In this document: positions 1 through 26,163 of the stretch, piece by piece | Numbering within the stretch: the stretch's first letter is position 1 | How the letters are laid out: each line of letters starts with the position of its first letter | From: a virus | Taxonomy: Duplodnaviria; Heunggongvirae; Uroviricota; Caudoviricetes | Direction: 5' to 3' (one strand) | IMG/VR virus record: IMGVR_UViG_2541047960_000003 | DNA length: 26,163 nucleotides | The notes under the pieces: generated by a model | Databases searched by the model: none | What the model saw: the letters and a program-made list of their open reading frames with translations, nothing else | Told to the model about the DNA's origin: nothing | Program-made: the position numbers and the translations under genes

Positions 1-452
1 GCCTTCGGCGTGGCAGCCTCAGTTTCTGATTGACTGTCCGTGGCGCTGCTCAGTTGTACGGTGCCTTTTGCCGTCAGTGAAGCCGCAGGCACTCCCGTTA
101 TCTGACTCCACGGGTGAGTGTGGCTGGCAGGCGCCTTGCCGGCTGCCAGGTCGTATGCAGCCTTGACCGCTTTTGGTGTGGCGGCCAGCGTTTCAGAGGT
201 GCTGTTGGTGGCACTGCTCAGTTGGGTGAACCCCTTAGCTGTCAGTGTCGCGTCCGGGTGGTTACGGGAACGTACGTGTTCAGCCAGTGACTGTGCGGCT
301 TCCTCCGTTTTCTTCTTCAGCCATTTCGTCCTGTTTGCCAGTTGCCGGGGGGCTCGATTTGATATCCCGTCTGCACCACCCAGAACCGGATCTGATGTCT
401 CCAGTTGATAGATATTTTCTTCCCACTTTTCTGTTTCATTCAGGTTTCCCAT
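1..452 (-). CDS. tail fiber protein, N-terminal part (P2 gpH-like); partial, runs off the window start
   Basis: Manual minus-strand translation from ATG at 450-452 gives MGNLNETEKWEENIYQLETSDPVLGGADGISNRAPRQL... followed by two copies of a fiber motif (TAKGFTQLSSATNSTSETLAATPKAVKAAYDLAA ... TAKGTVQLSSATDSQSETEAATPKA). Frame appeared open to position 1 in my read. Sits directly downstream of the I-like gene in P2 order V-W-J-I-H. Confidence 0.6.
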   Translation of the reverse strand, partial: MGNLNETEKWEENIYQLETSDPVLGGADGISNRAPRQLANRTKWLKKKTEEAAQSLAEHVRSRNHPDATLTAKGFTQLSSATNSTSETLAATPKAVKAAYDLAAGKAPASHTHPWSQITGVPAASLTAKGTVQLSSATDSQSETEAATPK

Positions 453-454
453 AA

Positions 455-1033
455 TCAACTGCTCCCGTGGTTATAACTGCCATCATGGATGGCAGTATTG
501 TTATAGCGAATGGCCACAGACTGATACTCCAGGCTGGCCAGATGGCAGCGGGCCGGTGCAAATGCAGCCAGCGTCTGACGCAGCATCGCGGCCTGATCGT
601 TAGTAATGGGCTGTTTCAGAATAACGCGATAAACTGCCCAGGCGGCTGCATCTCCATGAACAAACAGTCCGTTATAGCTGCGATTGCCGTCGTAACTGAG
701 ACGACCTGTGCCTTCAATCAGATCCACTTCACCAAAGCCAAAACGGCGGATAACTTCCCGGATTGACCACGGCGTCCCTTTATACCGGTGCAGTTCGATG
801 GCTGCTTTTATAAGCATGCGGCGAACATCGTCCGATTCCGCCAGCTCCCAGCCATCGCCAGACAGTGAGAACTGCTCGCCCAGCCATGGCAGCGCGGAAC
901 TGTCGACGATATCGACGAGAAAGACCATCAGTACGCTCAGGTCGATGTTATCCAGCCGTCCTGCCAGTCTTCCCAGCGTCCTGAGACTGATATCACCCTC
1001 AAGCGGTGGCGGGAGTTGTAATGGCTCAGTCAT
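455..1033 (-). CDS. tail/baseplate protein, P2 gpI-like
   Basis: 192-aa ORF; start overlaps the J-like gene end; position between baseplate J and tail fiber matches P2 synteny. Confidence 0.55.
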   Translation of the reverse strand: MTEPLQLPPPLEGDISLRTLGRLAGRLDNIDLSVLMVFLVDIVDSSALPWLGEQFSLSGDGWELAESDDVRRMLIKAAIELHRYKGTPWSIREVIRRFGFGEVDLIEGTGRLSYDGNRSYNGLFVHGDAAAWAVYRVILKQPITNDQAAMLRQTLAAFAPARCHLASLEYQSVAIRYNNTAIHDGSYNHGSS

Positions 1034-2129
1034 CAGACACTCCAGTCATGTTAAGAGTGATTGCCGTACAGTTTGCCCATTCGTTTTCTGCCACCACCCG
1101 CAGTGCCGGTGTCACCAGTTCAACCTGGTACACCCCGGAAACGGACAATGCACTGATAATCTGGCTGGGGACAATATCGCGCCCCAGCGTGGCGGCACGT
1201 GATGCCACCCAGTTCTGTATGGCGCTGTTAGCGGCATCTTTTACAGACCTGGCATCCTGATCACGATAGATCGTAATCCTGGCTTCAATGGTGTAATCCA
1301 CCTTCACTGGTGTTTTAGCCCGCACTGTATCAGTGAGTGGCCTGACTTTCTCATCAGAGCAGAAACTCTCTACCAGCGTGAGAACACCGCCGTCCGGCAG
1401 ACCGGTACTGAGCAGCGGATACAGATCTACGGTCCCGGGAACCGGGGAAAGCACAGCAACATCGACAATGTTGGGATGGGCCTGCATGGCATGAAAGCGG
1501 TATGCGCCACGGCTTCCGGCATTGGTGAATGACTCCGGGGCCAGCCTGATACGCTCCCGGAGCCTGTCATCGTCTTCCTGTTCTGAACCGCCGGAACTGG
1601 CCGTCAGATTGCTCACCAGCAGGTCGACGTTATCAATCTCATCGAGTAACTGACTGACCTGCGCAGGTTGCCAGCCGTTACCAGCGGTACCGGGTTCGGT
1701 ACAGGTGGACGTGACATTGACCAGCAGCAATCCGGCCTTCAGTACCACATCTGTATCGGTGGCAAAAATAACGCTGTCGGAAGCGCTGACGCGGGTGCCT
1801 GCCGGGATCAGCACATCAATGGCCAGCGCCTCATCTACGGAGAACTGGAGCGTGGTGGTGGCAGGCTGCGCGGCAAGACGGTATACACCAACCAGTTCAC
1901 CGAGGTAATCAATCATCGGCTCACGGGCAAAGGCGACCAGATTCTGCTTTGCTGCCTCCTGTACCGCAACCCTGACCAGCATTTCGCGATAGGCCCACAG
2001 ATCAATCAGCAGACGTTCTGCCTGTGCCGGGTACAGCGTTTTGCCGGTATCCGCTTCATACTTCGCAATCATTTCTGCCGTGATTTTGTCGGCATCGCGT
2101 TCAATAAAATCGGGTTCTGTCAGCGCCAT
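1026..2129 (-). CDS. baseplate protein J-like
   Basis: 367-aa ORF following the W-like gene with overlapping boundaries; size and position typical of the baseplate J family. Confidence 0.7.
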   Translation of the reverse strand: MALTEPDFIERDADKITAEMIAKYEADTGKTLYPAQAERLLIDLWAYREMLVRVAVQEAAKQNLVAFAREPMIDYLGELVGVYRLAAQPATTTLQFSVDEALAIDVLIPAGTRVSASDSVIFATDTDVVLKAGLLLVNVTSTCTEPGTAGNGWQPAQVSQLLDEIDNVDLLVSNLTASSGGSEQEDDDRLRERIRLAPESFTNAGSRGAYRFHAMQAHPNIVDVAVLSPVPGTVDLYPLLSTGLPDGGVLTLVESFCSDEKVRPLTDTVRAKTPVKVDYTIEARITIYRDQDARSVKDAANSAIQNWVASRAATLGRDIVPSQIISALSVSGVYQVELVTPALRVVAENEWANCTAITLNMTGVSDD

Positions 2130-2467
2130 AGCAGCTCCTGAGTCCGGGTCTGTCCGTCTGAGCCTTTCCAGCTCACCCGGAGCGTAAGATGTTCGCCGTC
2201 GACGGCGGGTTTAACTGACATAAGCTGGCAGCGGGGCTCCCAGCGCCGGATGGCATCGACGGATTCGCGCACCACATGCGGAATGGCCCGGTCTACAGGC
2301 CAGTCGATATAAAGATGCAGATTGCTGCCGAACTCCGGGCGATGCGGGTCGCTGCCGCGGGGAGTCCGCAGGATAATTTGAATCGCCTGCCGGATATCAT
2401 CCAGCCCCCGGACAATTTCGCCGGGAGCCTGCAGGGCTGGTTGCCAGAATACTGAGGTTGTTTTCAT
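2120..2467 (-). CDS. baseplate protein W (GPW/gp25-like)
   Basis: 115-aa ORF between the V-like and J-like genes; size and position match P2 gpW. Confidence 0.65.
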   Translation of the reverse strand: MKTTSVFWQPALQAPGEIVRGLDDIRQAIQIILRTPRGSDPHRPEFGSNLHLYIDWPVDRAIPHVVRESVDAIRRWEPRCQLMSVKPAVDGEHLTLRVSWKGSDGQTRTQELLWR

Positions 2468-2502
2468 GGGGGCAGTATTGCCCCCGTGCGGGAACGCTGA
2501 TA

Positions 2503-2949
2503 TTAAAGGCGTTTAAAAAGCTCAGTGGGAGTGGTGGCTGGAGTTTTCGCCATCAGACAACATTTCAATACCACATCAGCACCACACTCAATGACAATAT
2601 GCTCAATGCCGCCCCGGATGATCAGAGTGTGCGTCTTCCGGTTGTAGCTGTACTCTGCACCATCAGCAAACCGGGTTCCCCGGATATTTTTGTCACTGAA
2701 CGGTGGTTTATCGACGTCTGAATACACCGCGCCCAGAATAACACCATCCTCGCCGTTGGCATCGAGCAGCACCTCAACCTGCTCCCCCACGTCAGGGAGC
2801 CAGTAATCTTTGTTATCCTGGGTATTGCGCTGCAGCACGTTAAGCCAGTTTGTGCGCAGGTTATCGCATTCAGGCAGACGAACGCGGGCCTGAACCCTGT
2901 CGGCATCAACGGCACTGACCGTACCGACCTGACGAGTGACACCAGTCAT
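2503..2949 (-). CDS. baseplate spike/assembly protein V-like
   Basis: 148-aa ORF immediately after the D-like gene (ATGA-type overlap at 2946-2949); P2 order D-V-W. Confidence 0.55.
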   Translation of the reverse strand: MTGVTRQVGTVSAVDADRVQARVRLPECDNLRTNWLNVLQRNTQDNKDYWLPDVGEQVEVLLDANGEDGVILGAVYSDVDKPPFSDKNIRGTRFADGAEYSYNRKTHTLIIRGGIEHIVIECGADVVLKCCLMAKTPATTPTELFKRL

Positions 2950-4100
2950 TTTTTCTTCTCCTTAATCACCGTCGATGTACTGCCATCCGGGTGATAAACC
3001 GTGAGTTTCTGAGTTTTTTGTTTTTTCCCTCTTGTGACTGGCCCCCGTGCCACTTCCAGCTCTGTGGTGTAGCCGCTGTTACGGTCAAACGCATGGCGGG
3101 CAGTGGTTATGAGCCATGGCCCGGATAACTGCCCAAAACCCACCAGTTCAATTTTGTTGCCTGCTGTCAGTTGAGGTGTTCCCGTCAGCGTCAGGGAGCC
3201 GTTCTGCTGGTATTCGTTATGTCTGGCCAGTGCTGAATCCGCTTTAATCCGGGCACTGTCCGGGTCGTTGACGCGGCTGTTAACTTTAAGTGAGTCAGCG
3301 CTGGTAACCTTACCACCTTTGAGCTTTTTGTCGCTTTCACGGGTACCACCATCAGCTTCGTAGACGATCAGTTTTTTACTGCTGCTTTTCTGGTGTTTTA
3401 CCTTTGCAGATTTATAGACCCGGTTGATGGTGTCACGCAGGGAAAAGCGGGCCACATCCTGCAGTTTTAACTGCCTGACCGGCTCCTGACTGCGCAGTGT
3501 GGCCAGATGAGAAAAAATCAGCTGGTCACTGACCACTTTCACTGCATAACCATACTCGCTGGCCAGCCGGCGCAGAAAACCCACGTCGGTTTCAGCATAC
3601 TGGGTCACCCGGTCGATTCTGATGGACTCAATGCTGCCCACCAGTTTCAGCCGGTGCTTTCTGGCAATCCGCCCCGCAACAGCTGCCAGCGTGGTGTTCT
3701 CAAAACCACGACTGGTTTTAGTCCGCAGGGCACTGTTAACCGAGGTGGCCACCCCACGGATAGAAACAACGGAAGCGGGCGAACTCACTTCGATCTCGTC
3801 TATAGAGAACGTACCGCAGGACAGCAGCTTCTCGCCCTGATAGCCCATTTTCAGCGTCAGCGTGTCACCCTTGCCCGGATACCATTTATCCAGCCAGCGG
3901 CCATCGGTGTCGTCCAGCTCCACCTCAATGGTATCGGACTCATTTTTGATGTTATCGCTCCAGGTCACACGGGTGACATAAGGCGCGATATCAGAGGTGA
4001 TGTTTTTCTGCAGATACCACAGAGTGAACACCGGTGTCAGCACATCGCTGACGCCGGTTAACGCTGATGTGACTTGCGCAGTGCTGTTTATCTCAGCCAT
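2946..4100 (-). CDS. tail protein D-like (P2 late control D family)
   Basis: 384-aa ORF with Lys-rich C-terminus, downstream of X- and U-like genes; P2 order T-U-X-D. Confidence 0.7.
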   Translation of the reverse strand: MAEINSTAQVTSALTGVSDVLTPVFTLWYLQKNITSDIAPYVTRVTWSDNIKNESDTIEVELDDTDGRWLDKWYPGKGDTLTLKMGYQGEKLLSCGTFSIDEIEVSSPASVVSIRGVATSVNSALRTKTSRGFENTTLAAVAGRIARKHRLKLVGSIESIRIDRVTQYAETDVGFLRRLASEYGYAVKVVSDQLIFSHLATLRSQEPVRQLKLQDVARFSLRDTINRVYKSAKVKHQKSSSKKLIVYEADGGTRESDKKLKGGKVTSADSLKVNSRVNDPDSARIKADSALARHNEYQQNGSLTLTGTPQLTAGNKIELVGFGQLSGPWLITTARHAFDRNSGYTTELEVARGPVTRGKKQKTQKLTVYHPDGSTSTVIKEKKK

Positions 4101-4303
4101 GGGGCAATATCCTCTTCTGTACGGGCTTCTTCAGCCTCAATCACCGGGATCAGTAACAACAGCCCGGAGGGCAGCACCGGCGTGATGGTCACGTGCGGAT
4201 TGGCGGCAATAATCCGGGGATAGCCCAGCGGGTCACCGTAGTACTGCCATGCCAGCGAATCCCAGCGCTCTCCGTCACGGGTAACATGTTCAAGAAACAT
4301 CAC
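4088..4303 (-). CDS. tail protein X-like (small LysM-like tail protein)
   Basis: 71-aa ORF with W..YYG...ANP motif typical of P2 gpX-like proteins; overlaps both neighbours. Confidence 0.55.
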   Translation of the reverse strand: MMFLEHVTRDGERWDSLAWQYYGDPLGYPRIIAANPHVTITPVLPSGLLLLIPVIEAEEARTEEDIAPWLR

Positions 4304-5184
4304 ACACTCCTCGTCAGTATTCTGGCGGCCATTGCACTTAATCCCGGAGACATGCGGTTGAATGCTGTGCCGGCGGCGTTAAGCTGCCCGGAAACGGTAT
4401 CCAGAGCACCTGCAATATTTCTTTTGTCCACACCACTCAGCGCAGACTGTGCCTGCTGTACATACGTGGCTGCTTCGCTGGCTGTTCTGGCCAGACTGAT
4501 GGCATCGGGCATGGATTCAGAGAGTGCGTTAAACGCCGGAACACTTTTCCCCAGAGCCCCGGAGATATTACCCAGTCCGCTCATCAGCCCCGGCACACGG
4601 GTCAGTGCGACAACGGGGTTATCCTTCATTTTCTGTGTCACCCGAACGGCGCTGATAGTGGTCTGGAGTACAGACTGCGCCTGTTTCGCATAGTTGACGC
4701 CGTTGCGGATGAACTGCGCCACCCCTGAAGGTGAAGGAATGGCACCGGAGACCGCCCCGACACCCGGGAGCTTCGTGCGTATTGCCGGTGGTTGCAGAGG
4801 ATTTTTCGGGTCACCGGTGTATTCCCGGAGAGACACGGTGGCACTGACAGCCAGCACGTTGCCGGTACTGTCAGTCTGCTCGCTGGTTGCAGTCACATCG
4901 GTAATCACGAACCAGCCGCGATAGTCACCGTTGCCGAAGACCAGCGCCAGTGCCTGATGGGCTTTCATGGCTGTTCGCAGTCTCGCCAGCTCCACATCGG
5001 GTACACAATAATGCTGATGGAAAACCAGAGTTATCTGGATTTCGTCCAGCCTGTCGCCGACGAACTGCAGGCCAGGCTTACCCCCGATGCGGGCATGCTC
5101 CGCATAATCGACGCCGAACGTGGCCTCGAAGCCGTCCCAGTAGGTAATCAGCTCAAACTCAATATCACCCAGTACGGCAAACAT
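4300..5184 (-). CDS. tail protein U-like, with long Ser/Ala-rich C-terminal extension
   Basis: 294-aa ORF directly after the tape measure gene (1-nt overlap at 5184); assigned by synteny and N-terminal domain feel. Confidence 0.5.
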   Translation of the reverse strand: MFAVLGDIEFELITYWDGFEATFGVDYAEHARIGGKPGLQFVGDRLDEIQITLVFHQHYCVPDVELARLRTAMKAHQALALVFGNGDYRGWFVITDVTATSEQTDSTGNVLAVSATVSLREYTGDPKNPLQPPAIRTKLPGVGAVSGAIPSPSGVAQFIRNGVNYAKQAQSVLQTTISAVRVTQKMKDNPVVALTRVPGLMSGLGNISGALGKSVPAFNALSESMPDAISLARTASEAATYVQQAQSALSGVDKRNIAGALDTVSGQLNAAGTAFNRMSPGLSAMAARILTRSV

Positions 5185-8135
5185 CAGCGGTACTCCTTAC
5201 GTTGTTTCTGAGCCAGCAGACGCTCCAGCATTTTTTCCAGCTCATGCAGACTCATATTCAGGGCACCAGTCAGTCCTGCAGGCGCTGTGGTTTCCCTGCC
5301 ATTGAGGAAAAACTGAGGATTAAAGCTGACCTGGATACCACCAGACGTTCCACCGCCGGTTGCAGCTGCACCACGGCCTGAATATCCGGCAGCCAGGATT
5401 TCAGGCGAGGGGATACGGGGAACATCCGGTGTCATCTCATTTGCCAGACGTTGCCCTGGTAAAATCGATGCCCGGGTGGAGAGCGGAATAGCGGGCATGG
5501 AAGACAAACTATTGATTACGGCTCCGATCGCATTTTTAGCAGACGACATAAACCCATTGATATCGGGCAACGGCATACTGAAGCGAACACCTGAAGTGTT
5601 ATCTCGTATTTCTGGCCCCTGAATGCTCACGGGCATTCTGGGGAGCAGTTCACTGGCCATTCGCTGCCCGGCCAGAGCTGCAAGCGGAGTGGTCCGCTGC
5701 AGGCCAATGGCGGCCCCCTGCGCGATATTGTCACCAAAGCCCATAAACACGCGGCTCGGCGAATGAATGCCCAGCTTTTCGCTGAACCAGCCACTGATGC
5801 TGTCACCCATTCCGGTTACACTGGATTTGAGCGACTCCCATTTGTTTTTGATACCGTTAATCAGACCATCGACAAGATGGCCACCGAAGTCGGTAAACTT
5901 TGCCGGCAGATCAACACCAAGATATTTCAGCGCAACTGCAAAGGCTTTATAGAGCAGACCTGCCGGCGACCAGTTAATCAGCAGCTTACCAGTTCCCGCG
6001 ATACCGCCGTTAAAGGCTTCCTGAATGTCAGCCCAGCACTGTTTAAACCAGCTACTGATGCTGTCACCCATTCCGGTTACACTGGATTTGAGCGACCCCC
6101 ATTTGTTTTTGATACCGTTAATCAGACCGTCGATAAGATGGCCACCGAAGTCGGTGAACTTTGCCGGCAGAGCAACGCCGAAATATTTCAGCGCAGCCGC
6201 AAAGGCTTTATAGAGCAGGCCTGCCGGCGACCAGTTAATCAGCAACTTACCAATTCCCACAATGCCGCCGTTAAAGGCTTCCTGAATGTCTGCCCAGCGC
6301 TGTTTAAACCAGCCACTGACTGCCCCCCAGTTGCGGTAGATAAGGTAAGCTGCTGCCGCGACAGCGGTGATAACGAGACCGATGGGATTCATCATCAGCG
6401 CACGTCCAATCCAGAGAACAGCACGTCCGGCGAGCATAATTCCGCGAACCAGCCCCCCGGAGAGCACGCCACTCAGTGTTCTGGCTCCTCTGGCGACGGC
6501 GCTAAATCCGGTCACCAGCCAGCGGAGCTTACCGCCTTGCCCCAGTGCGAGCGACAGACGAAGCCAGTTGGCCCGAAGTAAAACAGCATTTTTCCAGACA
6601 CTTACAAAGGGGGAAATAAGGAGATTCAGCCCCAGTTTGAGACCAACAGTCGCTATCTTAATCGCAAGGAGCGCACTGATGAGCTTAAAAGCCCCACTGA
6701 CAAATTGCGGGTGAGTCGCTACCCAGTGTTTTGCCCCCTGAATGAGTGGAAGCAGTTCCTGAGTCAAAGAAATAAAAGATGGAGCTAATTGATCGCCCAG
6801 CGTAATTGCCAGATCGCGACTGCTGACCATAAGTGTTTTAGTGGCTTCAAGGGGAGATTTCAGCCGCTGATCATAAGCACTGGCAAGCAAATCGTTATCC
6901 GCAGCCCTGAGAGCACCGGCACGGATCTCTCGATATCTGTCCATGTTGGCCAGCATCGGGCGGATAAATGCCATGACCTGCATATCCGCGAACATATCGC
7001 CCAGACCAAAGTTTTTCGCCAGAGCCTGAAGTGCCTCATCTCTTGCCGTATCATTCTTTATTTTCATGGCTGATTTGAAGCCGGCCAGCGCTTCGGGGCT
7101 TTTGGTATTGAGGTAACGTTCTATAACACTCAACATCCCTTCAATCGGAGAGATCCCCGCAGCTTTATAACTCGCAATAGATCCCTGCAAATCAATACCC
7201 AGATCAGCAAACTGTTTCTGAGTATCGCGGGCAAAAATTTTGGTAAGAAAGTTTTTAAAATTATTGGCTGCTTCGTCGGTGGAACCTGCACCGATTTTTG
7301 CTATCTGGAGACTGGCCCCGATTTCAGCAACAGCCTCTTTTCCACTGGCAATACCCGCCATCATTGGGGCCAGGGACTGCATCCACTTGACCTGATCCGG
7401 GATTTCAAATGACCCCTGGTCACCGGCATAAGCCATAATATTCTGAACGGCACCAAAATCTCTGGCCGCACCTTTCAGGGAGTTTTGCCAGACTGCGGCC
7501 ACTTTTGCCCAGTCCTGAGCAGACGTGCGTGTTGCCGTTGCCGCGCGGGCAATATCCGGCATCAGAAAACCGATATCTGACACATTATCAATATTGTCGC
7601 TGATGAGTGAACCCACCGCCTCCTGCAGCTCATCCTGATACTGATTGTATTTAAGCGCCCAGCCTTTTATCTGTCCGGCAAGTGCATCCCGCGTTTTATT
7701 GTCATATTTTGCGGTGATCGACATATCAATCATTTTGTCCTGAAAAAACATGGACTGCTGAACGGCAGGGGAAACCGTATGATAAACAGTCTGAGCCATG
7801 CCATACGCTTCAATCCCCTGACCATACAGCGCCATGCGGTTAGCTTTCAGCGCATCACTGGTAGCGGATGCCGCTGACAGACGGCGCTGCTGGCGCTCAA
7901 TTTGCTCCATGGTGCGGCTTACCCGCAGCAGCTCGCTGTTGAGATGCTGCATCCGGGAAGAACCCAGTTGACCATAACGTTCTGTTGCACGGGTTAAAGC
8001 GTTCTGACGTTCCTGCAGGCGGCGTGAGGTATCGCTCAGGGAATCAAGCGCACGGCGGGTACCGCTCATTGCAGAACGGAATGTGCTGCCAATCATCCCG
8101 CCGATAACAACGCCGACTGAAAACTGTCCCGACAT
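5184..8135 (-). CDS. tail tape measure protein
   Basis: 983-aa ORF downstream of the tail chaperone pair; coiled-coil N-terminus, Gly/Ala-rich hydrophobic central region, internal tandem repeat; canonical position. Confidence 0.85.
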   Translation of the reverse strand: MSGQFSVGVVIGGMIGSTFRSAMSGTRRALDSLSDTSRRLQERQNALTRATERYGQLGSSRMQHLNSELLRVSRTMEQIERQQRRLSAASATSDALKANRMALYGQGIEAYGMAQTVYHTVSPAVQQSMFFQDKMIDMSITAKYDNKTRDALAGQIKGWALKYNQYQDELQEAVGSLISDNIDNVSDIGFLMPDIARAATATRTSAQDWAKVAAVWQNSLKGAARDFGAVQNIMAYAGDQGSFEIPDQVKWMQSLAPMMAGIASGKEAVAEIGASLQIAKIGAGSTDEAANNFKNFLTKIFARDTQKQFADLGIDLQGSIASYKAAGISPIEGMLSVIERYLNTKSPEALAGFKSAMKIKNDTARDEALQALAKNFGLGDMFADMQVMAFIRPMLANMDRYREIRAGALRAADNDLLASAYDQRLKSPLEATKTLMVSSRDLAITLGDQLAPSFISLTQELLPLIQGAKHWVATHPQFVSGAFKLISALLAIKIATVGLKLGLNLLISPFVSVWKNAVLLRANWLRLSLALGQGGKLRWLVTGFSAVARGARTLSGVLSGGLVRGIMLAGRAVLWIGRALMMNPIGLVITAVAAAAYLIYRNWGAVSGWFKQRWADIQEAFNGGIVGIGKLLINWSPAGLLYKAFAAALKYFGVALPAKFTDFGGHLIDGLINGIKNKWGSLKSSVTGMGDSISSWFKQCWADIQEAFNGGIAGTGKLLINWSPAGLLYKAFAVALKYLGVDLPAKFTDFGGHLVDGLINGIKNKWESLKSSVTGMGDSISGWFSEKLGIHSPSRVFMGFGDNIAQGAAIGLQRTTPLAALAGQRMASELLPRMPVSIQGPEIRDNTSGVRFSMPLPDINGFMSSAKNAIGAVINSLSSMPAIPLSTRASILPGQRLANEMTPDVPRIPSPEILAAGYSGRGAAATGGGTSGGIQVSFNPQFFLNGRETTAPAGLTGALNMSLHELEKMLERLLAQKQRKEYR
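5779..6322. repeat. in-frame tandem duplication (2 x 261 bp plus ~22 bp of a third unit) inside the tape measure gene
   Basis: Unit starts at ~5779 and ~6040 (aaccagcYactgatgctgtcacccattccggttacactggatttgagcga...), begins again at ~6301 then diverges. Encodes two ~87-aa protein repeats (SWFKQRWADIQEAFNGG... / SWFKQCWADIQEAFNGG...). Also explains the near-identical antisense ORFs 5767..5952 and 6025..6213. Confidence 0.85.
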
Positions 8136-8210
8136 AGTGGTTAACCTCCGGGGAAGGTGAAAAGACGTGAGGGGATAACGCAGAACAGCCGCTACTGGCG
8201 GCTGTCTGTA

Positions 8211-8628
8211 CTATGATTTGTCGCCGTACTCGCTTTTGATTTGCTCTTCAGCCTGCTCCAGCCACATCTCCAGATCGTCAGTATCGAGGGCATCAATCTC
8301 CCCCGGCTGAAACCGGAACCATCTCGCCAGCAGCCCCTGCGCCTGCGTCAGCGCCCTGGTTGCTCTCACCCATCCCCGTGATGAGCTGAAATCGTTTCTG
8401 TAACTGCAGGTAATCAGCCAGATCCATATTGTCGAGATCTTCCGGGAGAAGACCAGTACTGCGGGCAATCAGCGGTTCGTCCCAGTCTGCCGGGTTTTTG
8501 TTGATTTTGCGCACCTGCTTCAGGTCTTTTACCGTCAGGCGTTTCAGTTCAACCAGCTCAATTCTGGTACCTGCAGCAGTGGTGAAGGGATAAGACAATT
8601 TAAAAGTATCGGATGGGGTCTGTGACAT
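8211..8628 (-). CDS. candidate frameshift-extended chaperone (E+E'-like fusion); shift site proposed at G-run 8299-8307
   Basis: Second-frame ORF 8211..8468 gives a protein-like acidic tail (...PGEIDALDTDDLEMWLEQAEEQIKSEYGDKS) ending just before the tape measure start. mRNA ...GCC GGG GGA GAU UGA has a 5-G run beside the 0-frame stop. Exact site and direction are inferred. Confidence 0.4.
8293..8628 (-). CDS. tail assembly chaperone (P2 gpE-like)
   Basis: 111-aa ORF between tail tube and tape measure; SD ACAGGAGCACAATC before ATG at 8626-8628; overlaps a second-frame ORF as expected for the frameshifted chaperone pair. Confidence 0.6.
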   Translation of the reverse strand: MSQTPSDTFKLSYPFTTAAGTRIELVELKRLTVKDLKQVRKINKNPADWDEPLIARSTGLLPEDLDNMDLADYLQLQKRFQLITGMGESNQGADAGAGAAGEMVPVSAGGD

Positions 8629-8704
8629 GATTGTGCTCCTGTGTAAGTTCAGGGCAGTATGTCGGGAGAAGCGCGTGACGGATATTAAAGGAGATTAAGA
8701 AGAA

Positions 8705-8718
8705 GGGGCCGGAGCCCC
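8705..8718 (-). terminator. candidate attenuator/intrinsic terminator hairpin between tail tube and chaperone genes
   Basis: GGGGC-CGGA-GCCCC inverted repeat at 8705-8718; on the minus-strand transcript it is followed by UUCUUCUUAAUCUCCUUU. Confidence 0.3.
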
Positions 8719-9009
8719 TGTGATGTCAGCAAGTGCGAAACCCCTTGCAGTTACGCAGGAAAGCGATGAGAAGCGTCTTTCCCTCAGATTTGTCGGTGCC
8801 GGAGAACCAGTGGTCGGGAGGCTCCTATGCTTCAATCAAATCCGCCAGTTTGCGGGCCTTTGAACGTGTGCAGTCAATCGGGTCATTGGTTTTACGGGTA
8901 TTAAAAAGGGTTTCCACCCCCGGAATATCAAGGAGGGTAAACCACGTACCATTTGACATGCCCAGTGCCGCACATCGTCCTCCTTTATCCGTCAGTTCAA
9001 CACTCACCG

Positions 9010-9531
9010 TCAGCCCCCGATATTGATACGGTAGTCAGTCAGTTGATCAACACCTCCGACCCGGAAGATGTTGGCCAGATAGTCCAGTTGCAGCAGCTCT
9101 TCACCATCCAGTACCTGTCTGATATACGTGCAGGTGAAGCTACTGGAGAACTCGGCGTTCTCGTGCTGTTTGAACGTCCCCAGCGGGTTCTTCTTGAACA
9201 TAATCGTCAGGAAGGTGACCAGCGGGATTTCGTCAATCAGCCCCTGCGAGCTGTAGCGCTGGACGCTGGAACGACACTGCAGTGCCAGCGACCTGTACGG
9301 GTTCGCGGCAGACAGCATCGCATCGCGGTAAAAGCTGTTCCATTTGATTTCGCCTTCCAGTTTGTCAAAACCAGCCGGGAGTTCCACCTTACCCACCATC
9401 CCCAGCGCCTTGTGTTCCTGCATAATCATGGAGACATCGGGGAGTTTAACTTCCTCAGCCCGTCCCAGCAGGTTAGTACCATCCAGATAGATGTTGGCAT
9501 TCGTGATGCGGTTTATCTCAATCTTTGACAT
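9010..9531 (-). CDS. tail tube protein (P2 FII-like)
   Basis: 173-aa ORF immediately after the sheath gene (start overlaps sheath stop at 9531); size and position typical. Confidence 0.75.
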   Translation of the reverse strand: MSKIEINRITNANIYLDGTNLLGRAEEVKLPDVSMIMQEHKALGMVGKVELPAGFDKLEGEIKWNSFYRDAMLSAANPYRSLALQCRSSVQRYSSQGLIDEIPLVTFLTIMFKKNPLGTFKQHENAEFSSSFTCTYIRQVLDGEELLQLDYLANIFRVGGVDQLTDYRINIGG

Positions 9532-10958
9532 CAGTTGCCCCCTTTCAGGGTTAACAGGTATTCCGAGGTGATCTCAGTCTCAAACGTCAGTCGCTCCAGC
9601 GGCGGTGGTGGCGTATATTTGTAGCTCAGCAACAGGTGCCCGGCGGCCAGCTCCGTCTCCGGATTGCGGGCCGGATCAAACCAGCAACGGAAGCCCAGTA
9701 CCGCACCATCACCAGTCATTTTGCGACCGTAGGCGTTGACCGACTCCGTCAGTGCATCAATCAGCGCCTGAGTAATCGGCATGTCGATGTACTGCTGGCT
9801 GAAATAACGAATGGACTCGTTGATCACATCACCGGTGCGGCGAACGTTCTCAAAGTTACGCATATGGGTGACCGTTGGCCATGCTGCCGTCCGGTTACCC
9901 CACAGACGAAGGCCGCTGCCGTAACTGCTGAATACCGTGGTGATCCCCTGTTCGTTAAGCAGGTTCACCTCACTCTGCGGGTCATCAATCATCGCGGACA
10001 GCTGGCGCTCCACGCCGGTGATCCCCAGAATCTCCTGATTGGAGGATGACCACCAGTAGCCCTTGTCCAGATCGACTCTGGCACGCAGACCTGCTGCACG
10101 CTGGCTGAGCGGCTCCAGACGCTCTGTGTTTGTCACCGGGTCATATACCTTCACATGCGGATAGCACAGACGGACGCGGTCGGAGCTGGTATTGAAGTTG
10201 ATGGTGCCTTCCGGGCCACGACCTGCCAGAGCCTGTGCAAAGGTGGTACCGACAGGCGCATCAATGTAGGTTACCGCGCCCAGCTTCTCTGCCATGGCGA
10301 TAAGCTCAACTGCGACACTCTTCTGGGTGCAGAACACCGGCGCAATCAGAATTTTGGCGAAATAGCCGTACAGGTTGAAGCTGTCGTTAAGCAGCTTCAT
10401 GCCGGTTCGGTTTCCGGCGCTGTTCACCCCGCCGATGATGTCCGCCGCAGTCACCTTCGACGGGTCCGCGTACTCATAGCTCACCTTCACGCTGCCACCG
10501 GCCTCAATAGCCTTGCCCAGGTTCGTGAGCACACCCGCCTGCGCATCAACACGGTAGTCCGTGTTCGCCGTGTGGGTGGTGCTGCCTTCACTGTTTTTCA
10601 CCACCACATTAGCGACAACCGGATGCGCCAGTCTGGCCTGCCCTGTCGATTTGTCAAAGGTAACCACCTCATCCTCGATCGCCGTTTTATGTTTCGCCGG
10701 GTCGAGGACGTTAATGACCAGAACGGTACCTGCACCATGGTCATAAATCGCATCCAGCGCCTGCGGAATGGTAAAGCCGGTGAACTGGCTGCCAAATGCC
10801 GCTGCGTCTTTCTCAGACAGGCACTGTACCAGCGTATTGACATCCCCCATCGGGGCGGTACCAATCAGGCCAATAACGGCAGATTTCACCGTTTTAACCG
10901 GGCGGGCACCGTTTTCCACCTCAATGGTTTCGGGACCATGCAGATAGTTAGCTGCCAT
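9531..10958 (-). CDS. contractile tail sheath protein
   Basis: 475-aa ORF upstream of the tube gene; length and position match a myovirus sheath. Confidence 0.8.
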   Translation of the reverse strand: MAANYLHGPETIEVENGARPVKTVKSAVIGLIGTAPMGDVNTLVQCLSEKDAAAFGSQFTGFTIPQALDAIYDHGAGTVLVINVLDPAKHKTAIEDEVVTFDKSTGQARLAHPVVANVVVKNSEGSTTHTANTDYRVDAQAGVLTNLGKAIEAGGSVKVSYEYADPSKVTAADIIGGVNSAGNRTGMKLLNDSFNLYGYFAKILIAPVFCTQKSVAVELIAMAEKLGAVTYIDAPVGTTFAQALAGRGPEGTINFNTSSDRVRLCYPHVKVYDPVTNTERLEPLSQRAAGLRARVDLDKGYWWSSSNQEILGITGVERQLSAMIDDPQSEVNLLNEQGITTVFSSYGSGLRLWGNRTAAWPTVTHMRNFENVRRTGDVINESIRYFSQQYIDMPITQALIDALTESVNAYGRKMTGDGAVLGFRCWFDPARNPETELAAGHLLLSYKYTPPPPLERLTFETEITSEYLLTLKGGN

Positions 10959-11199
10959 GGGTGTCCTCCGTTTTCACTTCGCTGTCACTGCTGCTTCTGC
11001 GCTTTGGTGACTGCACAGCCGGTGTGCCGGCGGGTTTAGTCTCTTCAGGTACCGGCGTCAGATGTTTCAGCGCCACCAGTACCTTCACGTAGTCATGCTC
11101 CTCCGGCAGGGAAACCGTCTTCCCCGGCCAGAGCAGGATTTCGGTTCCGTCCGACAGCGTGACGCCGCTGGCCGGGCCGGAATAGCGGTATTCTTTCAT
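10948..11199 (-). CDS. small hypothetical protein
   Basis: 83-aa ORF; ATG at 11197-11199 overlaps the upstream TGA by 1 nt and its stop overlaps the sheath start, so translational coupling supports it. Confidence 0.4.
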   Translation of the reverse strand: MKEYRYSGPASGVTLSDGTEILLWPGKTVSLPEEHDYVKVLVALKHLTPVPEETKPAGTPAVQSPKRRSSSDSEVKTEDTHGS

Positions 11200-11663
11200 C
11201 ACTCGCTTTCCTCATAGTTCACTTCGGTTAACAGCGGGCCGGACGGTAAATCGCTGTCTTCGATAAAGACGCTTTCAGTCGCGAAGTCGAGGGCGTACTG
11301 CCACAGCCCCCTGACTTCACCGATAAACACCTCGCGGGTCAGCCAGATACGGCGGCGGCAGCCGGGCGGGGTGTGGCCACCGAGAATGCGGCGGACAGCA
11401 TCCAGGACATTAATCGCCCCTTTTTTACCGTTGAGCTGGCGGAAGACCACCGTGACGCAGAGCTGGATAGTCTGAGACTGGATCACTGCACCGGTATCAT
11501 CCGGCCTGTCAAAGCGCGAACCGGCATAGCTCAACAGCAACGCGCCAACCGGATGGTTCAGGCGATATTCAGCCGGTTTCTCCGGGAAGTACTCCACCTG
11601 CAGTTGCGGCAGCTTCTCGCGTAACCGGGCCAGTACCGCATCAAGGACGGGCAGAACGTTCAT
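11199..11663 (-). CDS. Mu gp37-like head-tail joining/virion protein
   Basis: 154-aa ORF, ATGA overlap with upstream gene at 11661-11665; assigned by synteny (Mu J/K position between head genes and sheath). Confidence 0.55.
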   Translation of the reverse strand: MNVLPVLDAVLARLREKLPQLQVEYFPEKPAEYRLNHPVGALLLSYAGSRFDRPDDTGAVIQSQTIQLCVTVVFRQLNGKKGAINVLDAVRRILGGHTPPGCRRRIWLTREVFIGEVRGLWQYALDFATESVFIEDSDLPSGPLLTEVNYEESE

Positions 11664-12109
11664 CAGTATTTCTCCAGTAAACCGTCACGACCGCCGAAAG
11701 TAGCCGGGCGACTGCGTACACGAAACTCGCCAGGCTCAGGCACATCTTTCTGAGTGGACGGCAGCCCCAGCGTGAGCCTGTTATCACGTAACTCCCTGAG
11801 TTGCCGCAGCGCTTCTTTGTGGTCATCCTTCACCGTATCCGGGAGGTCACCTTCCGGGCGGCGGGCGTAGAGCCGGTAACGGACCAGCGTGATGGCAATG
11901 TCCCGCAGAACAGTCGGTATCTCTGCCAGTGGCAGGATATAGCGTCCGCGCAGATGGGCATCAATCAGCTCGTCGGCATAGCGGATACAGCTGTCCACCA
12001 CACGGGTATTCACTGTTGCAGGTGAGTCGAAGTCCATCTCTTCACTGGTGAGCTCGATAAGCGTCCGCTCCGGCACCTGCGCAAGCAAATCCTCCAGGGT
12101 GCAGTACAT
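11663..12109 (-). CDS. Mu gp36-like protein
   Basis: Start reassigned to internal ATG at 12107-12109 (MYCTLEDLLAQ...), abutting the stop of the upstream gene at 12111; the longer track ORF (to 12271) would overlap that gene. Confidence 0.55.
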   Translation of the reverse strand: MYCTLEDLLAQVPERTLIELTSEEMDFDSPATVNTRVVDSCIRYADELIDAHLRGRYILPLAEIPTVLRDIAITLVRYRLYARRPEGDLPDTVKDDHKEALRQLRELRDNRLTLGLPSTQKDVPEPGEFRVRSRPATFGGRDGLLEKY

Positions 12110-12110
12110 G

Positions 12111-12449
12111 TCACACCCCGCGCAGGATACGAATGACGTCGCCTTCACCCCCGGCTTCATCAAGTGCAATACCACAGGATTTACCGTCGCCGGACTGCGG
12201 CACGGCTCTGGCCTGAGCATCTGACTGAACAGCCACACCACGGCTGACAGCGGCCCCGGCCTCGACAGCAATAATGCCCAGAACGCTCACCGGCGTGCTG
12301 TCGCCGGTAACAGCATCCACTTCGGCAACCCCGAGCGCTGCGGCACCGGCTTTACAGGGGGTATTATCTGCCCCGACAAAACGCTGCTGTGCCAGTGCTG
12401 CCCCTGCCGTTACGGTTGTGATCAGAATGACCTGCTGAGTGGTTCCCAT
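12111..12449 (-). CDS. small Ala/Gly-rich head-associated protein
   Basis: 112-aa ORF directly after the major head gene; possible capsid decoration protein by position only. Confidence 0.4.
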   Translation of the reverse strand: MGTTQQVILITTVTAGAALAQQRFVGADNTPCKAGAAALGVAEVDAVTGDSTPVSVLGIIAVEAGAAVSRGVAVQSDAQARAVPQSGDGKSCGIALDEAGGEGDVIRILRGV

Positions 12450-12458
12450 AACGCCTCC

Positions 12459-13412
12459 TTATTTACTGATACCGGTAATGAGATACCCGGCATCGCCACC
12501 AACCACGGCGACTTTGTAGATATCGGTATAACGGCAGTACTTCACCTTGCCACCGGCTCCGTCGTATTTGTCGGCAACAGGCATCCCCTTACGACGCAGG
12601 GTGTAGCCGAAGGACGGCTCGTTCTCGTCCGCGCTGTCCGCCCCCGGCTGCGGTTTGCCGACATAGTGCAGCATCAGATTGTCTCCCCAGATATCCGCCG
12701 GCACGCTGTTCTTATCCATTGCCGCTTTCATGGACGGCAGGGAGACTGGGGCACCGATGACGATCTCTTCGATCTGAAAGAGGTCCTGCAGGATTTCTGT
12801 GGTGATGCGCTTGCGTTCGTTGGCTCCGATGGCGGCCTGAATCGCCGGGTGGAACTTCAGCAGCGCCATCACGCCGGCCCCCATGGTCATCAGGTTAGGA
12901 CGCAGCCCCGTGGCCGTACGGACCGCTTCCATACCGGCTTCAATCACCCCGATGGGGTCCCCCTTACCACCGGCCCAGCGATCACTGGCTGTCAGTTTTT
13001 TGACGTGCCCGGTACGGTAGACCTTTTCATCCTGAGCCAGACGGGCAGCGATAAGTTCACGGCGCAGGTTCACGCCATTCGTGGCGCGACGGATGGCCTT
13101 GCTCTCTTCGTTAAACATGGACTCCGCCTGCTCGCGATAGTCCACCGGCGCAGCCAGATCGTGTTCACCCAGCACCAGGTCCAGCGTGCCTGTTTTTTCA
13201 CGGACCAGAACATTGCTGTCCGCCCCGACGGCACGCTCGGTGTCATATTCCACAAAGGCGGTTTTCCCGAAGGTCGGTACACGCACGCCTTCCTTGTCCG
13301 TCAGCACGACGGGGAAAATACGTTCGCCGATGAATGCGGCATTTTTATAGCCACGGGCGATACTGGTCAGTACCGGATCAACGACACGTTTACCTTTTAA
13401 GTAATCAGACAT
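12459..13412 (-). CDS. major head (capsid) protein, Mu T-like
   Basis: 317-aa ORF after the protease/scaffold gene; size and order (F-G-I-T) match the Mu head module. Confidence 0.75.
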   Translation of the reverse strand: MSDYLKGKRVVDPVLTSIARGYKNAAFIGERIFPVVLTDKEGVRVPTFGKTAFVEYDTERAVGADSNVLVREKTGTLDLVLGEHDLAAPVDYREQAESMFNEESKAIRRATNGVNLRRELIAARLAQDEKVYRTGHVKKLTASDRWAGGKGDPIGVIEAGMEAVRTATGLRPNLMTMGAGVMALLKFHPAIQAAIGANERKRITTEILQDLFQIEEIVIGAPVSLPSMKAAMDKNSVPADIWGDNLMLHYVGKPQPGADSADENEPSFGYTLRRKGMPVADKYDGAGGKVKYCRYTDIYKVAVVGGDAGYLITGISK

Positions 13413-13426
13413 GCTCTCTCCTTAAA

Positions 13427-13894
13427 TTACAGGCAGCGTGCGACAGCAGCCTCATAGCTGATGCCTTCTTTTTTGGACAGGGCCACTGCTTTCTGATGCA
13501 GGGCCAGACGCTCAGGATCGGCTTCCGCAAACTCTGCCACATCCACCTTCACCGTGTCGCCGACACGCTCTTTTGTGGCCTGTTCGGCGAAATTCATCAC
13601 CGGCTCCCCGTCGGAGAGCAATGAACGAAAGGCGGTGGCCAGCGGTGTGCGGCTTTCCCCCTCAGCAAACTCCACCGGCTTGTCGCCACCGGCGACGGCA
13701 TCCAGCAGGGCAACCACCACGGAGGAGGCGCGGGGAGCCAGACGGCCCTCTGCGACCAGTTTTTCTGCAAAGGCCACATTGTCCTTATGCAGTTGCTCCT
13801 GTCTGACCTGTGCATCACGCGCATCGCGATCAGCAGCCTGCTGCTTCAGGCGGCGGTTCTCCTCCTGAAGGGCTTCAATCTCTTCTTTTGTCAT
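13427..13894 (-). CDS. candidate nested scaffold protein (Mu Z-like) from internal in-frame start
   Basis: Internal ATG at 13892-13894 preceded by GAGGAA + 6 nt; would give a 155-aa coiled-coil product co-terminal with the I-like protein. Confidence 0.3.
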   Translation of the reverse strand: MTKEEIEALQEENRRLKQQAADRDARDAQVRQEQLHKDNVAFAEKLVAEGRLAPRASSVVVALLDAVAGGDKPVEFAEGESRTPLATAFRSLLSDGEPVMNFAEQATKERVGDTVKVDVAEFAEADPERLALHQKAVALSKKEGISYEAAVARCL

Positions 13895-14542
13895 CGATGA
13901 TTCCTCGTTACTTGCGGAAGACGGCCCCGGGCCTGTCTCACTGAATTGTGCACCTGCTGCATCCTGCGACAGTGTGTCGCGGTACGCCTCTTCGCGCAGA
14001 CTGTTGAGCTGCCATTCCGGCAGGACTTTTTCTGCCTCGTCCAGACTGAAGCGGGCGATCAGAAAATCGCGCAGCTTTCCCCACAGGGAGGCATTCGTGA
14101 TGGCCTGCCAGTCGGCGAACTCCACCACACCTTCTTCCTGCTCACTGAAGGACACCTGTTTCAGCCCCTTGATGGAAGGTGGCTGTGCCCCGAGAAAGCC
14201 CACATGGCGAAGGTAGAGCACGCCGGGCTTCGGATTGGACGGTGAATCCGGGAGGTAGAAAGAGGCGGACACTTTTTTGAATCGTCCGTCGGTGACCATC
14301 TCAGCAAACTGCGGGTCCAGCTGGGCAGGCTCTGCCATCAGATCGACGCCGCTGAGCGACAGGGCTTTCACCCAGCCCCACGCCGGGTCTTCCGTTCTGG
14401 GATGACCAATCACGAGTGGTGCTTCATGGACGGACGGGTCATAGGCTTTCACGCAGGCGGCAAGATCGTCTGGCGTGAACGGCAGTTTTTTGCCGTGCAT
14501 ATCGGTATGAGTACCGGCTTTAAAAATGTGAATGGCTGACAT
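13427..14542 (-). CDS. head maturation protease/scaffold, Mu I-like
   Basis: 371-aa ORF; globular N-terminal half, coiled-coil charged C-terminal half (EEIEALQEENRRLKQQAADRDARDAQVRQEQL); position upstream of major head gene. Confidence 0.75.
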   Translation of the reverse strand: MSAIHIFKAGTHTDMHGKKLPFTPDDLAACVKAYDPSVHEAPLVIGHPRTEDPAWGWVKALSLSGVDLMAEPAQLDPQFAEMVTDGRFKKVSASFYLPDSPSNPKPGVLYLRHVGFLGAQPPSIKGLKQVSFSEQEEGVVEFADWQAITNASLWGKLRDFLIARFSLDEAEKVLPEWQLNSLREEAYRDTLSQDAAGAQFSETGPGPSSASNEESSMTKEEIEALQEENRRLKQQAADRDARDAQVRQEQLHKDNVAFAEKLVAEGRLAPRASSVVVALLDAVAGGDKPVEFAEGESRTPLATAFRSLLSDGEPVMNFAEQATKERVGDTVKVDVAEFAEADPERLALHQKAVALSKKEGISYEAAVARCL

Positions 14543-14678
14543 TTTGCTGTCCCGCGTTATGTTGTCGGAGACAGTTTGTGAGAAATGCAGGCCCGGCGAT
14601 TTTAATCTGCTTTAGAAAACATCAGGGGAGAAGGACAGGGAAAGCAATGCGGTGAACCGGAGGCGGTTATAAAACAGA

Positions 14679-14710
14679 GGCTGTAAAGCCTTTATAAAGG
14701 TAATACAGCC
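14679..14710. promoter_or_regulatory. 32-bp near-palindrome in the G/I intergenic region; candidate internal late promoter or regulator site
   Basis: GGCTGTAaagCCTTTA|TAAAGGtaaTACAGCC: perfect 12-bp palindrome CCTTTATAAAGG nested within outer arms GGCTGTA/TACAGCC sharing one centre; lies in the only sizeable gap (14543-14756) of the head module. Confidence 0.3.
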
Positions 14711-14756
14711 CCTCATTCTCTGGCAATGATAAATCACCCGCCTGAAGAGAGAAAAC

Positions 14757-15215
14757 TCAGCGACGGGCCGCTGATTCAAGATGGCGGACAATGGTATCGA
14801 GGATGGGGATTACCACTTCAGGCTGTAGTTCTCCATCCCCCGTCACCGACAGGAACGGGCGGGCCGGAAGTTCAACAGACTCATTACGCCCCGTTTTACC
14901 CCCGAACTGGTGAATGGCACCGTAAACAACGTTGGTCCCCACAACAGCCTGCCGGTCGTCATGGTCGGTTGATACTGACCCCATCAGACGCCCGGTATCC
15001 TGCAGTGTCTGCCCGTCACGTTCTTCCGCTGCCAGCGAGGGCATCCACCCCGGACGCCCCTCATCAAGAAAGTTAAACTGTGTTTCCGCCAGCAGGGTTC
15101 CGGCGATTTTGTGCATCGCGGGCTCCAGGTCTGTGGCAGCAAGATCCAGCGCACGGAGGCTCCGGCGCAGGGATTTATCGTTAATGGTGATACTGACCAG
15201 GTTATCGGAAGCCAT
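14757..15215 (-). CDS. virion morphogenesis protein, Mu G-like
   Basis: 152-aa ORF immediately downstream of the F-like gene; size and position match Mu G. Confidence 0.65.
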   Translation of the reverse strand: MASDNLVSITINDKSLRRSLRALDLAATDLEPAMHKIAGTLLAETQFNFLDEGRPGWMPSLAAEERDGQTLQDTGRLMGSVSTDHDDRQAVVGTNVVYGAIHQFGGKTGRNESVELPARPFLSVTGDGELQPEVVIPILDTIVRHLESAARR

Positions 15216-15217
15216 TG

Positions 15218-16039
15218 TTATCCTCTCAGTTCCTGTTGTGCCAGTGGCTGAAGCGTACCCTGATAGCGGGCCAGGTCGGGACGGTATGCTGCCCCCGGTG
15301 CATAAGACCAGCCGACGTCGGTGGTCACCTTCGTGGTGCCGGTATTAAAGGTGGCCACGTTCCGCATTTCGCCGGTTTTCTCTGAGACCAGTTTCAGTTC
15401 CTGGCCCATGGCAGAGCCGGAGCTGATAACCTTCAGGCCACGGGCACGTACATCCGCCGCACTCAGGGCAATCACACTACAGCGGCAGCGCCAGCCGTTC
15501 GGCGGGTAAAATGCCTGCCAGAACGGGTCATCCCAGCGCAGCACCAGACCATGCAGCGCCAGATGGCTCCTGCGGGTATGGCTGTCGTTGATGCCGGTAT
15601 ACATCCAGTACGGCCTGTCGTCGACGTTTTCCATCTGTTCCGCCCAACGACCGGCGCTGTAGAGTACGGACATATTGGTGCGAAAGATGGTATCGAGCCG
15701 CCACGGACTGCCCTGCTGAATGGTGACCGGCTCACCCGTTACCGGGTCAGTCGTGTCACGTGGTCCCCACCATCCCTTACGCTTCAGCACCGGCTCCAGC
15801 TCCTGCCGGAACCAGCGATCGGTTTTTCCTTCATCGACAGCCTGCTGCAGTGCCCCGCGAATATCTTCCAGGATATCCAGGCGGGTCACTTTAGCAACGG
15901 TAAAGGCGCGGGCATGGGCCTCCTGCCACATTTCTTCCCAGTCCCAGGTAATCTGATACCCTTTGGACTTCAGGTAGTTGATTGCCCGCTTCGGGGGAAG
16001 CGTCATGCAGTACGCCAGTTCAGCCGTTGTCACGCTCAT
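15218..16039 (-). CDS. minor head protein, Mu F-like
   Basis: 273-aa ORF directly after the portal gene; conserved terminase-portal-F triad. Confidence 0.75.
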   Translation of the reverse strand: MSVTTAELAYCMTLPPKRAINYLKSKGYQITWDWEEMWQEAHARAFTVAKVTRLDILEDIRGALQQAVDEGKTDRWFRQELEPVLKRKGWWGPRDTTDPVTGEPVTIQQGSPWRLDTIFRTNMSVLYSAGRWAEQMENVDDRPYWMYTGINDSHTRRSHLALHGLVLRWDDPFWQAFYPPNGWRCRCSVIALSAADVRARGLKVISSGSAMGQELKLVSEKTGEMRNVATFNTGTTKVTTDVGWSYAPGAAYRPDLARYQGTLQPLAQQELRG

Positions 16040-17516
16040 GCAGACGCCCCCAGATATTTGTCACAAAGAGAATGCGGGCCAGCCGCTCCTGCAGATCGTC
16101 CGTGTTCATCTGAGGGTAGAGCTCCGCCAGTTCGCCCAGCAGCTCAGACGGGTTAACCCCATTTTCGACCCGCCTGAACAGAGGTGCCAGGACGGGTTCC
16201 AGCGTGCCATTTAACGCGCCTCCGTTCATCAGAATGTCCAGCGCGTCGTCAAGCTGCTGCTGAGCCTGAATATCAGCATCAATCGCCTCGGCAAATGACA
16301 GCGGCAGCATGTTATTCTGGCGTTCCGACGGTGGTGTCTCGTCAATATCGCCGTCCTGCAGTTGGTACTCACGCTTGAAGTACTGCGGGGTCAGACGCAG
16401 ACCCGCCCGGGTGAGTTTTTCGTCGCGGGTGGCACGGGTGTCATCAATGGCCTCCTGTTCCCACATGGCCCAGACCGGACACGGCACATCGCCGAAGTTC
16501 AGGGTGACCACCGTTCTGATGACCTGATTCACTGCCGCCTGAATGATGTCCGCATCCGCATCGCGGATATCAGCCGTTACCTCCAGCCCGGCCTGTGCAG
16601 AGGCCTTGTTACTGTTCGCTTCCGTGGTCTGATTCTGACCGAGTAATGCAATGGAGATCTCACTGCGTGACAGTGTGATCAGCTCGCGAAATACCTCGCT
16701 GCTGTCTGCCTTGCCATCCGCTGCCCTGAGCTCAATACTGCTGTCATCGGGGATGGCGGCCACCGCGTCCTCCACCATCTGCTCCATGGAGTCCAGCAGT
16801 TTTTCAATCTCTGCATCATTTGCGCCCCTCGGGTGCTTACCGATCACCCACGGGGAGCCAAACTTTTCGGCAAAGCGGAGCCAGAATTTCATCCCGCCTT
16901 TCTTGAAGGCGACCGGCCAGAAGCACATGGACAGGTCCGGGAAACCGTAAGGATTGTCATACGAGGCATCCTGTGCCGGCACCACGAATTTTGACGGTGA
17001 CAGCAGCTCACCCTCCACACCCGCATCACGCGCCCGGAAGCGCAGGCAGTTGTCCGTATCAAACTGAAACCACTCAGGCGGTTTGCCGACAATATCCGTC
17101 ACCGCCCACGACCTGACCGAACGGCCCCACATGATTTCACAGGGCTGATACCCGTAGAGCACGGCATCGCTCATTTCACCGATGATGCGGGACAGATCCA
17201 GATCGTCGAGCATGTCGCGGATGAAACGGAAGACCCGGGCAGAGGCGTGACCACGCTCCAGTCCACGCTCCAGCGATTTGAGCGCTGCTTTACGTCTGCG
17301 GATACAGCCCCCGACCAGCGGGTCGGTGCGCAGTTCGCGGTAGATACGGATATCCCGTCCCTGAGCCTTGAGAATGGGATCAGGATTGGGCAGATACATG
17401 CCCAGTCCGTAAAAGTCGATCGCGCGGCTGCGGGAGGCAATCTGCGCGGTCAGTGATTTCTGAGGCTCAGAAAAAGCAACAAATTCATCGGGTGAAACCC
17501 AGATACCCCTCGCCAT
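16020..17516 (-). CDS. portal protein (Mu gp29-like)
   Basis: 498-aa ORF; ATGA overlap with terminase stop at 17514-17518; size and position. Confidence 0.8.
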   Translation of the reverse strand: MARGIWVSPDEFVAFSEPQKSLTAQIASRSRAIDFYGLGMYLPNPDPILKAQGRDIRIYRELRTDPLVGGCIRRRKAALKSLERGLERGHASARVFRFIRDMLDDLDLSRIIGEMSDAVLYGYQPCEIMWGRSVRSWAVTDIVGKPPEWFQFDTDNCLRFRARDAGVEGELLSPSKFVVPAQDASYDNPYGFPDLSMCFWPVAFKKGGMKFWLRFAEKFGSPWVIGKHPRGANDAEIEKLLDSMEQMVEDAVAAIPDDSSIELRAADGKADSSEVFRELITLSRSEISIALLGQNQTTEANSNKASAQAGLEVTADIRDADADIIQAAVNQVIRTVVTLNFGDVPCPVWAMWEQEAIDDTRATRDEKLTRAGLRLTPQYFKREYQLQDGDIDETPPSERQNNMLPLSFAEAIDADIQAQQQLDDALDILMNGGALNGTLEPVLAPLFRRVENGVNPSELLGELAELYPQMNTDDLQERLARILFVTNIWGRLHERDNG

Positions 17517-19111
17517 CAGAATCCCTCCAGCATACGGGCCGCCTGACGACGACGGCGTGAGCTTGCCTTCACCGGCCCTTTGTTAATTTCACGGCTGGCG
17601 AAATACGCCAGCGCCAGTGCGATGGCTGAATCCCCGTGGCGTTTACCACCGTCAGCCTTTGCTTTTGAGCGTTGCTCCGGTACGCGGGGGACACCGTTCA
17701 CCACCTGAACGGCCCGCAGGTCATCCAGTGTGTCTTCATCCTTTGGTAAGTCCACCAGGTTACCGTCTTCCAGTGCAGCTTTGACCGGAGGCATATGCTC
17801 CCGGTACCAGCCTTCGGTTGGCATCACCTGCTGAACCCGGCTGGAGCCGTAGCGCTGCATGGCGTATTCAGCCAGATAGGCACCATTACCACGGGCATCA
17901 AACGCTGCACCCAGCAGACCGGGCAGGCCATCCATCAGATACCAGGTGATTTGCTCCTGCTGTCTGAACGGCACGTTACGCAGCTCCAGTACGAATGGCA
18001 CGCGTCGTACCAGGTTCTTCTCCTGCAGCAGGGGATAGTCCACCGACAAATCACCGCTACGGCCAAAGTCGCGCCCCAGGAAAGAGCGGGCATCAGTGGG
18101 GAGTGCCTCCAGCAAGGGTTTCAGATACTCATCAAGCCAGTCCTGCGTCTCGCGGAAGCGAACCTCATCAGACAGCAGTTCATAACCTTCCTTGCAGGTC
18201 AGACGCAATACCGGCGTATCAGCGGACATGCGGGACTCTATCAGGGCACGGGACAGCCAGGCACCGCCACCGTTGGCCGGAATACAGTCAAGCTCTTCGG
18301 ATGCGCCGGCACCGTAGAATTTGTACACCGATGCCATCCAGGCCTGCTCGGATGCCTCCGACCATTCCTTCCCGGTGCGCAGACAGACGCGCCGGAACAG
18401 CCCCTCAGATACGGCTTCCCGGAAAGTGATGCGATGTATGCTGCCTCCCTGACGTCCGGCACGGATATCCCCGATAAGCGTATTGAACGGATTGTCGTCA
18501 CCGTCATGGGTGGAGATAACGCGTACCTTTCCCCCCCAGATAAGCATCGCCAGCGCCGCTTTCAGCAGTTCGTCCAGTTGCTCATGGAACGCCGCTTCGT
18601 CGATAACAATAATACCCTGACGGCCACGCAGGTTAGACGGGCGGCTGGAGAGCGCAACAATACGAAAGCCGGAGTCAGGAAATTTGATGGTGTAAGTCTT
18701 GATGTGTTTGTCGTCGTCGTCCTCTTCCCAGAATCCTTCTTCAATTTCACTGGCCGCATAGTTGAATGCCCGTGCCCACATCGCACACGCCTGAATGTAT
18801 TCGACGGTCATGTCCTGGTTATAAGCGATGTAATACACATTCATCCCGCCTGCTGGCGCAGAAGAGGCGGCGGTCAGTACGTTATCGGATGCCTCAGCCC
18901 ATGTAATACCGGTACGACGGCTCTTTTCTATCACCTTAAGCGGAGAGGTGTCTGCCACCCAGCGCTGCTGGTAAGGCAACAGAACGGGAGGGGCATCCAG
19001 CGCCGAGGTATCAGGCAAAACGGGAGCAAGGTTATTCCTCCCGTCCATGGGACTCATCCCTTCGGGGCCGCCGCCAGCGGCGTTTAAAATCACTCCGGAT
19101 GATTTTGTCAT
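17516..19111 (-). CDS. terminase large subunit (Mu gp28-like)
   Basis: 531-aa ORF preceding the portal gene; acidic EEDDDDK patch and overall size typical of a large terminase. Confidence 0.8.
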   Translation of the reverse strand: MTKSSGVILNAAGGGPEGMSPMDGRNNLAPVLPDTSALDAPPVLLPYQQRWVADTSPLKVIEKSRRTGITWAEASDNVLTAASSAPAGGMNVYYIAYNQDMTVEYIQACAMWARAFNYAASEIEEGFWEEDDDDKHIKTYTIKFPDSGFRIVALSSRPSNLRGRQGIIVIDEAAFHEQLDELLKAALAMLIWGGKVRVISTHDGDDNPFNTLIGDIRAGRQGGSIHRITFREAVSEGLFRRVCLRTGKEWSEASEQAWMASVYKFYGAGASEELDCIPANGGGAWLSRALIESRMSADTPVLRLTCKEGYELLSDEVRFRETQDWLDEYLKPLLEALPTDARSFLGRDFGRSGDLSVDYPLLQEKNLVRRVPFVLELRNVPFRQQEQITWYLMDGLPGLLGAAFDARGNGAYLAEYAMQRYGSSRVQQVMPTEGWYREHMPPVKAALEDGNLVDLPKDEDTLDDLRAVQVVNGVPRVPEQRSKAKADGGKRHGDSAIALALAYFASREINKGPVKASSRRRRQAARMLEGF

Positions 19112-19203
19112 GTGGCAATCCCCAGAATCTCGCGACGAAGCGCCTGTACTGCGTCGCTTGACAGTCCCCCCTTACGGGCAATTTTCTCGGCGTTGCTGGC
19201 TGC

Positions 19204-19653
19204 CTACTGCGCTCTGGCCCGTACTTCAGACTGGAACTTTTTGAGGTTGACGGACGCGCGGGACAGCGTAGCCACATTCTTCGCCACCTTCGACAGCAGG
19301 GCCACGCGTTCTTTAGGATCGACTTCGCCTTCTTCCGCCTCCTGCAACTGGACAATACTCTCGAACAGCTCGGTCTGAATAAGGGCTATCACAGCCTCCG
19401 AACGCGCATCCTGATCGTCTGCTGCGCCTTCGGTCAGCATGCGGGCCGCTTCTGTTGCCGCACGGATAGCACCATAGCGGCGCTCAATCTTCTGTCCATA
19501 GCGATGGATAGCGGATTTGCTGATGACGTACCCCCGCTCACGCAGCAGGGACTCCAGCTCGTTATACCCGCTGAAGCCGGATTCAGTCAGCGCCCGTTCA
19601 AGCCAGCGGCGCACGTCTTCCGGCAGCTTTTCTATTGTGCTGCGTCTGGCCAT
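19204..19653 (-). CDS. Mu gp27-like protein (putative small terminase / DNA-binding)
   Basis: 149-aa ORF upstream of the large terminase with an N-terminal HTH-like segment (SGYNELESLLRERGYVISKSAIHRYG). Confidence 0.5.
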   Translation of the reverse strand: MARRSTIEKLPEDVRRWLERALTESGFSGYNELESLLRERGYVISKSAIHRYGQKIERRYGAIRAATEAARMLTEGAADDQDARSEAVIALIQTELFESIVQLQEAEEGEVDPKERVALLSKVAKNVATLSRASVNLKKFQSEVRARAQ

Positions 19654-19964
19654 TATTCACTCCAGTACTTTTCCGGGCGGGCAATACCCGGACCACATTC
19701 CACGGTGTATTCCACCAGGTCTACGCCGAGGCGGGTCAGGTCAGCAAACCAGTCGCCAGAAGGTTTTTTCTCCAGATCAACCATTTTACGGTCAGCCAGA
19801 TAATCCAGTTCGCGGCGCAGTTCCAGCGGTGTGGTGTCCGGGTAGATGGCACGGGACACATCCAGCAGCAGCGTCTCGCTGGCGGTGTAAGGGCGGGTCT
19901 TGTTCAGGGCAACCAGCAGACTCCAGCGCAGGGATTCGCGGCGTACCCGGGTAATATCGACCAT
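19653..19964 (-). CDS. hypothetical protein
   Basis: 103-aa ORF tightly packed between neighbours, codon usage consistent with operon. Confidence 0.4.
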   Translation of the reverse strand: MVDITRVRRESLRWSLLVALNKTRPYTASETLLLDVSRAIYPDTTPLELRRELDYLADRKMVDLEKKPSGDWFADLTRLGVDLVEYTVECGPGIARPEKYWSE

Positions 19965-20290
19965 TATTGACCTCCGGTATTGCGGTACTGCTGTACCACT
20001 TCCAGTTTGTTATAAAGCGCGTCCAGTTTGGCCTCAATGACTGTCTGGCCACGGATATAATCCTCTCGACGGACATAATTCAGCGGTAAATCCGCTTTAA
20101 ATCGCATAAATTCTTTTTCCAGCTCGCCCCAGTTGGAGGCGGATTGTTGCAGGGCCTGTTCAAGGGAGGCGAATCGTGCCGCCTGGCGTTCTTCTGTTTT
20201 ACTGAACAACCATTTGGCGAGCCCTCCCACAAACCCCATGAAGGTGAGCAGAAAACTCACCACCGTCCAGAATTCAACCTGCAGTGTCAT
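19964..20290 (-). CDS. membrane-anchored coiled-coil protein
   Basis: 108-aa ORF, N-terminal TM (FWTVVSFLLTFMGFVGGLAKWLF) then charged helical region; ATGA-type overlap with Rz stop. Confidence 0.45.
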   Translation of the reverse strand: MTLQVEFWTVVSFLLTFMGFVGGLAKWLFSKTEERQAARFASLEQALQQSASNWGELEKEFMRFKADLPLNYVRREDYIRGQTVIEAKLDALYNKLEVVQQYRNTGGQ

Positions 20291-20937
20291 TTCTGTAATC
20301 CTTCCCGTTCATCCAGTAACGCGTTTATCTGGTTCCGCCAGCGACGACATTGTCCTGCGTTGTCGATGATGTTGGCGAGAACGTCACGCTGGGAGACACC
20401 CGAATCGCGTAACCGGGTGTCAGTGGTTTCAGGTTGCCCGGTCGCTGTGCCAGAGCGGGTGCCAGCGGCGGCAACTGAGTCTGAATGACCGGTGTCGACG
20501 GATGCGTTGTCATATCCGAGTGCGGTGTTGTACTGGCGCACGAAACCGCGAGTAAACACGCACTCAATGGGATGGCTCTTACCTTTTTCATCAATCCAGC
20601 GCTGTGTGACATCGTTAATTTGCCCCTGTAGTTGTTTATTCCGGCTCTCCAGTTGAGCAATCTGCTCAAGATAACCGGCTTCAGCCCGCTGCCCGGCGGC
20701 CACCTGCTCCTGATACCGTCTGGCCCAGGCCCGCAGCGCAGCATTCTCAAGCGTTGCCTGCTCCGTTTTGTACGCGTCAAATGCTGACTGCAACTGACTG
20801 AGCGCGGTATCACCGTCACGCTTTGCAGAGTCATGACCACTTCTGTATCCCATGGCATACAGGCCGACCAGAAAGGCATTGATAAGAATGGCCAGCAGAA
20901 TGCCGCGCCACGGCAGCTTTTTAATCAGATGCCACAC
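20287..20937 (-). CDS. Rz-like i-spanin
   Basis: N-terminal TM (GILLAILINAFLVGLYAMGY) followed by long coiled-coil region; proposed GTG start at 20935-20937 preceded by GGGGAGG + 8 nt; alternative ATG at 21039 would overlap the endolysin by 119 nt. Confidence 0.55.
   Translation of the reverse strand: MWHLIKKLPWRGILLAILINAFLVGLYAMGYRSGHDSAKRDGDTALSQLQSAFDAYKTEQATLENAALRAWARRYQEQVAAGQRAEAGYLEQIAQLESRNKQLQGQINDVTQRWIDEKGKSHPIECVFTRGFVRQYNTALGYDNASVDTGHSDSVAAAGTRSGTATGQPETTDTRLRDSGVSQRDVLANIIDNAGQCRRWRNQINALLDEREGLQK
20325..20591 (-). CDS. Rz1-like o-spanin lipoprotein, embedded in +1 frame within Rz
   Basis: ATG at 20589-20591; MKKVRAIPLSACLLAVSCAS has signal peptide and lipobox-like Cys; Pro-rich mature part (PSTPVIQTQLPPLAPALAQRPGNLKPLTPG). 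Confidence 0.5.
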   Translation of the reverse strand: MKKVRAIPLSACLLAVSCASTTPHSDMTTHPSTPVIQTQLPPLAPALAQRPGNLKPLTPGYAIRVSPSVTFSPTSSTTQDNVVAGGTR

Positions 20938-21661
20938 AACTGCTGCCTCCCCATGTGAGATATCGCGGTGCCAGTTCGCGCAGGATGCGCTGCGGATAAT
21001 GGCGGTTCTCCCGCCAGCTGGCCGCATTGCGTCCGGCATTCACCGTGGCGACATGTCCGAACCAGCGGGTGCTGTCCAGACCTTTCTGTGATGCAAGCCG
21101 CCTGTCCCGTTGTACCCAGCCCAGACCACCGTTATAGCCCGACAGTGTCATGGCCATACGCTCGCAGTCACTGGCGGCGCTGACACGCTGCCACAGCCAG
21201 CGGTCATAGCTGACCAGCGCCCGGATAGCCCATGCCGGATTAAACGGCTCACGACTGCTCAGCATCGGTATCAACTGGCTTATCCAGTCGGCAGTGGCAG
21301 GCATGAACTGCGCCAGTCCCTGAGCGCCAGCCGGCGAGATCGCATCAGGTCGCCAGCCGCTTTCCTGATGCAGTTGCGCGGCGAAATCGGCCACCGGCGC
21401 AGACAGTCCCCATTCAAGCCGGGCATTACGGATCACATCATCGCGATACTGCAGCGCAGCCTGCGGAGGTTGTGCTGCGCATGCCTGGCTGAAAAAGCCG
21501 CCACACCAGAGCAACATTGCGACAAAGAATACCCATGCCATATGAACCAGAAAGGTCCCGGCGCGGACTGACAGGCGTTCGGTTCTGATGAAGACCCGAA
21601 AGGCTTCGAAAGCCAGTTTCAGGGACATGCATACAATCCAGGTGATCTGCGGCCAGTTCAT
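20921..21661 (-). CDS. endolysin, lytic transglycosylase (SLT domain) with N-terminal hydrophobic segment
   Basis: 246-aa ORF with E-S-x-W...AQGLAQFMPATA catalytic-region pattern; N-terminal MAWVFFVAMLLWCGGFFSQACAAQ looks like a signal or SAR segment; start ATG 3 nt after the holin-like stop. Confidence 0.75.
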   Translation of the reverse strand: MNWPQITWIVCMSLKLAFEAFRVFIRTERLSVRAGTFLVHMAWVFFVAMLLWCGGFFSQACAAQPPQAALQYRDDVIRNARLEWGLSAPVADFAAQLHQESGWRPDAISPAGAQGLAQFMPATADWISQLIPMLSSREPFNPAWAIRALVSYDRWLWQRVSAASDCERMAMTLSGYNGGLGWVQRDRRLASQKGLDSTRWFGHVATVNAGRNAASWRENRHYPQRILRELAPRYLTWGGSSCVASD

Positions 21662-21663
21662 GA

Positions 21664-22014
21664 TTAAAGCCCCATCGCAACAGCCAGGCAGACCGCTGCA
21701 ACAATCAGTGCACGGCGGATTAACGCAGCAGAAAACACCAGGTGAAGGCCGGTCTGTACCGGGAAACGCCCTTCAGCCATCAGCCTGTCGTCATGTTTCA
21801 GGTACTGACCGGGACGGGCTTTGGGGAAGAGCGAACGGTCAAGCCAGTAACCCAGCACTGCTGCCAGCGTGATGAGTGCCAGCTTGTAGATCACAACAGG
21901 CAGCTGCTGTGGTGAGACCAGAGCGATGGTGCCCAGCAACAGCACTGAGGTCAGCAGCCAGCCGCTGAGGCGAGGTTTTTTAACAGGGGGAATGAATTTT
22001 TTCAGGTTTTTCAT
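21664..22014 (-). CDS. putative holin (small multi-TM membrane protein)
   Basis: ATG at 22012-22014 with GAGGAGA SD; about three hydrophobic segments; first gene of the late operon, immediately upstream of endolysin. Confidence 0.45.
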   Translation of the reverse strand: MKNLKKFIPPVKKPRLSGWLLTSVLLLGTIALVSPQQLPVVIYKLALITLAAVLGYWLDRSLFPKARPGQYLKHDDRLMAEGRFPVQTGLHLVFSAALIRRALIVAAVCLAVAMGL

Positions 22015-22144
22015 GTGTGTCTCCTCGTTTGGTGGAGACAGCATCACAAATACAGGGCGCAAAGGATTTTAAAGCGCGTTAAGAGAGCCGGGGATACGGG
22101 ATGTGCAGGATAAACGATGAATTATTCACAGAGGAGAATACGAT
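22015..22144. promoter_or_regulatory. divergent promoter region (late lysis/structural operon leftward; P-loop gene rightward)
   Basis: 130-bp non-coding gap between the first late gene start (22014) and the plus-strand gene start (22145); no specific promoter boxes confirmed. Confidence 0.3.
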
Positions 22145-22621
22145 ATGACGCACACACTGAATCCGGTCATCACTGTCACTGTGTCCGGTCCTGTGGGCAG
22201 CGGTAAAAGTTACGTACTGGCGCGGATAGAAGAGATGGTGAAACAGGAACTCGGAAACAGCGTCATTGTCGATGCTGCTGACGTGGAGAATGAGCGCCGT
22301 ATGAATGGCGAAGATCTGACGACCTGGCAGAAGCCACGGGGTGGCACAGTGATCAGGCTAGAGGAATACACGGGACAGGGCCTGTTGTCATACGGCGAGG
22401 AGCGTATCTGTCGGACGAATGAGCTGCTGGATGTTATATGCCCCACGGGCCGGCAACCCTGGATACTGCCCGATGCACTGCATGCCACCATTGCGGCACT
22501 GATGACAGTTTACGATCAGGAGCTGCTCATGAAGGAGTTACGTAAACTCACCGGTCAGCCAACAGAATGTTGTTCGTCTCCGAAGTACGGCAAACAGGAA
22601 AACGCCCCGGATAATCCTTAA
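22145..22621 (+). CDS. small P-loop (Walker A) protein, possible small kinase-fold protein
   Basis: 158-aa ORF; SD GAGGAG 8 nt before ATG; VITVTVSGPVGSGKSYV Walker A at residues 15-22, then VIVDAAD acidic motif about 20 residues later. Confidence 0.5.
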   Translation: MTHTLNPVITVTVSGPVGSGKSYVLARIEEMVKQELGNSVIVDAADVENERRMNGEDLTTWQKPRGGTVIRLEEYTGQGLLSYGEERICRTNELLDVICPTGRQPWILPDALHATIAALMTVYDQELLMKELRKLTGQPTECCSSPKYGKQENAPDNP

Positions 22622-22640
22622 GATACCTCCTGAACAGAAA

Positions 22641-22656
22641 CAGCCCTGAAGGGCTG
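22641..22656 (-). terminator. candidate intrinsic terminator ending the repressor-operon transcript
   Basis: CAGCCC-TGAA-GGGCTG hairpin 2 nt after the stop of the 196-aa gene; on minus-strand RNA it is followed by UUUCUGUU; on plus-strand RNA it is followed by A-rich sequence, so it is unidirectional. Confidence 0.4.
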
Positions 22657-22658
22657 CA

Positions 22659-23249
22659 CTAAAAAAAGAAGTGTATTATTGCCCAAACAGCTATAACGAT
22701 GATTCCCAGCCCAAGAGCCGATTCTAACTTATCTTTGGCAGTCATTTTTACTGTTGTAGCGGGCGCAGGTAAGTCTTGCTGCTGTGGATTTTCTGTTAGT
22801 TGTTTACGAGAAGAAACATCGCCCCTATTAGTTTGCTTCATGTTGATTACAGATGCGTTATGGGCATTATCAGCAGCAATTGACTGAAGTTTTACAAAAG
22901 TTTTTGAATCTGTTTTAGCCAGAAGTAACCTATTTCCCGTAAACATTGCCTTAAAAGTGATAGTTTTTTTCGTCTTGTCCGCCGCACCAAGCAAACCTCC
23001 AATGACCAACCCTGCACCACCAAAGATTAATCCACCAAGCAAACCTGCGCCTGCCGCCTTACCTATACGGCTTTCCTCTTCACTATCCGCAAGTTCAATC
23101 GATAAAAGCTCTTCTTTCAGATTTAATACAATATTTTCAGGAAAGCCTTGTTTTGGTTTTTTGGCAAACACGATGGTACCGAACCCCATGCTTGCCCACC
23201 CTTTAGGAAAACTTCCTGCGATAACCTGAATCCCTGCCATGTTCATCAC
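22659..23249 (-). CDS. glycine-zipper membrane protein of unknown function
   Basis: ~193-196-aa ORF (GTG/ATG start cluster at 23238-23249 after AAAGGTG); GxxxG-rich segment AAGAGLLGGLIFGGAGLVIGGLLGAA and C-terminal TM LGLGIIVIAVWAIIHFFF; AT-rich codon usage. Confidence 0.5.
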   Translation of the reverse strand: MMNMAGIQVIAGSFPKGWASMGFGTIVFAKKPKQGFPENIVLNLKEELLSIELADSEEESRIGKAAGAGLLGGLIFGGAGLVIGGLLGAADKTKKTITFKAMFTGNRLLLAKTDSKTFVKLQSIAADNAHNASVINMKQTNRGDVSSRKQLTENPQQQDLPAPATTVKMTAKDKLESALGLGIIVIAVWAIIHFFF

Positions 23250-23330
23250 CTTTTACATTAAAATTTCAGAACGCAGCATGATGCCGCCTTTGTCTTTTTT
23301 CTGATCCCATGGTAATTCAGCTGTTATTTT

Positions 23331-24317
23331 CTATTTAAGAATAAAACGGTATTTACTGTCAGGAGTGCTTTGCTGATCAAGTAGCAGTGAACGACATGGA
23401 GCAGTCAAAACCCGAGCATAACTACCATCAGGGCTTATGTTAATGTAACAAACCTTGCCCTTAACACTATAATTTTCGGGGACGGATGCCTTTGCTGATA
23501 CAGTAAATTTAAGGGTATGCCAGCCCGTTTTTTGCTTGTAGCTTGAAACCGAATGGAAATCATCTGAGTACTTATTTAACCCTGGAAACATGCTGCGCAG
23601 TGCGGGGATGGAATCTTCTATTATTTTATCGTTGGTTTTAATGTTAAAAACGCTGGTTTCAGTAGAAGCTACTGCTTTGGCATTTCCCCATTTACCAGCG
23701 AACACAATCATTCCCACGAAAAATATTGCTACAAGAACTAACACTCCCCCCAACACTACTACATGAGGCTTCCGGCTTCTGGTTGGTACAGTTGCGACTG
23801 ATTTTGCACCGCTTTCCGATGGAGGTGATAGAGTTTTACTCTCATCACGAATATTCAGCAGATCATCAAAATAACCAAACACAGCCTGCAACTGCTCTTT
23901 GTCTAGGCCTTTAAGATGGGTTGTACCGAAATGCTTCAGACAGTATCTGTCACGGTCAAGACGATACCCAGGGTCAGTAAGCGCCATTATTTTGCTGACC
24001 AGAAGATTACAGTCCTTCATATTCTGGATCTGTTGTGCATATCTCTGAAGGATCTCAACCGCACCATGATAATCAGCCGCAGTCATTTCATTAACTGTTT
24101 TGGTATTAAGTTTCGTGTGGATCGTCATCCATAGCTCGCGCTTACTTTCCCCCAGATCAACCAATTCATCCATCAATCTGTGTAAATCGCGTTTTTGCAG
24201 CAACGAAATTGGTTGCTGGGCCGAAGGAAGTATGTCAGCAGAATAGTTATGAATGGTAACATCACCGCTGACAACGTTACCCACATCCCCGTTAACTGTT
24301 TGCTTCTCTTTACTCAT
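23331..24317 (-). CDS. single-pass membrane protein of unknown function, translationally coupled to the repressor
   Basis: 328-aa ORF; ATG at 24315-24317 overlaps repressor stop (ATGA); ~190-aa N-terminal domain, one TM (HVVVLGGVLVLVAIFFVGMIVFAG), ~115-aa C-terminal domain. Confidence 0.55.
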   Translation of the reverse strand: MSKEKQTVNGDVGNVVSGDVTIHNYSADILPSAQQPISLLQKRDLHRLMDELVDLGESKRELWMTIHTKLNTKTVNEMTAADYHGAVEILQRYAQQIQNMKDCNLLVSKIMALTDPGYRLDRDRYCLKHFGTTHLKGLDKEQLQAVFGYFDDLLNIRDESKTLSPPSESGAKSVATVPTRSRKPHVVVLGGVLVLVAIFFVGMIVFAGKWGNAKAVASTETSVFNIKTNDKIIEDSIPALRSMFPGLNKYSDDFHSVSSYKQKTGWHTLKFTVSAKASVPENYSVKGKVCYINISPDGSYARVLTAPCRSLLLDQQSTPDSKYRFILK

Positions 24318-24775
24318 CTTCTCTTGGTATTTTTGTTCATTATTCCACCTGTTCCTATGGTTACGTTACCTTTGATAACATTCCCCAGAACATCTCCATG
24401 AATAACCTGTTCCGCCCGTTCTCTGGAGGAGCCAGTAGTCAAGGCCGACAAAACTGAACCTTTGACCTGTAATGGTGCCTGCCGGTAGTGCTGCAGTAAC
24501 TCCATTTCATCACGTGATAAAGTTATACCTGATGACTCCCCGGTAAGAATGAACTGTACATTGGCCCCAATTCTTGCAAAGGCTGCAAGTAACTCACCTC
24601 CGGGAACAGCAACCCCTCGTTCATATTTCCCCCACATTTCTCTTGAAACGCCACAAAGGGCTGCTACTTCAGCCTGCTTGAGTGATAACCGCGAACGCTC
24701 AGCTTTGAACCGCGACGCGCAAAGAGAATCAAAATTCACATAAACCTCATTGGCAATGAGAACAATAGTTCTCAT
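24314..24775 (-). CDS. XRE-family HTH transcriptional repressor (putative immunity repressor)
   Basis: 153-aa ORF with classic HTH_XRE segment (LSLKQAEVAALCGVSREMWGKYERG); divergent from the early operon across a 50-bp gap. Confidence 0.65.
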   Translation of the reverse strand: MRTIVLIANEVYVNFDSLCASRFKAERSRLSLKQAEVAALCGVSREMWGKYERGVAVPGGELLAAFARIGANVQFILTGESSGITLSRDEMELLQHYRQAPLQVKGSVLSALTTGSSRERAEQVIHGDVLGNVIKGNVTIGTGGIMNKNTKRR

Positions 24776-24825
24776 AATCTATCACATATAAAACAAACAT
24801 CATTGCATCAACAAAGGAGACAACA
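24776..24825. promoter_or_regulatory. divergent promoter/operator region between repressor and early operon
   Basis: 50-bp AT-rich gap containing TCACATATA, ATTGCA and the SD AAAGGAGA for the Ner-like gene. Confidence 0.4.
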
Positions 24826-25014
24826 ATGACTTCCGAACAAGTTAAAAATCTCTTCCGTCAGCGTGGTATCACGTTTACCCGCTGGGCCGAAGAACACGGC
24901 TACAGCCGCAATGAGGTCTATCGTGTTCTCAATGGACAGACCAAAGCTCGTTACGGCAAAGCCCATGAAATTGCCGTAAAACTGGGATTAAAACCCACGT
25001 CAAATGCGGCATAA
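24826..25014 (+). CDS. Ner-like small DNA-binding regulator
   Basis: 62-aa ORF with SD AAAGGAGA; HTH-like TRWAEEHGYSRNEVYRVLNG and C-terminal KAHEIAVKLGLKP resembling the Ner/Nlp pattern. Confidence 0.6.
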   Translation: MTSEQVKNLFRQRGITFTRWAEEHGYSRNEVYRVLNGQTKARYGKAHEIAVKLGLKPTSNAA

Positions 25015-25020
25015 ATTTTC

Positions 25021-25051
25021 CACATATGCAACAGGTTATCACATATTGCAA
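25021..25051. promoter_or_regulatory. direct repeats CACATATGCAA / CACATATTGCAA, candidate operator sites
   Basis: Copies at 25021-25031 and 25040-25051 (19-bp spacing) upstream of the winged-helix gene; related CACATAT at 24783-24789 in the divergent promoter gap. Confidence 0.35.
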
Positions 25052-25066
25052 AAATGGAAATGTGAC

Positions 25067-25375
25067 ATGAGTAAAGTAAATATTTCCAGTTCTGGGACCC
25101 GCATCCTACGTGTACTCAAAGCTCTACGCGGTCATGCTCTGAACGGTGTTTCTAACGGTGAACTGGCATCAGCCCTGGGGGAGTCCCCGGCGAATATCAA
25201 TCGAGCACTTAATACCCTTATTGAAGAGGGACTGGCCATGAAATTAGAGAACGGACGTTTCGCACCGGGAATCCAGTTACTACAGATCGCCATGGCTCAC
25301 AGTCACGAGATGGCGCGTGCACAGGATCGTATTAACGAAATCAACCAACGAGTTATTTCAGGTAGTCGTTTGTAA
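25067..25375 (+). CDS. winged-helix (IclR/MarR-like HTH) transcriptional regulator
   Basis: ILRVLKAL...GVSNGELASALGESPANINRALNTLIEEGLA HTH pattern; start set at ATG 25067 (MSKVN...), since the track start at 25004 overlaps the Ner-like gene and the repeats; start uncertain. Confidence 0.5.
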   Translation: MSKVNISSSGTRILRVLKALRGHALNGVSNGELASALGESPANINRALNTLIEEGLAMKLENGRFAPGIQLLQIAMAHSHEMARAQDRINEINQRVISGSRL

Positions 25376-25385
25376 GGAGTAATCA

Positions 25386-26075
25386 ATGGGACGCACCAAA
25401 TCACCCGTTAACACTGAACTGAATGTTGAGGTTCCGCTGTCAGATAACATCAATGTCAATTTGAACGCTATGACACAGCATCGCATGGAAATTATGCAGC
25501 AGTTTGGTGATGGACTGCCTTATGAACGTGATCGCATTGTTCACGAAGCACGTTTTTATATGGCGCAGAGTGCTGAATCTATGCTGGAAGCGGGTAAGCG
25601 GCTGATCATCTTAAAAGAAAATGAGCCACACGGTGATTTTACAAACATTTTAGAAAATGAACTCGGACTTGCACCACAAGTTGCTCGCCGCATGATGCAA
25701 GCCAGTATGAAGTTTTTGGGAGAAGGTGATGAGCCAACAAAACGCTCAACGTTGAGCGTTTTGGGGAAAGCCAAACTGTACGACCTGATGGTTCTGGATA
25801 ATGAAGAACTTGATGAATTGGCCGACGGCGGCACAGTTGCCGGCCTGACGCTTGACGACGTTGATCGCATGTCAGTACGTGAATTGCGTCAGGCCCTGCG
25901 CGAAGCGCGCGAAACCAACGCAGCACAACAGCGCGTACTCGCTGACAAAAATGAAAAAATAGACTCACTCTCCACCAGACTGGAGAAGAAATCCCGTATT
26001 CAGCCGCCTGAGCCTGATGAAGAGGTTAAGAAGCTGCGGGCGGAAGTGACAGCATTAGCGGTTGAGGCGGAATGA
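25386..26075 (+). CDS. conserved early-region protein of transposable prophages (DUF3102-like by recall)
   Basis: 229-aa ORF with strong SD TAAGGAGTAATCA before ATG; charged helical C-terminus; stop overlaps a following ATG (ATGA at 26072-26075). Confidence 0.5.
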   Translation: MGRTKSPVNTELNVEVPLSDNINVNLNAMTQHRMEIMQQFGDGLPYERDRIVHEARFYMAQSAESMLEAGKRLIILKENEPHGDFTNILENELGLAPQVARRMMQASMKFLGEGDEPTKRSTLSVLGKAKLYDLMVLDNEELDELADGGTVAGLTLDDVDRMSVRELRQALREARETNAAQQRVLADKNEKIDSLSTRLEKKSRIQPPEPDEEVKKLRAEVTALAVEAE

Positions 26076-26163
26076 ACCGCCCCGGGTTTCCTGGAGAGTG
26101 TTTTATCTGTGAACTCAGGCTGCCAGATCATCGTTTCCGATGGAAGCATAATAAGCTTTTTCT

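Follow-up and report, generated by a model that had tools for sequence, protein, structure and literature searches.

The window, i.e. the whole 26,163-nucleotide stretch of DNA that was analysed, spans the late genes of a BcepMu-like transposable myophage and reaches into the beginning of its early region (Table 1). A single leftward block running from 22062 to 1 encodes lysis, head, packaging and tail functions, and early genes are read from the plus strand from 24826 onwards, the two being divided by a repressor/early-promoter interface at ~24.8 kb. Both this opposition of late and early genes and the lack of an integrase in the window were as anticipated by the original prediction.

Table 1. 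Features of the window (positions in nucleotides; percentages are identities)
Feature	Position	Strand	Evidence
Tail fibre gene (P2 H-like), N-terminal 150 codons	1-452	-	Open frame from ATG at 452
Baseplate protein, P2 gpI family	455-1033	-	Pfam Tail_P2_I 1e-24; BcepMu gp51 63%, P2 I 26%
Baseplate wedge, P2 gpJ family	1026-2129	-	Pfam Baseplate_J 9e-69; P2 J 33%, BcepMu gp50 55%
Baseplate wedge, P2 gpW/gp25 family	2120-2467	-	Pfam GPW_gp25
Baseplate spike gene V, truncated	2503-2949	-	blastn breakpoint vs CE10 and PhiKM; translations
Baseplate hub, P2 gpD family	2946-4100	-	Pfam Phage_GPD; P2 D 33%
Tail protein X (LysM-like)	4088-4300	-	Pfam Phage_tail_X 5e-17
Tail protein, P2 gpU family	4300-5184	-	Pfam Phage_P2_GpU 7e-39
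Tape measure protein, 983 aa	5184-8135	-	Pfam PhageMin_Tail; BcepMu gp44 31%
Tail assembly chaperone E (8628-8293) and frameshift extension E' (frame ends 8211)	8211-8628	-	Pfam Phage_TAC_7
Small lineage-specific ORF between tube and E	8726-9007	-	PhiKM and CE10 comparison
Tail tube, P2 FII family	9010-9531	-	Pfam Phage_tube 3e-53; P2 FII 29%
Tail sheath, P2 FI family	9531-10958	-	Pfam Phage_sheath_1, Phage_sheath_1C; P2 FI 33%, BcepMu gp39 76%
BcepMu gp38 homologue	10948-11202	-	BcepMu gp38 49%; PHROG 895
Gp37-family protein, probable tail terminator	11199-11663	-	Pfam Gp37 4e-62; weak Phage_tail_terminator match
Mu gp36-family head-tail connector	11663-12109	-	Pfam Phage_Mu_Gp36 1e-37
Head decoration (cement) protein gp35, DUF2190	12111-12449	-	Pfam Phage_cement_2 2e-13
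Major capsid protein	12459-13412	-	PHROG 1005 9e-130; Pfam Phage_cap_E weak, 23.6 bits; PDB 3BJQ 6e-36
Head maturation protease/scaffold candidate, 371 aa	13427-14542	-	PHROG 976 3e-163; BcepMu gp32 50%
Mu G/P2 S family virion morphogenesis protein	14757-15215	-	Pfam Phage_tail_S; Mu gp31 29%
Mu F-family minor head protein	15218-16039	-	Pfam Phage_Mu_F; Mu gp30 47%
Mu-type portal protein	16020-17516	-	Pfam Portal_Mu 2e-89
Mu-type large terminase	17516-19111	-	Mu gp28 49% over 471 aa, E = 4e-140
Mu gp27-family small terminase-like gene	19108-19653	-	Pfam Phage_Mu_Gp27
Two small conserved genes, BcepMu gp26 and gp25 homologues	19653-20290	-	57% and 52%; PHROGs 436, 462
Rz-like i-spanin	20287-20937	-	PHROG 1403
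Embedded Rz1 lipoprotein (o-spanin), +1 frame	20591-20325	-	Lipobox LLAVSC, proline-rich
SLT-domain transglycosylase (endolysin)	20921-21661	-	Pfam SLT; BcepMu gp22 61%
Holin	21664-22014	-	Pfam Holin_2-3 1e-41
Candidate activator-dependent late promoter, -10 element TTAAAATC, upstream of holin gene	22065-22072	-	
Sister late-promoter candidates, 5' of protease gene, E and W	14598-14605; 8681-8688; 2499-2506		
P-loop protein remnant, 158 aa of 242-aa family	22145-22621	+	PHROG 3787, profile positions 1-157 of 242
Membrane proteins c31 (22659-23240) and c32 (23331-24317), downstream of repressor	22659-24317	-	PHROGs 12025, 10002
HTH (Cro/CI-type) immunity repressor	24314-24775	-	Pfam HTH_31, HTH_3; BcepMu gp17 39%
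Candidate early promoter, TTGGCA, 17-nt spacer, CATAAT	24750-24778	+	Consensus scan
First early gene, small HTH protein, BcepMu gp16 family	24826-25014	+	NCBIfam TIGR04111, 94 bits vs cutoff 34
Winged-HTH early protein, BcepMu gp12 homologue	25067-25375	+	Pfam HTH_IclR; BcepMu gp12 34%
DUF3102 early gene, BcepMu gp10 homologue, truncated	25386-26072	+	Pfam DUF3102; intact CE10 gene compared
IS3-family terminal 91 bp: right inverted repeat and transposase 3' end	26073-26163	-	100% identity to CE10 element

In the immunity region, the P-loop remnant is interrupted at 22609, where a module-swap boundary falls, as seen in the alignment with the PhiKM orthologue, and c31 and c32 form a low-GC (43-48%), variable immunity/cargo module found in 96 of 605 matching genomes. 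Neither protein gave a Pfam or PADLOC match; residues 19-147 of c32 show a sub-threshold match to Flk. The role of the putative early promoter is suggested by its consensus match and its position. The first early protein had been described as Ner-like; it belongs to the BcepMu_gp16 family, has no match to Mu Ner (tblastn) and is a positional analogue of Ner/Cro. As for late transcription, the candidate promoter motif, a pattern derived post hoc, occurs five times in the window against 0.78 expected, four of these matches falling between late genes and on the late strand, and similar motifs lie at four orthologous BcepMu gaps.

Within the tail block, the tape measure gene contains an internal tandem duplication of 261 bp at 5785-6319 (TRF: period 261, 2.0 copies, 92% matches). 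The E' extension lies in the +1/-2 frame (three-frame translations compared with Mu, P2 and BcepMu), with a G5 run at 8304-8300 as the candidate slip site; the chaperone extension of Mu gp41 is likewise in the -2/+1 frame beside a G5 run, whereas P2 E' uses the -1 frame. The tail fibre gene runs past the left edge of the window. Of the two small genes next to the lysis cassette, the BcepMu gp25 homologue encodes a membrane protein.

Mu-type packaging genes and a P2-type tail

The packaging and head-accessory genes TerL, F, portal and G are homologous to Mu gp28 (49% identity), gp30 (47%), gp29 (27%) and gp31 (29%), respectively, and have no P2 match (all tblastn); the Mu-type Pfam families present are Phage_Mu_Gp27, Portal_Mu, Phage_Mu_F and Phage_Mu_Gp36. 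Of the head genes proposed in Mu order, gp27, TerL, portal, F, G and gp36 are of Mu families, but the genes labelled 'I' (13427-14542) and 'T' (12459-13412) encode proteins with no detectable Mu similarity (tblastn), and these two assignments are positional only. The former, at the Mu I position, is the protease/scaffold candidate, for which PHROG 976 is the sole profile match, with none in Pfam, NCBIfam or PDB; the latter is the major capsid protein, which by sequence is not Mu T.

The tail proteins match P2 (tblastn: sheath 33%, tube 29%, D 33%, V 30%, W 39%, J 33%, I 26%, U 25% and the N-terminus of H 57% over 121 aa of gpH), and among them J alone has a Mu match, a weak one. The fibre also carries Pfam Phage_fiber_2 repeats, and the P2-type families Phage_tube, Phage_P2_GpU, Phage_tail_X, Phage_GPD, GPW_gp25, Baseplate_J, Tail_P2_I and Phage_TAC_7 extend the P2 homologues to X and the E chaperone family. 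At the DNA level, however, Mu aligns to 1.4% of the window and P2 to 0.4%.

These figures bear on two alternative identities. A genuine prophage of the Mu family (Muvirus; Mu, D108 and SfMu are examples) would likewise be a transposable temperate myophage with TG/CA ends, and besides the six head genes of Mu families, the Gam (62% identity), Gin-like invertase (76%), GemA and Mor of the wider element, outside the window, are Mu-related. This identity is nevertheless refuted, and we regard it as vanishingly improbable: so little Mu DNA aligns; the tail (J apart), capsid protein, protease, lysis genes, repressor and Ner of Mu are unrelated by sequence to their window counterparts; in place of MuA and MuB, the lineage has a transposase resembling that of Tn552 and an ATPase of the ExeA type; the late genes are inverted relative to the early ones, whereas the Mu layout is unidirectional; and the target duplication is 6 bp in the E. 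coli lineage, not 5 bp as in Mu. The early genes had also been predicted to be of Mu type, which does not stand, as none of the four in-window early proteins matches Mu and the lineage transposase is not MuA-like.

The second alternative, a P2-like (Peduoviridae) prophage or a recent recombinant of Mu and P2 phages resident in E. coli, would explain why nine tail proteins match P2 and why the E/T/U/D and V/W/J/I/H blocks retain their internal P2 order. We consider it just as far-fetched, since the amino-acid identities reach only 25-57% with 0.4% of the DNA aligning, and the window holds no homologues of the P2 capsid and terminase genes Q, P, O, N, M and L, no integrase, no P2 replication genes and no cos site. 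Nor did the phage collection yield any segment >90% identical in nucleotides to contemporary P2-like or Mu-like E. coli phages. The tail order given in the original prediction is that of BcepMu; P2's own order differs, V-W-J-I-H-G lying upstream of FI-FII-E-T-U-D with X inside the capsid operon, so that in the window the two P2 tail operons are fused in opposite order and X is shifted between U and D.

Because the Mu/P2 combination is already collinear in Burkholderia phage BcepMu (Bcepmuvirus bcepMu, AY539836), it is ancient and not a fresh chimera; on these comparisons, the hybrid character is an old, lineage-defining trait. Best homologues confined to a single lineage had been named as speaking against a mosaic, and formally this is what was found: BcepMu is the best match of every window protein, with collinear homologues for all 30-odd genes (31-76% amino-acid identity, tblastn). 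The two share early and late clusters that diverge from an interface holding the repressor and gp16, the holin-SLT-Rz/Rz1 lysis cassette, Mu-type gp27, TerL, portal, F and G, and the P2-type tail order FI-FII-E-T-U-X-D-V-W-J-I-H. BcepMu DNA aligns to only 33.6% of the window, at 67% identity. The genus criterion in ICTV guidance is 70%, and the DNA similarity between the window and BcepMu falls below it. The window further differs in the small ORF between tube and E and in its immunity/cargo module, and has no counterpart of the BcepMu acyltransferase gp53; the E. coli lineage has in addition Gam and a Gin invertase, both Mu-like, the latter accompanied by an invertible fibre segment, whereas BcepMu has no inversion system according to Lavigne et al (PMC2771037). 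BcepMu-like viruses have been described as having two divergent clusters, a Tn552-IS1604-type transposase, terminal CA, a TerL homologous to that of Mu and a tail related to P2 in sequence and order (PMC2771037; PMC2628397). The published organisation (PMC2771037) is that of the window and thus supports a BcepMu-like transposable prophage with Mu-type packaging and a P2-type tail, as had been proposed.

Near-identical copies and transposition

The closest relative is a prophage of E. coli CE10 (NC_017646, 1294.7-1332.1 kb), with 99.9% nucleotide identity over window positions 1-26073, and at least 80% of the window is found in 447 of 5,426 complete E. coli genomes. Escherichia phage PhiKM (PQ738613), whose GenBank taxonomy line reads Bcepmuvirus, is 99.3% identical over 1-19655. 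Both have the gene content and order of the window, but PhiKM has another immunity region and is only 82% identical over 24774-26073. The PhiKM record is a partial genome. Klebsiella phage KP12 is 86% identical to the window.

The ends, target duplication and transposase of this copy lie outside the window and were read in near-identical E. coli copies. As predicted, the element ends and the inversion system are external, a Gin-like invertase with 229-nt inverted repeats lying just left of the window. The near-identical copies occupy three insertion sites (lom of a lambdoid prophage, the yqcC-syd intergenic region and the inside of irp2) and have identical ends, TGATGCGCC...TCTAATCA, of the form TG...CA. 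Direct target duplications were present as expected, but these (ATGTGC, TAGAAT and CTCAGG) are 6 bp long in three of three genomes, not 5 bp. The transposase has an rve domain and 69% identity to BcepMu gp09, with no MuA match; the ATPase is of the ExeA type (AAA_22 domain), and a Mor-family activator was confirmed by Pfam. BcepMu likewise has a Tn552-like rve transposase, an ExeA-type ATPase and TG...CA ends, the E. coli counterparts having been read in CE10. The BcepMu-like transposable reading is supported by the three insertion sites, the TG...CA ends and the direct target duplications.

Homology, gene layout, insertion-site polymorphism and lesions are read directly; the regulatory and transposition steps that follow are drawn from analogy with Mu and BcepMu. 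In intact relatives, the Cro/CI-type repressor and the divergent early promoter would govern a rightward early operon encoding the gp16-family HTH, winged-HTH and DUF3102 proteins and, beyond the window, the Tn552-like DDE (rve) transposase, the ExeA-type AAA ATPase, Gam, GemA and, at the right end, the Mor-family activator. The phage would insert and replicate by transposition, with 5'-TG...CA-3' ends and a 6-bp target duplication, and Mor would next turn on the leftward late genes. These would supply the holin/SLT/Rz-Rz1 lysis cassette, Mu-type genes for headful packaging and head accessories (gp27, TerL, portal, F, G), capsid, protease and cement proteins of non-Mu type, Mu-type connectors gp36 and gp37, and a P2-type contractile tail from sheath to fibre, with the Gin-type invertible fibre segment just past the left window edge.

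Lesions of this copy

This copy carries three lesions. Gene V has lost 169 bp at position 2563, and the resulting frameshift costs the protein its C-terminal 70 residues; in the intact form, Phage_base_V and Phage_spike domains are present, the latter region falling in the lost part. The deletion junction is found in none of the 5,426 complete E. coli genomes, the undeleted gene in 579. In gp27, examined alongside the PhiKM and CE10 copies, codon 150 is the amber TAG in place of CAG (19206-19204), and the exact 61-mer around this site occurs in only 3 of 499 E. coli genomes; lacking just the last 31 of 181 residues, the truncated protein might still be working. Finally, where a probable transposase start had been placed at the window end, the sequence instead enters an IS3-family element, by 91 bp, which truncates the DUF3102 gene after codon 229 of 304. 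This end corresponds to the right terminus of an IS3-family element that CE10 carries at a different place (L001 6334-6244), and none of the 5,426 complete E. coli genomes has its junction with DUF3102. This sequence is the sole source of both the V deletion and the IS junction, and either may be an assembly artefact.

Could the copy still function, either as a prophage that can be induced or, once domesticated, as a tailocin or gene-transfer particle, its lesions being tolerated or sequencing artefacts? The majority of the ~30 late genes are undamaged, with 99-100% identity to other copies, the gp27 truncation is short, and W is intact here but has an internal stop in CE10 (comparison with CE10 and PhiKM). 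Against this, the V frameshift removes the spike region, the IS breaks the early operon upstream of the transposase and Mor, the gp27 amber is rare, and CE10, the closest relative, shows with its independent W stops and shared ambers a pattern of neutral decay. We therefore hold a functional copy to be very unlikely; judged from its sequence, this one is almost certainly a decaying, non-inducible remnant. Taken together, we are highly confident that a BcepMu-like transposable myophage of a sub-lineage near CE10 lies integrated here in an E. coli chromosome, in a decayed copy of which the window holds most (~70%). Prophages of this kind, with Mu-style DNA packaging, a P2-style tail and insertion by transposition, are well known; the locus, one more copy of such a prophage, damaged by deletion, nonsense mutation and IS insertion, is therefore ordinary.

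The CE10 prophage has neither the V deletion nor the IS insertion in its DUF3102 gene, and carries another IS3-family copy farther right in the early region. The small ORF at 8726-9007 has an amber at codon 61 in the window and the same stop in CE10, whereas in PhiKM this ORF, V and gp27 are all intact.

Architecture and relatives of the prophage

The window is occupied by a single long leftward gene block (ORF listing), a short low-GC region (43-48% GC against 53-60% elsewhere in the window) and rightward early genes, with the repressor on the minus strand. This layout, in which the early and the lysis/head/tail clusters diverge with lysogeny control genes at their interface, is the same as in the Burkholderia phage BcepMu. 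BcepMu-like viruses have been described as having two such divergent clusters with the lysogeny control genes between them (Lavigne et al. 2009, PMC2771037), a lysis set of holin, endolysin, Rz and Rz1, a TerL homologous to that of Mu, tail genes that resemble those of P2 in both sequence and order, a Tn552-IS1604-family transposase in place of MuA, and terminal CA dinucleotides (PMC2771037); TG...CA and rve features are likewise reported in the KS10 paper (PMC2628397). As far as it can be read from the sequence, the window, which includes an embedded Rz1 lipoprotein, agrees with this description on every point.

E. coli chromosomes match the entire window, strain CE10 at 99.9% identity; among the 5,426 complete E. 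coli genomes, 447 contain at least 80% of it and 664 show some match. In the phage collection, Escherichia phage PhiKM (Bcepmuvirus in its GenBank taxonomy line) is 99.3% identical over 1-19655 and Klebsiella phage KP12 is ~86% identical to the window.

We then compared the Mu, P2 and BcepMu genomes by tblastn with every window protein as query. The best match was always BcepMu, in strictly collinear order and at 31-76% identity, which, together with the published traits, bears out the proposed BcepMu-like resemblance. Mu was matched only by TerL (49% identity), F (47%), the portal (27%) and G (29%), plus J weakly, and P2 only by tail proteins: sheath (33%), tube (29%), D (33%), V (30%), W (39%), J (33%), I (26%), U (25%) and the fibre N-terminus (57%). 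The Pfam families are Phage_Mu_Gp27, Portal_Mu, Phage_Mu_F, Phage_Mu_Gp36 and Gp37 on the head side, and Phage_sheath_1, Phage_tube, Phage_TAC_7, Phage_P2_GpU, Phage_tail_X, Phage_GPD, GPW_gp25, Baseplate_J and Tail_P2_I on the tail side. The element thus carries a Mu-homologous TerL with head-accessory genes and a P2-type tail, as the original prediction held, with three caveats. First, neither of the genes read as Mu I and T has Mu similarity by tblastn; the capsid protein belongs to PHROG 1005, with a weak Phage_cap_E match and a match to PDB 3BJQ, the 371-aa protease/scaffold candidate is recognised only by PHROG 976 (a PDB sequence search gave no match), and the next gene after that of the capsid protein specifies a cement protein (DUF2190). 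Second, the order FI...D-V...H is not P2's own: in P2 the F operon comes after V-W-J-I-H-G, and X is found among the capsid genes. The order in the window is that of BcepMu, identical to gp39-gp52. Third, the early genes are not of Mu type: those in the window, namely a Cro/CI-type repressor, a BcepMu_gp16-family HTH protein (TIGR04111), a winged-HTH protein and a DUF3102 protein, have no Mu counterparts by tblastn.

Overall, the element is of an already known kind, correctly identified in the original prediction apart from several details, and this copy of it is defective. Its discovery value is small: BcepMu-like transposable phages of exactly such architecture were described in 2004-2009, hundreds of RefSeq genomes carry annotations of this E. 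coli prophage, and GenBank already has a 99%-identical phage record. The practical yield is housekeeping, i.e. a decaying copy, a right end that is an IS element and not the phage transposase, 6-bp duplications with TG/CA ends, and a mosaic that is an ancient trait of the lineage.

Coordinates of the features discussed (window positions unless another locus is named)
Feature	Position	Strand	Remark
Late gene block	22062-1	-	~22.06 kb
TTAAWATC site	2499-2506	-	upstream of W
Deletion in V	2563		
Tape measure tandem duplication	5785-6319		
E' extension	8211-8628 (with E)	-	
G5 run, candidate slip site	8304-8300		
TTAAWATC site	8681-8688	-	upstream of E
Small ORF with amber codon	8726-9007		
TTAAWATC site	14598-14605	-	upstream of protease
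Conserved 15-nt sequence in hairpin	14683-14697	-	BcepMu counterpart at L005 18740-18754
gp27	19108-19653	-	
Rz1	20591-20325		
TTAAWATC site	22065-22072	-	upstream of holin
Low-GC region	22.1-24.8 kb		
P-loop protein	22145-22621	+	
Immunity/cargo module	22609-24775		low-GC, swappable; HTH repressor, c32, c31
Repressor	24775-24314	-	
Early genes	from 24826	+	
DUF3102 gene	25386-26072	+	apparent ORF 25386-26075
IS3-family inverted-repeat end	26073-26163		
CE10 element	L001 9437-46807		inserted inside lom gene of degraded lambdoid prophage
Gin-like invertase and 229-nt inverted repeats, CE10	L001 9511-11869		just left of window
AH20I049 element			inserted between yqcC and syd
AVS0225 element			inserted inside irp2 of yersiniabactin locus

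Transposition, element ends and classification

The window is cut off by the IS and by its own end, and the transposition genes were read outside it, in the CE10 copy. There, a Tn552/IS1604-type DDE transposase (Pfam rve, 69% identity to BcepMu gp09, no MuA match) is accompanied by an ExeA/AAA_22-type ATPase 59% identical to BcepMu gp08. The CE10 copy also encodes Mu-like Gam (62% identity), GemA (36%), Mor (31%) and a Gin-like invertase (76%); the Gam of the E. coli lineage has no BcepMu match by tblastn. The annotation of the CE10 element includes no integrase.

Sister copies lie at three unrelated sites in three genomes (CE10, AH20I049 and AVS0225). Their ends, read in L001 and the sister-copy loci L006-L009, are identical (TGATGCGCC...TCTAATCA; 5'-TGATGCGCCGCGCGATAAATG...GTCATTTATCTCAAGTCTAATCA-3'), with repeated GATAAATG-type motifs at both, and each is flanked by a direct target duplication (ATGTGC, TAGAAT and CTCAGG). 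The duplications are 6 bp in all three genomes, not the 5 bp that had been expected and that Mu produces; a literature text search for BcepMu and target site duplication found nothing relevant. The TG...CA termini, the differing insertion sites and the short duplicated targets were observed in the copies of relatives, not in this one. The disruption of irp2 in AVS0225, a complete genome, shows that insertion of such phages can knock out virulence genes. The surmise that any host-range inversion system lies outside the window also held in CE10: besides the invertase, 229-nt inverted repeats, 93% complementary and 0.3-2.5 kb left of the window, flank alternative fibre C-termini and fibre-assembly genes. 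BcepMu itself has no such inversion system (PMC2771037).

In nucleotide alignments, Mu covers 1.4% of the window, P2 0.4% and BcepMu 33.6% (mean 67% identity). The element is therefore mosaic, as proposed, in a deep sense only, and not a recent mosaic as a whole. The Mu/P2 combination is older than the split of the Burkholderia and enterobacterial lineages, an ancient trait of the lineage; recent joints are limited to the immunity/cargo module (22.6-24.8 kb) and, beyond the window, to the Gin and Gam modules, which are Mu-like.

The ICTV guideline for a genus asks for 70% or more nucleotide identity with the type species across the genome. As the alignable third of the window reaches only 67% to BcepMu, the E. 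coli lineage would not be a Bcepmuvirus in the strict sense. We rejected Muvirus, given the absence of a MuA/MuB match, the 6-bp duplications and a divergent layout as opposed to a unidirectional early-to-late one; the structural genes do not place it there either, the capsid protein, protease, sheath and tube having no Mu match and the Pfam families being Phage_cap_E, Phage_tube and Phage_sheath_1. Peduoviridae was likewise rejected, with P2 matches confined to tail genes, no integrase annotated in the CE10 element and insertion by transposition. We consider it rather unlikely that the E. coli/Klebsiella lineage is an undescribed genus-level hybrid that also bears an immunity module with a new function. 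Such a hybrid may have a BcepMu chassis, equipped with a Tn552-type transposase and producing 6-bp duplications, onto which Mu-derived Gin/invertible-fibre and Gam modules were grafted, and may further include a Mu-style -2 frameshift in a P2-family E chaperone and a four-promoter late regulon with a conserved -10-only TTAAWATC element. Whatever its rank, the E. coli lineage is plainly a BcepMu-like phage.

Lesions of this copy

We defined the lesions by comparison with the CE10 and PhiKM copies. The baseplate spike gene V carries a 169-bp deletion that causes a frameshift and the loss of the last 70 residues; the deletion junction is present in 0 of the 5,426 complete E. coli genomes, and the undeleted gene in 579 (junction search, E <= 1e-15). 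The terminase-like gene gp27 has a CAG-to-TAG change at codon 150, common to CE10, the surrounding 61-mer being exact in only 3 of 499 genomes, and a small ORF contains an amber codon that CE10 has too. In view of these common amber codons, this copy probably sits in the lom gene as well.

The right end of the window had been taken for a probable transposase start. Its last 91 bp match, at 100% identity, the inverted-repeat end of an IS3-family element that CE10 carries elsewhere and that looks IS629/IS3411-like; the supposed start is thus an IS end. The insertion falls after codon 229 of the 304-codon DUF3102 gene (the BcepMu gp10 homologue), and its junction was absent from all complete E. 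coli genomes searched. The TGA of the apparent 229-codon ORF comes from the first bases of the inverted repeat (TGAACCGCCCCGGG...), hence the end of this ORF is an insertion artefact. In an uninterrupted copy, the phage transposase would start ~230 bp past the insertion point.

With V frameshifted by a deletion, gp27 interrupted by an amber codon and the early operon by an IS, the essential early, head and tail genes are not uninterrupted as in an intact, inducible prophage. CE10 carries its own independent stop in the baseplate wedge gene W, and these lesions taken together form the pattern expected of a vertically inherited, decaying prophage.

Immunity module and sequence signals

PhiKM similarity stops at 22609, inside the P-loop gene, and from 24774 onwards returns at no more than 82%. 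Cut by this recombination boundary, the P-loop protein retains 158 aa of a phage family 242 aa in length (PHROG 3787); the RefSeq name of its CE10 copy, 'ABC transporter ATPase', is not supported, all Pfam and NCBIfam matches being far below cutoffs. Of 605 matching E. coli genomes, only 96 carry the module (repressor, c32 and c31). Its HTH repressor is translationally coupled to c32, a 328-aa membrane protein, followed by c31, a 196-aa glycine-zipper membrane protein, and the C-terminal sequence of the repressor (HGDVLGNVIKGNVTIG) is similar to that at the N-terminus of c32 (NGDVGNVVSGDVTIHN). The N-terminal region of c32 is Flk-like at 46.6 bits, sub-threshold and far under the family cutoff. 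Neither cargo protein has a Pfam match, a PDB sequence search with c32 returned noise only, and PADLOC on the cargo and immunity proteins gave sub-threshold HTH noise only, with no known defence system. On the rather unlikely reading of a new function, c32 and c31, co-transcribed with the repressor, could provide superinfection exclusion or lysogenic conversion.

All four late intergenic gaps contain, on the late strand, a -10-like TTAAWATC element without a -35 hexamer. The pattern, chosen post hoc, has 5 matches in the window against 0.78 expected, and related motifs occur in the four orthologous BcepMu gaps upstream of gp21, gp32, gp41 and gp49 (GATTAAAAGACC twice, TTTTTTAATC and CTTTAATATCC). 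Bearing in mind the post hoc choice, these sites are plausible candidates for Mor-dependent late promoters. A longer composite motif, TTAAAATC-N-CTGYATTT, fitted only two late gaps and was replaced by the shorter element. A generic sigma-70 and terminator scan of 21.9-25.4 kb gave fewer matches than shuffled controls, the only usable ones being an early-promoter candidate and one terminator after c31, and Rfam (gathering threshold) and tRNA scans of the window found nothing. The gap between the G and protease genes, close to the middle of the genome, holds a hairpin that includes the 15-nt TTATAAAGGCTTTAC, identical in the window and BcepMu; Mu has its terminator and strong gyrase site at this position.

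The E' extension of the tail assembly chaperone is conserved in the +1/-2 frame, the same relative frame as in BcepMu. Its candidate slip site is a G5 run adjoining the extension (GCC GGG GGA GAT TGA), which resembles the verified -2 frameshift site of Mu (CGG GGG CGA), unlike P2, where the -1 frame is entered at a TTTTTTG site. A 261-bp (87-aa) stretch of the tape measure gene is tandemly duplicated at 92% identity; CE10 has this duplication too, and the PhiKM sequencing gap falls exactly there.

Follow-up and report, generated by a model that had tools for sequence, protein, structure and literature searches.

That tail tape measure genes undergo duplication, and that this affects tail length, is textbook material. 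In phage lambda, in-frame deletion or duplication within gpH alters tail length proportionally, by ~0.15 nm per residue (Katsura and Hendrix 1984, as cited in PMC3271669 and PMC5099701). Engineering of phage TP901-1 gave a closely similar value, as tails became shorter stepwise, by 0.145 nm per residue, when tape measure repeats were deleted; the authors proposed that the repeats ease duplication and deletion (Mahony et al. 2016, PMC5099701). Related prophages are known to differ by whole in-frame tape measure blocks, for example a 44-aa block with four copies in each of two Bacillus prophages but three in another (Belcaid, Bergeron and Poisson 2011, PMC3271669). The ruler role holds for a contractile tail as well, through gp29 of T4 (Abuladze et al. 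1994, as cited in PMC13585406), and a 2026 survey found that tandem repeats are typically absent from the tape measure proteins of myoviruses (PMC13585406).

We analyzed a 26,163-nt stretch of viral DNA, hereafter the window (IMG/VR record IMGVR_UViG_2541047960_000003, Caudoviricetes), and focused on a gene that an earlier note on this DNA had assigned as the tape measure. Family searches and gene order both bear out that assignment. The 983-aa open reading frame at 5184-8135 (minus strand) has no internal stop and matches PF10145, the TP901-type tape measure family, over aa 159-348 (74.9 bits versus a cut-off of 33.2), as well as the PHROG tape measure families phrog_28 (E = 4e-133) and phrog_794 (E = 3.5e-51). 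A 100% identical gene is labeled "phage tail tape measure protein" in RefSeq. The surrounding genes have the order of a tail module, with sheath, tube, and gpE-type chaperone on one side and gpU, X, and D on the other. This order is based on matches of the neighboring reading frames to PF04984, PF04985, PF10109, PF06995, and PF05954, and the RefSeq annotation of the identical locus concurs.

The tape measure gene is 100% identical to those of E. coli strains IAI39, CE10, and AR_0013 and 96.7% identical to that of Escherichia phage PhiKM, a phage assigned to Bcepmuvirus. At the IAI39 locus, the left end is of Mu type, with a transposase-like gene. The window comes from a Mu/P2-tailed, Bcepmuvirus-like E. 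coli prophage. No Rfam family was detected in 5000-8700. A plus-strand antisense reading frame that runs through the repeat array (5763-6581) had no family match above cut-off, and we treated it as spurious.

Tandem Repeats Finder reported a single strong array in the window, with a period of 261, 2.0 copies, 92% matches, no indels, and a score of 937. The maximal-scoring self-match at an offset of 261 delimits the same 535 bp, and a second repeat search placed the units at 5785-6045 and 6046-6306 with 93% identity. An adjacent 261-bp match at this identity is far beyond chance, and the tandem duplication that had been read from the sequence is confirmed. The array is the one described in the earlier note, which had placed it at 5779-6322 in a slightly different phase, and the in-frame 87-aa repeats proposed there are two consecutive segments of the intact reading frame (Table 1). 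The further segment, which had been taken for the first ~22 bp of a third copy, does exist but is a 13- to 16-nt TCAGTGGCTGGTT repeat that brackets the unit. The exact 13-mer also brackets the single unit in one-copy alleles.

Table 1. Features of the tape measure gene, its repeat array, and the adjacent tail genes (window coordinates).
Feature	Position	Strand	Basis
gpU-type tail protein, directly downstream of tape measure gene	4300..5184	-	PF06995, 132.5 bits
Tail tape measure protein gene, 983 aa, intact reading frame	5184..8135	-	PF10145, PHROG, RefSeq naming
Conserved motif right after array (SEKLGIHSPSRVFMGFGDNIAQGAAIGL)	5670..5783	-	Kept in all aligned relatives
Unit 2, codon phase, aa 698-784 (KQCWADIQ...DSISGWF)	5784..6044	-	Codon-phase comparison of units
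Tandem array, 2.05 head-to-tail copies of 261-bp unit, 92.7% identical, no indels	5785..6319	-	Tandem Repeats Finder, repeat search, self-match
13-nt direct repeat TCAGTGGCTGGTT, downstream array edge	5785..5797	-	
Unit 1, codon phase, aa 611-697 (KQRWADIQ...DSISSWF)	6045..6305	-	Codon-phase comparison of units
Internal unit junction, carries TCAGTAGCTGGTT	6046-6058	-	
13-nt direct repeat TCAGTGGCTGGTT, upstream array edge, encodes S-G-W-F	6307..6319	-	
Hydrophobic segment, aa 579-600, 10 residues upstream of unit 1	6336..6401	-	Kyte-Doolittle
Second hydrophobic stretch, aa 478-508	6612-6704	-	Kyte-Doolittle
Tail assembly chaperone, gpE type, upstream of tape measure gene	8293..8628	-	PF10109, 74.3 bits, and relatives' annotation
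Tail tube protein, FII type	9010..9531	-	PF04985, 180.5 bits
Contractile tail sheath protein	9531..10958	-	PF04984, PF17482

Compared in codon phase, the two units differ at 20 nucleotides and at 9 of 87 residues (dS 0.21, dN 0.046), and judging from the resulting dN/dS of 0.22 the 87-residue unit is under purifying selection. The only strong lag in the autocorrelation of Trp and Phe residues is 87 (z = 5.1). At a lag of 11, z was 1.0 (0.4 with one unit removed), which rules out the 11-residue Trp/Phe-marked repeat class known from the prophages of Belcaid et al. (2011) and from TP901-1. In the protein, both hydrophobic stretches (Kyte-Doolittle scan, 19-residue window, score of at least 1.6) precede the array, and the array precedes a conserved LGIHSPS motif. 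An AlphaFold2 model of aa 574-814, built from the single sequence, is nearly all helix at low confidence (mean pLDDT 42); it gives a weak hint of helicity, and the unit may therefore be extended and helical. A sequence search of the PDB found no solved structure matching the unit, and a homologue search with the flank and unit 1 returned mostly short fragments.

Copy number varies among close relatives, by whole units. We fetched the loci of eleven relatives for comparison, and reading frames were intact in all of them. One unit is present in MLI121 (896 aa) and in IAL7250, GABEEC10, and Klebsiella phage KP12 (821-825 aa). Two are present in EC958 and PKF4 (983 aa) and in FDAARGOS_1252, whose protein has 961 aa owing to a separate 22-aa deletion, and three in A1.S1.65, 10034292-3, SCU-105, and AHB1 (1070 aa). 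The 896-, 983-, and 1070-aa alleles have no internal stops. More distant relatives, with 87-89% unit identity, have one copy. Among the best 120 protein clusters, 43 have 983 aa, 27 have 896 aa, and 17 have 1070 aa; no four-unit allele was found among these 120.

To place these alleles in the population, we searched complete E. coli genomes, and 636 of 5426 (~12%), including ST131, had a match to the gene. The two-copy gene occurs at 96-100% identity in complete genomes of many strains. In two spread samples of 60 genomes each from the 636, whose frequencies are shaped by clone sampling (e.g., of ST131), two copies were found in 40/60 and 43/60, three copies in 11/60 and 11/60, one copy of a close relative in 3/60 and 1/60, one copy of a divergent relative in 4/60 and 4/60, and a partial or remote match in 2/60 and 1/60. 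Two copies are thus the common allele of this prophage family and are not peculiar to the window. The earlier note had suggested comparing tape measure length with homologues and had set the window against relatives with a single unit. Such relatives do exist, at the lengths given above, but the two-copy state is not a special feature, as it is the majority allele and three copies are also common. A literature search returned nothing relevant on this polymorphism or on the morphology of phage PhiKM.

The unit itself is found well outside this family. With one unit as query against 1.84 billion representative proteins, matches at E<=1e-3 fell in 655 clusters. A single near-complete unit is the usual state among the 95 full-length representatives (72), followed by two units (21), whereas three and four units occur in one representative each. 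Isolated phages give a more uniform picture: the unit was detected at E<=1e-8 in 121 genomes, and it is single-copy in 120 of these. The lone exception is PhiKM, which retains parts of two units separated by an assembly gap. All but three of the isolated-phage matches (118/121) are below 60% identity, with about 50% among the matches listed, and come mostly from myophages of Burkholderia, Ralstonia, and Pseudomonas. This wide and mostly single-copy distribution marks the unit as a conserved tape measure module, of which uncultured relatives have repeatedly gained extra copies.

To examine how the alleles are related, we typed units at 19 diagnostic sites, which tell units A and B of the window apart. 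In MLI121, the single unit has the A state at its first eight sites and the B state at the rest (AAAAAAAA, then B..B). The middle unit of three-copy alleles has the opposite arrangement, B..B and then A..A, with the B-to-A switch falling within unit nt 54-62 in A1.S1.65 and 62-88 in AHB1. Unit 2 of SCU-105 is similar to its unit 1, and many further mosaic patterns occur among the protein clusters. In sum, the alleles differ by whole units and contain chimeric units with at least three different crossover intervals, as in a tandem repeat whose copy number varies through unequal homologous recombination. Judged by these block patterns, the chimeric units are shown to be the reciprocal products expected of unequal crossover between misaligned units, several times over. 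The view that the array marks a recombination-prone site is therefore upheld, since both one- and three-copy alleles hold block-chimeric units with differing crossover points.

Synonymous divergence helps to order these events. Outside the array, MLI121 and the window differ by a dS of only 0.007, which indicates that the single copy of MLI121 is a recent collapse and is not ancestral. The close one-copy relatives are, on this evidence, secondary collapses rather than ancestors. In outgroup units, A and B states are interleaved, as expected of a pre-duplication unit. The dS between units (0.21) lies between that separating two-copy lineages (0.07-0.11) and that separating either unit from single-copy outgroup units (0.44-0.52), so the duplication is placed between the divergence of the single-copy relatives and the diversification of the two-copy lineages.

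Taken together, we consider it probable that the locus reflects a genuine in-frame module duplication followed by unequal recombination, with each unit acting as a step in tail length. Illegitimate recombination between the bracketing 13-nt TCAGTGGCTGGTT repeats would have created the duplication, most likely once, and the placement of these repeats makes them a plausible microhomology for that first event. We infer the single origin and the microhomology step from present-day alleles, in a history that gene conversion between units blurs. The ~93% identical 261-bp units have since served as substrates for unequal homologous recombination, as the chimeric units show, and this exchange has repeatedly given rise to three-copy (1070-aa) and collapsed one-copy (896-aa) alleles.

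A tape measure protein would lie extended in the tail tube, with its far end stopping polymerization of the tube and sheath. Applying the values of 0.145-0.15 nm per residue from TP901-1 and lambda to 87 residues gives 12.6-13.0 nm per unit. The ring rise in contractile tails is ~4 nm, so this length corresponds to roughly three tube rings. We therefore expect each unit to lengthen the contractile tail by about 12.6-13 nm, and infer a tail that is longer by one such ~13-nm step with two units than with one. If so, naturally occurring tails of short, medium, and long size would exist within the prophage family, all assembled from the same sheath and tube proteins. The sheath WP_000729834.1 and tube WP_162832341.1 are common to one- and three-copy prophages, and the same tube is found in the two-copy EC958 prophage, whose sheath lies outside the fetched stretch.

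Other explanations differ over how the array came about. The simplest is that an assembler duplicated a single unit, and the locus does trouble assemblers: PhiKM has a 100-N gap inside the array, and in many drafts a separate contig of 261 nt consists of the unit by itself (cluster P0276 has 126 member sequences). Such trouble gives gaps or collapse, not extra diverged copies. The copies here differ at 19-20 positions with synonymous changes in excess, and the same two-copy structure is present, in 100% identical genes, in the independent complete genomes of IAI39, CE10, and AR_0013. That divergence between copies speaks against an artefact had been argued in the earlier note, and the argument is now joined by the recurrence of the diverged two-copy arrangement in many unrelated strains and hundreds of independent complete genomes, which together rule this explanation out; we regard it as effectively refuted. 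Alternatively, the units may not have diverged in place, the array having been made or remade by unequal exchange between diverged co-resident phages, which would render the 7% divergence uninformative on age. It is common for one genome to contain several related prophages (up to 9 matching places per genome), the array of AHB1 resembles a first unit of SCU-105 type followed by a pair of EC958 type, and mosaic blocks occur elsewhere in the tape measure gene. Even so, orthologous units 1 and 2 with shared 3' states are recognizable in three two-copy lineages (the window, EC958, and PKF4), and both units are equally far from outgroup units, which fits one duplication followed by divergence and leaves exchange between co-resident phages quite improbable as the source of the array.

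The remaining alternatives accept the copy number and differ over what it does. Its main effect might lie elsewhere than in tail length, if the module has a job of its own (for example, as a membrane or periplasm channel in DNA delivery, or in chaperone binding) and extra copies change that function, or if the protein compacts in the tube. Several observations are in line with this: conservation of the module across the 655 clusters, its position directly after two hydrophobic segments, the low dN/dS, and its single-copy state in nearly all isolated phages that carry it. Indeed, the strong sequence conservation of the unit suggests a role beyond that of a spacer. Against this, in-frame changes in the central region of the lambda and TP901-1 proteins, including the hydrophobic regions beside the repeats, shifted tail length proportionally (PMC5099701), and a module-specific job and a ruler function are not mutually exclusive. 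We consider it unlikely that the main effect is on something other than tail length. The array could also be a contingency locus, in which frequent switching by recombination among copy numbers of one, two, and three would allow this widespread family to match its tail length, or how far its DNA-delivery channel extends, to the envelope or capsule thickness of different host lineages, while selection would maintain the divergence between units that stabilizes the array. We consider this reading rather unlikely.

The prophage copy in the window also carries a frameshift elsewhere. Compared with IAI39, its baseplate V gene lacks 169 nt at window position 2563, and the resulting frameshift gives the protein a different final 70 residues. 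This copy may therefore be defective, and possibly no tail is made from it. The window also ends in 91 bases that match an IS3-family element.

The allelic series has two practical consequences. The array is a spot where short-read assemblies break or collapse, making tape measure length, and calls of "intactness" based on it, unreliable in draft genomes. In addition, the 896-, 983-, and 1070-aa rulers offer a natural series for testing the ruler rule in a contractile Mu/P2-type tail, and could also show how whole tube rings are added. The series is useful because it includes one- and three-copy prophages with identical sheath and tube proteins and a two-copy prophage, EC958, with the same tube.

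Compared with the systems described previously, the locus shares with lambda gpH the proposed mechanism, in which tape measure length sets tail length. It is unlike lambda in that the changes to gpH were engineered in a phage with a non-contractile tail, whereas here the alleles are natural and the tail is contractile. TP901-1 differs in similar ways, being a Gram-positive siphophage with repeats of 11 and 18 residues and engineered deletions. T4 gp29 serves a contractile tail but has no sequence relationship to this protein, and natural alleles that differ in copy number are not known for it. The prophages of Belcaid et al. also show natural in-frame gain and loss of whole blocks. Their blocks are built from whole numbers of an 11-residue, Trp- or Phe-marked unit, in contrast to the 87-residue unit here, which lacks that periodicity. 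With its tandem array, this prophage family is an exception to the usual absence of tandem repeats from myovirus tape measure proteins. The copy variation is real but of an ordinary kind for phage genes, and it provides a new and well-documented example.

Tape measure length is often wrong or absent in short-read assemblies, because the array of two 261-bp repeat units is poorly recovered in them: the sequence of PhiKM, the only isolated phage of the lineage, has a sequencing gap within the array, and in many draft assemblies the repeat unit stands as a lone 261-nt contig (protein clusters P0276, P0279, and P0295).

We also found differences in length outside the array. The tape measure proteins of the window and its close relatives contain a 71-residue segment that is missing from the 821- to 825-residue proteins of IAL7250, GABEEC10, and Klebsiella phage KP12. 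This segment opens with GQRMASELLP, and a similar motif, GQRLANEMTP, opens the sequence directly after it. It may stem from an earlier duplication that has since decayed, or have been inserted between short repeats. A separate in-frame deletion of 22 residues shortens the tape measure protein of FDAARGOS_1252 to 961 residues, and the same 961-residue allele was found in four protein clusters. Thus, length varies at more than one place in the tape measure gene.

On the opposite strand, an open reading frame encoding 272 residues runs antisense across both repeat units. It had no family match exceeding the cutoff and is probably a by-product of repeated, GC-rich coding sequence.

Coordinates of features in the window and in related genomes
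Feature	Sequence	Position	Detail
Part of the tail-fibre region	Window	1-224	Four matches in the IAI39 prophage locus
Matches to tail-fibre region	IAI39 locus (L013), reverse complement	12753-13572	Spacing of about 130-300 bp
Baseplate V gene	Window	2503-2949	Deletion point at 2563
71-residue segment	Window	5457-5669	Tape measure aa 823-893
Antisense open reading frame	Window, plus strand	5763-6581	272 aa
IS3-family match	Window	26073-26163	Terminal 91 bases
Sequencing gap	PhiKM (L001)	4915-5014	100 N
22-residue deletion	FDAARGOS_1252 (L009)		Equivalent to window aa 547-568

Both ends of the window were matched to the IAI39 prophage locus. The four places matching the start of the window are 88 to 98% identical to it, and their spacing indicates a tail-fibre gene with internal repeats. 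At the other end, the terminal bases form an inverted match that extends across one annotated boundary of a gene for an IS3-family transposase elsewhere in the IAI39 locus, which suggests an IS insertion in the source genome, at the early-gene end of the prophage.

Compared with E. coli IAI39, the baseplate V gene of the window has a 169-nt deletion that shifts the frame, giving a product of 148 residues versus 198, the final 20 of which are out of frame. Given this frameshift, baseplate assembly by the window's prophage copy may be impossible. The IAI39 prophage itself has three genes with internal stops, labelled pseudogenes by RefSeq: a DUF3486 gene, a gp25/W-type baseplate gene, and a small gene that lies between those for the tube and the chaperone. 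Despite these three pseudogenes, its tape measure gene is intact and identical to that of the window.

Follow-up and report, generated by a model that had tools for sequence, protein, structure and literature searches.

The DNA analysed here (26,163 nucleotides, IMG/VR record IMGVR_UViG_2541047960_000003; hereafter the window) includes the tail module of an E. coli prophage that is BcepMu-like (Bcepmuvirus) and has a contractile tail of the P2 type (Table 1). Over the 600 bases around the site discussed below it is 99.5% identical to Escherichia phage PhiKM, itself classified as a Bcepmuvirus. Of 5,426 complete E. coli genomes, 641 carry the prophage, with ST131 frequent among them, and it has relatives in Salmonella, Klebsiella, Ralstonia, Pseudomonas and Burkholderia. 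Its tail assembly chaperone gene sits between the tail tube and tape measure genes, which is the arrangement of the lambda G/GT type, and a scan for terminators between the extension described below and the tape measure gene found none. For comparison we gathered 85 loci of close relatives with 54-99% chaperone identity from species genomes and from IMG/VR, of which the 58 distinct sequences form the close-relative set used for conservation counts. To these were added about 65 distant relatives from Salmonella, Ralstonia and Pseudomonas lineages, gathered in part by four single-protein scans, together with BcepMu, P2, a Pasteurella phage and Mu. BcepMu was examined separately, outside the 146 loci of the +1 type described below, which come from Enterobacteria, Ralstonia and Pseudomonas.

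Table 1. Genes and sequence features at the tail chaperone locus of the window
Feature	Position	Strand	Basis
Tail sheath gene	10958..9531	minus	
Tail tube gene (P2 FII type)	9010..9531	minus	Pfam PF04985, E=3e-53
Small ORF	between tail tube and chaperone genes	minus	
Tail assembly chaperone gene (P2 gpE / Mu gp41 family), 111 aa, frame 0, TGA at 8295..8293	8293..8628	minus	ORF list, PF10109, PHROG 166
Proposed +1 shift site CGA UUU C (Arg79 8394-8392, Phe80 8391-8389, C8388)	8388..8394	minus	conservation, codon use
C-terminal tail of the frame-0 chaperone, residues 81-111, unconstrained, overlapped by the +1 reading	8296..8387	minus	variable stops, pN/pS
Predicted +1-frame continuation after the shift, 58 codons, SSSRGWVRATRALTQAQGLLARWFRFQPGEIDALDTDDLEMWLEQAEEQIKSEYGDKS, and stop TAG at 8213..8211	8211..8387	minus	translation, +1-frame pN/pS
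E'-like domain core, QAQGLLARWFRFQPGEIDALDTDDLEMWLEQAEE, homologous to the -1-frame E' of P2 gpE+E'	8244..8345	minus	hhalign, PF06528, PHROG 8286
G5 run, part of the +1-frame codons CCG GGG GAG (Pro-Gly-Glu) in the E'-like domain	8300..8304	minus	variable in relatives
Tape measure protein gene, 983 aa	5184..8135	minus	Pfam PF10145, PHROG 28, RefSeq 'phage tail tape measure protein'
P2 gpU-like gene	next after the tape measure gene		

The chaperone ORF matches Pfam PF10109 (Phage_TAC_7) over residues 8-81 with E=8e-21 and 74 bits against a cut-off of 25, and the description of that family names P2 gpE ('E'), Mu gp41 ('41') and gp14 ('14'). It also falls in PHROG 166 (tail protein) and carries the RefSeq name 'phage tail assembly protein'; among the NCBIfam models none matches either the chaperone or the extension. 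A second peptide, PGEIDALDTDDLEMWLEQAEEQIKSEYGDKS, is encoded at 8306..8214 and ends at the stop 8213..8211, in a frame that lies one base 3' of the chaperone frame, that is +1 or equivalently -2. The first-pass annotation of this DNA had recognised this frame relation and had read from it a tail-chaperone fusion made by recoding. Translation of the window confirms the relation, 146 of 152 related loci have the same +1/-2 arrangement, and the homology of both halves, combined with the frame relation, likewise points to a recoded fusion. The +1 frame is open from 8470 to 8214 in the window and numerous stops interrupt the -1 frame, so that both frame arithmetic and these stops bar a -1 site further upstream, which had been held in reserve as an alternative, from reaching this extension.

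Where the extension begins as a protein has to be moved upstream. It had been taken to start at PGEID, next to the G-run; we find that the +1 reading stays protein-like upstream through ...GLLARWFRFQ and back to 8390. An hhalign comparison of the family alignment (A3) with P2 E' gave a probability of 92.7% (E=4e-7) with the alignment running from QAQGLLARWF, PF06528 (Phage_P2_GpE) is matched by 9 of 17 family members (best E=8e-8), and the extension belongs to PHROG 8286 (E=1e-15); the window's own extension peptide scores 17 bits against PF06528 (E=0.004), which is under the Pfam cut-off of 23. The E' homology starts at QAQGLLARWFRFQP, 14 residues ahead of the Pro-Gly-Glu that the G-run encodes, and just after the Phe of the proposed site the +1 reading has motifs that the lineages share: a Trp near +6, and LW ahead of LLARWF. 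From the shift site to the WF/FHW motif there are about 21 residues here versus about 25 in P2. Judged by this homology, the extension is the counterpart of P2 E'.

Selection follows the same division. Upstream of the proposed site (8598-8395) pN/pS is 0.19 in frame 0 and 1.44 in the +1 frame, while in the segment that includes the G-run and ends at the chaperone-frame stop (8343-8296) it is 14.4 in frame 0 and 0.03 in the +1 frame, with a +1-frame value of 0.35 beyond that stop (8292-8217). Codon-position entropy switches as well, from frame-0 constraint upstream of the site to +1 constraint downstream. The second ORF is conserved as a protein in the alternative frame (+1 pN/pS 0.03-0.47), without a conserved start or Shine-Dalgarno (SD) sequence. 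Between the two regimes lies a linker of 14 codons (8385-8344) with values of 0.69 in frame 0 and 0.47 in the +1 frame, and because the two frames are here about equally and weakly constrained, protein conservation alone cannot separate a shift at UUU_C from one a few codons downstream.

The position of the shift can be bounded by stop codons. In each locus we took the permitted region to begin at the last +1-frame stop and to end with the stop of the chaperone frame; in the window alone this region is long (8470-8296). Across lineages the +1-frame stop nearest to UUU ends 8 nt before it (in the Ralstonia and Pseudomonas (Komp) groups) and the nearest frame-0 stop follows it by 9 codons (loci L105/L109; 10 codons in the Bise group), so that the intersection extends from about 3 codons before UUU to 9 codons after it, a bound of about 12 codons that assumes a site positionally conserved across lineages. 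Within the E. coli lineage itself an allele with TAG at 8358 places the shift at codon 90 or earlier. An in-frame UUU_C is the sole motif common within this bound, being found in 146 of 146 loci of the +1 type (94 distinct contexts), and BcepMu also carries it at the homologous Phe.

In the window the site reads CAG AAA CGA UUU CAG and stands 32 codons before the frame-0 stop. Its codon use is unlike that of the rest of the gene: the Phe codon is UUU in 109 of 109 distinct ORFs, as against 99 UUU and 113 UUC (47%) elsewhere in the same ORFs, and the Arg codon before it is CGA in 94 of 94, as against 56 of 530 Arg codons (11%) elsewhere, counts which are not independent trials since the relatives share a phylogeny. 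The stretch CGATTTCA (8394-8387) is invariant in 58/58 distinct close relatives, with neighbouring third positions varying freely. Among the 49 conserved degenerate codons of the gene just 5 are written with a single codon, and three of these are the consecutive AAA CGA UUU; in a multi-lineage alignment of 27 sequences CGA UUU C is the longest fully invariant block. Over wider distances the 5' codon may be CGA, GUG, GCA, GCG, ACG or AAA (UCC in BcepMu) with UUU_C kept throughout, and the 3' codon, which is CAG, CAA, CUG or CGG, begins with C in all loci of the +1 type. The heptamer CGATTTC as such is not rare, with 3 occurrences in the window versus 3.5 expected. In the comparison with related phages that the first-pass annotation had suggested, the G-run it had pointed to is not shared, and a different, conserved site appears at 8394-8388.

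Taken together these observations suggest, with a probability that we put at roughly 0.8, that a +1 shift at CGA UUU C makes a second tail-assembly chaperone. Most ribosomes would stay in frame and produce the 111-residue chaperone, the last 31 residues of which are unconstrained. A minority would shift +1 with tRNA-Phe in the P site on UUU (8391-8389), the tRNA re-pairing perfectly with the overlapping UUC (8390-8388), after which AGC would be decoded. The predicted fusion has 80 + 58 = 138 residues (...LQLQKRF|SSSRGWVRATRALTQAQGLLARWFRFQPGEIDALDTDDLEMWLEQAEEQIKSEYGDKS), in outline ...LQLQKRF-SSSRGW...GLLARWFRFQPGEIDALD...GDKS, and the junction peptide predicted for a +1 shift at UUU_C is ...LQLQKRFSSSRGWVR. 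We infer that the shift is ribosomal and that it is +1 and not -2: a -2 re-pairing is impossible at CGA UUU C, where GAU is unfit for tRNA-Phe and UUC is unfit for the next tRNA. If the two products act as lambda G/GT and P2 E/E+E' do, their common N-terminal domain would bind the tape measure protein and the extension would recruit the tube protein, with the shift setting a fixed low ratio of the two products.

The rare and invariant CGA that precedes UUU, which would occupy the E site during the slip with a weak I:A wobble pair, is probably a selected stimulator. This suggestion builds on the E-site effect seen for influenza A PA-X, where a P-site slip takes place on the UUU_C of UCC_UUU_CGU and the E-site codon matters (PMC3498833), on the finding that weak E-site pairing favours +1 shifting, for instance in RF2, and that the I:A wobble is weak (PMC5009743; PMC3498833), and on the rarity of CGA in E. 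coli (3.8 per thousand; table in PMC3498833). The same work predicted a class of sites that combine UUU_C with restricted E- and A-site codons (PMC3498833). A consensus fold of the downstream RNA over several lineages reached -1.9 kcal/mol, with almost no structure or covariation (the single-sequence fold is modestly better than shuffles, z = -2.5), and we found no SD-like element upstream of UUU_C. As the A-site codon is not rare either, the efficiency of the shift may be low; if lambda, P2 and Mu are a guide, a few per cent would be enough. A Ty3-like variant, in which CGA is in the P site and Phe-tRNA binds out of frame on UUC, is an alternative that would yield an identical peptide and is indistinguishable here.

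The first-pass annotation had placed the recoding itself at the end of the chaperone frame, in GCC GGG GGA GAU UGA, and had called it a shifty stop beside a G-run. That sequence does end the chaperone frame, with the G5 run where it was said to be (8304..8300), but the GAU codon stands between the run and UGA, so that the stop is not next to the run and the term shifty stop does not apply. A shift there (8306-8293), either +1 or -2 in the manner of Mu, would give ...VSAG(G)EIDALD.... It is chemically possible in the window sequence, with tRNA-Gly moving from GGG at 8303-8301 to GGG at 8302-8300 for +1 or from GGA to GGG for -2; the chaperone frame is still open at this point in the window; and the verified -2 shift of Mu likewise takes place on a G5 run (CGG GGG CGA). 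Relatives, however, have CCT GTG, CCG AGT, CCT GGG or CCA GGG here, each followed by GAG, which are ordinary +1-frame codons for Pro-Gly-Glu or Pro-Ser-Glu, and G5 runs are common in any case (47 in the window versus about 68 expected from shuffles). Their frame-0 stops, moreover, are found at TAG 8358, TAG 8316, TGA 8301 and TGA 8295, with TAG 8316 ending the chaperone frame upstream of the run in 36/58 distinct close relatives. In the protein collection the most frequent E. coli allele is P0014 (914 contigs, versus 487 for the 111-residue allele P0020), which has 90 residues and stops at TAG 8358, codon 91; the C-to-T change that created this stop is synonymous in the +1 frame. A product of the G-run would in addition miss the first 14 conserved residues of the E'-like domain. 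Considering that the run lies inside the E' homology and that selection around it acts on the +1 frame (pN/pS 0.03, against 14 in frame 0), the ribosomes that make the functional product would already be in the +1 frame upstream of it. As a conserved functional site the G-run is largely refuted, and we regard recoding there as very improbable; it may give a minor adventitious product in this strain.

A +1 shift a few codons downstream of UUU_C, possibly at sites specific to each lineage, is an alternative favoured by the lack of a clear frame preference in the linker and by the length of the permitted region in the window. Candidates in the E. coli lineage are ACG GGG AUG (8379-8371) and GCA GGG GCU (8340-8332), and GGG_G at 8337-8334 would permit perfect +1 re-pairing. 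These G-runs, however, vary even in close relatives (GGG followed by C, T or A at 8334; ACT GGG CTG at 8379-8371), and synonymous variation in the +1 frame (GCN at 8363-8361, ACN at 8360-8358 and 8348-8346) indicates that this frame is read upstream of 8340. A +1 slip at GCA GGG G (8340-8334) was rejected for the same kind of reason, 8334 varying between G, C, A and T as a +1-frame synonymous position. Since other linker sites would also leave the synonymous-site invariance of CGA UUU C unexplained, we consider them unlikely. Independent initiation of the E'-like peptide at an internal +1-frame start codon, with no frameshift at all, agrees with the separate E'-like CDS that PGAP calls in some genomes, with a GTG 7 codons after UUC in the window and with an ATG just before ALLARWF in the Salmonella lineage. 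Against it, no start-capable codon is positionally conserved (the best position is occupied in 33/94 sequences and 8/94 have none), an SD-like match occurs in only 4/94, the homologous E' of P2 is expressed only as the E+E' fusion (curated record AF063097), and the conserved UUU_C would again go unexplained; this reading is quite improbable. The least credible is a fusion that arises by transcriptional slippage or by genomic homopolymer variation at the G5 run and not on the ribosome. Five G residues are short for polymerase slippage. Public assemblies do contain recurrent deletions of 1 nt in or next to the run that give in-frame ORFs of 138 residues (L084; P0003-P0005, P0007), but such single-ORF versions are found on about 20-25 contigs, whereas more than 1,400 have the standard arrangement, others (P0001, P0002) are joined at other homopolymers, and the run is unconserved. 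Because they stand among sibling entries with several further frame errors of the kind that assembly or sequencing typically produces (P0006, P0015, P0019, P0023), we read the single-ORF entries as indels or assembly errors that lend no support to transcriptional slippage, and the 138-residue database proteins, joined as they are at scattered homopolymers, were for this reason set aside as markers of the junction.

The proposed +1 shift at UUU_C would also account for the way the locus appears in databases. The fusion is annotated in no record among the PhiKM, RefSeq and BcepMu entries: the PhiKM record has only 'tail protein E', and in RefSeq the gene stands alone as 'phage tail assembly protein', at times accompanied by a separate gene named 'GpE family phage tail protein' and once wrongly flagged as 'pseudogene, internal stop'. 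The BcepMu GenBank record puts the slippage at gp42/gp43. In the sequence of that phage the E-like gene, which carries UCC UUU CGC, is gp41, and the +1 frame of gp41 holds the E'-like ORF, gp42, so that, as far as the sequence goes, the gene pair given in the type record is wrong. Frameshifting in tail chaperone genes is textbook knowledge. Tail-chaperone frameshifts in all three directions and UUU_C as a +1 site are already known, and the mechanism is not new; what is new is a putative +1 UUU_C site in a widespread phage family in which recoding is unannotated, and a search of literature and databases, which did not extend to the tables of Xu et al. 2004, returned no description of a +1 UUU_C site for this chaperone family. 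The proposal would explain why the annotation of hundreds of E. coli genomes has a systematic gap here, and it offers a rule for prediction, namely an in-frame UUU_C where the PF10109 domain ends, combined with an E'-like domain in the +1 frame, where current frameshift prediction tools handle forward shifts poorly (PMC10274946). The family might further serve as a comparative system in which the direction of the shift has changed in evolution with both protein halves kept, and would permit the study of E-site codon (CGA) effects on +1 slippage in bacteria.

The closest comparison is with P2, in which gpE+E' is made by a -1 programmed frameshift at G GUU UUU UG (curated record AF063097). The two systems share the position of the gene (tube - E - tape measure), both protein halves are homologous (PF10109, and the E'-type extension at 92.7% in hhalign), and the P2 site, also on a Phe UUU codon, falls at the C-terminal border of the chaperone domain, no more than 3 alignment columns from the Phe here, with a linker of similar length to the conserved W/F-rich motif. 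In P2, however, the slip is -1, on a U-rich heptamer that precedes the E stop by 7 codons, whereas here the proposed slip is +1, on a UUU_C that follows CGA, 32 codons before the stop; a heptamer of the X_XXY_YYZ or U_UUU_UUG type as in P2 is absent, and the extension is in the +1 frame. Mu gp41 belongs to the same Pfam family, the gp41-42 extension of Mu has the same +1/-2 frame relation at an equivalent place in the Mu-like genome, and a -2 frameshift has been verified (curated record AF083977, citing PMID 15469818) with an efficiency of about 2.2% (PMC3498833). In Mu the slippery sequence is CGG GGG CGA, 8 codons ahead of the stop and within a permitted window of 12 codons, whereas the permitted overlap here holds no conserved G-run of this kind and -2 re-pairing cannot take place at CGA UUU C; at the codon homologous to our Phe, Mu has UUC C, which is not slippery, and its shift comes 29 codons further on.

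For the slippery sequence itself the nearest parallels are found outside phage tails, in the shift-prone UUU_Y sites of Yersinia YopN-TyeA, influenza A PA-X and FseA of the Mesorhizobium ICE (PMC5009743, PMC3498833). These have the same tetranucleotide, with tRNA-Phe re-pairing on cognate UUC, no adjacent stop and a restricted 5' codon. They differ in belonging to other genes and hosts, and our site mostly has CGA as its 5' codon and a 3' codon that is not rare, with a function suggested by comparative data. The BcepMu site, UCC UUU CGC, is almost the PA-X cassette (UCC_UUU_CGU). With lambda, where gpG and gpGT share an N-terminus and are made in a fixed ratio upstream of the tape measure gene by a -1 shift at G GGA AAG (PMC5009743), the likeness is one of logic and genome position, and both direction and motif differ. 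The remark in the first-pass annotation that a +1 shift would be unusual at a tail chaperone is overstated, as reviews already describe shifts of -1, -2 or +1 for tailed phages at this place (PMC5009743). Among the members of the chaperone family that we compared, P2, Pasteurella AFS-2018a and one further locus (L139) are of the -1 type, Mu is -2, and the BcepMu-like phages and their relatives are, by the present analysis, +1. At present we can therefore suggest, tentatively and at somewhat less than even odds, that the PF10109 + E' family uses -1 in P2, -2 in Mu and +1 here at one and the same domain boundary, the last as a natural bacterial instance of the class that Firth et al. predicted, with the strictly conserved rare CGA as the E-site stimulator of a +1 slippage that would need neither stop codon nor SD element nor RNA structure.

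A CAG to TAG change at 8356-8358, where the window retains CAG, terminates the commonest chaperone allele of the public protein collection at codon 90; this allele is found on 914 contigs compared with 487 for the 111-aa form. RefSeq labels this allele a pseudogene with an internal stop. We observe that both the chaperone domain and the proposed CGA UUU C shift site are intact in it, and that the substitution is synonymous in the +1 frame (ACC to ACT).

A different kind of variant recurs in public assemblies, where one-base deletions in or adjoining the G5 run (8300-8304), which the first-pass annotation had proposed as the recoding site and which was since judged not to be the conserved one, give in-frame ‘fusion’ ORFs of 138 aa (see the table). 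Further single-ORF versions have the frames joined at a GGG run (protein P0001) or at an A5 run (P0002). Errors of sequencing or assembly at homopolymers, or else defective prophages, probably account for these single-ORF ‘fusions’. Three loci of the Ralstonia group (L091, L120 and L124) carry a GGC GGG GGA run of their own directly 5' of the KLLARWF motif, about 15 codons past UUU_C. Its position differs from that of the window's G-run. Within the group this run lacks conservation, L121-L123 and L125-L131 being without it, and it probably arises incidentally from G-rich codons.

A single-sequence fold gave a minimum free energy of -43 kcal/mol (z = -2.5), with the slip site CGAUUUC paired to GAGAUUG just past the G-run, some 90 nt downstream (8290-8394, minus strand), a pairing that was without support across the lineages compared. 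The hairpin that precedes the tape measure start is retained in relatives despite changed stem sequences (e.g. GCAGCC...GGCUGC). It was not called by the terminator scan, and may act as a partial terminator or as an mRNA-stability element.

Features and alleles of the tail-chaperone region, with the loci (L) and chaperone proteins (P) that carry them
Feature	Coordinates	Strand	Remarks
Small ORF between tube and chaperone genes	8726-9007	-	nonsense codon at 8827-8825
Hairpin CAGCCGC-CAGTA-GCGGCTG, then UUCUG	8186-8204	-	between extension stop and tape measure start
G5-run deletions and single-ORF ‘fusions’			L084, L089; P0003-P0005, P0007-P0009
Chaperone allele ending at codon 90			L030, L031, H33; P0014

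The small ORF encodes 93 aa in Escherichia phage PhiKM and is left with 60 aa in the window by a TGG to TAG change; its counterpart in another strain is marked ‘frameshifted’ in RefSeq. Within the tape measure gene we found a tandem duplication (window 5785-6319, minus strand; 261-bp unit, 2.0 copies, 92% match), which gives the protein two 87-aa repeats, and any change in the length of the tape measure would change that of the tail. The PhiKM record has a sequencing gap within this gene.

For the Burkholderia type phage BcepMu (locus L156, AY539836, 4603-5364), the record gives gp42/gp43 as a G/T-like slippage pair. Judged from the sequence, this annotated slippage seems misplaced, because the E-like chaperone, carrying UCC UUU CGC, is gp41, whose +1 frame holds gp42 as the E'-like ORF.

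Follow-up and report, generated by a model that had tools for sequence, protein, structure and literature searches.

The DNA analysed here, a window of 26,163 nucleotides, belongs to a BcepMu-type transposable prophage, a Mu-like element of E. coli. Its positions 14543-14756 form an intergenic gap that is the positional counterpart of the G-I intergenic region of phage Mu. Genes around the gap lie on the minus strand, and on that strand the gap runs from the TGA stop codon of a G-like gene (14759-14757) to the ATG of a 371-aa gene (14542-14540), so that the original prediction of a 214-bp gap between these coordinates is exact. The same prediction had called it the only sizeable non-coding gap of the head module, which agrees with the RefSeq annotation of the near-identical IAI39 prophage, where no other gap in the lysis/head block exceeds 60 bp. 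The upstream gene (14757-15215, minus strand) is a Mu G-like virion morphogenesis gene with a Pfam Phage_tail_S match (E 1.5e-22) and is the last of the upstream late operon. The IAI39 RefSeq annotation carries the same Mu G-like gene. The downstream gene (13427-14542, minus strand) opens the next late operon as a head protease/scaffold gene, the equivalent of Mu I/Z; the 371-aa product has no Pfam match, and tblastn shows it to be homologous to BcepMu gp32/33 and to proteins of phiE255, B3 and RcapMu described as "head maturation protease / Mu I-Z equivalent".

Several minor features accompany the main ones. A consensus terminator scan finds a small terminator-like hairpin, TCAGCGGCCCGTCGCTGA, at 14757-14774 on the minus strand, which takes in the G stop codon and has GTTTTCTCTC after it; its conservation says nothing about a terminator role because the sequence is coding. 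A block reading GGCGGGTGATTTATCATTGCC (14722-14742, minus strand) is conserved in lineages a and c and partly in b, and forms a hairpin in lineage c; its resemblance to the core of the Mu strong gyrase site (SGS) is no better than chance. A 41-aa coding sequence annotated in this gap in KP12 was rejected as a gene, given indels among relatives and a start codon that is not conserved. A transposase end-repeat was rejected as well: the prophage ends carry G(C/A)GATAAATG and the gap carries TGATAAATC, while GATAAAT occurs four times in the window, as chance predicts. The BcepMu gap likewise lacks BcepMu's own end motif. A literature search with the core and box sequences described below returned nothing relevant.

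The gap carries a Mor/C-family activator box, CTAAAGCAGATTAAAAT, of the form TAA-N6-TTA, at 14599-14615 on the minus strand. With a PWM trained only on sequences from outside the window, this box scores 30.0 bits against a shuffle maximum of 15.8, and it is invariant in alignment A3. The -10 hexamer CAAACT (14573-14578, minus strand) follows at the 20-nt distance that is fixed at all four late promoters, with A at position 2 and T at position 6 invariant in relatives, and transcription is predicted to start near 14566 on the minus strand. A consensus scan of the minus strand of the gap shows no canonical sigma-70 promoter, and there is no -35 hexamer. Box and -10 together bear out, at the level of sequence, the suggestion of an internal late promoter at the position equivalent to Mu P_I; that this promoter is active and depends on a Mor-type protein is what its motifs suggest.

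With the box PWM, exactly four places in the 26 kb exceed the shuffle maximum, and each lies at a late-operon start. The three sister promoters, also on the minus strand, lie upstream of the holin gene (22040-22082; box TTAACGCGCTTTAAAAT, 20 nt, GATGCT; 19.3/16.6 bits), upstream of a tail-assembly gene (8656-8698; box TTAATCTCCTTTAATAT, 20 nt, CATACT; 16.2 bits) and at the baseplate V-W junction (2474-2516; box TTAAACGCCTTTAATAT, 20 nt, AATACT; 19.2/14.7 bits). The V-W junction promoter is identical in IAI39 and PhiKM, and the terminator scan places a terminator hairpin (8719-8704) directly upstream of the tail-assembly promoter. All four promoters of the window share the 20-nt spacer and a hexamer of the form nAnnCT. 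BcepMu and the Pasteurella phage AFS-2018a have matches at the same four positions, with the hexamers TATACT, TATTCT, TAAACT and TAATAT. A candidate activator is encoded outside the window, at the end of the early operon, in the near-identical IAI39 prophage: its single Mor-family protein, WP_001281695.1, matches Mu Mor (31% identity, E 5e-16) and Mu C (37%, E 5e-15) in BLASTP.

Overlapping the -10, alignment A3 reveals a leader hairpin, CTGTCTC...GGGACAG (14547-14574, minus strand), in which the Shine-Dalgarno region of the protease gene (GGGA, 14553-14550) pairs with the -10/discriminator segment. On A3, 90% of the cells of this hairpin are paired and two pairs have changed on both sides, a covariation that supports the predicted pairing. 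Since the 5' arm overlaps the -10/discriminator, only transcripts started upstream could mask the Shine-Dalgarno sequence.

Between the G stop codon and this promoter lies the nested 32-bp palindrome, exactly as claimed, at 14679-14710 (plus strand), with the structure GGCTGTA-aag-CCTTTATAAAGG-taa-TACAGCC. It extends to a 10-bp outer stem (14676-14713), and it is the longest imperfect palindrome that a repeat search lists for the window. Dyad symmetry by itself is weak evidence; 13 of 16 positions of the 32-mer pair, a level reached somewhere in 12 of 100 whole-window shuffles. Four perfect 12-bp palindromes also occur in the window. As sense-strand RNA, the minus strand of 14676-14713 forms a nested hairpin, AGGGGCUGUA-uua-CCUU-uaua-AAGG-cuu-UACAGCCUCU, which begins 43 nt past the G stop codon on the transcribed strand. 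Its minimum free energy is -19.6 kcal/mol, compared with -9.3 +/- 2.6 for shuffled sequences (z -3.9), and none of 200 shuffles folded as well. Directly 3' of the hairpin is a GTTTTAT tract (14669-14675, minus strand) with five T in the eight-position tail window, which makes a short, interrupted U-tract (G UUUU A U). This is the best candidate for a hairpin plus T-tail within the gap.

For this lineage, then, the earlier alternative of a hairpin attenuator is reasonable, with a stable hairpin and GUUUUAU placed between a stop codon and a promoter. The hairpin is terminator-like and, judged from these elements, probably stops the upstream late transcript. Among relatives, the picture varies. 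Only the closest lineage (the window, KP12-type and L187-type sequences) retains the outer arm GGCTGTA; in most lineages (b-g) the outer stem is absent and the core is still there, and on alignment A3 only 65% of outer-stem cells are paired. In the L187 lineage the outer stem reaches 11 bp and UUUU comes after it, the hairpin survives without the T-rich tail in KP12-type relatives, and BcepMu has arms of its own (CCCGUAAAG/CUUUACGGG) followed by UUUGGUU. One hairpin pair changes from C-G through U.G to U-A across BcepMu, phiE255 and L222. In lineages d, e and f and in Ralstonia, a strong upstream hairpin stops just before the core, so that the T-run of the core would serve as its tail. Under the same criteria, lineages b, c and g, Komp_PAO1 and the Pasteurella phage have no hairpin plus tail. 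Altogether, 8 of the 16 lineages examined have the combination in some form, in two different configurations.

What persists beneath these changing arms is an asymmetric unit consisting of CTTTATAAAG, one or two nucleotides, and TTTACAG (14699-14681, minus strand; in the window, CTTTATAAAG-G-CTTTACAG). Across 62 of 63 distinct relatives, TTTATAAAG never varies and TTTACAG hardly does, and the core is also found in BcepMu, phiE255 and phages of Ralstonia and Pseudomonas. It occurs once per genome and at the genome centre, with a relative position of 0.503 in the E. coli prophage (36,885 bp, with ends set by the split lom gene) and 0.510 in BcepMu. Its distance from the activator box takes values of 64, 66, 67, 73, 76, 78, 83-87 and 92 bp without helical phasing, even in close relatives; the 66/76/86 bp of a first sample had looked phased, and a larger sample did not. 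Conservation of the dyad in related prophages, which the original prediction had made its test, therefore holds for the inner dyad, which is invariant, and fails for the outer arms, which are lineage-specific. The core is conserved on its own account, independently of the hairpin arms, and the hairpin elaborates an older element, CTTTATAAAG...TTTACAG, into a symmetric form in a lineage-specific way. Termination cannot explain this conservation, because a terminator needs no invariant loop and inner stem of 9-10 nt. Possible roles for the core are those of a site like the strong gyrase site, a protein-binding site or a terminator component.

Other readings were tried and set aside. TATAAA or TTTACA of the core has no conserved partner hexamer at a workable spacing on either strand, as a sigma-70 promoter would need, and an antisense promoter of the Mor type can be rejected too, since its -10 position is occupied by CTGGCA. 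A sigma-54 reading of GGTTCACCGCATTGC is off by one in spacing, and the sequence is not conserved in KP12. Scanning the sequence collection for TTTATAAAG-N55-85-GATTAAAA was swamped by unrelated AT-rich phages.

Taken as a whole, the gap is best read, on the minus strand, as a late-operon boundary with a probable terminator hairpin, then an activator-dependent promoter like Mu P_I and a leader, an account that we hold to be somewhat better than an even bet. Under this account, the palindrome would lie at the 3' end of the lysis/early-head transcript, where the nested hairpin and GUUUUAU would terminate or attenuate read-through. About 59 nt beyond the hairpin, an activator-dependent sigma-70 promoter without a -35 element would take over: the Mor/C-family box (TAA-N6-TTA, centred near -43.5) would recruit RNA polymerase to CAAACT, and the protease/scaffold-capsid operon would be transcribed from near 14566. 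All four promoters, this one and its three sisters, would be driven by the one Mor-family protein of the prophage. Finally, pairing of the protease-gene Shine-Dalgarno region with the -10/discriminator would leave only RNA derived from upstream translationally masked. Most of this architecture is ordinary and expected; the exception is the one conserved AT-rich core beneath the hairpin.

A different reading, which we regard as rather unlikely, holds that the core does for the BcepMu group what the strong gyrase site does for Mu, or that it is some other genome-centre DNA site, acting on DNA topology or end synapsis in replicative transposition, with the symmetry of the hairpin secondary. The annotated gyrase cut site of Mu lies in its G-I gap, at 17879 of 36717, and a gyrase site occurs between gpG and gpI in both Mu and FluMu (PMC2628397). 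The core is single-copy and central in its genomes, its distance from the promoter is unconstrained, as expected of an independent function, AT-rich blocks recur every ~10-13 bp around it, and the analogous nested hairpin of Mu falls within the right arm of the SGS. Centrality is not independent evidence, however, because conserved gene order makes the G-I gap central in all Mu-like phages. Nor is the similarity to the Mu gap significant, with a best local alignment of 22 against 17.4 +/- 2.2 for shuffles (46 of 1000 as high), and a match of GCGGGTGATTT to the Mu SGS core was discarded with a score of 17, equal to the null mean, and an inverted orientation. The sequence of the 133-bp Mu SGS fragment is given in the supplement of PMC6379681. 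Gyrase recognises degenerate sequences through indirect readout (PMC6379681), so a 9-nt invariant sequence is not what a gyrase site predicts. Moreover, central sequences of Mu-like prophages other than Sp18 failed to replace the Mu SGS (review PMC10052514). Scoring by matches to the published 133-nt consensus, whether exact or in S/W classes, did not rank the SGS high in Mu itself and was dropped for that reason. A more specific version, to which we give the same small minority weight, holds that the single-copy core CTTTATAAAG(N1-2)TTTACAG at the midpoint is a sequence-specific "centre site" that replaces the Mu SGS functionally. In that tentative version, the factor that recognises it would be gyrase, or else a phage or host protein responsible for organising the prophage domain and joining the ends for transposition. 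If so, a central organiser would be a general requirement of transposable phages, met by unrelated sequences.

The original prediction had mainly seen the palindrome as a binding site for a late-gene activator. In the form considered here, the palindrome would be an auxiliary or upstream Mor-family site that tunes the protease-operon promoter, which seems improbable. The TAAAG/CTTTA half-sites that make up the core also form the left half of the box, GTAAAGCCTTTATAAAG (plus strand) agrees with the BcepMu box CGTAAAGCCGATTAAAAG in 13 of 18 positions, and the 9-mer CGTAAAGCC stands in both box and palindrome of BcepMu. MuC sites tolerate N5-6 spacing (PMC12867686) and Mor/C proteins bind as tetramers (bioRxiv 10.1101/2025.05.02.651988), which also count for this idea. 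Against it, the box PWM gives the palindrome no score on either strand, its spacing is TAA-N5-TTA or N4 where all boxes have an invariant N6, and the MuC consensus TTAT-N5-6-ATAA is absent from 14676-14713 on both strands. The centre of the palindrome lies ~129 bp upstream of the predicted start, far from the Mor/C range, and its distance from the box varies and is unphased. Measured from the palindrome, the actual box of this promoter is 86 bp further downstream and occupies the canonical -50 to -34. A search for further CCTTTATAAAGG-like dyads upstream of other late operons found none, and the other three late promoters lack such an element. The palindrome is not itself a promoter either, because no -10 stands at the right distance on either strand.

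Lowest in our estimation, and quite improbable, is that the core serves another sequence-specific protein, either from the host (such as IHF or H-NS) or from the phage, or acts as an RNA processing or stability signal, and is thus unrelated to both termination and gyrase. Invariance of the core across hosts from Enterobacteriaceae to Burkholderia, Ralstonia and Pseudomonas, with diverging flanks, would fit such a site, as would two CTTTAYA units 10-11 bp apart, which in lineage g form the tandem CTTTATAAAG-ATTTATAAAG. IHF recognises the consensus WATCAANNNNTTR, which TATAAAGGCTTTA matches at 12 of 13 positions, but the critical C is not matched, and the fit breaks down in lineages b and g, Ralstonia and Komp_PAO1. 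Patterns for Fis, LexA, sigma-28 and sigma-54 were not seen on inspection, neither the early operator region nor the prophage ends contain anything similar, and no Rfam family matches. Compared by eye with known consensuses, none of IHF, Fis, LexA (CTGT-N8-ACAG), P2 Ogr (TGT-N12-ACA), the RfaH ops element and lambda boxA/boxB fits across lineages.

BcepMu-type prophages occur in ~12% of complete E. coli genomes (637/5,426). For this group, the late-operon boundary model adds up to a late-transcription map in which a single Mor-family activator would serve four promoters, each of defined box, spacing and -10, and which also includes candidate terminators and leaders that would mask the ribosome-binding site in foreign read-through RNA. 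Such a map is useful for prophage annotation and for predicting induction. Additionally, the genome-central core offers a handle on an old question raised by Mu, namely whether other transposable phages need a central site and what form it takes.

Compared with known systems, the late promoters of this prophage resemble the Mor/C promoters of Mu (Pm; Plys, P_I, P_P and Pmom) in having a -10 without a -35 and an activator of the Mor/C family, and each phage has four late promoters, of which one lies in the G-I gap. The Mor box of Mu Pm, GTAAAGCCGGTTAAT, is close to CTAAAGCAGATTAAAAT and stands in the same register, with the hexamer TATCCT. Mor binds a dyad from -51 to -36, centred at -43.5 (PMC4287176), and the boxes of the window end 20 nt before the hexamer just as the Pm box does (PMC4287176, PMC2582627). 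CAAACT also stands ~40 nt upstream of Mu gene I, where we infer from sequence that it is the -10 of Mu P_I. The two systems differ in that this phage has one activator where Mu has a Mor-then-C cascade, in the box itself (TAA-N6-TTA here, TTAT-N5-6-ATAA as the MuC consensus; PMC12867686), and in promoter location (lysis, I, tail-assembly and V-W here; lys, I, P and mom in Mu). The box PWM finds no match in the Mu late region, and the early region is inverted here relative to the late region, the BcepMu layout.

The likeness to the Mu G-I region is one of arrangement. Both gaps have the same two flanking genes near the genome midpoint and present the same order: an AT-rich nested hairpin of about -20 kcal/mol, a U-run, a pyrimidine-rich spacer, an activator box, the -10 CAAACT and then a leader hairpin beside the Shine-Dalgarno sequence. 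The nested hairpin of Mu (-19.8 kcal/mol, z -3.7) is followed directly by UUUUAU and lies ~31 nt upstream of Mu P_I as placed from sequence. Between the two gaps there is no significant sequence similarity; the core CTTTATAAAG...TTTACAG is absent from Mu, and gyrase binding is demonstrated for Mu only.

As in known pairs of an intrinsic terminator and a re-initiation promoter at the operon boundaries of phages, the gap has a stable hairpin with a candidate U-tract between a stop codon and a predicted activator-dependent promoter, an arrangement seen again at 8719-8656. Unlike an ordinary intrinsic terminator, the hairpin here is nested, with a 3x3 internal loop and a short U-tract, and its loop and inner stem are far more conserved than termination needs. 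The leader recalls elements of the IS10/IS50 type, which are protected from outside transcription by a fold-back that masks the ribosome-binding site. The likeness is that the leader hairpin reaches with its 5' arm into the -10/discriminator, so that only transcripts started upstream would mask the Shine-Dalgarno sequence; the context here differs, being a phage late operon whose start is predicted.

The 214-bp gap at 14543-14756 is, on the best-supported reading, an operon boundary in which a hairpin that terminates or attenuates transcription is combined with a Mor-type late promoter and a masked leader. The late genes of the window lie on the minus strand, and in transcription order they run from the terminase (17516-19111) through a Mu-type portal (16020-17516), a Mu F-like gene (15218-16039) and a Mu G-like gene (14757-15215) directly before the gap to a 371-aa gene (13427-14542) and the capsid gene (12459-13412). 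The 371-aa protein has no Pfam hits, and tblastn shows homology to BcepMu gp32/33 and to the protease/scaffold proteins of B3 and RcapMu; by sequence homology, the gene is the Mu I/Z equivalent. As annotated by RefSeq, the lysis/head block of the IAI39 copy has no other gap above 60 bp, which bears out the description of this one as the only sizeable gap. Of 5,426 complete E. coli genomes, 637 carry a prophage with more than 99% DNA identity to the window, and the identity to phage PhiKM, classified in Bcepmuvirus, likewise exceeds 99%. The layout is BcepMu-like, with the early operon on the other strand, directed away from the late genes, and carrying a Ner-like gene, a DUF3102 gene, the transposase, an ExeA-like B and, farther along, a single Mor-family gene.

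The IAI39 copy interrupts the lom gene, which fixes the prophage ends and a length of 36,885 bp. This insertion (NC_011750, about 2002012 and 2038896, outside the window; loci L011 and L022) disrupts the lom gene that belongs to a lambdoid remnant, and a short host-sequence duplication (about CAGCACAT) marks both junctions. The prophage starts with TG and ends with CA, and both ends carry G(C/A)GATA(A/T)(A/T)T repeats, as in BcepMu, which are presumably transposase-binding sites. Its far end holds a Gin-like recombinase together with an invertible tail-fibre segment. In the IAI39 copy, W and two further genes are interrupted by internal stops.

The gap was aligned first with KP12 and Phi06_2974B and then with 13 diverse relatives (alignment A3), revealing four conserved islands amid diverged DNA. 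One of them, TTTTCTAAAGCAGATTAAAA, has close matches before the holin and tail-assembly genes of the window and in the equivalent gaps of BcepMu and a Pasteurella Mu-like phage. A position weight matrix for the Mor/C-type activator box (TAA-N6-TTA), trained on non-window sequences only, finds exactly four sites in the 26-kb window above the best shuffle score of 15.8 bits, all on the minus strand: the gap itself (14619-14599; 30.0 bits; -10 CAAACT), upstream of the holin (22040-22082, matrix site 22065-22086; 19.3 bits; -10 GATGCT), at the baseplate V-W junction upstream of W (2474-2516, matrix site 2499-2520; 19.2 bits; AATACT) and upstream of the tail-assembly gene (8656-8698, matrix site 8681-8702; 16.2 bits; CATACT). 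When aligned, the four share (T/C)TAA-N6-TTAA(A/T)AT and a 20-nt spacer before these hexamers. In BcepMu and in Pasteurella phage AFS-2018a the matrix matches sites at these same four genome positions, and the Pasteurella phage hexamers are near-consensus (TATACT, TATTCT, TAAACT, TAATAT).

The Mu middle promoter Pm reads GTAAAGCCGGTTAAT followed by TATCCT, in a register identical to that of the window promoters. On Pm, the dyad bound by Mor spans -51 to -36, with its centre at -43.5; neither Pm nor the Mu late promoters have a -35 element beside their -10 element (PMC4287176, PMC2582627). The Mor-family protein of the prophage shares 31% identity with Mu Mor and 37% with Mu C. The four shared sites, the Pm register and this protein together place a putative activator-dependent equivalent of P_I, the Mu internal late promoter, at 14615-14573; its predicted start is near 14566. 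In Mu, CAAACT is found about 40 nt ahead of gene I, where it is probably the -10 of Mu P_I; a 10-bp match between Plys and P_I (PMC4461284) supports this placement. At the level of sequence, the box and the -10 element bear out the general idea of the original prediction, a P_I-like control region. Two features lie beside these promoters. Compared with IAI39 and PhiKM, baseplate gene V of the window (2503-2949, minus) has a 169-bp deletion at about 2540-2550 that shifts the frame, so V stops at a TAA within the V-W promoter box; this prophage copy is probably tail-defective. A lone plus-strand gene (22145-22621, 158 aa, RefSeq 'ABC transporter ATPase') occupies a moron-like position between the lysis promoter and the repressor-side operon.

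Directly past the -10 hexamer, the gap and holin promoters both carry GTCTCC. In the gap, CTGTCTC (14574-14568) pairs with the segment that contains the Shine-Dalgarno sequence, GGGACAG (14553-14547); this pairing holds in 90% of cells on A3, where two pairs have changed on both sides. The predicted start falls immediately beyond the 5' arm, so the hairpin could form only in RNA arriving from upstream and, if that start is correct, would keep read-through RNA untranslated. The holin leader (22015-22039, minus) likewise pairs its Shine-Dalgarno region with GTCTCC and, on the same proviso, would mask read-through from the repressor-side operon.

At 14679-14710 lies the palindrome GGCTGTA-aag-CCTTTATAAAGG-taa-TACAGCC, exactly as originally described. 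Its symmetry is unimpressive by itself: 13 of 16 positions pair, a value equalled somewhere in 12 of 100 shuffles of the window, which also contains four perfect 12-bp palindromes. It is counted real because it is the longest imperfect palindrome listed by a repeat search of the window, because its sense-strand fold is stable and because its core, an asymmetric unit at 14681-14699, is conserved. In its sense-strand (minus) fold, the palindrome reaches a 10-bp outer stem and a 4-bp inner stem (-19.6 kcal/mol, z -3.9), a stability matched in 0 of 200 shuffles.

That the palindrome is itself the late-gene activator site of the gap promoter is contradicted by its position (centred 86 bp upstream of the box centre and about 129 bp before the predicted start), by the box matrix, which gives it no score, by its half-site spacing (TAA-N5-TTA versus an invariant N6 in every box), by its uniqueness, with no CCTTTATAAAGG-like dyad before other late operons or elsewhere in the 36.9-kb prophage or BcepMu, and by the lack of helical phasing between core and box across 79 related loci (63 distinct sequences), close relatives included. 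Core-to-box distances at these loci take values of 64, 66, 67, 73, 76, 78, 83-87 and 92 bp, and the phased 66/76/86-bp series of a first small sample disappears in the larger one.

Elsewhere, a 26-bp perfect palindrome, CAAAACGCTCAAC-GTTGAGCGTTTTG (25738-25763, plus), is embedded in the early DUF3102 gene, a short way ahead of the transposase gene; by chance, about 4e-4 such palindromes would be expected per window. In the homologous gp10 of BcepMu (L013, 7035-7064), a perfect palindrome of 30 bp, TTCAAAAGCGGCGTT-AACGCCGCTTTTGAA, shares this shape but differs in its inner sequence. The DUF3102-gene palindrome looks like a conserved cis site in a coding region, possibly an enhancer, operator or parS-like site.

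The suggestion of a hairpin attenuator is a reasonable reading of the palindrome in this lineage. The hairpin starts 43 nt past the G stop codon, has the 3' tail G-UUUU-A-U and is the best hairpin-plus-T-tail candidate within the gap. Parallels in relatives favour a terminator: in the L187 lineage an 11-bp outer stem precedes UUUU (-22.1 kcal/mol), in BcepMu a hairpin precedes UUUGGUU, and in four further lineages the core directly follows a strong upstream GC hairpin, with CCTTTAT or TTTTAT as its tail. Against a terminator, half of the lineages lack a hairpin-plus-tail by the same criteria, and KP12-type relatives keep the hairpin and have lost the T-tract. The tail promoter is preceded by a textbook terminator, GGGGCUCCGGCCCC plus UUCUUCUU (8704-8719, minus), adjoining its box, and termination followed by re-initiation at an activator-dependent promoter looks like the usual arrangement in these late regions. 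A second clear intrinsic-terminator-like hairpin (22640-22657, minus) lies past the repressor-side operon and before the lysis region.

Termination gives no reason for the invariant loop and inner stem. The core sequence TTTATAAAG occurs in 62 of 63 distinct upstream sequences, and its right flank, (G/C)(N)TTTACAG, varies hardly more. On the left, the outer arm GGCTGTA is confined to the lineage of the window itself (window, KP12-type, L187-type); elsewhere its place is taken by unrelated sequence, in one lineage by a tandem CTTTATAAAG-ATTTATAAAG. On A3 the outer stem is paired in just 65% of cells and the inner stem is invariant, so the expected conservation of the dyad extends to its inner part and not to the outer arm. 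The one sequence without the core, L182 (1-110, IMGVR_UViG_3300010395_000014), retains the Mor box, -10 and leader, but its sequence becomes unrelated about 45 bp before the box, where the contig begins; either the prophage is rearranged or the assembly breaks there. Beyond these sequences, BcepMu, phiE255, one Ralstonia phage and one Pseudomonas phage have the core as well, next to proteins of only 42-50% identity. BcepMu surrounds it with a different symmetric extension, CCCGTAAAG...CTTTACGGG, in which one pair reads C-G in BcepMu, U.G in phiE255 and U-A in L222, as fits sense-strand RNA pairing. With lineage-specific arms around a widely kept core, the 32-bp nested palindrome is, from these alignments, an elaboration peculiar to its lineage, built on an older and asymmetric element about 19 bp long. 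A further block, GGCGGGTGATTTATCATTGCC (14722-14742, minus), lies 17 nt past the G stop codon and is conserved in several lineages; in lineage c it supplies a hairpin with its 5' arm and loop.

The core, invariant, single-copy and genome-central, is the one piece that the operon-boundary picture leaves over. A live possibility is that it has a role like that of the Mu strong gyrase site (SGS) or acts as another genome-centre site. The SGS is necessary for efficient replicative transposition and must be central (PMC10052514, PMC3820752, PMC2628397). The core lies at 18,554 of 36,885 bp in the IAI39 copy (relative position 0.503) and at 18,738 of 36,748 in BcepMu (0.510), in the same gap that in Mu holds the SGS, cut at 17879/17880. 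However, arithmetic from genome coordinates puts the G-I gap at the centre of all Mu-like phages (0.47-0.57), as follows from conserved gene order, and the similarity between the window and Mu gaps is at chance level. A substitute gyrase-motif scan fails its own positive control. The inverted GGCGGGTGATTTATCATTGCC resembles the SGS core GCGG(C/G)TGATTTTATGCC, a match at chance level in a shuffle test.

Mu itself bears on both the genome-centre and the operon-boundary readings. Its G-I gap contains a strikingly similar nested hairpin, with a 9-bp outer and a 4-bp inner stem (-19.8 kcal/mol, z -3.7). This hairpin lies in the right arm of the SGS, which favours a genome-centre site. It runs straight into UUUUAU and lies about 31 nt before the putative Mu P_I.

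Follow-up and report, generated by a model that had tools for sequence, protein, structure and literature searches.

Three arrangements are usually distinguished for endolysin export, namely a cytoplasmic enzyme with a holin hole, a signal-anchor-release (SAR) enzyme and a plain signal peptide, and the locus described here raises the question of how an endolysin with a long hydrophobic leader would reach the periplasm and where such a leader came from. The window, meaning the whole stretch of DNA that was analysed, comprises 26,163 nucleotides of a tailed-phage record (IMG/VR IMGVR_UViG_2541047960_000003). A first-pass annotation had placed an endolysin and a holin-like gene at 20921-22014, and both were found there on the minus strand in the list of open reading frames, with the endolysin directly coupled to a holin-family gene by a stop-to-ATG gap of 2 nt. 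The features of the locus are listed below, and a slash within a sequence marks a predicted cleavage point.

22021..22025, minus strand: Shine-Dalgarno sequence AGGAG, read from the sequence, 6 nt ahead of the holin start codon (ATG)
21664..22014, minus strand: holin, 116 aa, matching Pfam Holin_2-3 PF13272 (E=1.1e-41) and phrog_1528 'holin' (E=5.5e-55)
20921..21661, minus strand: endolysin precursor CDS, 246 aa, ATG 2 nt past the holin stop; same CDS in the PGAP and PhiKM annotations
21476..21661, minus strand: leader, residues 1-62, with residues 1-57 a diverged, fused phrog_5479 homologue (MNWPQI...LLWCGGFF)
21584..21652, minus strand: residues 4-26, remnant of the first transmembrane domain (TMD1) of a hairpin, from an AlphaFold helix at 4-26 (low confidence) and the hydrophobic moment
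21491..21559, minus strand: residues 35-57 (GTFLVHMAWVFFVAMLLWCGGFF), predicted hydrophobic core of the export signal (TMD2 or h-region), from hydropathy
21476..21490, minus strand: residues 58-62 (SQACA), c-region with AxA; predicted signal peptidase I cut after Ala62, between 21476 and 21475
20924..21475, minus strand: residues 63-246, the mature lytic transglycosylase predicted for the periplasm, containing the SLT match
21083-21373, minus strand: Pfam SLT PF01464 domain, residues 97-193 (E=1.8e-14; 53.8 bits against a cut-off of 21.3)
21362..21364, minus strand: codon for Glu100 of the HQES motif, predicted to be the catalytic acid, aligned with the Slt70 E-S motif and invariant in 61-63 homologues
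20287..20937, minus strand: i-spanin (Rz-like) with a GTG start and an N-terminal TMD, matching phrog_1403 'Rz-like spanin' (E=3.5e-92)
20325..20591, minus strand: putative o-spanin (Rz1-like, 88 aa), out of frame inside the i-spanin gene, with lipoprotein signal MKKVRAIPLSACLLAVS/C and a proline-rich mature part
19964..20290, minus strand: 108-aa protein with an N-terminal TMD (residues 3-29), matching phrog_462 (E=1.6e-36), occupying the slot of the Mu releasin gp25

Lysis genes of a BcepMu-like prophage

The lysis genes of the window belong to an E. coli prophage of the BcepMu-like (transposable, Mu-type) kind and form its late lysis cassette, arranged on the minus strand in the order holin, endolysin, i-spanin with embedded o-spanin, and small membrane protein. 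The near-identical Escherichia phage PhiKM, which is placed in Bcepmuvirus, shares 99.3% identity with the cassette. Among 5426 complete E. coli genomes, 636 (~12%) carry the cassette, and PGAP called the same CDSs on an E. coli chromosome of identical sequence, so that a chance arrangement of reading frames is excluded; the identities of the genes are established. BcepMu gp21-gp25 (NC_005882) have the same order of PF13272 holin, SLT endolysin, Rz with embedded Rz1 and phrog_462 protein, together with gp26 and gp27 homologues, and the related transposable phage Mu has the downstream gene order of the window. A scan of 19900-22700 found no sigma-70-like promoter, and the absence of one upstream of the holin is compatible with activator-dependent late transcription.

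The holin protein is 55% identical to BcepMu gp21 and belongs to Holin_2-3, which gave 141.8 bits against a cut-off of 27 and was its sole Pfam match at E<=0.01. Its N-terminus is basic, and the hydropathy profile shows two clear TMDs (~17-34 and ~38-57) together with a hydrophobic C-terminal segment at 89-116. The spacing of 2 nt between holin and endolysin recurs in KP12, B3 and Ps56. A pinholin of the phage 21 S68 type has two TMDs, the first of them a SAR domain, and forms small heptameric holes, and an exported endolysin is compatible with either a small-hole or a large-hole holin. The earlier proposal of a pinholin-type partner does not follow from this gene, which encodes a PF13272 holin; the size of its holes is not readable from sequence.

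That the endolysin is an SLT-type transglycosylase, rather than a lysozyme or amidase, was confirmed by the PF01464 match, by phrog_669 'endolysin' (E=8e-69) and by alignment with the catalytic domain of E. coli Slt70 (PDB 1SLY, 1QSA). The two proteins share the GH23/SLT module with its E-S, GLxQ and YNxG motifs, the window residues E100-S101, G115-L-A-Q118 and Y176-N-G-G179 being aligned with Slt70 and invariant in 61 homologues; the similarity is limited to ~100 residues (E=1.7e-5), and the superhelical domains of Slt70 are missing in the window protein. With E100, GLAQ and YNGG all present, the SLT enzyme is judged intact. Its catalytic domain is 60.7% identical to that of BcepMu gp22, and C166 and C242 are invariant among homologues.

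The i-spanin gene, called as the same CDS in PhiKM and by PGAP, overlaps the 3' end of the endolysin gene by 17 nt, and with the protein encoded inside it has the features of a two-component spanin. The signal of the embedded protein ends LLAVS/C. No family match to it was found in Pfam or PHROGs, and its assignment as o-spanin is made from these sequence features and from synteny with BcepMu gp24, which is annotated with an embedded Rz1.

The 108-aa protein that follows is 51% identical to BcepMu gp25, the next gene downstream is a Mu gp26 homologue (phrog_436), and this position suggests a role in lysis. A DUF2730 (PF10805) releasin was considered for the 19964-20290 product and was ruled out on sequence, position and architecture alone being in agreement with it. 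The protein had no Pfam match even at E<=10, BLASTP against Mu gp25 returned nothing, hhalign gave a probability of 8.5%, Mu gp25 belongs to phrog_736 and not to phrog_462, and none of 124 members of the family of the window protein matched PF10805. A true DUF2730 gene occupies the same slot in sister cassettes, the enterobacterial L020 and that of Pseudomonas phage Ps56.

The endolysin leader and its free-standing relatives

By profile comparison, residues 1-57 of the leader are homologous end to end to phrog_5479, a family of free-standing phage proteins of ~53 aa with two TMDs. The family profile aligned over its whole length (1-53 of 53) with residues 1-58 of the window protein at E=4.5e-4 and with the KP12 allele at 3.5e-15, and the window match covered both the N-terminal (W)PQI and the C-terminal W-x-GGFF motifs. 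An HMM built without window-type sequences gave 45.9 bits on the window leader in the annotated frame and ~0 in the other two, which ruled out a frameshifted canonical hairpin; the DNA has merely diverged. The leader HMM matched the free-standing Ps56 gp26 with 34 bits (E=2e-7 at Z=1e5), found nothing in the BcepMu endolysin locus, and was not significant against Mu gp19 (E=3.5 at Z=1e5). A profile search returned ~93 distinct free-standing proteins, mostly of 52-60 aa, that end 0-7 residues past GGFF. WLLWCGGFF is nearly invariant across fused and free-standing homologues, and the family core between WPQI and WLLWCGGFF, two motifs predicted to face the periplasm, is hypervariable. Average counts of K+R were 0.07 in the N-tail and ~3 in the loop, and were alike in the 76 fused and the 93 free-standing forms; under the positive-inside rule, these counts point to a hairpin with both ends outside and a cytoplasmic loop.

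The leader had been described as about 40 residues followed by a hydrophobic segment. The hydrophobic segment stands, residues 35-57 being strongly hydrophobic after ~34-40 residues, and a second helix at residues 4-26, which is a clear first transmembrane segment in most relatives, had been overlooked; two uncharged segments are present in 86 of 97 homologues. In the window allele, 5 Arg/Lys fall among the 34 residues ahead of the hydrophobic segment, and K15, E19, R22 and R26 interrupt the 4-26 helix, which runs on into an amphipathic stretch whose hydrophobic moment is 0.53-0.62 (residues ~9-36), compared with 0.10-0.14 in the KP12 allele's TMD1. In this E. coli allele the first helix of the hairpin has degenerated into a charged amphipathic one, so that the leader may act here chiefly as a long signal peptide. 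An AlphaFold model of the full precursor from a 61-sequence alignment (mean pLDDT 61, pTM 0.47) was too poor to support fold searches or a judgement of hairpin packing.

The relationship of leader and enzyme can be followed in other phages. The same fusion is found in phage B3, where ORF25, directly after the PF13272 holin ORF24, encodes a hairpin ending in GGFF, then SSAKA/DE (in full SSAKA/DEIPRAAEQYRR) and the SLT domain. The upstream TTG start given for this gene in the B3 record overlaps the holin gene and is probably wrong. In the gp25/gp26/gp27 region of Ps56, a 53-nt insertion lies exactly past the GGFF codons and brings in a stop codon together with a new start (ATG) and the signal MKRLLTLGLLGLLSAC, so that the gene is split, unlike that of the window, into a small gene (gp26, the free-standing homologue of the window leader) and an endolysin with its own lipoprotein-type signal (lipobox LLSA/C); Ps56 also differs in the DUF2730 gene of its downstream slot. 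As read from these sequences, hairpin and enzyme are separable modules related by fusion and splitting, and the ~57 leader residues of the window would descend from a separate small two-TMD hairpin gene fused in frame to an SLT enzyme. BcepMu gp22, unlike the window protein, has 203 aa, a plain 20-residue signal peptide (MRVLIAFVVALLGAAAPVAA/QVP) and no hairpin. In Salmonella, an unrelated two-TMD leader (P0089 type) replaces the hairpin in an otherwise 93-96% identical cassette, and no PHROGs family was found for this leader or for that of KS10.

A further candidate role, in which the hairpin would act specifically in lysis as partner to the PF13272 holin, was rejected. Of the free-standing hairpin genes, all seven that were examined are located in early/replication or terminase regions and none in a lysis cassette, and leader and holin do not co-vary, the holins being 93-97% identical while the leaders share 23-55%.

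Export, cleavage and competing readings

The explanation judged probable as a whole is that a fused hairpin leader directs Sec export without a holin hole and that signal peptidase I cuts after Ala62. The second hydrophobic segment (residues 35-57) would serve as the Sec signal, and cleavage past S-Q-A-x-A would release a soluble lytic transglycosylase of 184 aa starting AQPPQAAL, with the leader peptide staying in the inner membrane. The PF13272 holin would then set the timing of lysis through collapse of the membrane potential and not through enzyme passage, and the spanins would subsequently disrupt the outer membrane.

Cleavage after Ala62 is predicted from the residues that follow GGFF, which in 87 distinct two-segment leaders are S(80) Q(81) A(82) x A(85) / A(81) Q/E P(86) P(81). 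Position -3 is Ala in 82 of the 87 and position -1 in 85, and because these two are fixed while -2 is variable, the pattern was read as that of signal peptidase I; the window has the corresponding Sec signal, with a hydrophobic core ending LLWCGGFF and then SQACA/AQPP. Relatives with ordinary Leu-rich signal peptides (GSDA/AQPP) have the same AQPP mature N-terminus, and KS10 (AHA/QVP) has the same mature start. P0001, the E. coli allele with the most members (1104 sequences), has Arg43, which leaves an h-region of 14 residues, too short for a membrane anchor.

Related schemes have been described. The KS10 authors proposed a cleaved signal and depolarisation for the KS10 homologue, with a SignalP cleavage at 44/45. 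Lys44 of Oenococcus phage fOg44 is a signal-peptide endolysin with a cleaved Sec signal (cited in PMC2628397, PMC8541568), for which the holin would act by depolarisation and not transport, as predicted for the window; it differs in its Gram-positive host, its unrelated enzyme and an ordinary signal peptide in place of a gene-derived two-helix leader. The endolysin of Xanthomonas phage Xp10 has two N-terminal TMDs that have been discussed as enabling self-transport (PMC8541568), and is a precedent for such an N-terminus, although it is of the lysozyme type and reportedly has no holin gene (PMC8541568). A literature search for a two-TMD cleavable endolysin leader found only this remark on Xp10. 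No evidence of a cleavage site or of a free-standing counterpart is known for the Xp10 endolysin.

Compatible with the cleaved-leader explanation, and rather doubtful, is a polyprotein in which the cleaved hairpin would have a function of its own as a membrane protein, produced in a 1:1 ratio to the endolysin, possibly as a lysis-timing modulator or antiholin, as a superinfection-exclusion-type effector or in targeting a host envelope protein. Ps56 keeps the hairpin as its own gene after the endolysin gained a separate signal, the free-standing family is widespread with WPQI and WLLWCGGFF conserved at both predicted periplasmic ends, and the unrelated two-TMD leader of the Salmonella cassette suggests that the architecture itself is selected. 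The idea is weakened by the location of the seven free-standing genes outside lysis cassettes, by BcepMu, which does without the hairpin, by the independent divergence of leader and holin, and by the degenerate TMD1 of the window allele, and the fast divergence of the leader equally fits a relaxed signal peptide.

Some observations count against cleavage of the leader. The signal-like N-terminus of P1 Lyz is reportedly not cleaved. The uncharged second segment has a median of 22 residues, which is long for a cleavable h-region, and early release of an active transglycosylase would require restraint until the holin fires. Moreover, Chamblee et al. 2022 (PMC9239132) placed the homologous SLT endolysins of Mu-like siphophages of Pseudomonas, that of Ps56 (AYD80447) among them, in the SAR class. 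The first-pass annotation had likewise suggested secretion or SAR behaviour, and it is the secretion that is retained, the N-terminus being a predicted export signal through which the periplasm is reachable without a holin hole; composition, the hairpin loop and the AxA/A site speak against SAR.

An uncleaved leader that tethers the enzyme to the inner membrane, with release or activation on holin depolarisation, is accordingly regarded as unlikely. It agrees with the SAR label given to the Pseudomonas homologues, with the tightly coupled holin gene upstream and with an N-terminal hydrophobic segment that, from hydropathy, clearly directs export of the catalytic domain. Such Sec-dependent, holin-independent export is common to the SAR endolysins P1 Lyz, phage 21 R and Mu gp22, the last of which differs from the window enzyme in being a phrog_7 muramidase. 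A conserved Cys52 inside the segment recalls the Cys in the SAR domain of P1 Lyz; various homologues, however, have Ser, Ala, Trp or Lys at this position, and the BcepMu gp22 leader has no Cys. A SAR protein has only one TMD, of weak hydrophobicity, and is not cleaved. The window segment is strongly hydrophobic, with 23% G/A/S/T and 68% L/I/V/F/M/W, as against 56% G/A/S/T in the SAR domain of Mu gp22 and 55-65% in those of P1 Lyz and 21 R. In place of a single TMD after a short N-tail, the segment is TMD2 of a hairpin in most relatives, so that release would need the basic loop to cross the bilayer, and the conserved AxA/A with its variable -2 position is left unexplained unless cleavage occurs. 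In a more exotic variant, the uncleaved hairpin, basic loop included, would be pulled from the membrane by the protein in the releasin slot (phrog_462, or DUF2730 in the sister cassettes).

Translation from Met41 (21539-21541), which would leave residues 1-40 untranslated and the protein with a short hydrophobic N-terminus, had also been raised and is very improbable: codon 41 is an in-frame ATG and internal starts do occur in automated gene calls, at Met12 (P0002, P0004, P0006), but among the leaders listed Met41 is present only in the E. coli subtype of the window and is lacking in KP12 and the other subtypes, no Shine-Dalgarno sequence was read upstream of it, residues 1-40 fit phrog_5479 and the independent leader HMM from residue 1 and in this frame only, and the frame and the WPQI motif were kept despite heavy DNA divergence of the stretch. 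Given the conserved MNWPQI N-terminus, the annotated endolysin start is taken as correct.

Implications for Mu-type lysis cassettes

With the cleaved-leader explanation, the cassette would represent a fourth arrangement for endolysin export, in which a small membrane protein has been captured as export signal, and it is a caution that a hydrophobic endolysin N-terminus is not always SAR. For engineering and annotation, residues 63-246 are probably the active enzyme. Nature offers both fused (B3, enterobacterial) and split (Ps56) forms for comparison, and the leader gives a first way into a widespread, uncharacterised family of phage membrane proteins of ~53 aa. In Mu-type cassettes the slot contains either a gene of the DUF2730 releasin family or an unrelated look-alike, and this variation bears on the role of the releasin where the endolysin is not SAR.

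Genes of the lysis cassette

An SLT endolysin coupled to a holin-like gene, proposed in the first-pass annotation, is confirmed by Pfam and PHROG matches and by a 2-nt spacing between the holin TAA stop and the endolysin ATG, seen in the ORF list and the sequence.

Genes of the cassette and its neighbourhood in the window
24314-24775: CI/CII-like HTH regulator, beyond the next three genes
23331-24317, minus: 328-aa protein, central TMD (phrog_10002)
22659-23249, minus: Gly-rich membrane protein (phrog_12025)
22145-22621, plus: small divergent P-loop protein (phrog_3787; PGAP 'ABC transporter ATPase')
21664-22014, minus: holin, 116-aa membrane protein (Pfam Holin_2-3 PF13272, E=1.1e-41; phrog_1528 'holin')
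20921-21661, minus: endolysin, 246 aa (Pfam SLT, residues 97-193, E=1.8e-14; phrog_669 'endolysin', E=8e-69)
20287-20937, minus: Rz-like i-spanin, GTG start (phrog_1403, E=3.5e-92)
20325-20591, minus: out-of-frame lipoprotein ORF embedded in the i-spanin gene (LLAVS↓C, Pro-rich)
19964-20290, minus: slot protein (Mu gp25 position), 108 aa, N-terminal TMD (phrog_462)
19653-19964, minus: Mu gp26 homologue (phrog_436)
19108-19653, minus: Mu gp27-family gene (DUF3486, 'small terminase'), next after the gp26 homologue

Compared with solved structures, the endolysin aligns with the Slt70 catalytic domain (E. coli), with the E-S motif at E100-S101; GLxQ and YNxG motifs were likewise found, and these residues are unchanged across 61 homologues. 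Met41, raised earlier as a possible true endolysin start, was rejected. Among the 120 homologues listed, KP12 (a Klebsiella phage) and the other leader subtypes lack Met at this position and the N-terminal M-x-W-P-Q-I motif is kept; direct reading of the sequence found no Shine-Dalgarno before codon 41. The 2-nt gap recurs in KP12, B3 and Ps56. The deposited endolysin CDS of B3 (ORF25, L018 619-1413) begins at a TTG, with a 61-nt overlap into the holin gene; the conserved MGIPQ, 2 nt past the holin stop (locus position 682), is the more likely start.

No sigma-70-type promoter was found upstream of the holin gene in 19900-22700, where 1.5 are expected by chance, and a terminator-like hairpin (22657-22640, minus) lies just before the stop codon of the 22659-23249 gene. 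The gp27-family gene is cut short by a premature stop at codon 150 (ORF end 19204); the KP12 product has Gln at that codon and reads on to 181 aa, and PGAP labels the identical gene of E. coli AR_0013 a pseudogene carrying an internal stop. Packaging may be defective in this prophage.

The endolysin leader and its free-standing counterparts

The leader carries two uncharged hydrophobic segments, not one, in 86 of the 97 homologues with a locatable cleavage motif. Ps56 has a split arrangement, in which a separate 52-aa protein (MGAPQIIWIVL...ALVWWGGFFG) lies between the PF13272 holin and the SLT endolysin. An HMM built from 75 enterobacterial leaders, cut at GGFF, matches this protein over its whole length (34 bits, E=2e-7 at Z=1e5). 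In the independent PHROG library the same protein, gp26, belongs to phrog_5479, a 53-position profile of unknown function that matches the leaders end to end in turn (KP12 allele, 3.5e-15; two other alleles, 3.4e-12 and 4.6e-10; window leader, 4.5e-4). The arrangement in phage B3 is fused, the hairpin running through SSAKA↓DEIPRAAEQYRR into the SLT domain. DNA alignment of Ps56 with B3 places a 53-nt insertion directly 3' of the GGFF codons, yielding a stop, a new ATG and the lipoprotein-type signal MKRLLTLGLLGLLSAC. These matches, with the Ps56 split and the B3 fusion, show that the window endolysin opens with a fused copy, ~57 residues long, of a gene that is free-standing elsewhere. BcepMu differs from the window in having an ordinary 20-residue signal peptide and no hairpin.

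The hairpin family is widespread: a profile search of a 5.8-billion-protein collection recovered ~93 distinct free-standing hairpin proteins, mostly of 52-60 aa, which share the motifs and end 0-7 residues past GGFF (65 of them after one residue). All seven free-standing genes looked up, on metagenomic phage contigs (L007, L009, L011, L013-L016), lie in early/replication or terminase regions, among HTH repressors, SSB, RusA, NinB and methylases; no holin or SLT gene stands beside them at these loci. That Ps56 retains the hairpin as its own gene, and that each predicted periplasmic end keeps a conserved motif, suggests that the hairpin has a function of its own. The match of the hairpin HMM to Mu gp19 (L004 960-1322), a membrane protein tried as a holin candidate by Chamblee et al., is weak and non-significant (E=3.5 at Z=1e5).

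The literature searched yielded no description of a two-TMD cleavable leader, and a fused small-membrane-protein leader with natural split counterparts has not, as far as we found, been described; the nearest precedents are a signal-peptide prediction for KS10 (PMC2628397) and a comment in the literature on two N-terminal TMDs in the Xp10 endolysin.

The window leader was ruled out as a frameshifted canonical hairpin, as the annotated frame alone matches an HMM built with window-type sequences left out. K15, E19, R22 and R26 break up its first helix, and the hydrophobic moment is high (0.53-0.62) over residues ~9-36, against 0.10-0.14 for TMD1 of the KP12 allele. In P0001, the most frequent E. 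coli variant with 1104 member sequences, Arg43 is present as well and leaves an h-region of 14 residues. From these features the hairpin of the window allele seems to be decaying towards a long signal peptide.

Cassettes from the window, KP12 and five other genomes or assemblies were compared. Within one holin clade the holins are 93-97 %, mature enzymes 80-92 %, slot proteins 82-96 % and gp26 homologues 94-100 % identical, and the leaders, at 44-55 %, are the fastest-changing part. Between window and KP12 the divergence is limited to ~125 barely alignable nt (~21500-21640, minus) with highly conserved flanks, the leaders being 44 % and the neighbouring holin and mature enzyme 92-95 % identical. 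A Salmonella cassette (L023 2501-3223; P0089, P0032, P0120), whose holin is 93-96 % identical to this clade, has an unrelated two-TMD leader (MTMIFYIISCVLVAAAIIASLYGAIRKACAEGAFFLVLIFLFFASMFG...SHA↓AEPP, 23 % identical) with no PHROG match, so the two-TMD architecture recurs with unrelated sequence. The divergence is consistent with relaxed constraint on a signal peptide as well as with selection for diversity, and it argues against tight leader-holin co-evolution.

Proposed export and cleavage, and the SAR alternative

Mean K+R is ~0.07 in the N-tail and ~3 in the inter-helix loop, and the uncharged segments span 16 and 22 residues, in fused (n=76) and free-standing (n=93) hairpins alike. By the positive-inside rule the loop would be cytoplasmic and both ends periplasmic, as export of the SLT domain requires. 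The consensus after GGFF in 87 distinct fused leaders (counts in brackets) is S(80) Q(81) A(82) x A(85) ↓ A(81) Q/E P(86) P(81), where x is N, H, R, A, S or D; fixed -3 and -1 with a free -2 form the classic pattern of a predicted signal peptidase I site. Relatives with plain Leu-rich signal peptides read ...GSDA↓AQPP at the junction and KS10 reads ...AHA↓QVP, and one mature N-terminus is therefore kept across differing leader types. In KS10 a signal peptide, with cleavage at 44/45, had already been predicted by its authors (PMC2628397).

The first-pass suggestion had been secretion or SAR behaviour. A SAR domain is a single helix that slides out of the membrane, with 55-65 % G/A/S/T in P1 Lyz and phage 21 R and 56 % in Mu gp22. 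In the window segment G/A/S/T make up 23 % and strongly hydrophobic residues 68 %, and a hairpin whose cytoplasmic loop is basic could not slide out as such a helix does; both points speak against SAR-type release. The signal-like N-terminus of P1 Lyz stays uncut, so such a sequence need not be cleaved. Ps56-type enzymes are listed as SAR endolysins by Chamblee et al. (2022; PMC9239132), whose survey includes Ps56 gp27 and describes the Pseudomonas transglycosylase endolysin type as having SAR domains. The Ps56 gp27 N-terminus (L006 1908-2537; MKRLLTLGLLGLLSAC) fits a lipoprotein signal with lipobox LLSA↓C, and its SAR classification may be worth re-examining. Because of the SAR listing and the P1 Lyz example, cleavage of the leader is put forward as somewhat favoured, and holin-independent export is rated much higher.

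With an exported, cleaved enzyme, the precursor would enter the membrane via the Sec pathway, LepB would cleave after Ala62 and free residues 63-246 into the periplasm, the holin would set lysis time through collapse of the membrane potential, and spanins would complete lysis. On this scheme the free transglycosylase would need some restraint before triggering.

The releasin position and distribution of the cassette

The earlier 'pinholin' label is unsupported, though not refuted, for the PF13272 holin, since hole size is unreadable from sequence and an exported endolysin would be compatible with small or large holes. In Mu the SAR endolysin requires gp25, a DUF2730 'releasin' (PMC9239132). 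The slot protein shares its architecture (N-terminal TMD and size) and was rejected as a DUF2730 releasin on sequence: it has no Pfam match up to E<=10, BLASTP against Mu gp25 found nothing, the two fall in separate PHROGs, hhalign gives a probability of 8.5 %, and none of 124 family members match PF10805.

Occupants of the slot
L020 3869-4171 (enterobacterial sister cassette) and L006 3362-3682 (Ps56): true DUF2730 gene
Window 19964-20290, minus, and L018 2224-2613 (B3), also KP12 and BcepMu: phrog_462-type protein

Either type occupies one slot of otherwise similar cassettes and they are thus interchangeable by position; they may also be equivalent in function. Distant homologues occur in Mu-like phages of Gram-positive hosts and would allow for a role unrelated to lysis.

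Escherichia phage PhiKM, a phage placed in Bcepmuvirus, shares 99.3 % identity with the 2.3-kb cassette region, and KP12 shares 87-88 %; the gene order and families of the region agree with gp21-gp27 of Burkholderia phage BcepMu. PGAP calls the same holin and endolysin CDSs in E. coli, and the pair is present in 636 of 5426 complete E. coli genomes, nearly always on the chromosome. The window cassette is a real and very common prophage lysis cassette of the BcepMu/B3 type, in which the SLT endolysin is exported.

Follow-up and report, generated by a model that had tools for sequence, protein, structure and literature searches.

A prophage repressor and a membrane-anchored neighbour sharing a terminal motif in the immunity cassette of a BcepMu-like Escherichia coli prophage

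An exchangeable AT-rich cassette

The window analysed here is a stretch of 26,163 nucleotides (IMG/VR record IMGVR_UViG_2541047960_000003) with a BcepMu-like backbone, in which a repressor gene lies between the holin and an early operon (gp16, IclR-like and DUF3102 genes) that is followed by the transposase. Phage PhiKM is otherwise 82–98% identical to the window DNA, with homology breakpoints at 22609 and 24774 (blastn); the intervening block of 2.16 kb (22610..24773, no strand assigned) is without DNA homology to PhiKM. Its GC content is 43.3% compared with 56.4 ± 2.1% in equal-sized segments of the late region, a value about 6 sd lower; with 48% GC, the early operon too is relatively rich in AT. 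A first-pass annotation had described the region as AT-rich, and this is confirmed: single 60-bp lines in 22680–23640, of which it had sampled some at about 35–47% GC, span 30–53%. The sheath gene, which it put at about 65%, measures 57%. Equivalent cassettes of relatives are likewise AT-rich (44–48% vs 57–62%). In related prophages the site is occupied by other genes, which supports the earlier annotation. The cassette itself is found in 98 of 5,426 complete E. coli genomes, including those of the extraintestinal pathogens CE10 and IAI39, and a scan of species-representative genomes returned one further locus only. The block 22610–24773 is not random cargo: it is the immunity cassette, open to exchange, of a transposable E. 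coli prophage of the BcepMu-like type.

All four open reading frames listed by the first-pass annotation are present at the positions it gave, but its module of four genes contracts to a cassette of three co-oriented ones, for an XRE repressor, a single-pass membrane protein of 328 aa and a second membrane protein with a glycine zipper. The fourth, a P-loop gene of 158 aa (22145..22621, + strand), does contain the Walker A motif ascribed to it (GPVGSGKS) and is a truncated backbone gene in the flank, outside the cassette. Its DNA is 98% identical to that of PhiKM up to 22609; the protein is 92% identical to residues 1–157 of a 242-aa PhiKM protein and then ends at the cassette junction, so that PHROG 3787 is covered over positions 1–157 of 242 only while the PhiKM homologue runs 85 aa further. 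With a GC content of 54% and a GC3 of 60% the gene is backbone-like, and composition, homology and truncation rule it out as a member of the module.

Judged by sequence, the three cassette genes form one predicted operon, in agreement with the earlier placement of the membrane proteins in the repressor operon: the repressor stop and the start of the 328-aa gene share a 4-bp ATGA overlap, as annotated, an 81-bp gap follows, and there is no internal terminator but a single hairpin after gene 3. This terminator-like GC hairpin (22640..22657, − strand), between the convergent operon end and the end of the P-loop gene, is the sole site of its kind within 21900–25200. At the other end, the repressor is divergently oriented to the gp16-family HTH early gene across a regulatory region of 50 bp (24776..24825, no strand assigned). 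The sequence TATCACATAT occurs there at 24780 and again at 25037; we rejected this repeat as an operator, because 21 of 100 shuffles also reach 2 matches and the two copies alone are not significant. No RNA family was found in an Rfam search of 21900–25400.

The repressor and the two membrane proteins

Gene 1 (24314..24775, − strand) encodes an XRE-family prophage repressor of 153 aa, comprising an HTH at about residues 20–75, a conserved helical segment (residues 85–115) and a C-terminal tail motif. HTH_31 and HTH_3 are its only domains, and the Pfam search found no S24 peptidase domain. The HTH half is variable among relatives, and the C-terminal half is about 95% conserved. The tail motif VIHGDVLGNVIKGNVTIGTGG (24344..24406, − strand; residues 124–144) matches the N-terminal motif of the protein encoded downstream.

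That protein, the product of gene 2 (23331..24317, − strand), is a predicted bitopic inner-membrane protein of 328 aa, which consists of the N-terminal motif, a cytoplasmic Flk_N helical domain, one transmembrane segment and, on the periplasmic side, an alpha/beta domain in which two Cys residues are invariant. The motif VNGDVGNVVSGDVTIHNY (24243..24296, − strand; residues 8–25), the counterpart of the repressor tail, is invariant in 18 homologues whose overall identity is 44–82%. In an AF2 monomer model it has a pLDDT of about 41 and is predicted to be disordered and undocked on the Flk_N domain; pLDDT is >90 at residues 39–160 and 221–328. The first-pass annotation recognised neither membrane protein as a member of a known family. 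Profile searches do assign both, the 328-aa protein to Pfam PF27202 (Flk_N) and the product of gene 3 to PF27000 (PH_gly_zipper). The Flk_N domain (23838..24227, − strand; residues 31–160) is a precomputed Pfam match in cluster P0001, which is 100% identical, and in several relatives; hhalign relates it to the tail-anchored Flk_N family with 99.9% probability (E = 4e-34). The NCBIfam Flk model PRK10715 matches residues 19–147 over profile positions 14–143 of 339 (E = 3e-12), though at 46.6 bits the protein fails the equivalog cut-off of 353. When the Flk_N family profile was compared with PDB sequences, none scored below E = 0.19.

The protein is single-pass, as annotated, with one strong transmembrane segment (23694..23762, − strand; residues 186–208, KD19 = 3.05) that is preceded by basic residues. 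We place the C-terminus in the periplasm because the domain beyond this segment has lipoproteins or signal-anchored proteins as its homologues. This periplasmic domain, here called Cdom (23334..23657, − strand; residues 221–328, about 108 aa), has homologues of 130–200 aa that are lipoproteins or TM-anchored proteins. In 12 of 31 loci a Cdom-type protein has its own gene behind Flk_N, in phage KP12 such a gene directly follows the repressor, and one homologue carries two fused repeats of the Ltp superinfection-exclusion type. A search of representatives for homologues of the 328-aa protein split into families that match the N-terminal half only and families that match the C-terminal half only. 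The protein is a fusion of two units that are separate, adjacent genes in other prophages, namely a cytoplasmic, tail-anchored Flk_N protein and a periplasmic domain of the lipoprotein type. A periplasmic part is absent from most Flk_N partners, which are tail-anchored. The slot after Flk_N is often filled by various secreted proteins, and the Cdom fusion may therefore be plain gene merging without any signalling meaning.

Gene 3 (22659..23240, − strand) encodes 193 aa from its ATG, or 196 aa if the reading frame is taken to a GTG at 23249, and occupies a third operon slot that differs even between nearly identical cassettes. The 196-aa protein has the annotated glycine zipper (residues 63–89) as well as a C-terminal transmembrane segment, and it matches the PF27000 model, a family in which a glycine zipper breaks up a PH-like fold; PADLOC, NCBIfam and a local copy of Pfam gave no informative match. 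The earlier statement that these genes have no morphogenesis or lysis role agrees with the Pfam, PHROG and NCBIfam profiles, among which the membrane proteins have no homologue in morphogenesis, lysis or transposition.

The repressor and Flk_N genes travel together

The viral loci were collected with a peptide pattern that is the motif itself; the presence of the motif in Flk_N proteins was therefore selected for, and the upstream repressor and its tail were not. A homologue of this repressor is observed upstream on the same strand in 78 of the 80 viral loci found via the Flk_N protein, where the spacing is mostly 3–26 nt and five loci have an additional gene of about 0.5 kb between the pair; likewise it is present in 29 of 31 loci of a second subfamily. 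The 4-bp overlap recurs in prophages of Yersinia, Serratia and Salmonella and in all 14 close viral relatives (14/14). The pair resides on 43 BcepMu-like and 68 other backbones, the latter probably P2-like, and in phage 520873 (Peduoviridae) the order is repressor, Flk_N, integrase. Alignments A4, A6 and A7 were broad and too divergent for locus scans, and scanning with P0048 gave no result. Together, the repressor and its 328-aa neighbour make up a conserved unit, and this unit constitutes the immunity cassette.

A terminal motif common to both partners

A Gly/Asn-rich motif of about 20–25 aa is common to the C-terminal tail of the repressor and the N-terminus of the membrane protein in about 120 loci, which belong to BcepMu-like and other, probably P2-like, prophages. 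Across 76 unique pairs the mean Smith–Waterman score of tail against N-terminus is 54, and the pair in the window scores 55, in comparison with 19.4 ± 4.1 for shuffled tails. The motifs fall into three classes, with scores of 47–56 within a pair's own class and 17–33 across classes. Within a class, pairing a protein with its own partner brings no higher score than pairing it with others of that class (58.3 vs 56.2), and the observed co-variation therefore exists only at the level of the three classes, which may be three inherited lineages. The motif contains 14% G and 11% N and is also rich in S and V; NRxAGRD[YF]xE, the class seen most often, has a highly charged sequence. Repressors that occupy the same site without a Flk_N partner (PhiKM, KP12, Citrobacter) have no tail motif, and chromosomal Flk-type proteins have no N-terminal motif. 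Recent gene conversion was considered as the source of the duplication and rejected, because the two DNA copies in the window, read by eye, are only moderately similar. A literature search on the protein accessions, the Pfam names and Flk in connection with prophages found nothing relevant, and the sharing of a motif between a repressor tail and the N-terminus of a membrane protein is a new result. It points to a direct coupling of the membrane protein to the repressor.

A possible membrane-tethered antirepressor

The Flk_N family bears a distant resemblance to antirepressors. Half of its members (22/44) match PHROG 245, ‘anti-repressor Ant’, with a best E-value of 2e-8, and 12/44 match a second antirepressor family, PHROG 2127; the 328-aa protein of the window matches neither of the antirepressor PHROGs. 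Aligned with residues 141–189 of P22 Ant, the family gives a weak match over 49 columns (hhalign, 60% probability, E = 9e-5). We tentatively favour the explanation that the product of gene 2 is a membrane-tethered, antirepressor-like partner of the repressor within the immunity cassette. Gene 1 would be the maintenance repressor, with its variable XRE HTH, conserved C-terminal half and Gly/Asn-rich tail, and gene 2, translationally coupled to it, would supply a Flk_N domain distantly related to the Ant-type module. The two proteins may be brought together by their matching motifs, or by the Flk_N domain if it acts on these motifs, and the tethered partner would set the level of free repressor and so, we propose, the immunity and induction threshold for a repressor lacking a self-cleavage domain. 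Flk offers a parallel, being itself a membrane-anchored protein that keeps a partner, FlhA_C, in one state until it is removed (PMC13344023). The periplasmic domain might be the input of the device or have an independent superinfection-exclusion function; PH_gly_zipper, membrane-active in appearance, would be an interchangeable passenger with a possible exclusion function. The anatomy of the cassette, the homologies, the linkage of the genes and the co-variation of the motifs are observed directly; we infer from them both the physical interaction and its phenotype, as well as its direction, which may be sequestering or stabilising.

The resemblance to Ant-type antirepressors (P22 Ant; PHROG 245, 2127) lies in a helical module of about 50 residues and in the same proposed role, an action on the phage repressor. 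In contrast to Ant, the 328-aa protein has no Bro-N or AntA N-terminal domain, is membrane-anchored and is predicted to be co-transcribed with the repressor, whereas Ant is silent in the lysogen. Constitutive co-expression of an antirepressor with its repressor is awkward unless it is regulated by a signal.

Alternative explanations

The first-pass annotation, with lambda cI-rexA-rexB as its precedent, took the membrane proteins for superinfection-exclusion or abortive-infection functions expressed in the lysogen. Spelled out, this reading makes them passengers that would use the repressor promoter for expression only; the periplasmic domain would block incoming phage DNA or the entry machinery, and PH_gly_zipper would be a second exclusion or a suicide effector. 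Both lambda cI-rexA-rexB and K139 cI-glo-int have membrane or periplasmic accessory genes downstream of the maintenance repressor, so these are probably expressed in the lysogen, and glo of Vibrio phage K139, located between cI and int, encodes a periplasmic exclusion protein. The predicted operon, the variability of the third slot, the secreted proteins found in the same slot and the small lipoproteins of the Cdom type directly after repressors all suit such passengers. For the periplasmic domain the reading is plausible in view of the one homologue that is fused to Ltp repeats and to PHROG ‘superinfection exclusion’ families. In common with exclusion lipoproteins of the Ltp type (Streptococcus phage TP-J34 Ltp), the relatives of Cdom are lipoproteins of small size that prophages encode in their lysogeny module. 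The 328-aa protein itself differs from Ltp in that it has no Ltp repeat, its Cdom belongs to an unnamed family and its anchor is a TM shared with the cytoplasmic half. None of the three proteins matches a PADLOC model above noise (PADLOC-DB v2; the best non-HTH matches have E-values of at least 0.007 and concern the P-loop or short stretches, and the 196-aa protein has none), nor is there sequence or profile similarity to RexA or RexB. Moreover, passengers of the rex type leave unexplained why the Flk_N half nearly always adjoins this repressor family and why the terminal motifs are matched by class; Rex proteins have no motif in common with cI, whereas the partner in the window is conserved with its repressor across unrelated phage backbones. 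That most Flk_N partners are tail-anchored without a periplasmic part also speaks against this account, which we consider unlikely.

The shared motif itself can be read in two further ways. It could be an amyloid-like, beta-templating signalling motif of the kind found in adjacent NLR/effector and Bab/Agp genes, where on a signal one partner would seed the fold of the other and thereby either aggregate and inactivate the repressor (an SOS-independent induction) or turn the membrane protein into an active death effector; we judge this rather improbable. Neighbouring genes that signal through amyloid (fungal HET-S/NWD2, bacterial BASS pairs, E. coli Bab/Agp) likewise have a short motif, rich in Gly/Asn, at the C-terminus of one product and at the N-terminus of the next, with types matched in pairs, and Bab/Agp has the same geometry (bioRxiv 10.1101/2024.11.07.622273). 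The length, the G/N/S/V-rich composition and the predicted disorder of our motif fit as well. However, those pairs join an NLR or other sensor to a pore-forming effector, whereas here a DNA-binding repressor is joined to a Flk_N membrane protein, the amyloid is putative, no NLR/STAND, Bell or HeLo domain was found (only HTH and Flk_N), the commonest class is highly charged and partners are not specific within a class. The latter is what a shared receptor would predict, and the motif could instead be a recognition tag for a hypothetical third party such as a protease, a chaperone or a membrane-targeting factor, for which the membrane protein would compete or serve as a decoy, with the repressor being protected or exposed as a result. 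There are parallels, given that lambda CIII protects CII from FtsH and that Mu-type repressors are controlled via C-terminal tails recognised by ClpXP; the location of the motif at the very ends of the two proteins, and its conservation next to a diverging HTH, fit as well. The existence of three rather dissimilar classes of the motif in probably related hosts argues against one conserved host receptor, and we regard the tag as quite improbable. Lastly, a phage-borne mimic of Flk, acting on the flagellar type III export gate (FlhA) and altering motility or flagellin display of the lysogen, appears highly improbable. Flk (Fluke/RflH), which regulates the flagellar secretion switch in Salmonella and E. 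coli, does have the homologous N-terminal domain, in both proteins cytoplasmic and held at the inner membrane by the TM that follows; Flk interacts with FlhA_C in two-hybrid assays and locks the early secretion mode (PMC13344023). But the bit score falls far below the family cut-off, and Flk has a long repeated body, of which the 328-aa protein contains a single module, and neither the motif nor a repressor partner. The Flk equivalog is chromosomal and ends in a C-terminal tail anchor, whereas the 328-aa protein, with its added N-terminal motif and a folded periplasmic domain of 108 aa after the TM, is encoded in a prophage immunity region and is linked to repressors, not to flagellar genes.

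Implications for the control of lysogeny

Most known prophage induction proceeds by RecA-mediated cleavage of the repressor or by soluble antirepressors, and to our knowledge it is poorly understood how the host is sensed by Mu-like and P2-like prophages whose repressors are short and non-cleavable. If the repressor is constantly accompanied by a membrane-anchored partner with the same motif at its end, this provides a specific route, open to experiment, by which the cell envelope could reach the lysogeny switch. In its boldest form, which we hold to be distinctly unlikely, the repressor would be wired to the inner-membrane protein by a self-matching amyloid-like motif, such that envelope or membrane events reach the lysis–lysogeny switch or a suicide response by templated co-assembly instead of RecA-dependent cleavage or a soluble antirepressor, in a module spread over BcepMu-like and P2-like prophages of Enterobacterales and probably Pseudomonas-related hosts. 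More generally, the end-motif shared in over 100 prophages suggests a hitherto undescribed membrane-linked control of the lysogeny switch. The cassette also provides the first genomic context for two recently named and functionally blank Pfam families, PH_gly_zipper and, outside flagella, Flk_N, and the prophage context of Flk_N may help to explain how Flk itself works.

The prophage and its state

The window is a transposable, BcepMu-like (Bcepmuvirus-type) prophage of E. coli; 98 of 5,426 complete E. coli genomes contain at least 80% of the query, and the CE10 and IAI39 chromosomes are 100% identical to it across 21600–26073. According to the RefSeq annotation of CE10, the late, head, tail and lysis genes lie together on one strand, and the opposite strand carries an early operon encoding a gp16-family HTH protein, an IclR-like HTH protein, DUF3102, the transposase, an ExeA-like ATPase, Gam and Mor. 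Profile searches agree with this layout, placing a holin (PF13272), an SLT transglycosylase and an Rz-like spanin upstream of the cassette discussed below, and a BcepMu gp16-family protein, an IclR-type HTH protein and DUF3102 downstream of it.

The resident copy is probably defective, or ‘grounded’, by virtue of two lesions. The end of an IS3-family (IS629-like) element (TGAACCGCCCCGGGTTTCCTGG...) begins at 26074 and occupies 26074–26163, cutting the early DUF3102 gene to 229 aa compared to 304 aa in CE10. The second lesion is a premature in-frame stop at codon 150 of the Mu gp27-like DUF3486 gene (19108–19653, minus strand), a defect shared by CE10, where RefSeq calls the gene a pseudogene. 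The immunity cassette is intact in this copy. The IS629-like insertion, at which the source strain departs from both CE10 and IAI39, lies between the early promoter region and the transposase genes. The 10-bp sequence TATCACATAT is present in two exact copies, one in the divergent promoter region (24780–24789) and one between the gp16-family and IclR-like genes (25037–25046), with a related sequence, TTCCACATATGCAACA, at 25018; these may be operators, the two copies not being significant by shuffling.

The immunity cassette and its variable site

The three minus-strand genes at 22610–24773 constitute an immunity cassette occupying a mosaic slot. The first-pass annotation had recognised four ORFs in this region and an ATGA overlap of the repressor stop codon with the start of the following gene, all of which are present. 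It had also described the region as AT-rich, and this holds for the cassette, at 43.3% GC against 56.4 ± 2.1% in equal-sized windows of the late region; the 65% GC of the sheath gene used for comparison was too high, since that gene has 57%, and the early operon itself reaches only 48%. The convergent P-loop gene (22145–22621, plus strand) had been assigned to the AT-rich block but is not part of it: it has 54% GC (GC3 60%), its DNA is 98% identical to phage PhiKM as far as 22609, and its product corresponds to residues 1–157 of a 242-aa family protein, ending exactly at the cassette recombination junction. RefSeq labels this gene ‘ABC transporter ATPase’; it is a 158-aa truncation of the PHROG 3787 phage protein (function unknown). 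Homology to PhiKM ends at 22609 and resumes at 24774, the base just ahead of the repressor start, and the only terminator-like hairpin of the region lies at 22640–22657. The variable unit therefore comprises the three minus-strand genes and this hairpin.

The content of this site differs among related prophages. PhiKM carries the P-loop gene at full length, two small ORFs, a Dam methylase and a 118-aa XRE repressor; in Klebsiella phage KP12 a 177-aa lipoprotein comes after a 136-aa repressor; and Citrobacter prophages have a CI-type repressor with a PH_gly_zipper protein directly after it. Prophages of Yersinia, Serratia and Salmonella encode a homologue of the window repressor, then one of the 328-aa protein with the same 4-bp overlap, and differ in their third genes. 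In all these relatives the cassettes are AT-rich (44–48% GC vs 57–62% in the late genes). The PhiKM repressor ORF (PQ738613, 4884–5240, minus strand) is missing from the deposited annotation, so that the phage seems to be repressor-less as annotated.

The third gene, encoding the PH_gly_zipper protein, is a variable passenger. Cassettes that are otherwise 99% identical lack it and have a 203-aa gene instead, in Citrobacter it lies downstream of a different repressor type, and a GC-rich contig from compost has it again, downstream of an HTH/Flk_N pair. PADLOC models gave no match above noise for the repressor, the 328-aa protein or the PH_gly_zipper protein.

A fused membrane protein with an Flk_N domain

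The 328-aa membrane protein had at first been assigned to no known family, but its cluster has a recent Pfam family, PF27202 (Flk_N), and the NCBIfam Flk model aligns to residues 19–147 (E = 3e-12, far under the family cut-off). In the AlphaFold model a helical domain (39–160) and an alpha/beta domain (221–328) are confidently predicted on either side of a TM helix (189–207); residues 8–25 are invariant in 18 homologues with an overall identity of 44–82%, although they reside in the disordered N-terminus. Fold searches against the PDB and viral models returned nothing significant. In an exhaustive profile search the matches fall into two families, one matching only the N-terminal half (~185–270 aa, tail-anchored by a TM segment at the C-terminal end) and the other only the C-terminal half (~130–200 aa, with a lipoprotein signal or TM segment at the start); the 328-aa protein is therefore a fusion. 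Repressor, Flk_N protein and lipoprotein are separate adjacent genes, in this order, in 12 of the 31 loci of one subfamily, which together with the anchors of the two families places the N-terminus in the cytoplasm and the C-terminus in the periplasm.

Profile searches with the periplasmic domain found no named family. In one homologue the domain is joined to two Ltp repeats and to PHROG ‘superinfection exclusion’ families, and in KP12 a homologue directly follows the repressor, so this half of the protein plausibly has an exclusion function. In Serratia-type cassettes (L139 and L140, 4530–5057) a free-standing 175-aa homologue follows the fused gene, and the periplasmic domain thus occurs twice in one operon.

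The Flk_N domain has a weak likeness to phage antirepressors. PHROG 245 (‘anti-repressor Ant’) is matched by 22 of 44 family members (best E = 2e-8) and a second antirepressor PHROG by 12 of the 44, a few members match Pfam GemA and ORF6C weakly, and hhalign aligns the family to residues 141–189 of P22 Ant with 60% probability (E = 9e-5). This likeness is suggestive, not proof.

A terminal motif shared by repressor and partner

The window repressor ends in VIHGDVLGNVIKGNVTIGTGG and the membrane protein starts with VNGDVGNVVSGDVTIHNY. A search of viral contigs with the tail-anchored family yielded 80 loci, 78 of which have a homologue of the window repressor upstream on the same strand; the first viral scan was keyed on the motif itself, with the upstream repressor outside the selection, and many motif loci are close relatives of each other. 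The distance between the two genes is 3–26 nt in most loci, and an additional gene of ~0.5 kb intervenes in five. The upstream repressors end in ...G.G(N/Q)R(V/I/T/A)AGRD(Y/F)(N/H)E.KK and the membrane proteins start with M.V...G..NR.AGRD(F/Y).E; a third motif type, in a second subfamily, pairs a repressor tail ...TFHGAVGQAVAGNITNKSGVTFNVG with a partner N-terminus ...DFHGEVGQAAGGDINNYGVNISL. Smith–Waterman scores of tail against N-terminus average 54 (76 unique pairs), compared to 19.4 ± 4.1 for shuffled tails (maximum 42). Tail scores are 47–56 with same-class N-termini and 17–33 with those of a different class, and within a class the own partner is not favoured over the others.

The tail motif is absent from repressors at the same site that have no Flk_N neighbour (PhiKM, KP12, Citrobacter), and the N-terminal motif from chromosomal Flk-type proteins. 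Among relatives of the window repressor the C-terminal half including the tail is ~95% conserved and the HTH half diverges; in all 14 close relatives the partner is of the fused type and its gene overlaps that of the repressor by 4 bp. The module has a BcepMu-like backbone around it in 43 loci and a different one in 68, among them a P2-like phage where it lies between the C-type repressor and the integrase.

In the P2-like Escherichia phage 520873 (NC_049344), the Flk_N gene between the C-type repressor and the integrase (4001–4396) is missing from the annotation and apparently degraded, with just a 115-aa ORF without the N-terminal motif left; its close relatives (loci L063–L095) keep an intact 216-aa version. 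In a fourth Flk_N subfamily (loci L124, L125 and L013) the N-terminus carries a helical extension, M..DE+LAKLAE.L..., and the repressor ends in a helical ...LGKILKLVVNR without the Gly/Asn motif, which suggests that these proteins would pair differently, possibly by coiled coil.

Models of cassette function

A plain exclusion or abortive-infection module resembling rex would agree with the position of the cassette and with the Ltp link, but leaves the shared motif unexplained, and we consider it rather unlikely. Templating of an amyloid type, in the manner of Bab/Agp, would have the same adjacent-gene geometry; the domains are unlike those of Bab/Agp and this analogy appears improbable. There is a slim chance that the motif is a common tag for a third-party protease or chaperone. 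Flk, an interaction partner of FlhA_C, holds the flagellar export gate in its early mode (PMC13344023), and the 328-aa protein might be an Flk mimic that targets flagellar export, which we regard as very improbable.

On the observed anatomy, linkage and motif statistics we tentatively favour, short of even odds, an immunity operon in which the product of the second gene would be an antirepressor-like protein, tethered to the membrane, that contacts the repressor via matched terminal motifs. A literature search found no paper on repressor–Flk_N coupling; we infer the interaction between the two proteins, its direction and any phenotype. The periplasmic domain would provide the input of such a device, or an exclusion function merged with it, and the PH_gly_zipper protein would be an exchangeable passenger. 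Through this contact the partner would adjust how much repressor is available, the repressor itself lacking a self-cleavage domain.

Follow-up and report, generated by a model that had tools for sequence, protein, structure and literature searches.

The P-loop gene and its surroundings

The window analyzed here, a 26,163-nt stretch of DNA, comes from a transposable E. coli prophage of BcepMu-like (Bcepmuvirus) type. Phage PhiKM, which is classified in Bcepmuvirus, matches at 96.8%, and the prophage has Mu-type head, portal, and gp27 genes, Holin_2-3 and SLT lysis genes, and a divergent early operon comprising a ner-like gene, DUF3102, an rve transposase, and an ExeA-like gene. Flanked by the Mu-type portal, gp27, F, transposase, and ExeA-like genes is an open reading frame (hereafter, the P-loop ORF) whose 158-residue product is RefSeq WP_000149906.1, named 'ABC transporter ATPase' (Table 1). 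The product is mildly acidic (pI 5.0), and reading of its sequence identified no long hydrophobic segment or obvious signal sequence; the protein is therefore presumably cytoplasmic.

The lysis/late operon and the repressor operon are both on the minus strand (holin ATG at 22014; repressor operon from 24775 down to 22659), and the P-loop ORF is the only plus-strand gene between them. The original prediction described the gene as antisense to both flanking operons, convergent with the repressor operon, and equipped with its own strong Shine-Dalgarno sequence, and all of this is correct. An intrinsic-terminator-like hairpin lies between the P-loop ORF and the repressor operon and serves the latter; on the plus strand no T-tract comes after it, and it therefore does not stand out as a terminator for the P-loop gene. 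An Rfam search of the window found nothing.

The P-loop gene has a fixed place on the phage backbone, next to the lysis/late promoter. It adjoins the holin gene, on the opposite strand, in 24 of 31 IMG/VR loci and in E. coli, Citrobacter braakii, and Hafnia-like prophages, and its distance to the holin ATG is about 130 nt wherever the genes are called. The genes 3′ of it vary between prophages. The GC content of the gene is 0.55, like that of the late region, and falls to 0.41–0.44 from about 22600, at the 3′ end of the gene, where low-GC variable cargo starts. The gene had been assigned to prophage cargo; an accessory role is indeed plausible, but the backbone-like GC content and the fixed place by the late promoter set the gene apart from cargo.

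Table 1. Positions of the P-loop ORF, its parts, and nearby features in the window
Feature	Position	Strand	Description
Divergent control region	22015..22144	.	130 nt, from holin ATG (22014, minus) to P-loop ORF
−10-like GATGCT	22045-22040	-	In the control region between holin gene and P-loop ORF
Late-promoter-type motif TTAA-N6-TTTAAAA	22067-22084		In the control region between holin gene and P-loop ORF
Conserved GCAGGAT	22105-22111		Candidate plus-strand promoter element, symmetric about the late-promoter-type motif
Shine-Dalgarno AGGAG	22132..22136	+	8 nt 5′ of ATG, read directly
P-loop ORF	22145..22621	+	ATG to TAA, 158 aa; coordinates include stop codon
Predicted N-terminal mini P-loop domain	22145..22378	+	Residues 1-78; profile search, alignment, AF2
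Walker A GPVGSGKS	22187..22210	+	Residues 15-22; alignment of 37 diverse members
VIVDAAD	22262..22282	+	Residues 40-46; D43 in 10/37, D/E at position 46 in 30/37
Predicted strand 3 VIRLEEY	22349..22369	+	Residues 69-75 (TVIRLEEY with T68); alternating hydrophobic residues
Invariant Glu74	22364-22366	+	Codon; candidate Walker-B-like acid
Predicted C-terminal helical module	22397..22567	+	Residues ~85-141; core ILPDALHATIAALMTVYDQELLMKELRK
Allele junction	22600..22621	+	DNA identity to 242/247-aa allele stops near 22609
Intrinsic-terminator-like hairpin	22640..22657	-	Between P-loop ORF and repressor operon

Distribution and conservation of the gene

The P-loop ORF is a real, conserved gene of Mu-like (BcepMu-type) E. 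coli prophages. It is carried by 570 of 5426 complete E. coli genomes (~1 in ten), including those of ExPEC lineages such as CE10, IAI39, and ST131, and its product matches PHROG 3787 over residues 1–157 (E 2.1e-107, 359 bits). The term 'orphan' in the original prediction thus fits the position of the gene, alone on its strand, but not its ancestry. An exhaustive HMMER profile search of 1.84 billion cluster representatives yielded 73 matching representatives at E<1e-3, and stand-alone forms occur on many contigs from Yersinia, Acinetobacter, and metagenomic phages. We found no study of the P-loop gene in the literature on WP_000149906.1 and on BcepMu-like E. coli prophages.

About 10% of related prophages, including close relatives, lack the gene, indicating that it is dispensable. 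Its dN/dS relative to the 242-aa allele is 0.32 overall and 0.26 in the N-domain.

The junction at the 3′ end of the gene gives rise to alleles of 141, 158, 242, and 247 aa, and the 158-aa form is without the ~85-residue C-terminal extension of the long (242/247-aa) form. Shortened or internally deleted alleles are in circulation (141, 158, and 182 aa, the last internally deleted), together with fragments of 46–118 aa. These alleles, the splitting of one locus by a 7-nt duplication, and the presence of a pseudogenized DUF3486 gene in the CE10-type prophage could be read as signs that the P-loop gene is a decaying, functionless remnant of a larger ATPase gene and that its conservation reflects recent prophage spread. 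We consider this improbable. The dN/dS values argue against it, as does an N-domain whose conservation extends, at identities as low as about 30%, to unrelated phages and includes invariant G, K, and E residues; 158-aa alleles at 83–87% identity retain the same reading frame and the same C-terminal end, PDNP; and no larger parent ATPase was found among the 1.84 billion representatives.

A predicted mini P-loop domain and shuffled C-terminal modules

The only widely conserved part of the protein is, as judged from alignments, a phage-specific domain of ~75 residues and of predicted nucleotide-binding type. In the exhaustive HMMER search, conservation is restricted to residues ~1–75, corresponding to profile positions 1–75 in most of the 73 hits. 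The N-domain occurs alone, as phage proteins of 71–90 aa, and also fused to unrelated C-terminal parts. Two apparent homologues, P0037 and P0080, were rejected on reading as repeat-driven false positives, being large repetitive proteins.

The predicted order of elements in the N-domain is strand 8–14, P-loop, helix 21–39, helix 47–54, and strand 69–75. A further short strand near residues 42–45 appears only in the low-confidence full-length AF2 model, and residues 43–46 have pLDDT <50 in the domain model. The Walker A motif predicted originally, on a strand-loop-helix, is real and strongly conserved: among 37 diverse family members, G15 is kept in 36, G20 and K21 in all 37, and S/T at position 22 in 36. 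Three family members have GKN in place of GKS/T, so Mg2+ coordination is not universally kept.

Outside the Walker A motif, the positions kept are E74 (37/37), I28 (36/37), and E50 (32/37). The acidic VIVDAAD segment to which the original prediction drew attention is present, but its Asp is not the conserved acid of the family (D43 in 10/37 vs E74 in 37/37). Glu74 lies at the end of predicted strand 3, stand-alone homologues stop 0–3 residues past it, and it is a candidate Walker-B-like acid. The pattern of predicted strand 69–75 is amphipathic (h-x-h-x-E), not the hhhhD/E of a Walker B motif.

The predicted C-terminal helical module reappears at the C-terminal end of mosaic relatives, among them proteins without a P-loop domain (P0066 and P0068), and it matches no known family. 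C-terminal modules have no match in Pfam at E <= 10, and a homologue search with a 161-aa module protein as query returned one hit. A locus of Hafnia sp. (L014) at first appeared to be a stable split into N-domain (88 aa) and middle modules (161 aa), an interpretation that we rejected: a 7-nt tandem duplication frameshifts a 246-aa fused gene, and the fourth module, a 76-aa ORF, is the only one with a separate gene at that locus. Family members tend to be slightly acidic (median net charge, −2), which favors a small-molecule ligand over nucleic acid.

Structure models

AF2 modeling of the N-domain alone yielded a strand-P-loop-helix ... strand arrangement at moderate confidence (pLDDT 72.7, pTM 0.59). 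A full-length model from 11 close homologues was poor (pLDDT 49), and the domain model was used for fold searches instead. Both models place the Walker A motif after strand 8–14 and at the opening of a helix that starts at residue 21 (and extends to 36/39). The Walker A consensus GxxxxGK[ST] is therefore present in a predicted strand-loop-helix context, but the three-layer alpha/beta/alpha core of a P-loop NTPase, with its sheet of at least five strands, was not found in the models, which contain two to three strands. To our knowledge, every characterized P-loop NTPase has a sheet of five or more strands. With a sheet of only two to three strands, binding of nucleotide by a monomer is doubtful.

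A Foldseek search of the domain model against the PDB returned no significant match, which counts against the reading that we prefer below. The top hits, 4-oxalocrotonate tautomerases, were discarded as merely small beta-alpha-beta proteins. The best structural and profile matches are all to the Walker-A core of P-loop NTPases, including the designed minimal proteins 6c2u and 9jix.

Kinase and transporter assignments

The original prediction took the Walker A motif and the VIVDAAD segment together as the mark of a small P-loop nucleotide or polynucleotide kinase, possibly a toxin or counter-defence enzyme. Small P-loop kinases of the kinase-GTPase class (YGR205w/1odf, dTMP kinase, APS kinase, and thymidine kinase) are indeed among the closest known systems. 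However, no kinase model reaches its cutoff (Zeta_toxin, 12.6 bits vs 22.3; guanylate kinase, 12.9 vs 263; uridine kinase, 12.5 vs 180; PHROG thymidylate-kinase family, E 0.079), and the matches span only about 25–55 residues of the Walker-A core. The conserved unit, which occurs alone at 71 aa, has no lid or substrate-binding domain, is followed by no conserved sequence past residue ~75, and is too small to hold a kinase core, a lid, and a substrate domain. The low conservation of D43 and, for a polynucleotide substrate, the acidity of the protein are likewise unfavorable. A toxin would also sit uneasily, although the argument is weak, with the circulation of the 182-aa internally deleted and other truncated alleles and with contexts that, where examined, contain no evident antitoxin-like partner gene. 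We regard a kinase as very unlikely.

The suggestion of a toxin or counter-defence role is left where it was by searches of defence models. No PADLOC-DB model matches significantly (the best, SngB, at E 0.007, covers residues 13–56 and involves the Walker A motif only), a result that weighs neither way; NCBIfam models gave Walker-A noise only.

Family members carry the source names 'ABC transporter ATPase' and 'KAP family NTPase', and residues 2–57 resemble, below threshold, the start of the ABC_tran, TAP, GlnQ, and PhnC models. In particular, the segment after the Walker A motif, 'G-x-h-h-h-D-x-x-D-h', looks like the start of the beta-subdomain of an ABC nucleotide-binding domain. Even so, the score against ABC_tran (PF00005) is 13.6 bits vs a cutoff of 25 (17.5–19.4 bits for relatives), and the alignments end at about position 52 of the 137 in the profile; the Q-loop, LSGGQ signature, Walker B-D-loop, and H-loop are all absent from the 158-aa sequence on direct reading; and no permease or binding-protein gene is located nearby in this prophage context. 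The match to KAP_NTPase (PF07693) is 14.6 bits vs 20 and covers residues 4–43 only, and the protein has no hydrophobic segments for transmembrane helices. Truncated copies of one sequence family bear different names, which suggests that the names stem from weak automatic matches and not from functional evidence. As far as sequence can decide, membership in the ABC or KAP families is refuted, and we give a transporter-type or KAP-type ATPase almost no chance of being correct.

The divergent control region

The P-loop ORF and the holin gene share a control region that contains a late-promoter-type motif. TTAA-N6-TTTAAAATC is found 5′ of four minus-strand operon starts, with 12 matches vs 1.2 expected. 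A promoter scan detected no plus-strand sigma-70 consensus promoter for the P-loop gene. A single conserved heptamer, GCAGGAT, conserved at one site only, and its symmetric placement about the late-promoter-type motif suggest a putative divergent promoter on the plus strand. The fixed place of the gene 130 nt from the holin ATG, beside the late-promoter-type motif, suggests that it may be transcribed from this promoter late in the lytic cycle.

The same location would suit a function internal to the phage, such as modulating lysis timing, packaging, or late transcription. The place is fixed in divergent BcepMu-like prophages, the late-promoter-type motif is shared, and the GC content is backbone-like; moreover, the homologue in Yersinia comes after the lysis cassette, and another homologue (P0087) carries a fused PG_binding_1 domain of the sort present in endolysins. 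We nevertheless judge such a late function unlikely. The gene is missing from about 10% of related prophages that have intact lysis and late genes, and also from KS10; the protein shows neither a DNA-binding nor a membrane feature; in other phages, the homologues are unlinked to lysis genes; and the PG_binding fusion is a single 2.9-kb contig. Stand-alone homologues are located in early-left, post-lysis, and pre-terminase operons of different phages, and timing and role may therefore not be uniform across the family.

In layout, the locus resembles that of the Pseudomonas transposable phage Fc02, in which superinfection-exclusion genes lie beside the repressor gene and are expressed in the lysogen (PMC9936078). 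In both, a Mu-like transposable phage carries accessory genes of small size close to its immunity region. The exclusion genes of Fc02, however, are reported apparently to share the repressor transcript, whereas the P-loop ORF lies on the other strand, directly next to the late promoter, a position that does not imply expression in the lysogen.

Discussion

Our preferred reading, to which we assign a probability of about 0.45, is that the product of the P-loop gene is a small switch or adaptor that binds nucleotide and plays an accessory role, neither a kinase nor a transporter ATPase. We infer ligand binding, oligomerization, expression timing, and biological role of the protein along the following lines. 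Residues 1–78 would form a phage-specific mini P-loop domain with two to three strands and two helices, possibly in the order beta-alpha-beta-alpha-beta, that binds a nucleotide or other phosphate ligand. Lys21 and Ser22 of the Walker A motif would hold the phosphates, and Glu74, where strand 3 ends, would hold Mg2+ or water in place in the manner of a Walker B acid. Because the sheet is so small, the mini-domain probably has to self-associate or dock on a partner, and the C-terminal helical modules, shuffled among relatives, would supply partner specificity. Transcription would be late lytic, from the divergent promoter. We would expect a dispensable, rapidly evolving role that belongs either to conflict (phage-host or phage-phage) or to the late lytic program.

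A different use of the same domain is conceivable, one without nucleotide hydrolysis or switching, namely as a phosphate-ligand sponge or as a decoy. In one version, it would sequester a signaling nucleotide; in another, it would imitate the Walker-A half of an ATPase of the host or of a defence system and poison the assembly of that ATPase. The variable C-terminal modules would target different victims. The family is phage-restricted and fast-evolving (N-domain 32–57% identical where the holin is 64–74% identical), its C-terminal modules are extensively shuffled, and it occupies accessory slots in many phage types, including phage-like contigs of 90–141 kb. The protein is also small, and small size is typical of phage-encoded binders and inhibitors. 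We nonetheless hold this proposal to be doubtful: an invariant Glu74 next to a P-loop is more typical of Mg2+ or water chemistry than of passive binding, searches revealed no similarity to a known sponge or anti-defence family, and no conserved defence or anti-defence gene was seen in the neighborhood.

Returning to the switch or adaptor reading, the closest family in databases is PHROG 3787, a profile without functional annotation, so that membership says nothing on mechanism. Residues 1–157 of the protein align to profile positions 1–157 of 242, and distant stand-alone and fused relatives match the same profile only over about positions 1–76. The profile models the 242-aa long allele, and the 158-aa protein has no counterpart of its last ~85 positions.

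The closest designed systems are the P-loop prototypes of the Tawfik laboratory (PDB 6c2u) and the de novo ATPase PL2x4_2 (PDB 9jix), which are of comparable size, consist of a bare beta-(P-loop)-alpha element, and rank among the best sequence matches in the PDB. Short beta-(P-loop)-alpha polypeptides of this kind bind NTPs when oligomeric, and for the prototypes, binding of NTPs, polyphosphate, and ssDNA requires the oligomeric state (bioRxiv 10.1101/2020.07.30.228619). Our working model would have the phage mini-domain behave likewise. The designed proteins are engineered and basic; the phage family is natural, selected, and acidic, and has E50, W61, and the invariant E74 as further conserved positions. 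By analogy with these designs, one may speculate, with low confidence, that the ~75-residue module is by itself a complete natural mini P-loop protein, smaller than any other natural Walker-type unit that binds or hydrolyzes nucleotides and active only as an oligomer, and that phages use it during infection, alone or fused to exchangeable targeting modules, either against a nucleotide signal, which it would sequester or consume, or against a host ATPase, which it would poison.

The name 'ABC transporter ATPase' is misleading, and correcting it clears hundreds of genomes of a false transporter or kinase call. If the ~75-residue unit binds or hydrolyzes nucleotides, it would correspond, in nature, to the engineered minimal P-loop proteins with which the origin of NTPases is modeled, and it would be a new small building block of phage accessory proteins. 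In BcepMu-like prophages, the P-loop gene also forms the left boundary, constant in position, of a cargo hotspot, beside a recognizable late-promoter motif; this boundary is useful for annotating and engineering BcepMu-like elements.

A lone plus-strand gene in a BcepMu-like prophage

Judged by its surrounding genes, the element is a BcepMu-like transposable prophage: one flank of the P-loop gene carries Mu-type portal (DUF935/Portal_Mu), head-morphogenesis (Mu F-type), virion-morphogenesis, and DUF3486 (Mu gp27-like) genes, and the other carries ner-like HTH, IclR-type HTH, DUF3102, rve transposase, ExeA-like ATPase, and Gam genes. E. coli O7:K1 CE10 carries positions 21000-25000 at 100% identity, and across the holin-to-ORF stretch the sequenced phage PhiKM (assigned to Bcepmuvirus) matches at 96.8%. 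The DUF3486 gene is labelled a pseudogene in CE10 by RefSeq; because it carries an internal stop, this prophage copy may have a packaging defect.

The P-loop ORF is the sole plus-strand gene between the minus-strand late/lysis and repressor operons. The original prediction described its coordinates, Shine-Dalgarno sequence, two motifs, lone placement, and convergence with the repressor operon accurately. It also called the gene an orphan, which is incorrect: the ORF is matched in 570 of 5426 complete E. coli genomes (569 of 5426 at a coverage of at least 80%), its product is named 'ABC transporter ATPase' in RefSeq, and the protein matches PHROG 3787 (function unknown; E 2e-107).

Features of the P-loop gene and its surroundings
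Feature	Position	Strand	Description
P-loop ORF	22145-22621	+	Intact, ATG to TAA, 158 aa
Shine-Dalgarno	22132-22136	+	AGGAG, 8 nt 5′ of ORF ATG
Walker A	residues 15-22 of ORF	+	GPVGSGKS
Acidic motif	residues 40-46 of ORF	+	VIVDAAD
Late/lysis operon	ATG 22014 (holin)	-	Holin (Pfam Holin_2-3), then SLT transglycosylase and further genes
Repressor operon	24775 down to 22659	-	HTH repressor (153 aa), then 328-aa and 196-aa proteins
328-aa gene	23331-24317	-	GC 0.41-0.44
196-aa gene	22659-23249	-	GC 0.41-0.44
Hairpin	22640-22657		Between convergent P-loop gene and repressor operon; terminator score on minus strand only
DUF3486 gene	19108-19653	-	Internal stop; ORF ends after 149 codons
TTAA-N6-TTTAA(A/T)ATC sites	22067-22084, 14600-14617, 8683-8698, 2501-2519		Shared motif
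GCAGGAT	22105-22111		Conserved heptamer

The T-tract of the hairpin lies on the minus strand only, so transcription of the P-loop gene might continue past it into the 196-aa gene, in antisense. The low-GC 328-aa and 196-aa genes are oriented like the repressor and are probably on its transcript. At its N-terminus the 328-aa protein resembles Flk, a flagellar regulator (NCBIfam NF007987, E 2.9e-12, under cutoff), and it also contains a transmembrane segment; the 196-aa protein combines a glycine-zipper-like segment with a transmembrane segment at its C-terminus. Both may be expressed in the lysogen as membrane proteins.

The N-terminal segment is a minimal P-loop domain

A profile search over all 1.84 billion cluster representatives returned 73 matches at E < 1e-3, nearly all of which, the closest E. 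coli relatives excepted, cover profile positions 1-75 only. This ~75-residue module is found as stand-alone 71-90-aa proteins, at the N-terminus of 125-364-aa proteins with unrelated or mosaic C-terminal parts, and, in one case, behind a PG_binding_1 domain. In this last protein (P0087, metagenomic, L015 1919-2398), the PG_binding_1 domain (E 4.7e-15) is N-terminal and the mini P-loop domain occupies the place of the catalytic domain in endolysins; the fusion could be an assembly or frameshift artefact, since it is known from a single 2.9-kb contig only.

All stand-alone homologues are in phage contexts. In a Yersinia prophage the gene lies between the lysis cassette and the HNH and terminase genes; in Acinetobacter prophages it is flanked by an HNH gene and the small terminase region; others occupy an early-left operon beside an N-like antiterminator and Rad52, or lie on 90-141 kb phage-like contigs. 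No conserved partner gene is evident in the contexts examined.

In an alignment of 37 diverse members, G20, K21, and E74 are invariant; G15, I28, and S/T22 are retained in 36/37 each, E50 in 32/37, and W61 in 27/37. Of the proposed pairing of a Walker A with an acidic VIVDAAD motif, the Walker A is conserved and VIVDAAD is not: D43 is present in only 10 of 37 members. The acid that is conserved is Glu74, located where the strand TVIRLEEY ends, and the shortest stand-alone homologues terminate 0-3 residues past it.

The protein reaches the cutoff of no Pfam, NCBIfam, or PADLOC model (KAP_NTPase, 14.6 bits versus 20). The proposal of a small P-loop kinase is not supported by the scores for Zeta_toxin (12.6 versus 22.3 bits) and kinase equivalogs (about 13 versus 180-263 bits). 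The ABC ATPase identity implied by the RefSeq name was rejected: ABC_tran scores 13.6 bits versus 25, and a Q-loop, an LSGGQ signature, and an H-loop are all missing from the sequence. Family members carry discordant source names (ABC transporter ATPase, KAP NTPase, uridine kinase, Ni-binding GTPase), the pattern expected of Walker-A-only matches.

AF2 prediction was poor for the full-length protein with a shallow alignment (pLDDT 49) and better for the N-domain, residues 1-78, with the 37-sequence alignment (pLDDT 72.7, pTM 0.59). The N-domain model has the order strand 8-14, P-loop, helix 21-39, helix 47-54, and strand 69-75. Foldseek of this model gave no significant match in the PDB and one match in BFVD, a 72-aa viral family member. 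Profile-versus-PDB matches were limited to the Walker-A segment of ABC proteins, kinases, UreG, and PilT, and included the designed minimal P-loop proteins 6c2u and 9jix. Because of this layout and the restriction of matches to the Walker-A segment, the predicted domain resembles only the opening beta-(P-loop)-alpha-...-beta part of a P-loop NTPase rather than a complete one. Under the refuting condition set by the original prediction itself, the kinase fold falls; the P-loop element survives. The protein is neither a kinase nor an ABC ATPase; the finding is real and more specific than "a small kinase", a new minimal variant in the P-loop world so far known solely as an unannotated PHROG.

Shuffled C-terminal modules and the edge of a cargo hotspot

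Residues ~85-141 (ILPDALHATIAALMTVYDQELLMKELRK) reappear C-terminally in mosaic relatives from Salmonella, Citrobacter, and Hafnia, and also in proteins without the P-loop domain. The long E. coli allele has one further module; a Hafnia-like prophage encodes it separately as a 76-aa ORF, and in other proteins it is joined directly to the N-domain. No known-family matches were found for the C-terminal modules. An apparent separation of the N-domain from the remaining modules in locus L014 was dropped as evidence: a 7-nt tandem duplication (CAGATGA CAGATGA, 7254-7268) shifts the frame and breaks a 246-aa homologue into 88- and 161-aa ORFs, exactly at the domain boundary, with an in-frame ATG retained by the second ORF.

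Close homologues are 141, 158, 242, or 247 aa long, with an internally deleted 182-aa form. Comparison with the 242-aa allele gives a dN/dS of 0.32 overall and of 0.26 for the N-terminal half, and 158-aa alleles at 83-87% identity retain the same C-terminal end; the 158-aa form is thus a stable allele and no recent accident. In the 182-aa alleles (P0028, P0030), residues 52-124, with strand 3 and Glu74 among them, are lost through two internal deletions. Short repeats lie at the deletion ends (ER...ER, ELL...ELL) and hint at slippage, with some copies decaying.

The P-loop gene adjoins the holin on the opposite strand in all BcepMu-like loci examined, including E. coli, Citrobacter braakii, and a Hafnia-like prophage, where identity is only 64-74% for the holin and 32-57% for the N-domain. 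The same arrangement is present in 24 of 31 IMG/VR loci. Wherever genes were called, about 130 nt separate the gene from the holin ATG. Downstream genes vary (Dam methylase, small ORFs, or membrane proteins), and in some related prophages other genes replace the P-loop gene. GC content is late-region-like in the ORF (0.55) and drops to 0.41-0.44 from about 22600, coinciding with the end of identity to the long allele near 22609. The fixed holin-side position, variable downstream genes, and GC content identify the P-loop gene as phage backbone and the fixed edge of a cargo hotspot, with length variants produced by cargo exchange at its 3′ end. The gene is dispensable, since the lysis region is present in 636 genomes and the gene in 570. 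Across six related loci (L010, L011, L012, L020, L022, L023), the holin-repressor interval (~22600-24300 in the window) is a hotspot containing a DNA adenine methylase, DUF2441, a nucleoid-associated protein, a Mor-family protein, or various small ORFs, and repressor alleles also vary.

A putative divergent late promoter

The 130-nt control region holds TTAA-N6-TTTAAAATC, and a similar motif lies 5′ of three further minus-strand operon starts, near 14608, 8690, and 2510; matches at up to 3 mismatches number 12, versus 1.2 expected. All four can be aligned, and a -10-like (C/G)AT(A/G)CTG follows each about 22 nt downstream. Mu late promoters are an activator-dependent set, and by analogy the four sites look like activator-dependent late promoters. 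No sigma-70 consensus promoter was found for the plus strand. Divergent prophages share the heptamer GCAGGAT, which is conserved at the lysis promoter alone; its distance from the motif centre on the plus side equals that of the -10-like element on the minus side. This conservation and mirror placement make a divergent, co-activated promoter for the P-loop gene possible.

A backbone-anchored accessory gene

The analysis shows a real, selected, backbone-anchored accessory gene whose product combines a phage-specific mini P-loop domain with shuffled helical modules. With its invariant Walker A Lys, the adjoining Ser/Thr, and the invariant strand-end Glu, the mini-domain would bind Mg2+-nucleotide or a related phosphate ligand; the family is mildly acidic, which favours a small ligand over nucleic acid. 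The predicted sheet is tiny, so the domain would self-associate or dock on a partner. Engineered beta-(P-loop)-alpha polypeptides, to which we liken this proposed oligomeric binding, bind NTPs by self-association (bioRxiv 10.1101/2020.07.30.228619).

We assign the overall explanation a probability of roughly 0.45. Its architecture and synteny parts are close to secure, nucleotide binding is an even proposition, and the biological role is tentative. Candidate roles are late lytic helper, nucleotide sponge, decoy of a host ATPase, and exclusion factor. The fast divergence of the gene, its shuffled modules, and its dispensability lean towards an accessory function of the conflict type.

Follow-up and report, generated by a model that had tools for sequence, protein, structure and literature searches.

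A prophage accessory protein predicted to carry a glycine-zipper hairpin within a PH-like domain, a candidate superinfection-exclusion factor

The window analysed here, 26,163 nucleotides of a tailed-phage record (IMG/VR IMGVR_UViG_2541047960_000003), encodes on its minus strand a 193-residue protein that belongs to the catalogued, uncharacterised Pfam family PF27000 (PH_gly_zipper), as judged from the annotation of its homologues together with its modelled fold and its motif. The glycine zipper of this protein is predicted to be inserted into a PH-like domain, in the loop that joins strands 5 and 6, and the protein probably sits on the inner face of the cell membrane. Its genomic context makes it a candidate prophage-expressed, non-toxic superinfection-exclusion factor that would block genome entry, a reading to which we give a probability of roughly 0.4. 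The model is put forward because the two gene positions that recur among the relatives, downstream of repressors and beside tape measure genes, are classical sites of exclusion genes. The protein is best described as a new structural variant within the small inner-membrane prophage accessory proteins.

The gene lies in a minus-strand open reading frame that spans 22659..23249 and comprises 196 codons when counted from a GTG at 23249, which was the extent given in the preliminary description. The frame stands, and its conservation across the family rules out a spurious open reading frame. Its 5' boundary was moved: translation almost certainly begins with the ATG at 23240 (MAGIQ...), giving a gene of 193 codons at 22659..23240 with a TAG stop codon at 22659-22661. 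This start is preferred over the GTG because several indications agree: a ribosome-binding site (AAAGGTG) lies 6 nt 5' of the ATG, the alignment with phrog_12025 begins at residue 4 of the 196-codon frame, which is the residue encoded by this ATG, the RefSeq entry WP_000907412.1 is annotated with a length of 582 nt, and in a 71%-identical Citrobacter homologue the conserved ATG is the sole in-frame start, with none further upstream. The 65 nucleotides ahead of the gene (23241..23305, minus strand) form a leader that contains the ribosome-binding site and, according to the Citrobacter alignment, the 3' remnant of another, Citrobacter-type repressor gene.

Downstream of the gene, an intrinsic-terminator-like hairpin with a U-rich tail occupies 22630..22657 (minus strand), between the convergent PH_gly_zipper and P-loop genes, and matches the terminator described earlier. 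The hairpin proper (GCAGCCC UUCA GGGCUGU; 22640-22657, minus strand) is GC-rich, has a 7-bp stem, lies 2 nt past the stop codon and is followed by UUUCUGUUC. Its folding energy is -15.5 kcal/mol (z = -1.46), and it is the sole terminator-like site within 21900-25500.

The protein was modelled with AF2 from a 50-sequence alignment. Residues 1-52 (23085..23240, minus strand) form strands 1-5 of the PH-like domain (residues 2-9, 14-19, 22-25, 37-40 and 45-50), and residues 93-139 (22824..22964, minus strand) complete the fold with strands 6 and 7 (93-100 and 104-111) and, after the seventh strand, a long helix (112-139). The modelled domain is a PH-like β-sandwich with a C-terminal helix cap and with the zipper segment inside the domain, as in PF27000. 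The pLDDT is 70-91 in the core and 83-91 for residues 93-139, compared with 33-52 in the hairpin and values below 50 in the C-terminal linker. The AF2 model of a 116-residue stand-alone relative has the same fold (mean pLDDT 76.7), with an insertion that is partly helical.

The insertion between strands 5 and 6, composed of residues 53-92 (22965..23084, minus strand), comprises a short amphipathic helix, the glycine-zipper hairpin and a basic flank (DKTKK); it contains invariant glycines and is modelled with low AF2 confidence. The hairpin core, residues 62-87 (22980-23057, minus strand), is the glycine-rich peptide to which the preliminary description had drawn attention, AAGAGLLGGLIFGGAGLVIGGLLGAA. 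In it, a central turn (GG in the window protein and GP in most relatives) separates two GxxxGxxxG runs, G66/G70/G74 and G77/G81/G85. The zipper glycines are the best-conserved residues across the family, with G69 and G81 invariant and G64, G66, G74, G77 and G85 conserved in at least 90% of members. Because these relatives are only 25-40% identical, the pattern is not a matter of chance composition.

The C-terminal part of the protein begins with a polar, low-complexity linker (residues 140-168; 22737..22823, minus strand), which is the least conserved part even among homologues that are 66-72% identical. It is followed by a basic flank (KDK) and a predicted C-terminal transmembrane (TM) tail anchor that ends W..HFFF (residues 169-193; 22662..22736, minus strand). 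The terminal hydrophobic helix reported earlier, then described as ending FFF, is present at approximately residues 172-193 (Kyte-Doolittle values up to 2.49; AF2 helix 169-192), and the terminal HFFF is invariant within the close subfamily. Since the C-terminal appendages vary across the family, the core functional unit is predicted to be the PH-like domain with its hairpin, the linker and the anchor of the window protein being accessory.

Hydropathy and sequence analysis detected no signal peptide and no N-terminal hydrophobic segment in the 193-residue protein, and the N terminus (MAGIQVIAGSF) contains no lipobox. Basic residues lie around the hairpin (K61 and K89, K91, K92) and ahead of the last helix (K165, K169, K171). 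That helix has the properties of a tail anchor, being the single predicted TM helix, located in the last ~25 residues, with a basic N-terminal flank. The ends of the hairpin are tied to the neighbouring strands and must therefore be on one side of the membrane. Each arm has approximately 12 residues, about half a bilayer, and a 26-residue loop insertion with tied ends therefore cannot cross the bilayer twice. From these features we infer a cytoplasmic PH-like domain that a re-entrant hairpin and a tail anchor hold at the inner leaflet. Lacking a signal peptide, the domain would stay in the cytoplasm; the hairpin, projecting from the loop between strands 5 and 6, would pin it flat to the cytoplasmic face of the inner membrane, and the C-terminal helix would provide a second hold on the membrane.

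The protein matches phrog_12025 over its full length (E = 2.4e-128), and all of the PHROG families that it matches are without an assigned function. Homologues with 97% identity (P0002 and P0003) carry a precomputed Pfam match to PF27000, and the match of a further homologue (P0008) is marked 'weak'. Among 5.8 billion proteins searched, homologues that are near-identical or 66-72% identical were recovered from Escherichia, Morganella and Citrobacter. When 1.84 billion cluster representatives (clustered at 50% identity) were searched exhaustively with phmmer, 217 clusters were returned at E <= 1e-3, with the homology confined to residues 1-125; the family occurs in Mu-like, lambdoid and other tailed phages of Proteobacteria. 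The C-terminal appendage is absent from most relatives, and the window protein differs from these in its variable linker and HFFF tail anchor. All 41 readable IMG/VR copies are bare domains of 115-141 residues (115-128 residues in 40 of the 41), and elsewhere in the family the C terminus varies: some members end in a tail anchor of unrelated sequence, 7 of 34 in a SHOCT domain, and others in cytoplasmic zinc ribbons or in a TM helix plus an extracytoplasmic region. A role in tethering domains to the inner leaflet has been proposed for SHOCT-like domains (PMC11237479). The interchangeable C termini fit a cytoplasmic, membrane-proximal site. Some of the members with large extracytoplasmic domains look chromosomal rather than phage-borne.

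Other searches gave no functional lead. A local Pfam scan at E <= 1 yielded a weak C19orf12 match only and no exclusion, holin or toxin family, and neither NCBIfam nor PADLOC produced a match to the 193-residue protein. A sequence-profile search of the PDB returned nothing below E = 0.3, and a Foldseek search of the BFVD viral structures returned nothing significant, the top match (E = 0.064) being a SHOCT protein. Pfam searches with the long multi-domain relatives gave DUF6030 and tRNA_anti-like matches only, and tblastn searches with the 193-residue protein and two distant members (P0027 and P0178) found no match in 50,697 isolated-phage records. Literature searches for PF27000, for glycine zippers with PH domains and for glycine zippers in prophages found no paper on the family. 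The bacterial PH domains (bPH_1-6; YdbS/YdbT; PDB entry 3b77) are set apart from the window protein by the lack of any bPH Pfam match at E <= 1, and bPH_2 proteins carry TM helices ahead of the domain rather than a membrane segment in a loop. Homology to a housekeeping membrane protein, which the preliminary description had named as evidence that would speak against its proposal, was not seen; the matches belong to an uncharacterised, largely phage-borne family.

The host element is an E. coli prophage of the transposable, BcepMu-like kind. Over a stretch of 2.8 kb that includes the gene, the sequence is 100% identical to that of prophages carried by CE10, IAI39 and other E. coli strains. In CE10, the late genes run leftward (holin, SLT endolysin, Mu gp27-like, DUF935 portal, sheath, tube, tape measure and baseplate), the early genes run rightward (Ner-like, IclR-like HTH, DUF3102, DDE transposase, MuB-like ATPase, Gam and Mor), and the repressor operon lies between them. 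Escherichia phage PhiKM (Bcepmuvirus) is the only isolated phage that shares DNA with positions 22100-24900 of the window, and the megablast match is limited to PhiKM's neighbouring P-loop gene.

In the window, an HTH repressor (HTH_31/HTH_3; 24314..24775, minus strand) heads the leftward lysogeny operon. The repressor's stop codon overlaps (ATGA) the start of the gene for a 328-residue membrane protein (23331..24317, minus strand), which has a Flk-like N-terminal region, a central TM helix and a periplasmic C-terminal domain. The 193-residue protein is encoded by the third gene on this strand, downstream of the other two as described earlier, and is separated from the 328-residue protein gene by a gap of 90 nt. 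A small hairpin in the gap folds no better than shuffled sequence (z = -0.44) and was rejected as a terminator or attenuator. An internal promoter was rejected as well, the only candidates being weak consensus matches inside the 328-residue protein gene, fewer than expected by chance. No promoter of its own was identified for the third gene, and its co-transcription with the repressor is plausible. The GC content is 41-43% across the 193- and 328-residue protein genes, compared with 55-60% in the late genes.

Comparison of related loci indicates that the gene behaves as a mobile accessory cassette (moron) of the prophage, with a low GC content, boundaries of its own, a terminator-like hairpin and a patchy presence. 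Homology to the Citrobacter locus extends only from approximately 65 nt before the ATG through the stop codon. The leader encodes KKTKAAS, and the repressor of Intestinirhabdus alba (L058), the only species representative found in a scan of genome contigs, ends in KKTKTAS followed by its stop codon. From this relic of a repressor 3' end it follows that in the ancestral order the gene stood directly after a repressor; the HTH_31 repressor and the 328-residue protein gene have replaced that former upstream partner in the window. The Citrobacter and Intestinirhabdus homologues (71-72% identity) retain the gene directly after a different repressor, and the 328-residue protein gene is absent from both loci.

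The 328-residue protein gene is tightly linked to the HTH repressor and is not an obligate partner of its neighbour. In 27 E. coli genomes, the repressor and the 328-residue protein gene are followed by unrelated cargo (a 203-residue protein and a DUF2441 protein), and in PhiKM the same slot is filled by a methylase and other genes. A partnership between the two membrane proteins, as contemplated in the preliminary description, finds no support in these genomes or in the Citrobacter and Intestinirhabdus loci. A toxin-antitoxin or other two-gene system was discarded for lack of conserved co-occurrence.

Relatives of the gene sit directly downstream of four different repressors. The linkage to lysogeny genes is seen with the HTH_31 repressor of the window, with a 121-residue Phage_CI_repr protein in Citrobacter and a 136-residue repressor in Intestinirhabdus, and with an HTH_3 protein in a further viral locus (L016). 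It is seen as well in a lambdoid contig, where a leftward Cro gene is followed by a rightward CI gene (HTH and Peptidase_S24), a gene for a 130-residue protein and the PH_gly_zipper gene. An Acinetobacter Mu-like prophage carries the gene in an equivalent slot: five small genes separate its early region from the endolysin, and the PH_gly_zipper gene is the last of them. Other distant relatives (25-40% identity) are found as a lone opposite-strand gene between modules or adjoining an integrase.

The second recurrent position is next to the tape measure gene. IMG/VR was scanned with two peptide patterns only, which identified 42 viral loci that were dereplicated at 80% identity to 35 clusters. 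In 10 of the 35 clusters the gene lies immediately beside the tape measure gene, at its 5' end (6 co-directional and 4 divergent), where approximately one such adjacency would be expected by chance at ~50 genes per genome. A tape measure gene was recognised from a Pfam TMP_3 match, a PHROG match or BLAST similarity to a confirmed tape measure protein, and the adjoining tape measure proteins are only 25-45% identical to each other. In one cluster (L056), the order is a tail assembly chaperone, one gene with a tail-completion/Neck1 match (phrog_169), the PH_gly_zipper gene and the tape measure gene. Further neighbours include HTH/S24 repressors, tail chaperones, toxin-antitoxin, Abi and Ant genes, Arc-like regulators and partition genes, a set of the kind that commonly surrounds phage accessory genes.

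Exclusion genes are known from both positions. The rexAB genes of phage λ and sieB of P22 are exclusion genes in the repressor transcript. HK97 gene 15, the first gene to be termed a moron, is located at the junction of the tail chaperone and tape measure genes and encodes an inner-membrane protein that blocks DNA entry in a tail-dependent manner (PMC3594210). The Imm protein of T4 binds the tape measure protein and prevents formation of the translocation conduit, a strategy that its authors suggest to be conserved (bioRxiv 10.64898/2026.03.06.709160). The preliminary description had offered an exclusion or a pore-forming effector; the first option is favoured by the low-GC cassette in the lysogeny region and by the relatives at the two classical exclusion sites, and the second is poorly supported, as discussed below. 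In the exclusion model, the lysogen would most likely transcribe the gene from the repressor operon, and the protein would interfere with the inner-membrane channel that is built by the tape measure protein of an incoming phage. Infection would then be blocked at the genome-entry step, as with HK97 gp15 and T4 Imm, and the host would be unharmed.

HK97 gp15 (YebO-like) is likewise a small inner-membrane prophage accessory protein, relatives of the window gene occupy its position, and the action proposed here, a block of tape-measure-dependent DNA entry, is the same. However, no sequence or fold relation to gp15 was detected (no YebO in Pfam), the window protein would be anchored by a C-terminal helix and a re-entrant hairpin, and its gene lies in the repressor operon rather than in the tail operon. 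T4 Imm is also a small inner-membrane protein, but it is all-helical with several TM helices, lacks a PH-like domain, comes from a virulent phage and showed no homology. RexB of λ and SieB of P22 are membrane proteins expressed from the lysogenic repressor transcript, as is plausible for the window protein; RexB, in contrast, is polytopic and channel-like and needs RexA, whereas the window protein shows no homology to it and has no conserved partner. More broadly, Pfam (E <= 1), NCBIfam, PADLOC and PHROG gave no sequence homology to the characterised exclusion families (gp15/YebO, T4 Imm and P22 SieA/SieB).

If the family does exclude phages, it would stand as a structurally new and taxonomically broad class beside the few exclusion proteins that are understood, and its members would work from the cytoplasmic face of the membrane. 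The family's repeated association with tape measure genes offers a concrete candidate for the molecular target. Exclusion would also be the first function for a PH-like domain with its own membrane-inserting hairpin, for which there is no studied bacterial example.

Several observations count against exclusion. PADLOC, NCBIfam and the Pfam exclusion families gave no match, a 90-nt gap lies ahead of the gene in the presumed operon, and the hairpin is modelled with low confidence. The known excluders that target the tape measure protein have periplasmic parts or several TM helices; the window protein is predicted to expose almost nothing to the periplasm and could thus meet the tape measure protein only within or below the membrane. 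The gene lies 15 kb from the tape measure gene of the window. Adjacency to repressor and tape measure genes, moreover, marks accessory genes generally.

The tape measure proteins that adjoin family members often have glycine-rich hydrophobic segments with a GGP turn, which are hairpin-like (LLGGPAGVAILAAG in L030 and IGAVIGGPIGGIIGG in L023; compare LLGPAGLLAGLLLGG in the PH_gly_zipper family). This similarity suggests contact with the tape measure protein by heterotypic glycine-zipper packing. It is only a lead, because the sequences are of low complexity and the window's own tape measure protein contains no glycine-zipper segments. An extended form of the exclusion model, which we consider improbable, would make PH_gly_zipper a widespread exclusion class that works by mimicry: the hairpin would pack against the tape measure protein of the incoming phage within the cytoplasmic leaflet, and a ring of PH-like domains would cap the nascent DNA channel from inside. 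Adjacency to the tape measure gene would then keep the decoy matched to its target.

An unlikely but credible alternative to exclusion is a membrane stabiliser or host-fitness factor, in which rings of PH-like domains with hairpins wedged in the cytoplasmic leaflet would organise or protect the inner membrane in a SlyB/YfgH- or Psp-like manner and so help the lysogen under envelope stress instead of blocking phages. Oligomeric rings are already known for bacterial PH domains (PMC3581485). Fusion to a SHOCT domain is typical of stress-linked proteins beneath the membrane, and the chromosomal-looking relatives with large extracytoplasmic domains would also suit such a role. SlyB, YfgH and OsmB (the '2TM' proteins) resemble the window protein in having a β-rich domain interrupted by a leaflet-embedding zipper hairpin, and the ring oligomers by which SlyB and YfgH stabilise membranes are plausible for the PH_gly_zipper proteins too. 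However, these are outer-membrane lipoproteins encoded by chromosomal stress genes, with a different β-domain and a longer hairpin (approximately 40 residues in E. coli SlyB, compared with 26 in the window protein). The window protein has no lipobox and no match to Gly-zipper_Omp, YMGG or Rick_17kDa_Anti at E <= 1, and a general stress role would leave unexplained the enrichment in phage contigs and the adjacency to tape measure and repressor genes. Should the protein be a stabiliser, it would represent a prophage-borne inner-membrane counterpart of SlyB.

The glycine zipper was taken in the preliminary description as a sign of a channel or a membrane-depolarising toxin. The best-studied hairpin-type zippers, those of SlyB and YfgH, stabilise membranes, and the step from zipper to pore is poorly supported. 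As a loop insertion, the hairpin would make no double crossing of the bilayer; its ~12-residue arms, tied to the adjacent strands, are unlike those of a pore-former or holin, no holin or toxin family was matched, and most relatives are stand-alone genes that have neither an immunity gene nor an antitoxin gene beside them. The gene lies in an apparently constitutive repressor operon, and a pore-forming toxin made constitutively is unlikely.

A pore that stays latent until infection is decidedly unlikely as well. Such an abortive-infection effector would bind a phage component through its PH-like domain, breach the membrane on oligomerisation and abort the infection by depolarisation, in a RexB-like manner. 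The site downstream of a CI repressor mirrors that of λ rexAB, the PH-like domain could plausibly sense a ligand, tight packing of helices is implied by the invariant glycines, and toxin-antitoxin and Abi genes are found among the neighbours. Zipper-containing effectors do exist: the T6SS effector Tse4 is a glycine-zipper pore-forming toxin, a T7SS glycine-zipper effector is described in the literature, and a 2005 PNAS study by Kim et al. is said to have dealt with glycine zippers in pore-forming toxins. However, a 26-residue hairpin tied to adjacent strands cannot span the bilayer, and most relatives are without any other TM segment. No conserved partner sensor and no PADLOC match were found, and the linkage to tape measure genes fits a block of entry better than suicide after entry.

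A role in the phage's own lytic cycle is very improbable. The protein would either time lysis by acting on the holin/SLT endolysin cassette or serve as a helper in tape measure or tail assembly or in the phage's own genome delivery. In Mu-like prophages the gene is flanked by the immunity region on one side and the holin and endolysin genes on the other, the Acinetobacter copy is directly upstream of the endolysin gene on the same strand, and in 6 clusters the gene immediately precedes the tape measure gene in the same orientation. In 4 clusters, however, it is antisense to the tail operon, and the window's existing lysis cassette (holin, SLT and Rz-like) is complete and lies beyond the terminator and the convergent gene. 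A holin or antiholin role was rejected; no holin family was matched, and a separate holin is encoded at 21664-22062. The gene is also absent from most BcepMu-like E. coli prophages, being carried by ~100 of 5,426 complete E. coli genomes compared with the 605 that share the flanking phage sequence, and it is therefore dispensable for the lytic cycle. Whether the protein excludes phages or stabilises the membrane, its gene is an accessory gene of approximately 2% of complete E. coli genomes, and the carriers include the extraintestinal pathogenic strains CE10, IAI39 and ST131.

The immunity region of the prophage carries a helix–turn–helix (HTH) repressor gene (24314–24775, minus strand) whose stop codon overlaps the start of the gene for the 328-aa membrane protein (23331–24317, minus strand) in an ATGA sequence. 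The 328-aa protein comprises a Flk-like N-terminal region (residues 19–147; match to NF007987, the flagellar regulator Flk, with an E-value of 2.9e-12), a central transmembrane helix and a C-terminal domain of approximately 120 residues. Its first 22 residues share the motif GDV.GNV..G.VTI with the C terminus of the repressor, and pairwise BLASTP aligns the two proteins with an E-value of 3e-4. The gene lies directly 3′ of the repressor in both arrangements inspected (CE10 and strain 503829), and the match to it also overlaps an HTH gene in 12 of the 12 matches listed. These observations point to a role tied to the repressor, which may be sequestration at the membrane or sensing. Upstream, only about 50 nt (24776–24825) separate the annotated repressor start (24775, minus strand) from the start of the Ner-like gene (24826, plus strand). 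A promoter scan found no sigma-70-like site for the repressor, and located one on the plus strand at 24750–24778.

The slot downstream of the repressor/328-aa pair, occupied in the window by the 193-aa PH_gly_zipper gene, is a hot spot for cargo. Genes for a soluble protein of 203 aa and for a DUF2441 protein stand there instead of the 193-aa gene in 27 E. coli genomes (positions 1384–2980 of the E. coli 503829 locus L060, equivalent to approximately 22100–23330 of the window), and other defence candidates may also reside there. In the intergenic region 5′ of the 193-aa gene, a relic of approximately 8 codons survives from the very end of another repressor's gene (approximately 23277–23308, minus strand), reading KKTKAAS in the window versus KKTKTAS* in the Citrobacter/Intestinirhabdus-type repressor; this remnant shows where the immunity region was joined by recombination long ago. 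On the other side, convergent with the 193-aa gene, lies a P-loop gene annotated as 'ABC transporter ATPase' (22145–22621, plus strand). It covers only positions 1–157 of the 242-position phrog_3787 profile, its homologue in phage PhiKM has 242 residues, and DNA homology between the window and PhiKM ends at approximately 22610; its 3′ end thus appears to have been truncated during exchange of the immunity/accessory block.

The tape measure ORFs beside PH_gly_zipper genes at loci L018, L020, L023, L030 and L044 encode glycine-rich hydrophobic stretches that include a GGP turn, such as AVTSIASVIGAVIGGPIGGIIGGAVGGLI (in L023:6407–11527, at residues 399–419 and 994–1022), and these stretches resemble the hairpin of the PH_gly_zipper family. 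The hydrophobic segments of the window's own tape measure protein (5184–8135; residues 477–513 and 572–600) contain 4–11% glycine and only one xxx-spaced triple of small residues (G/A/S).

The E. coli CE10 prophage (L001) has internal stops in the gp25-like gene, the DUF3486 gene and one small ORF, carries an IS3 insertion in its early region and adjoins sitABCD. By these features this copy, at least, is probably defective, with its lysogeny region still intact.
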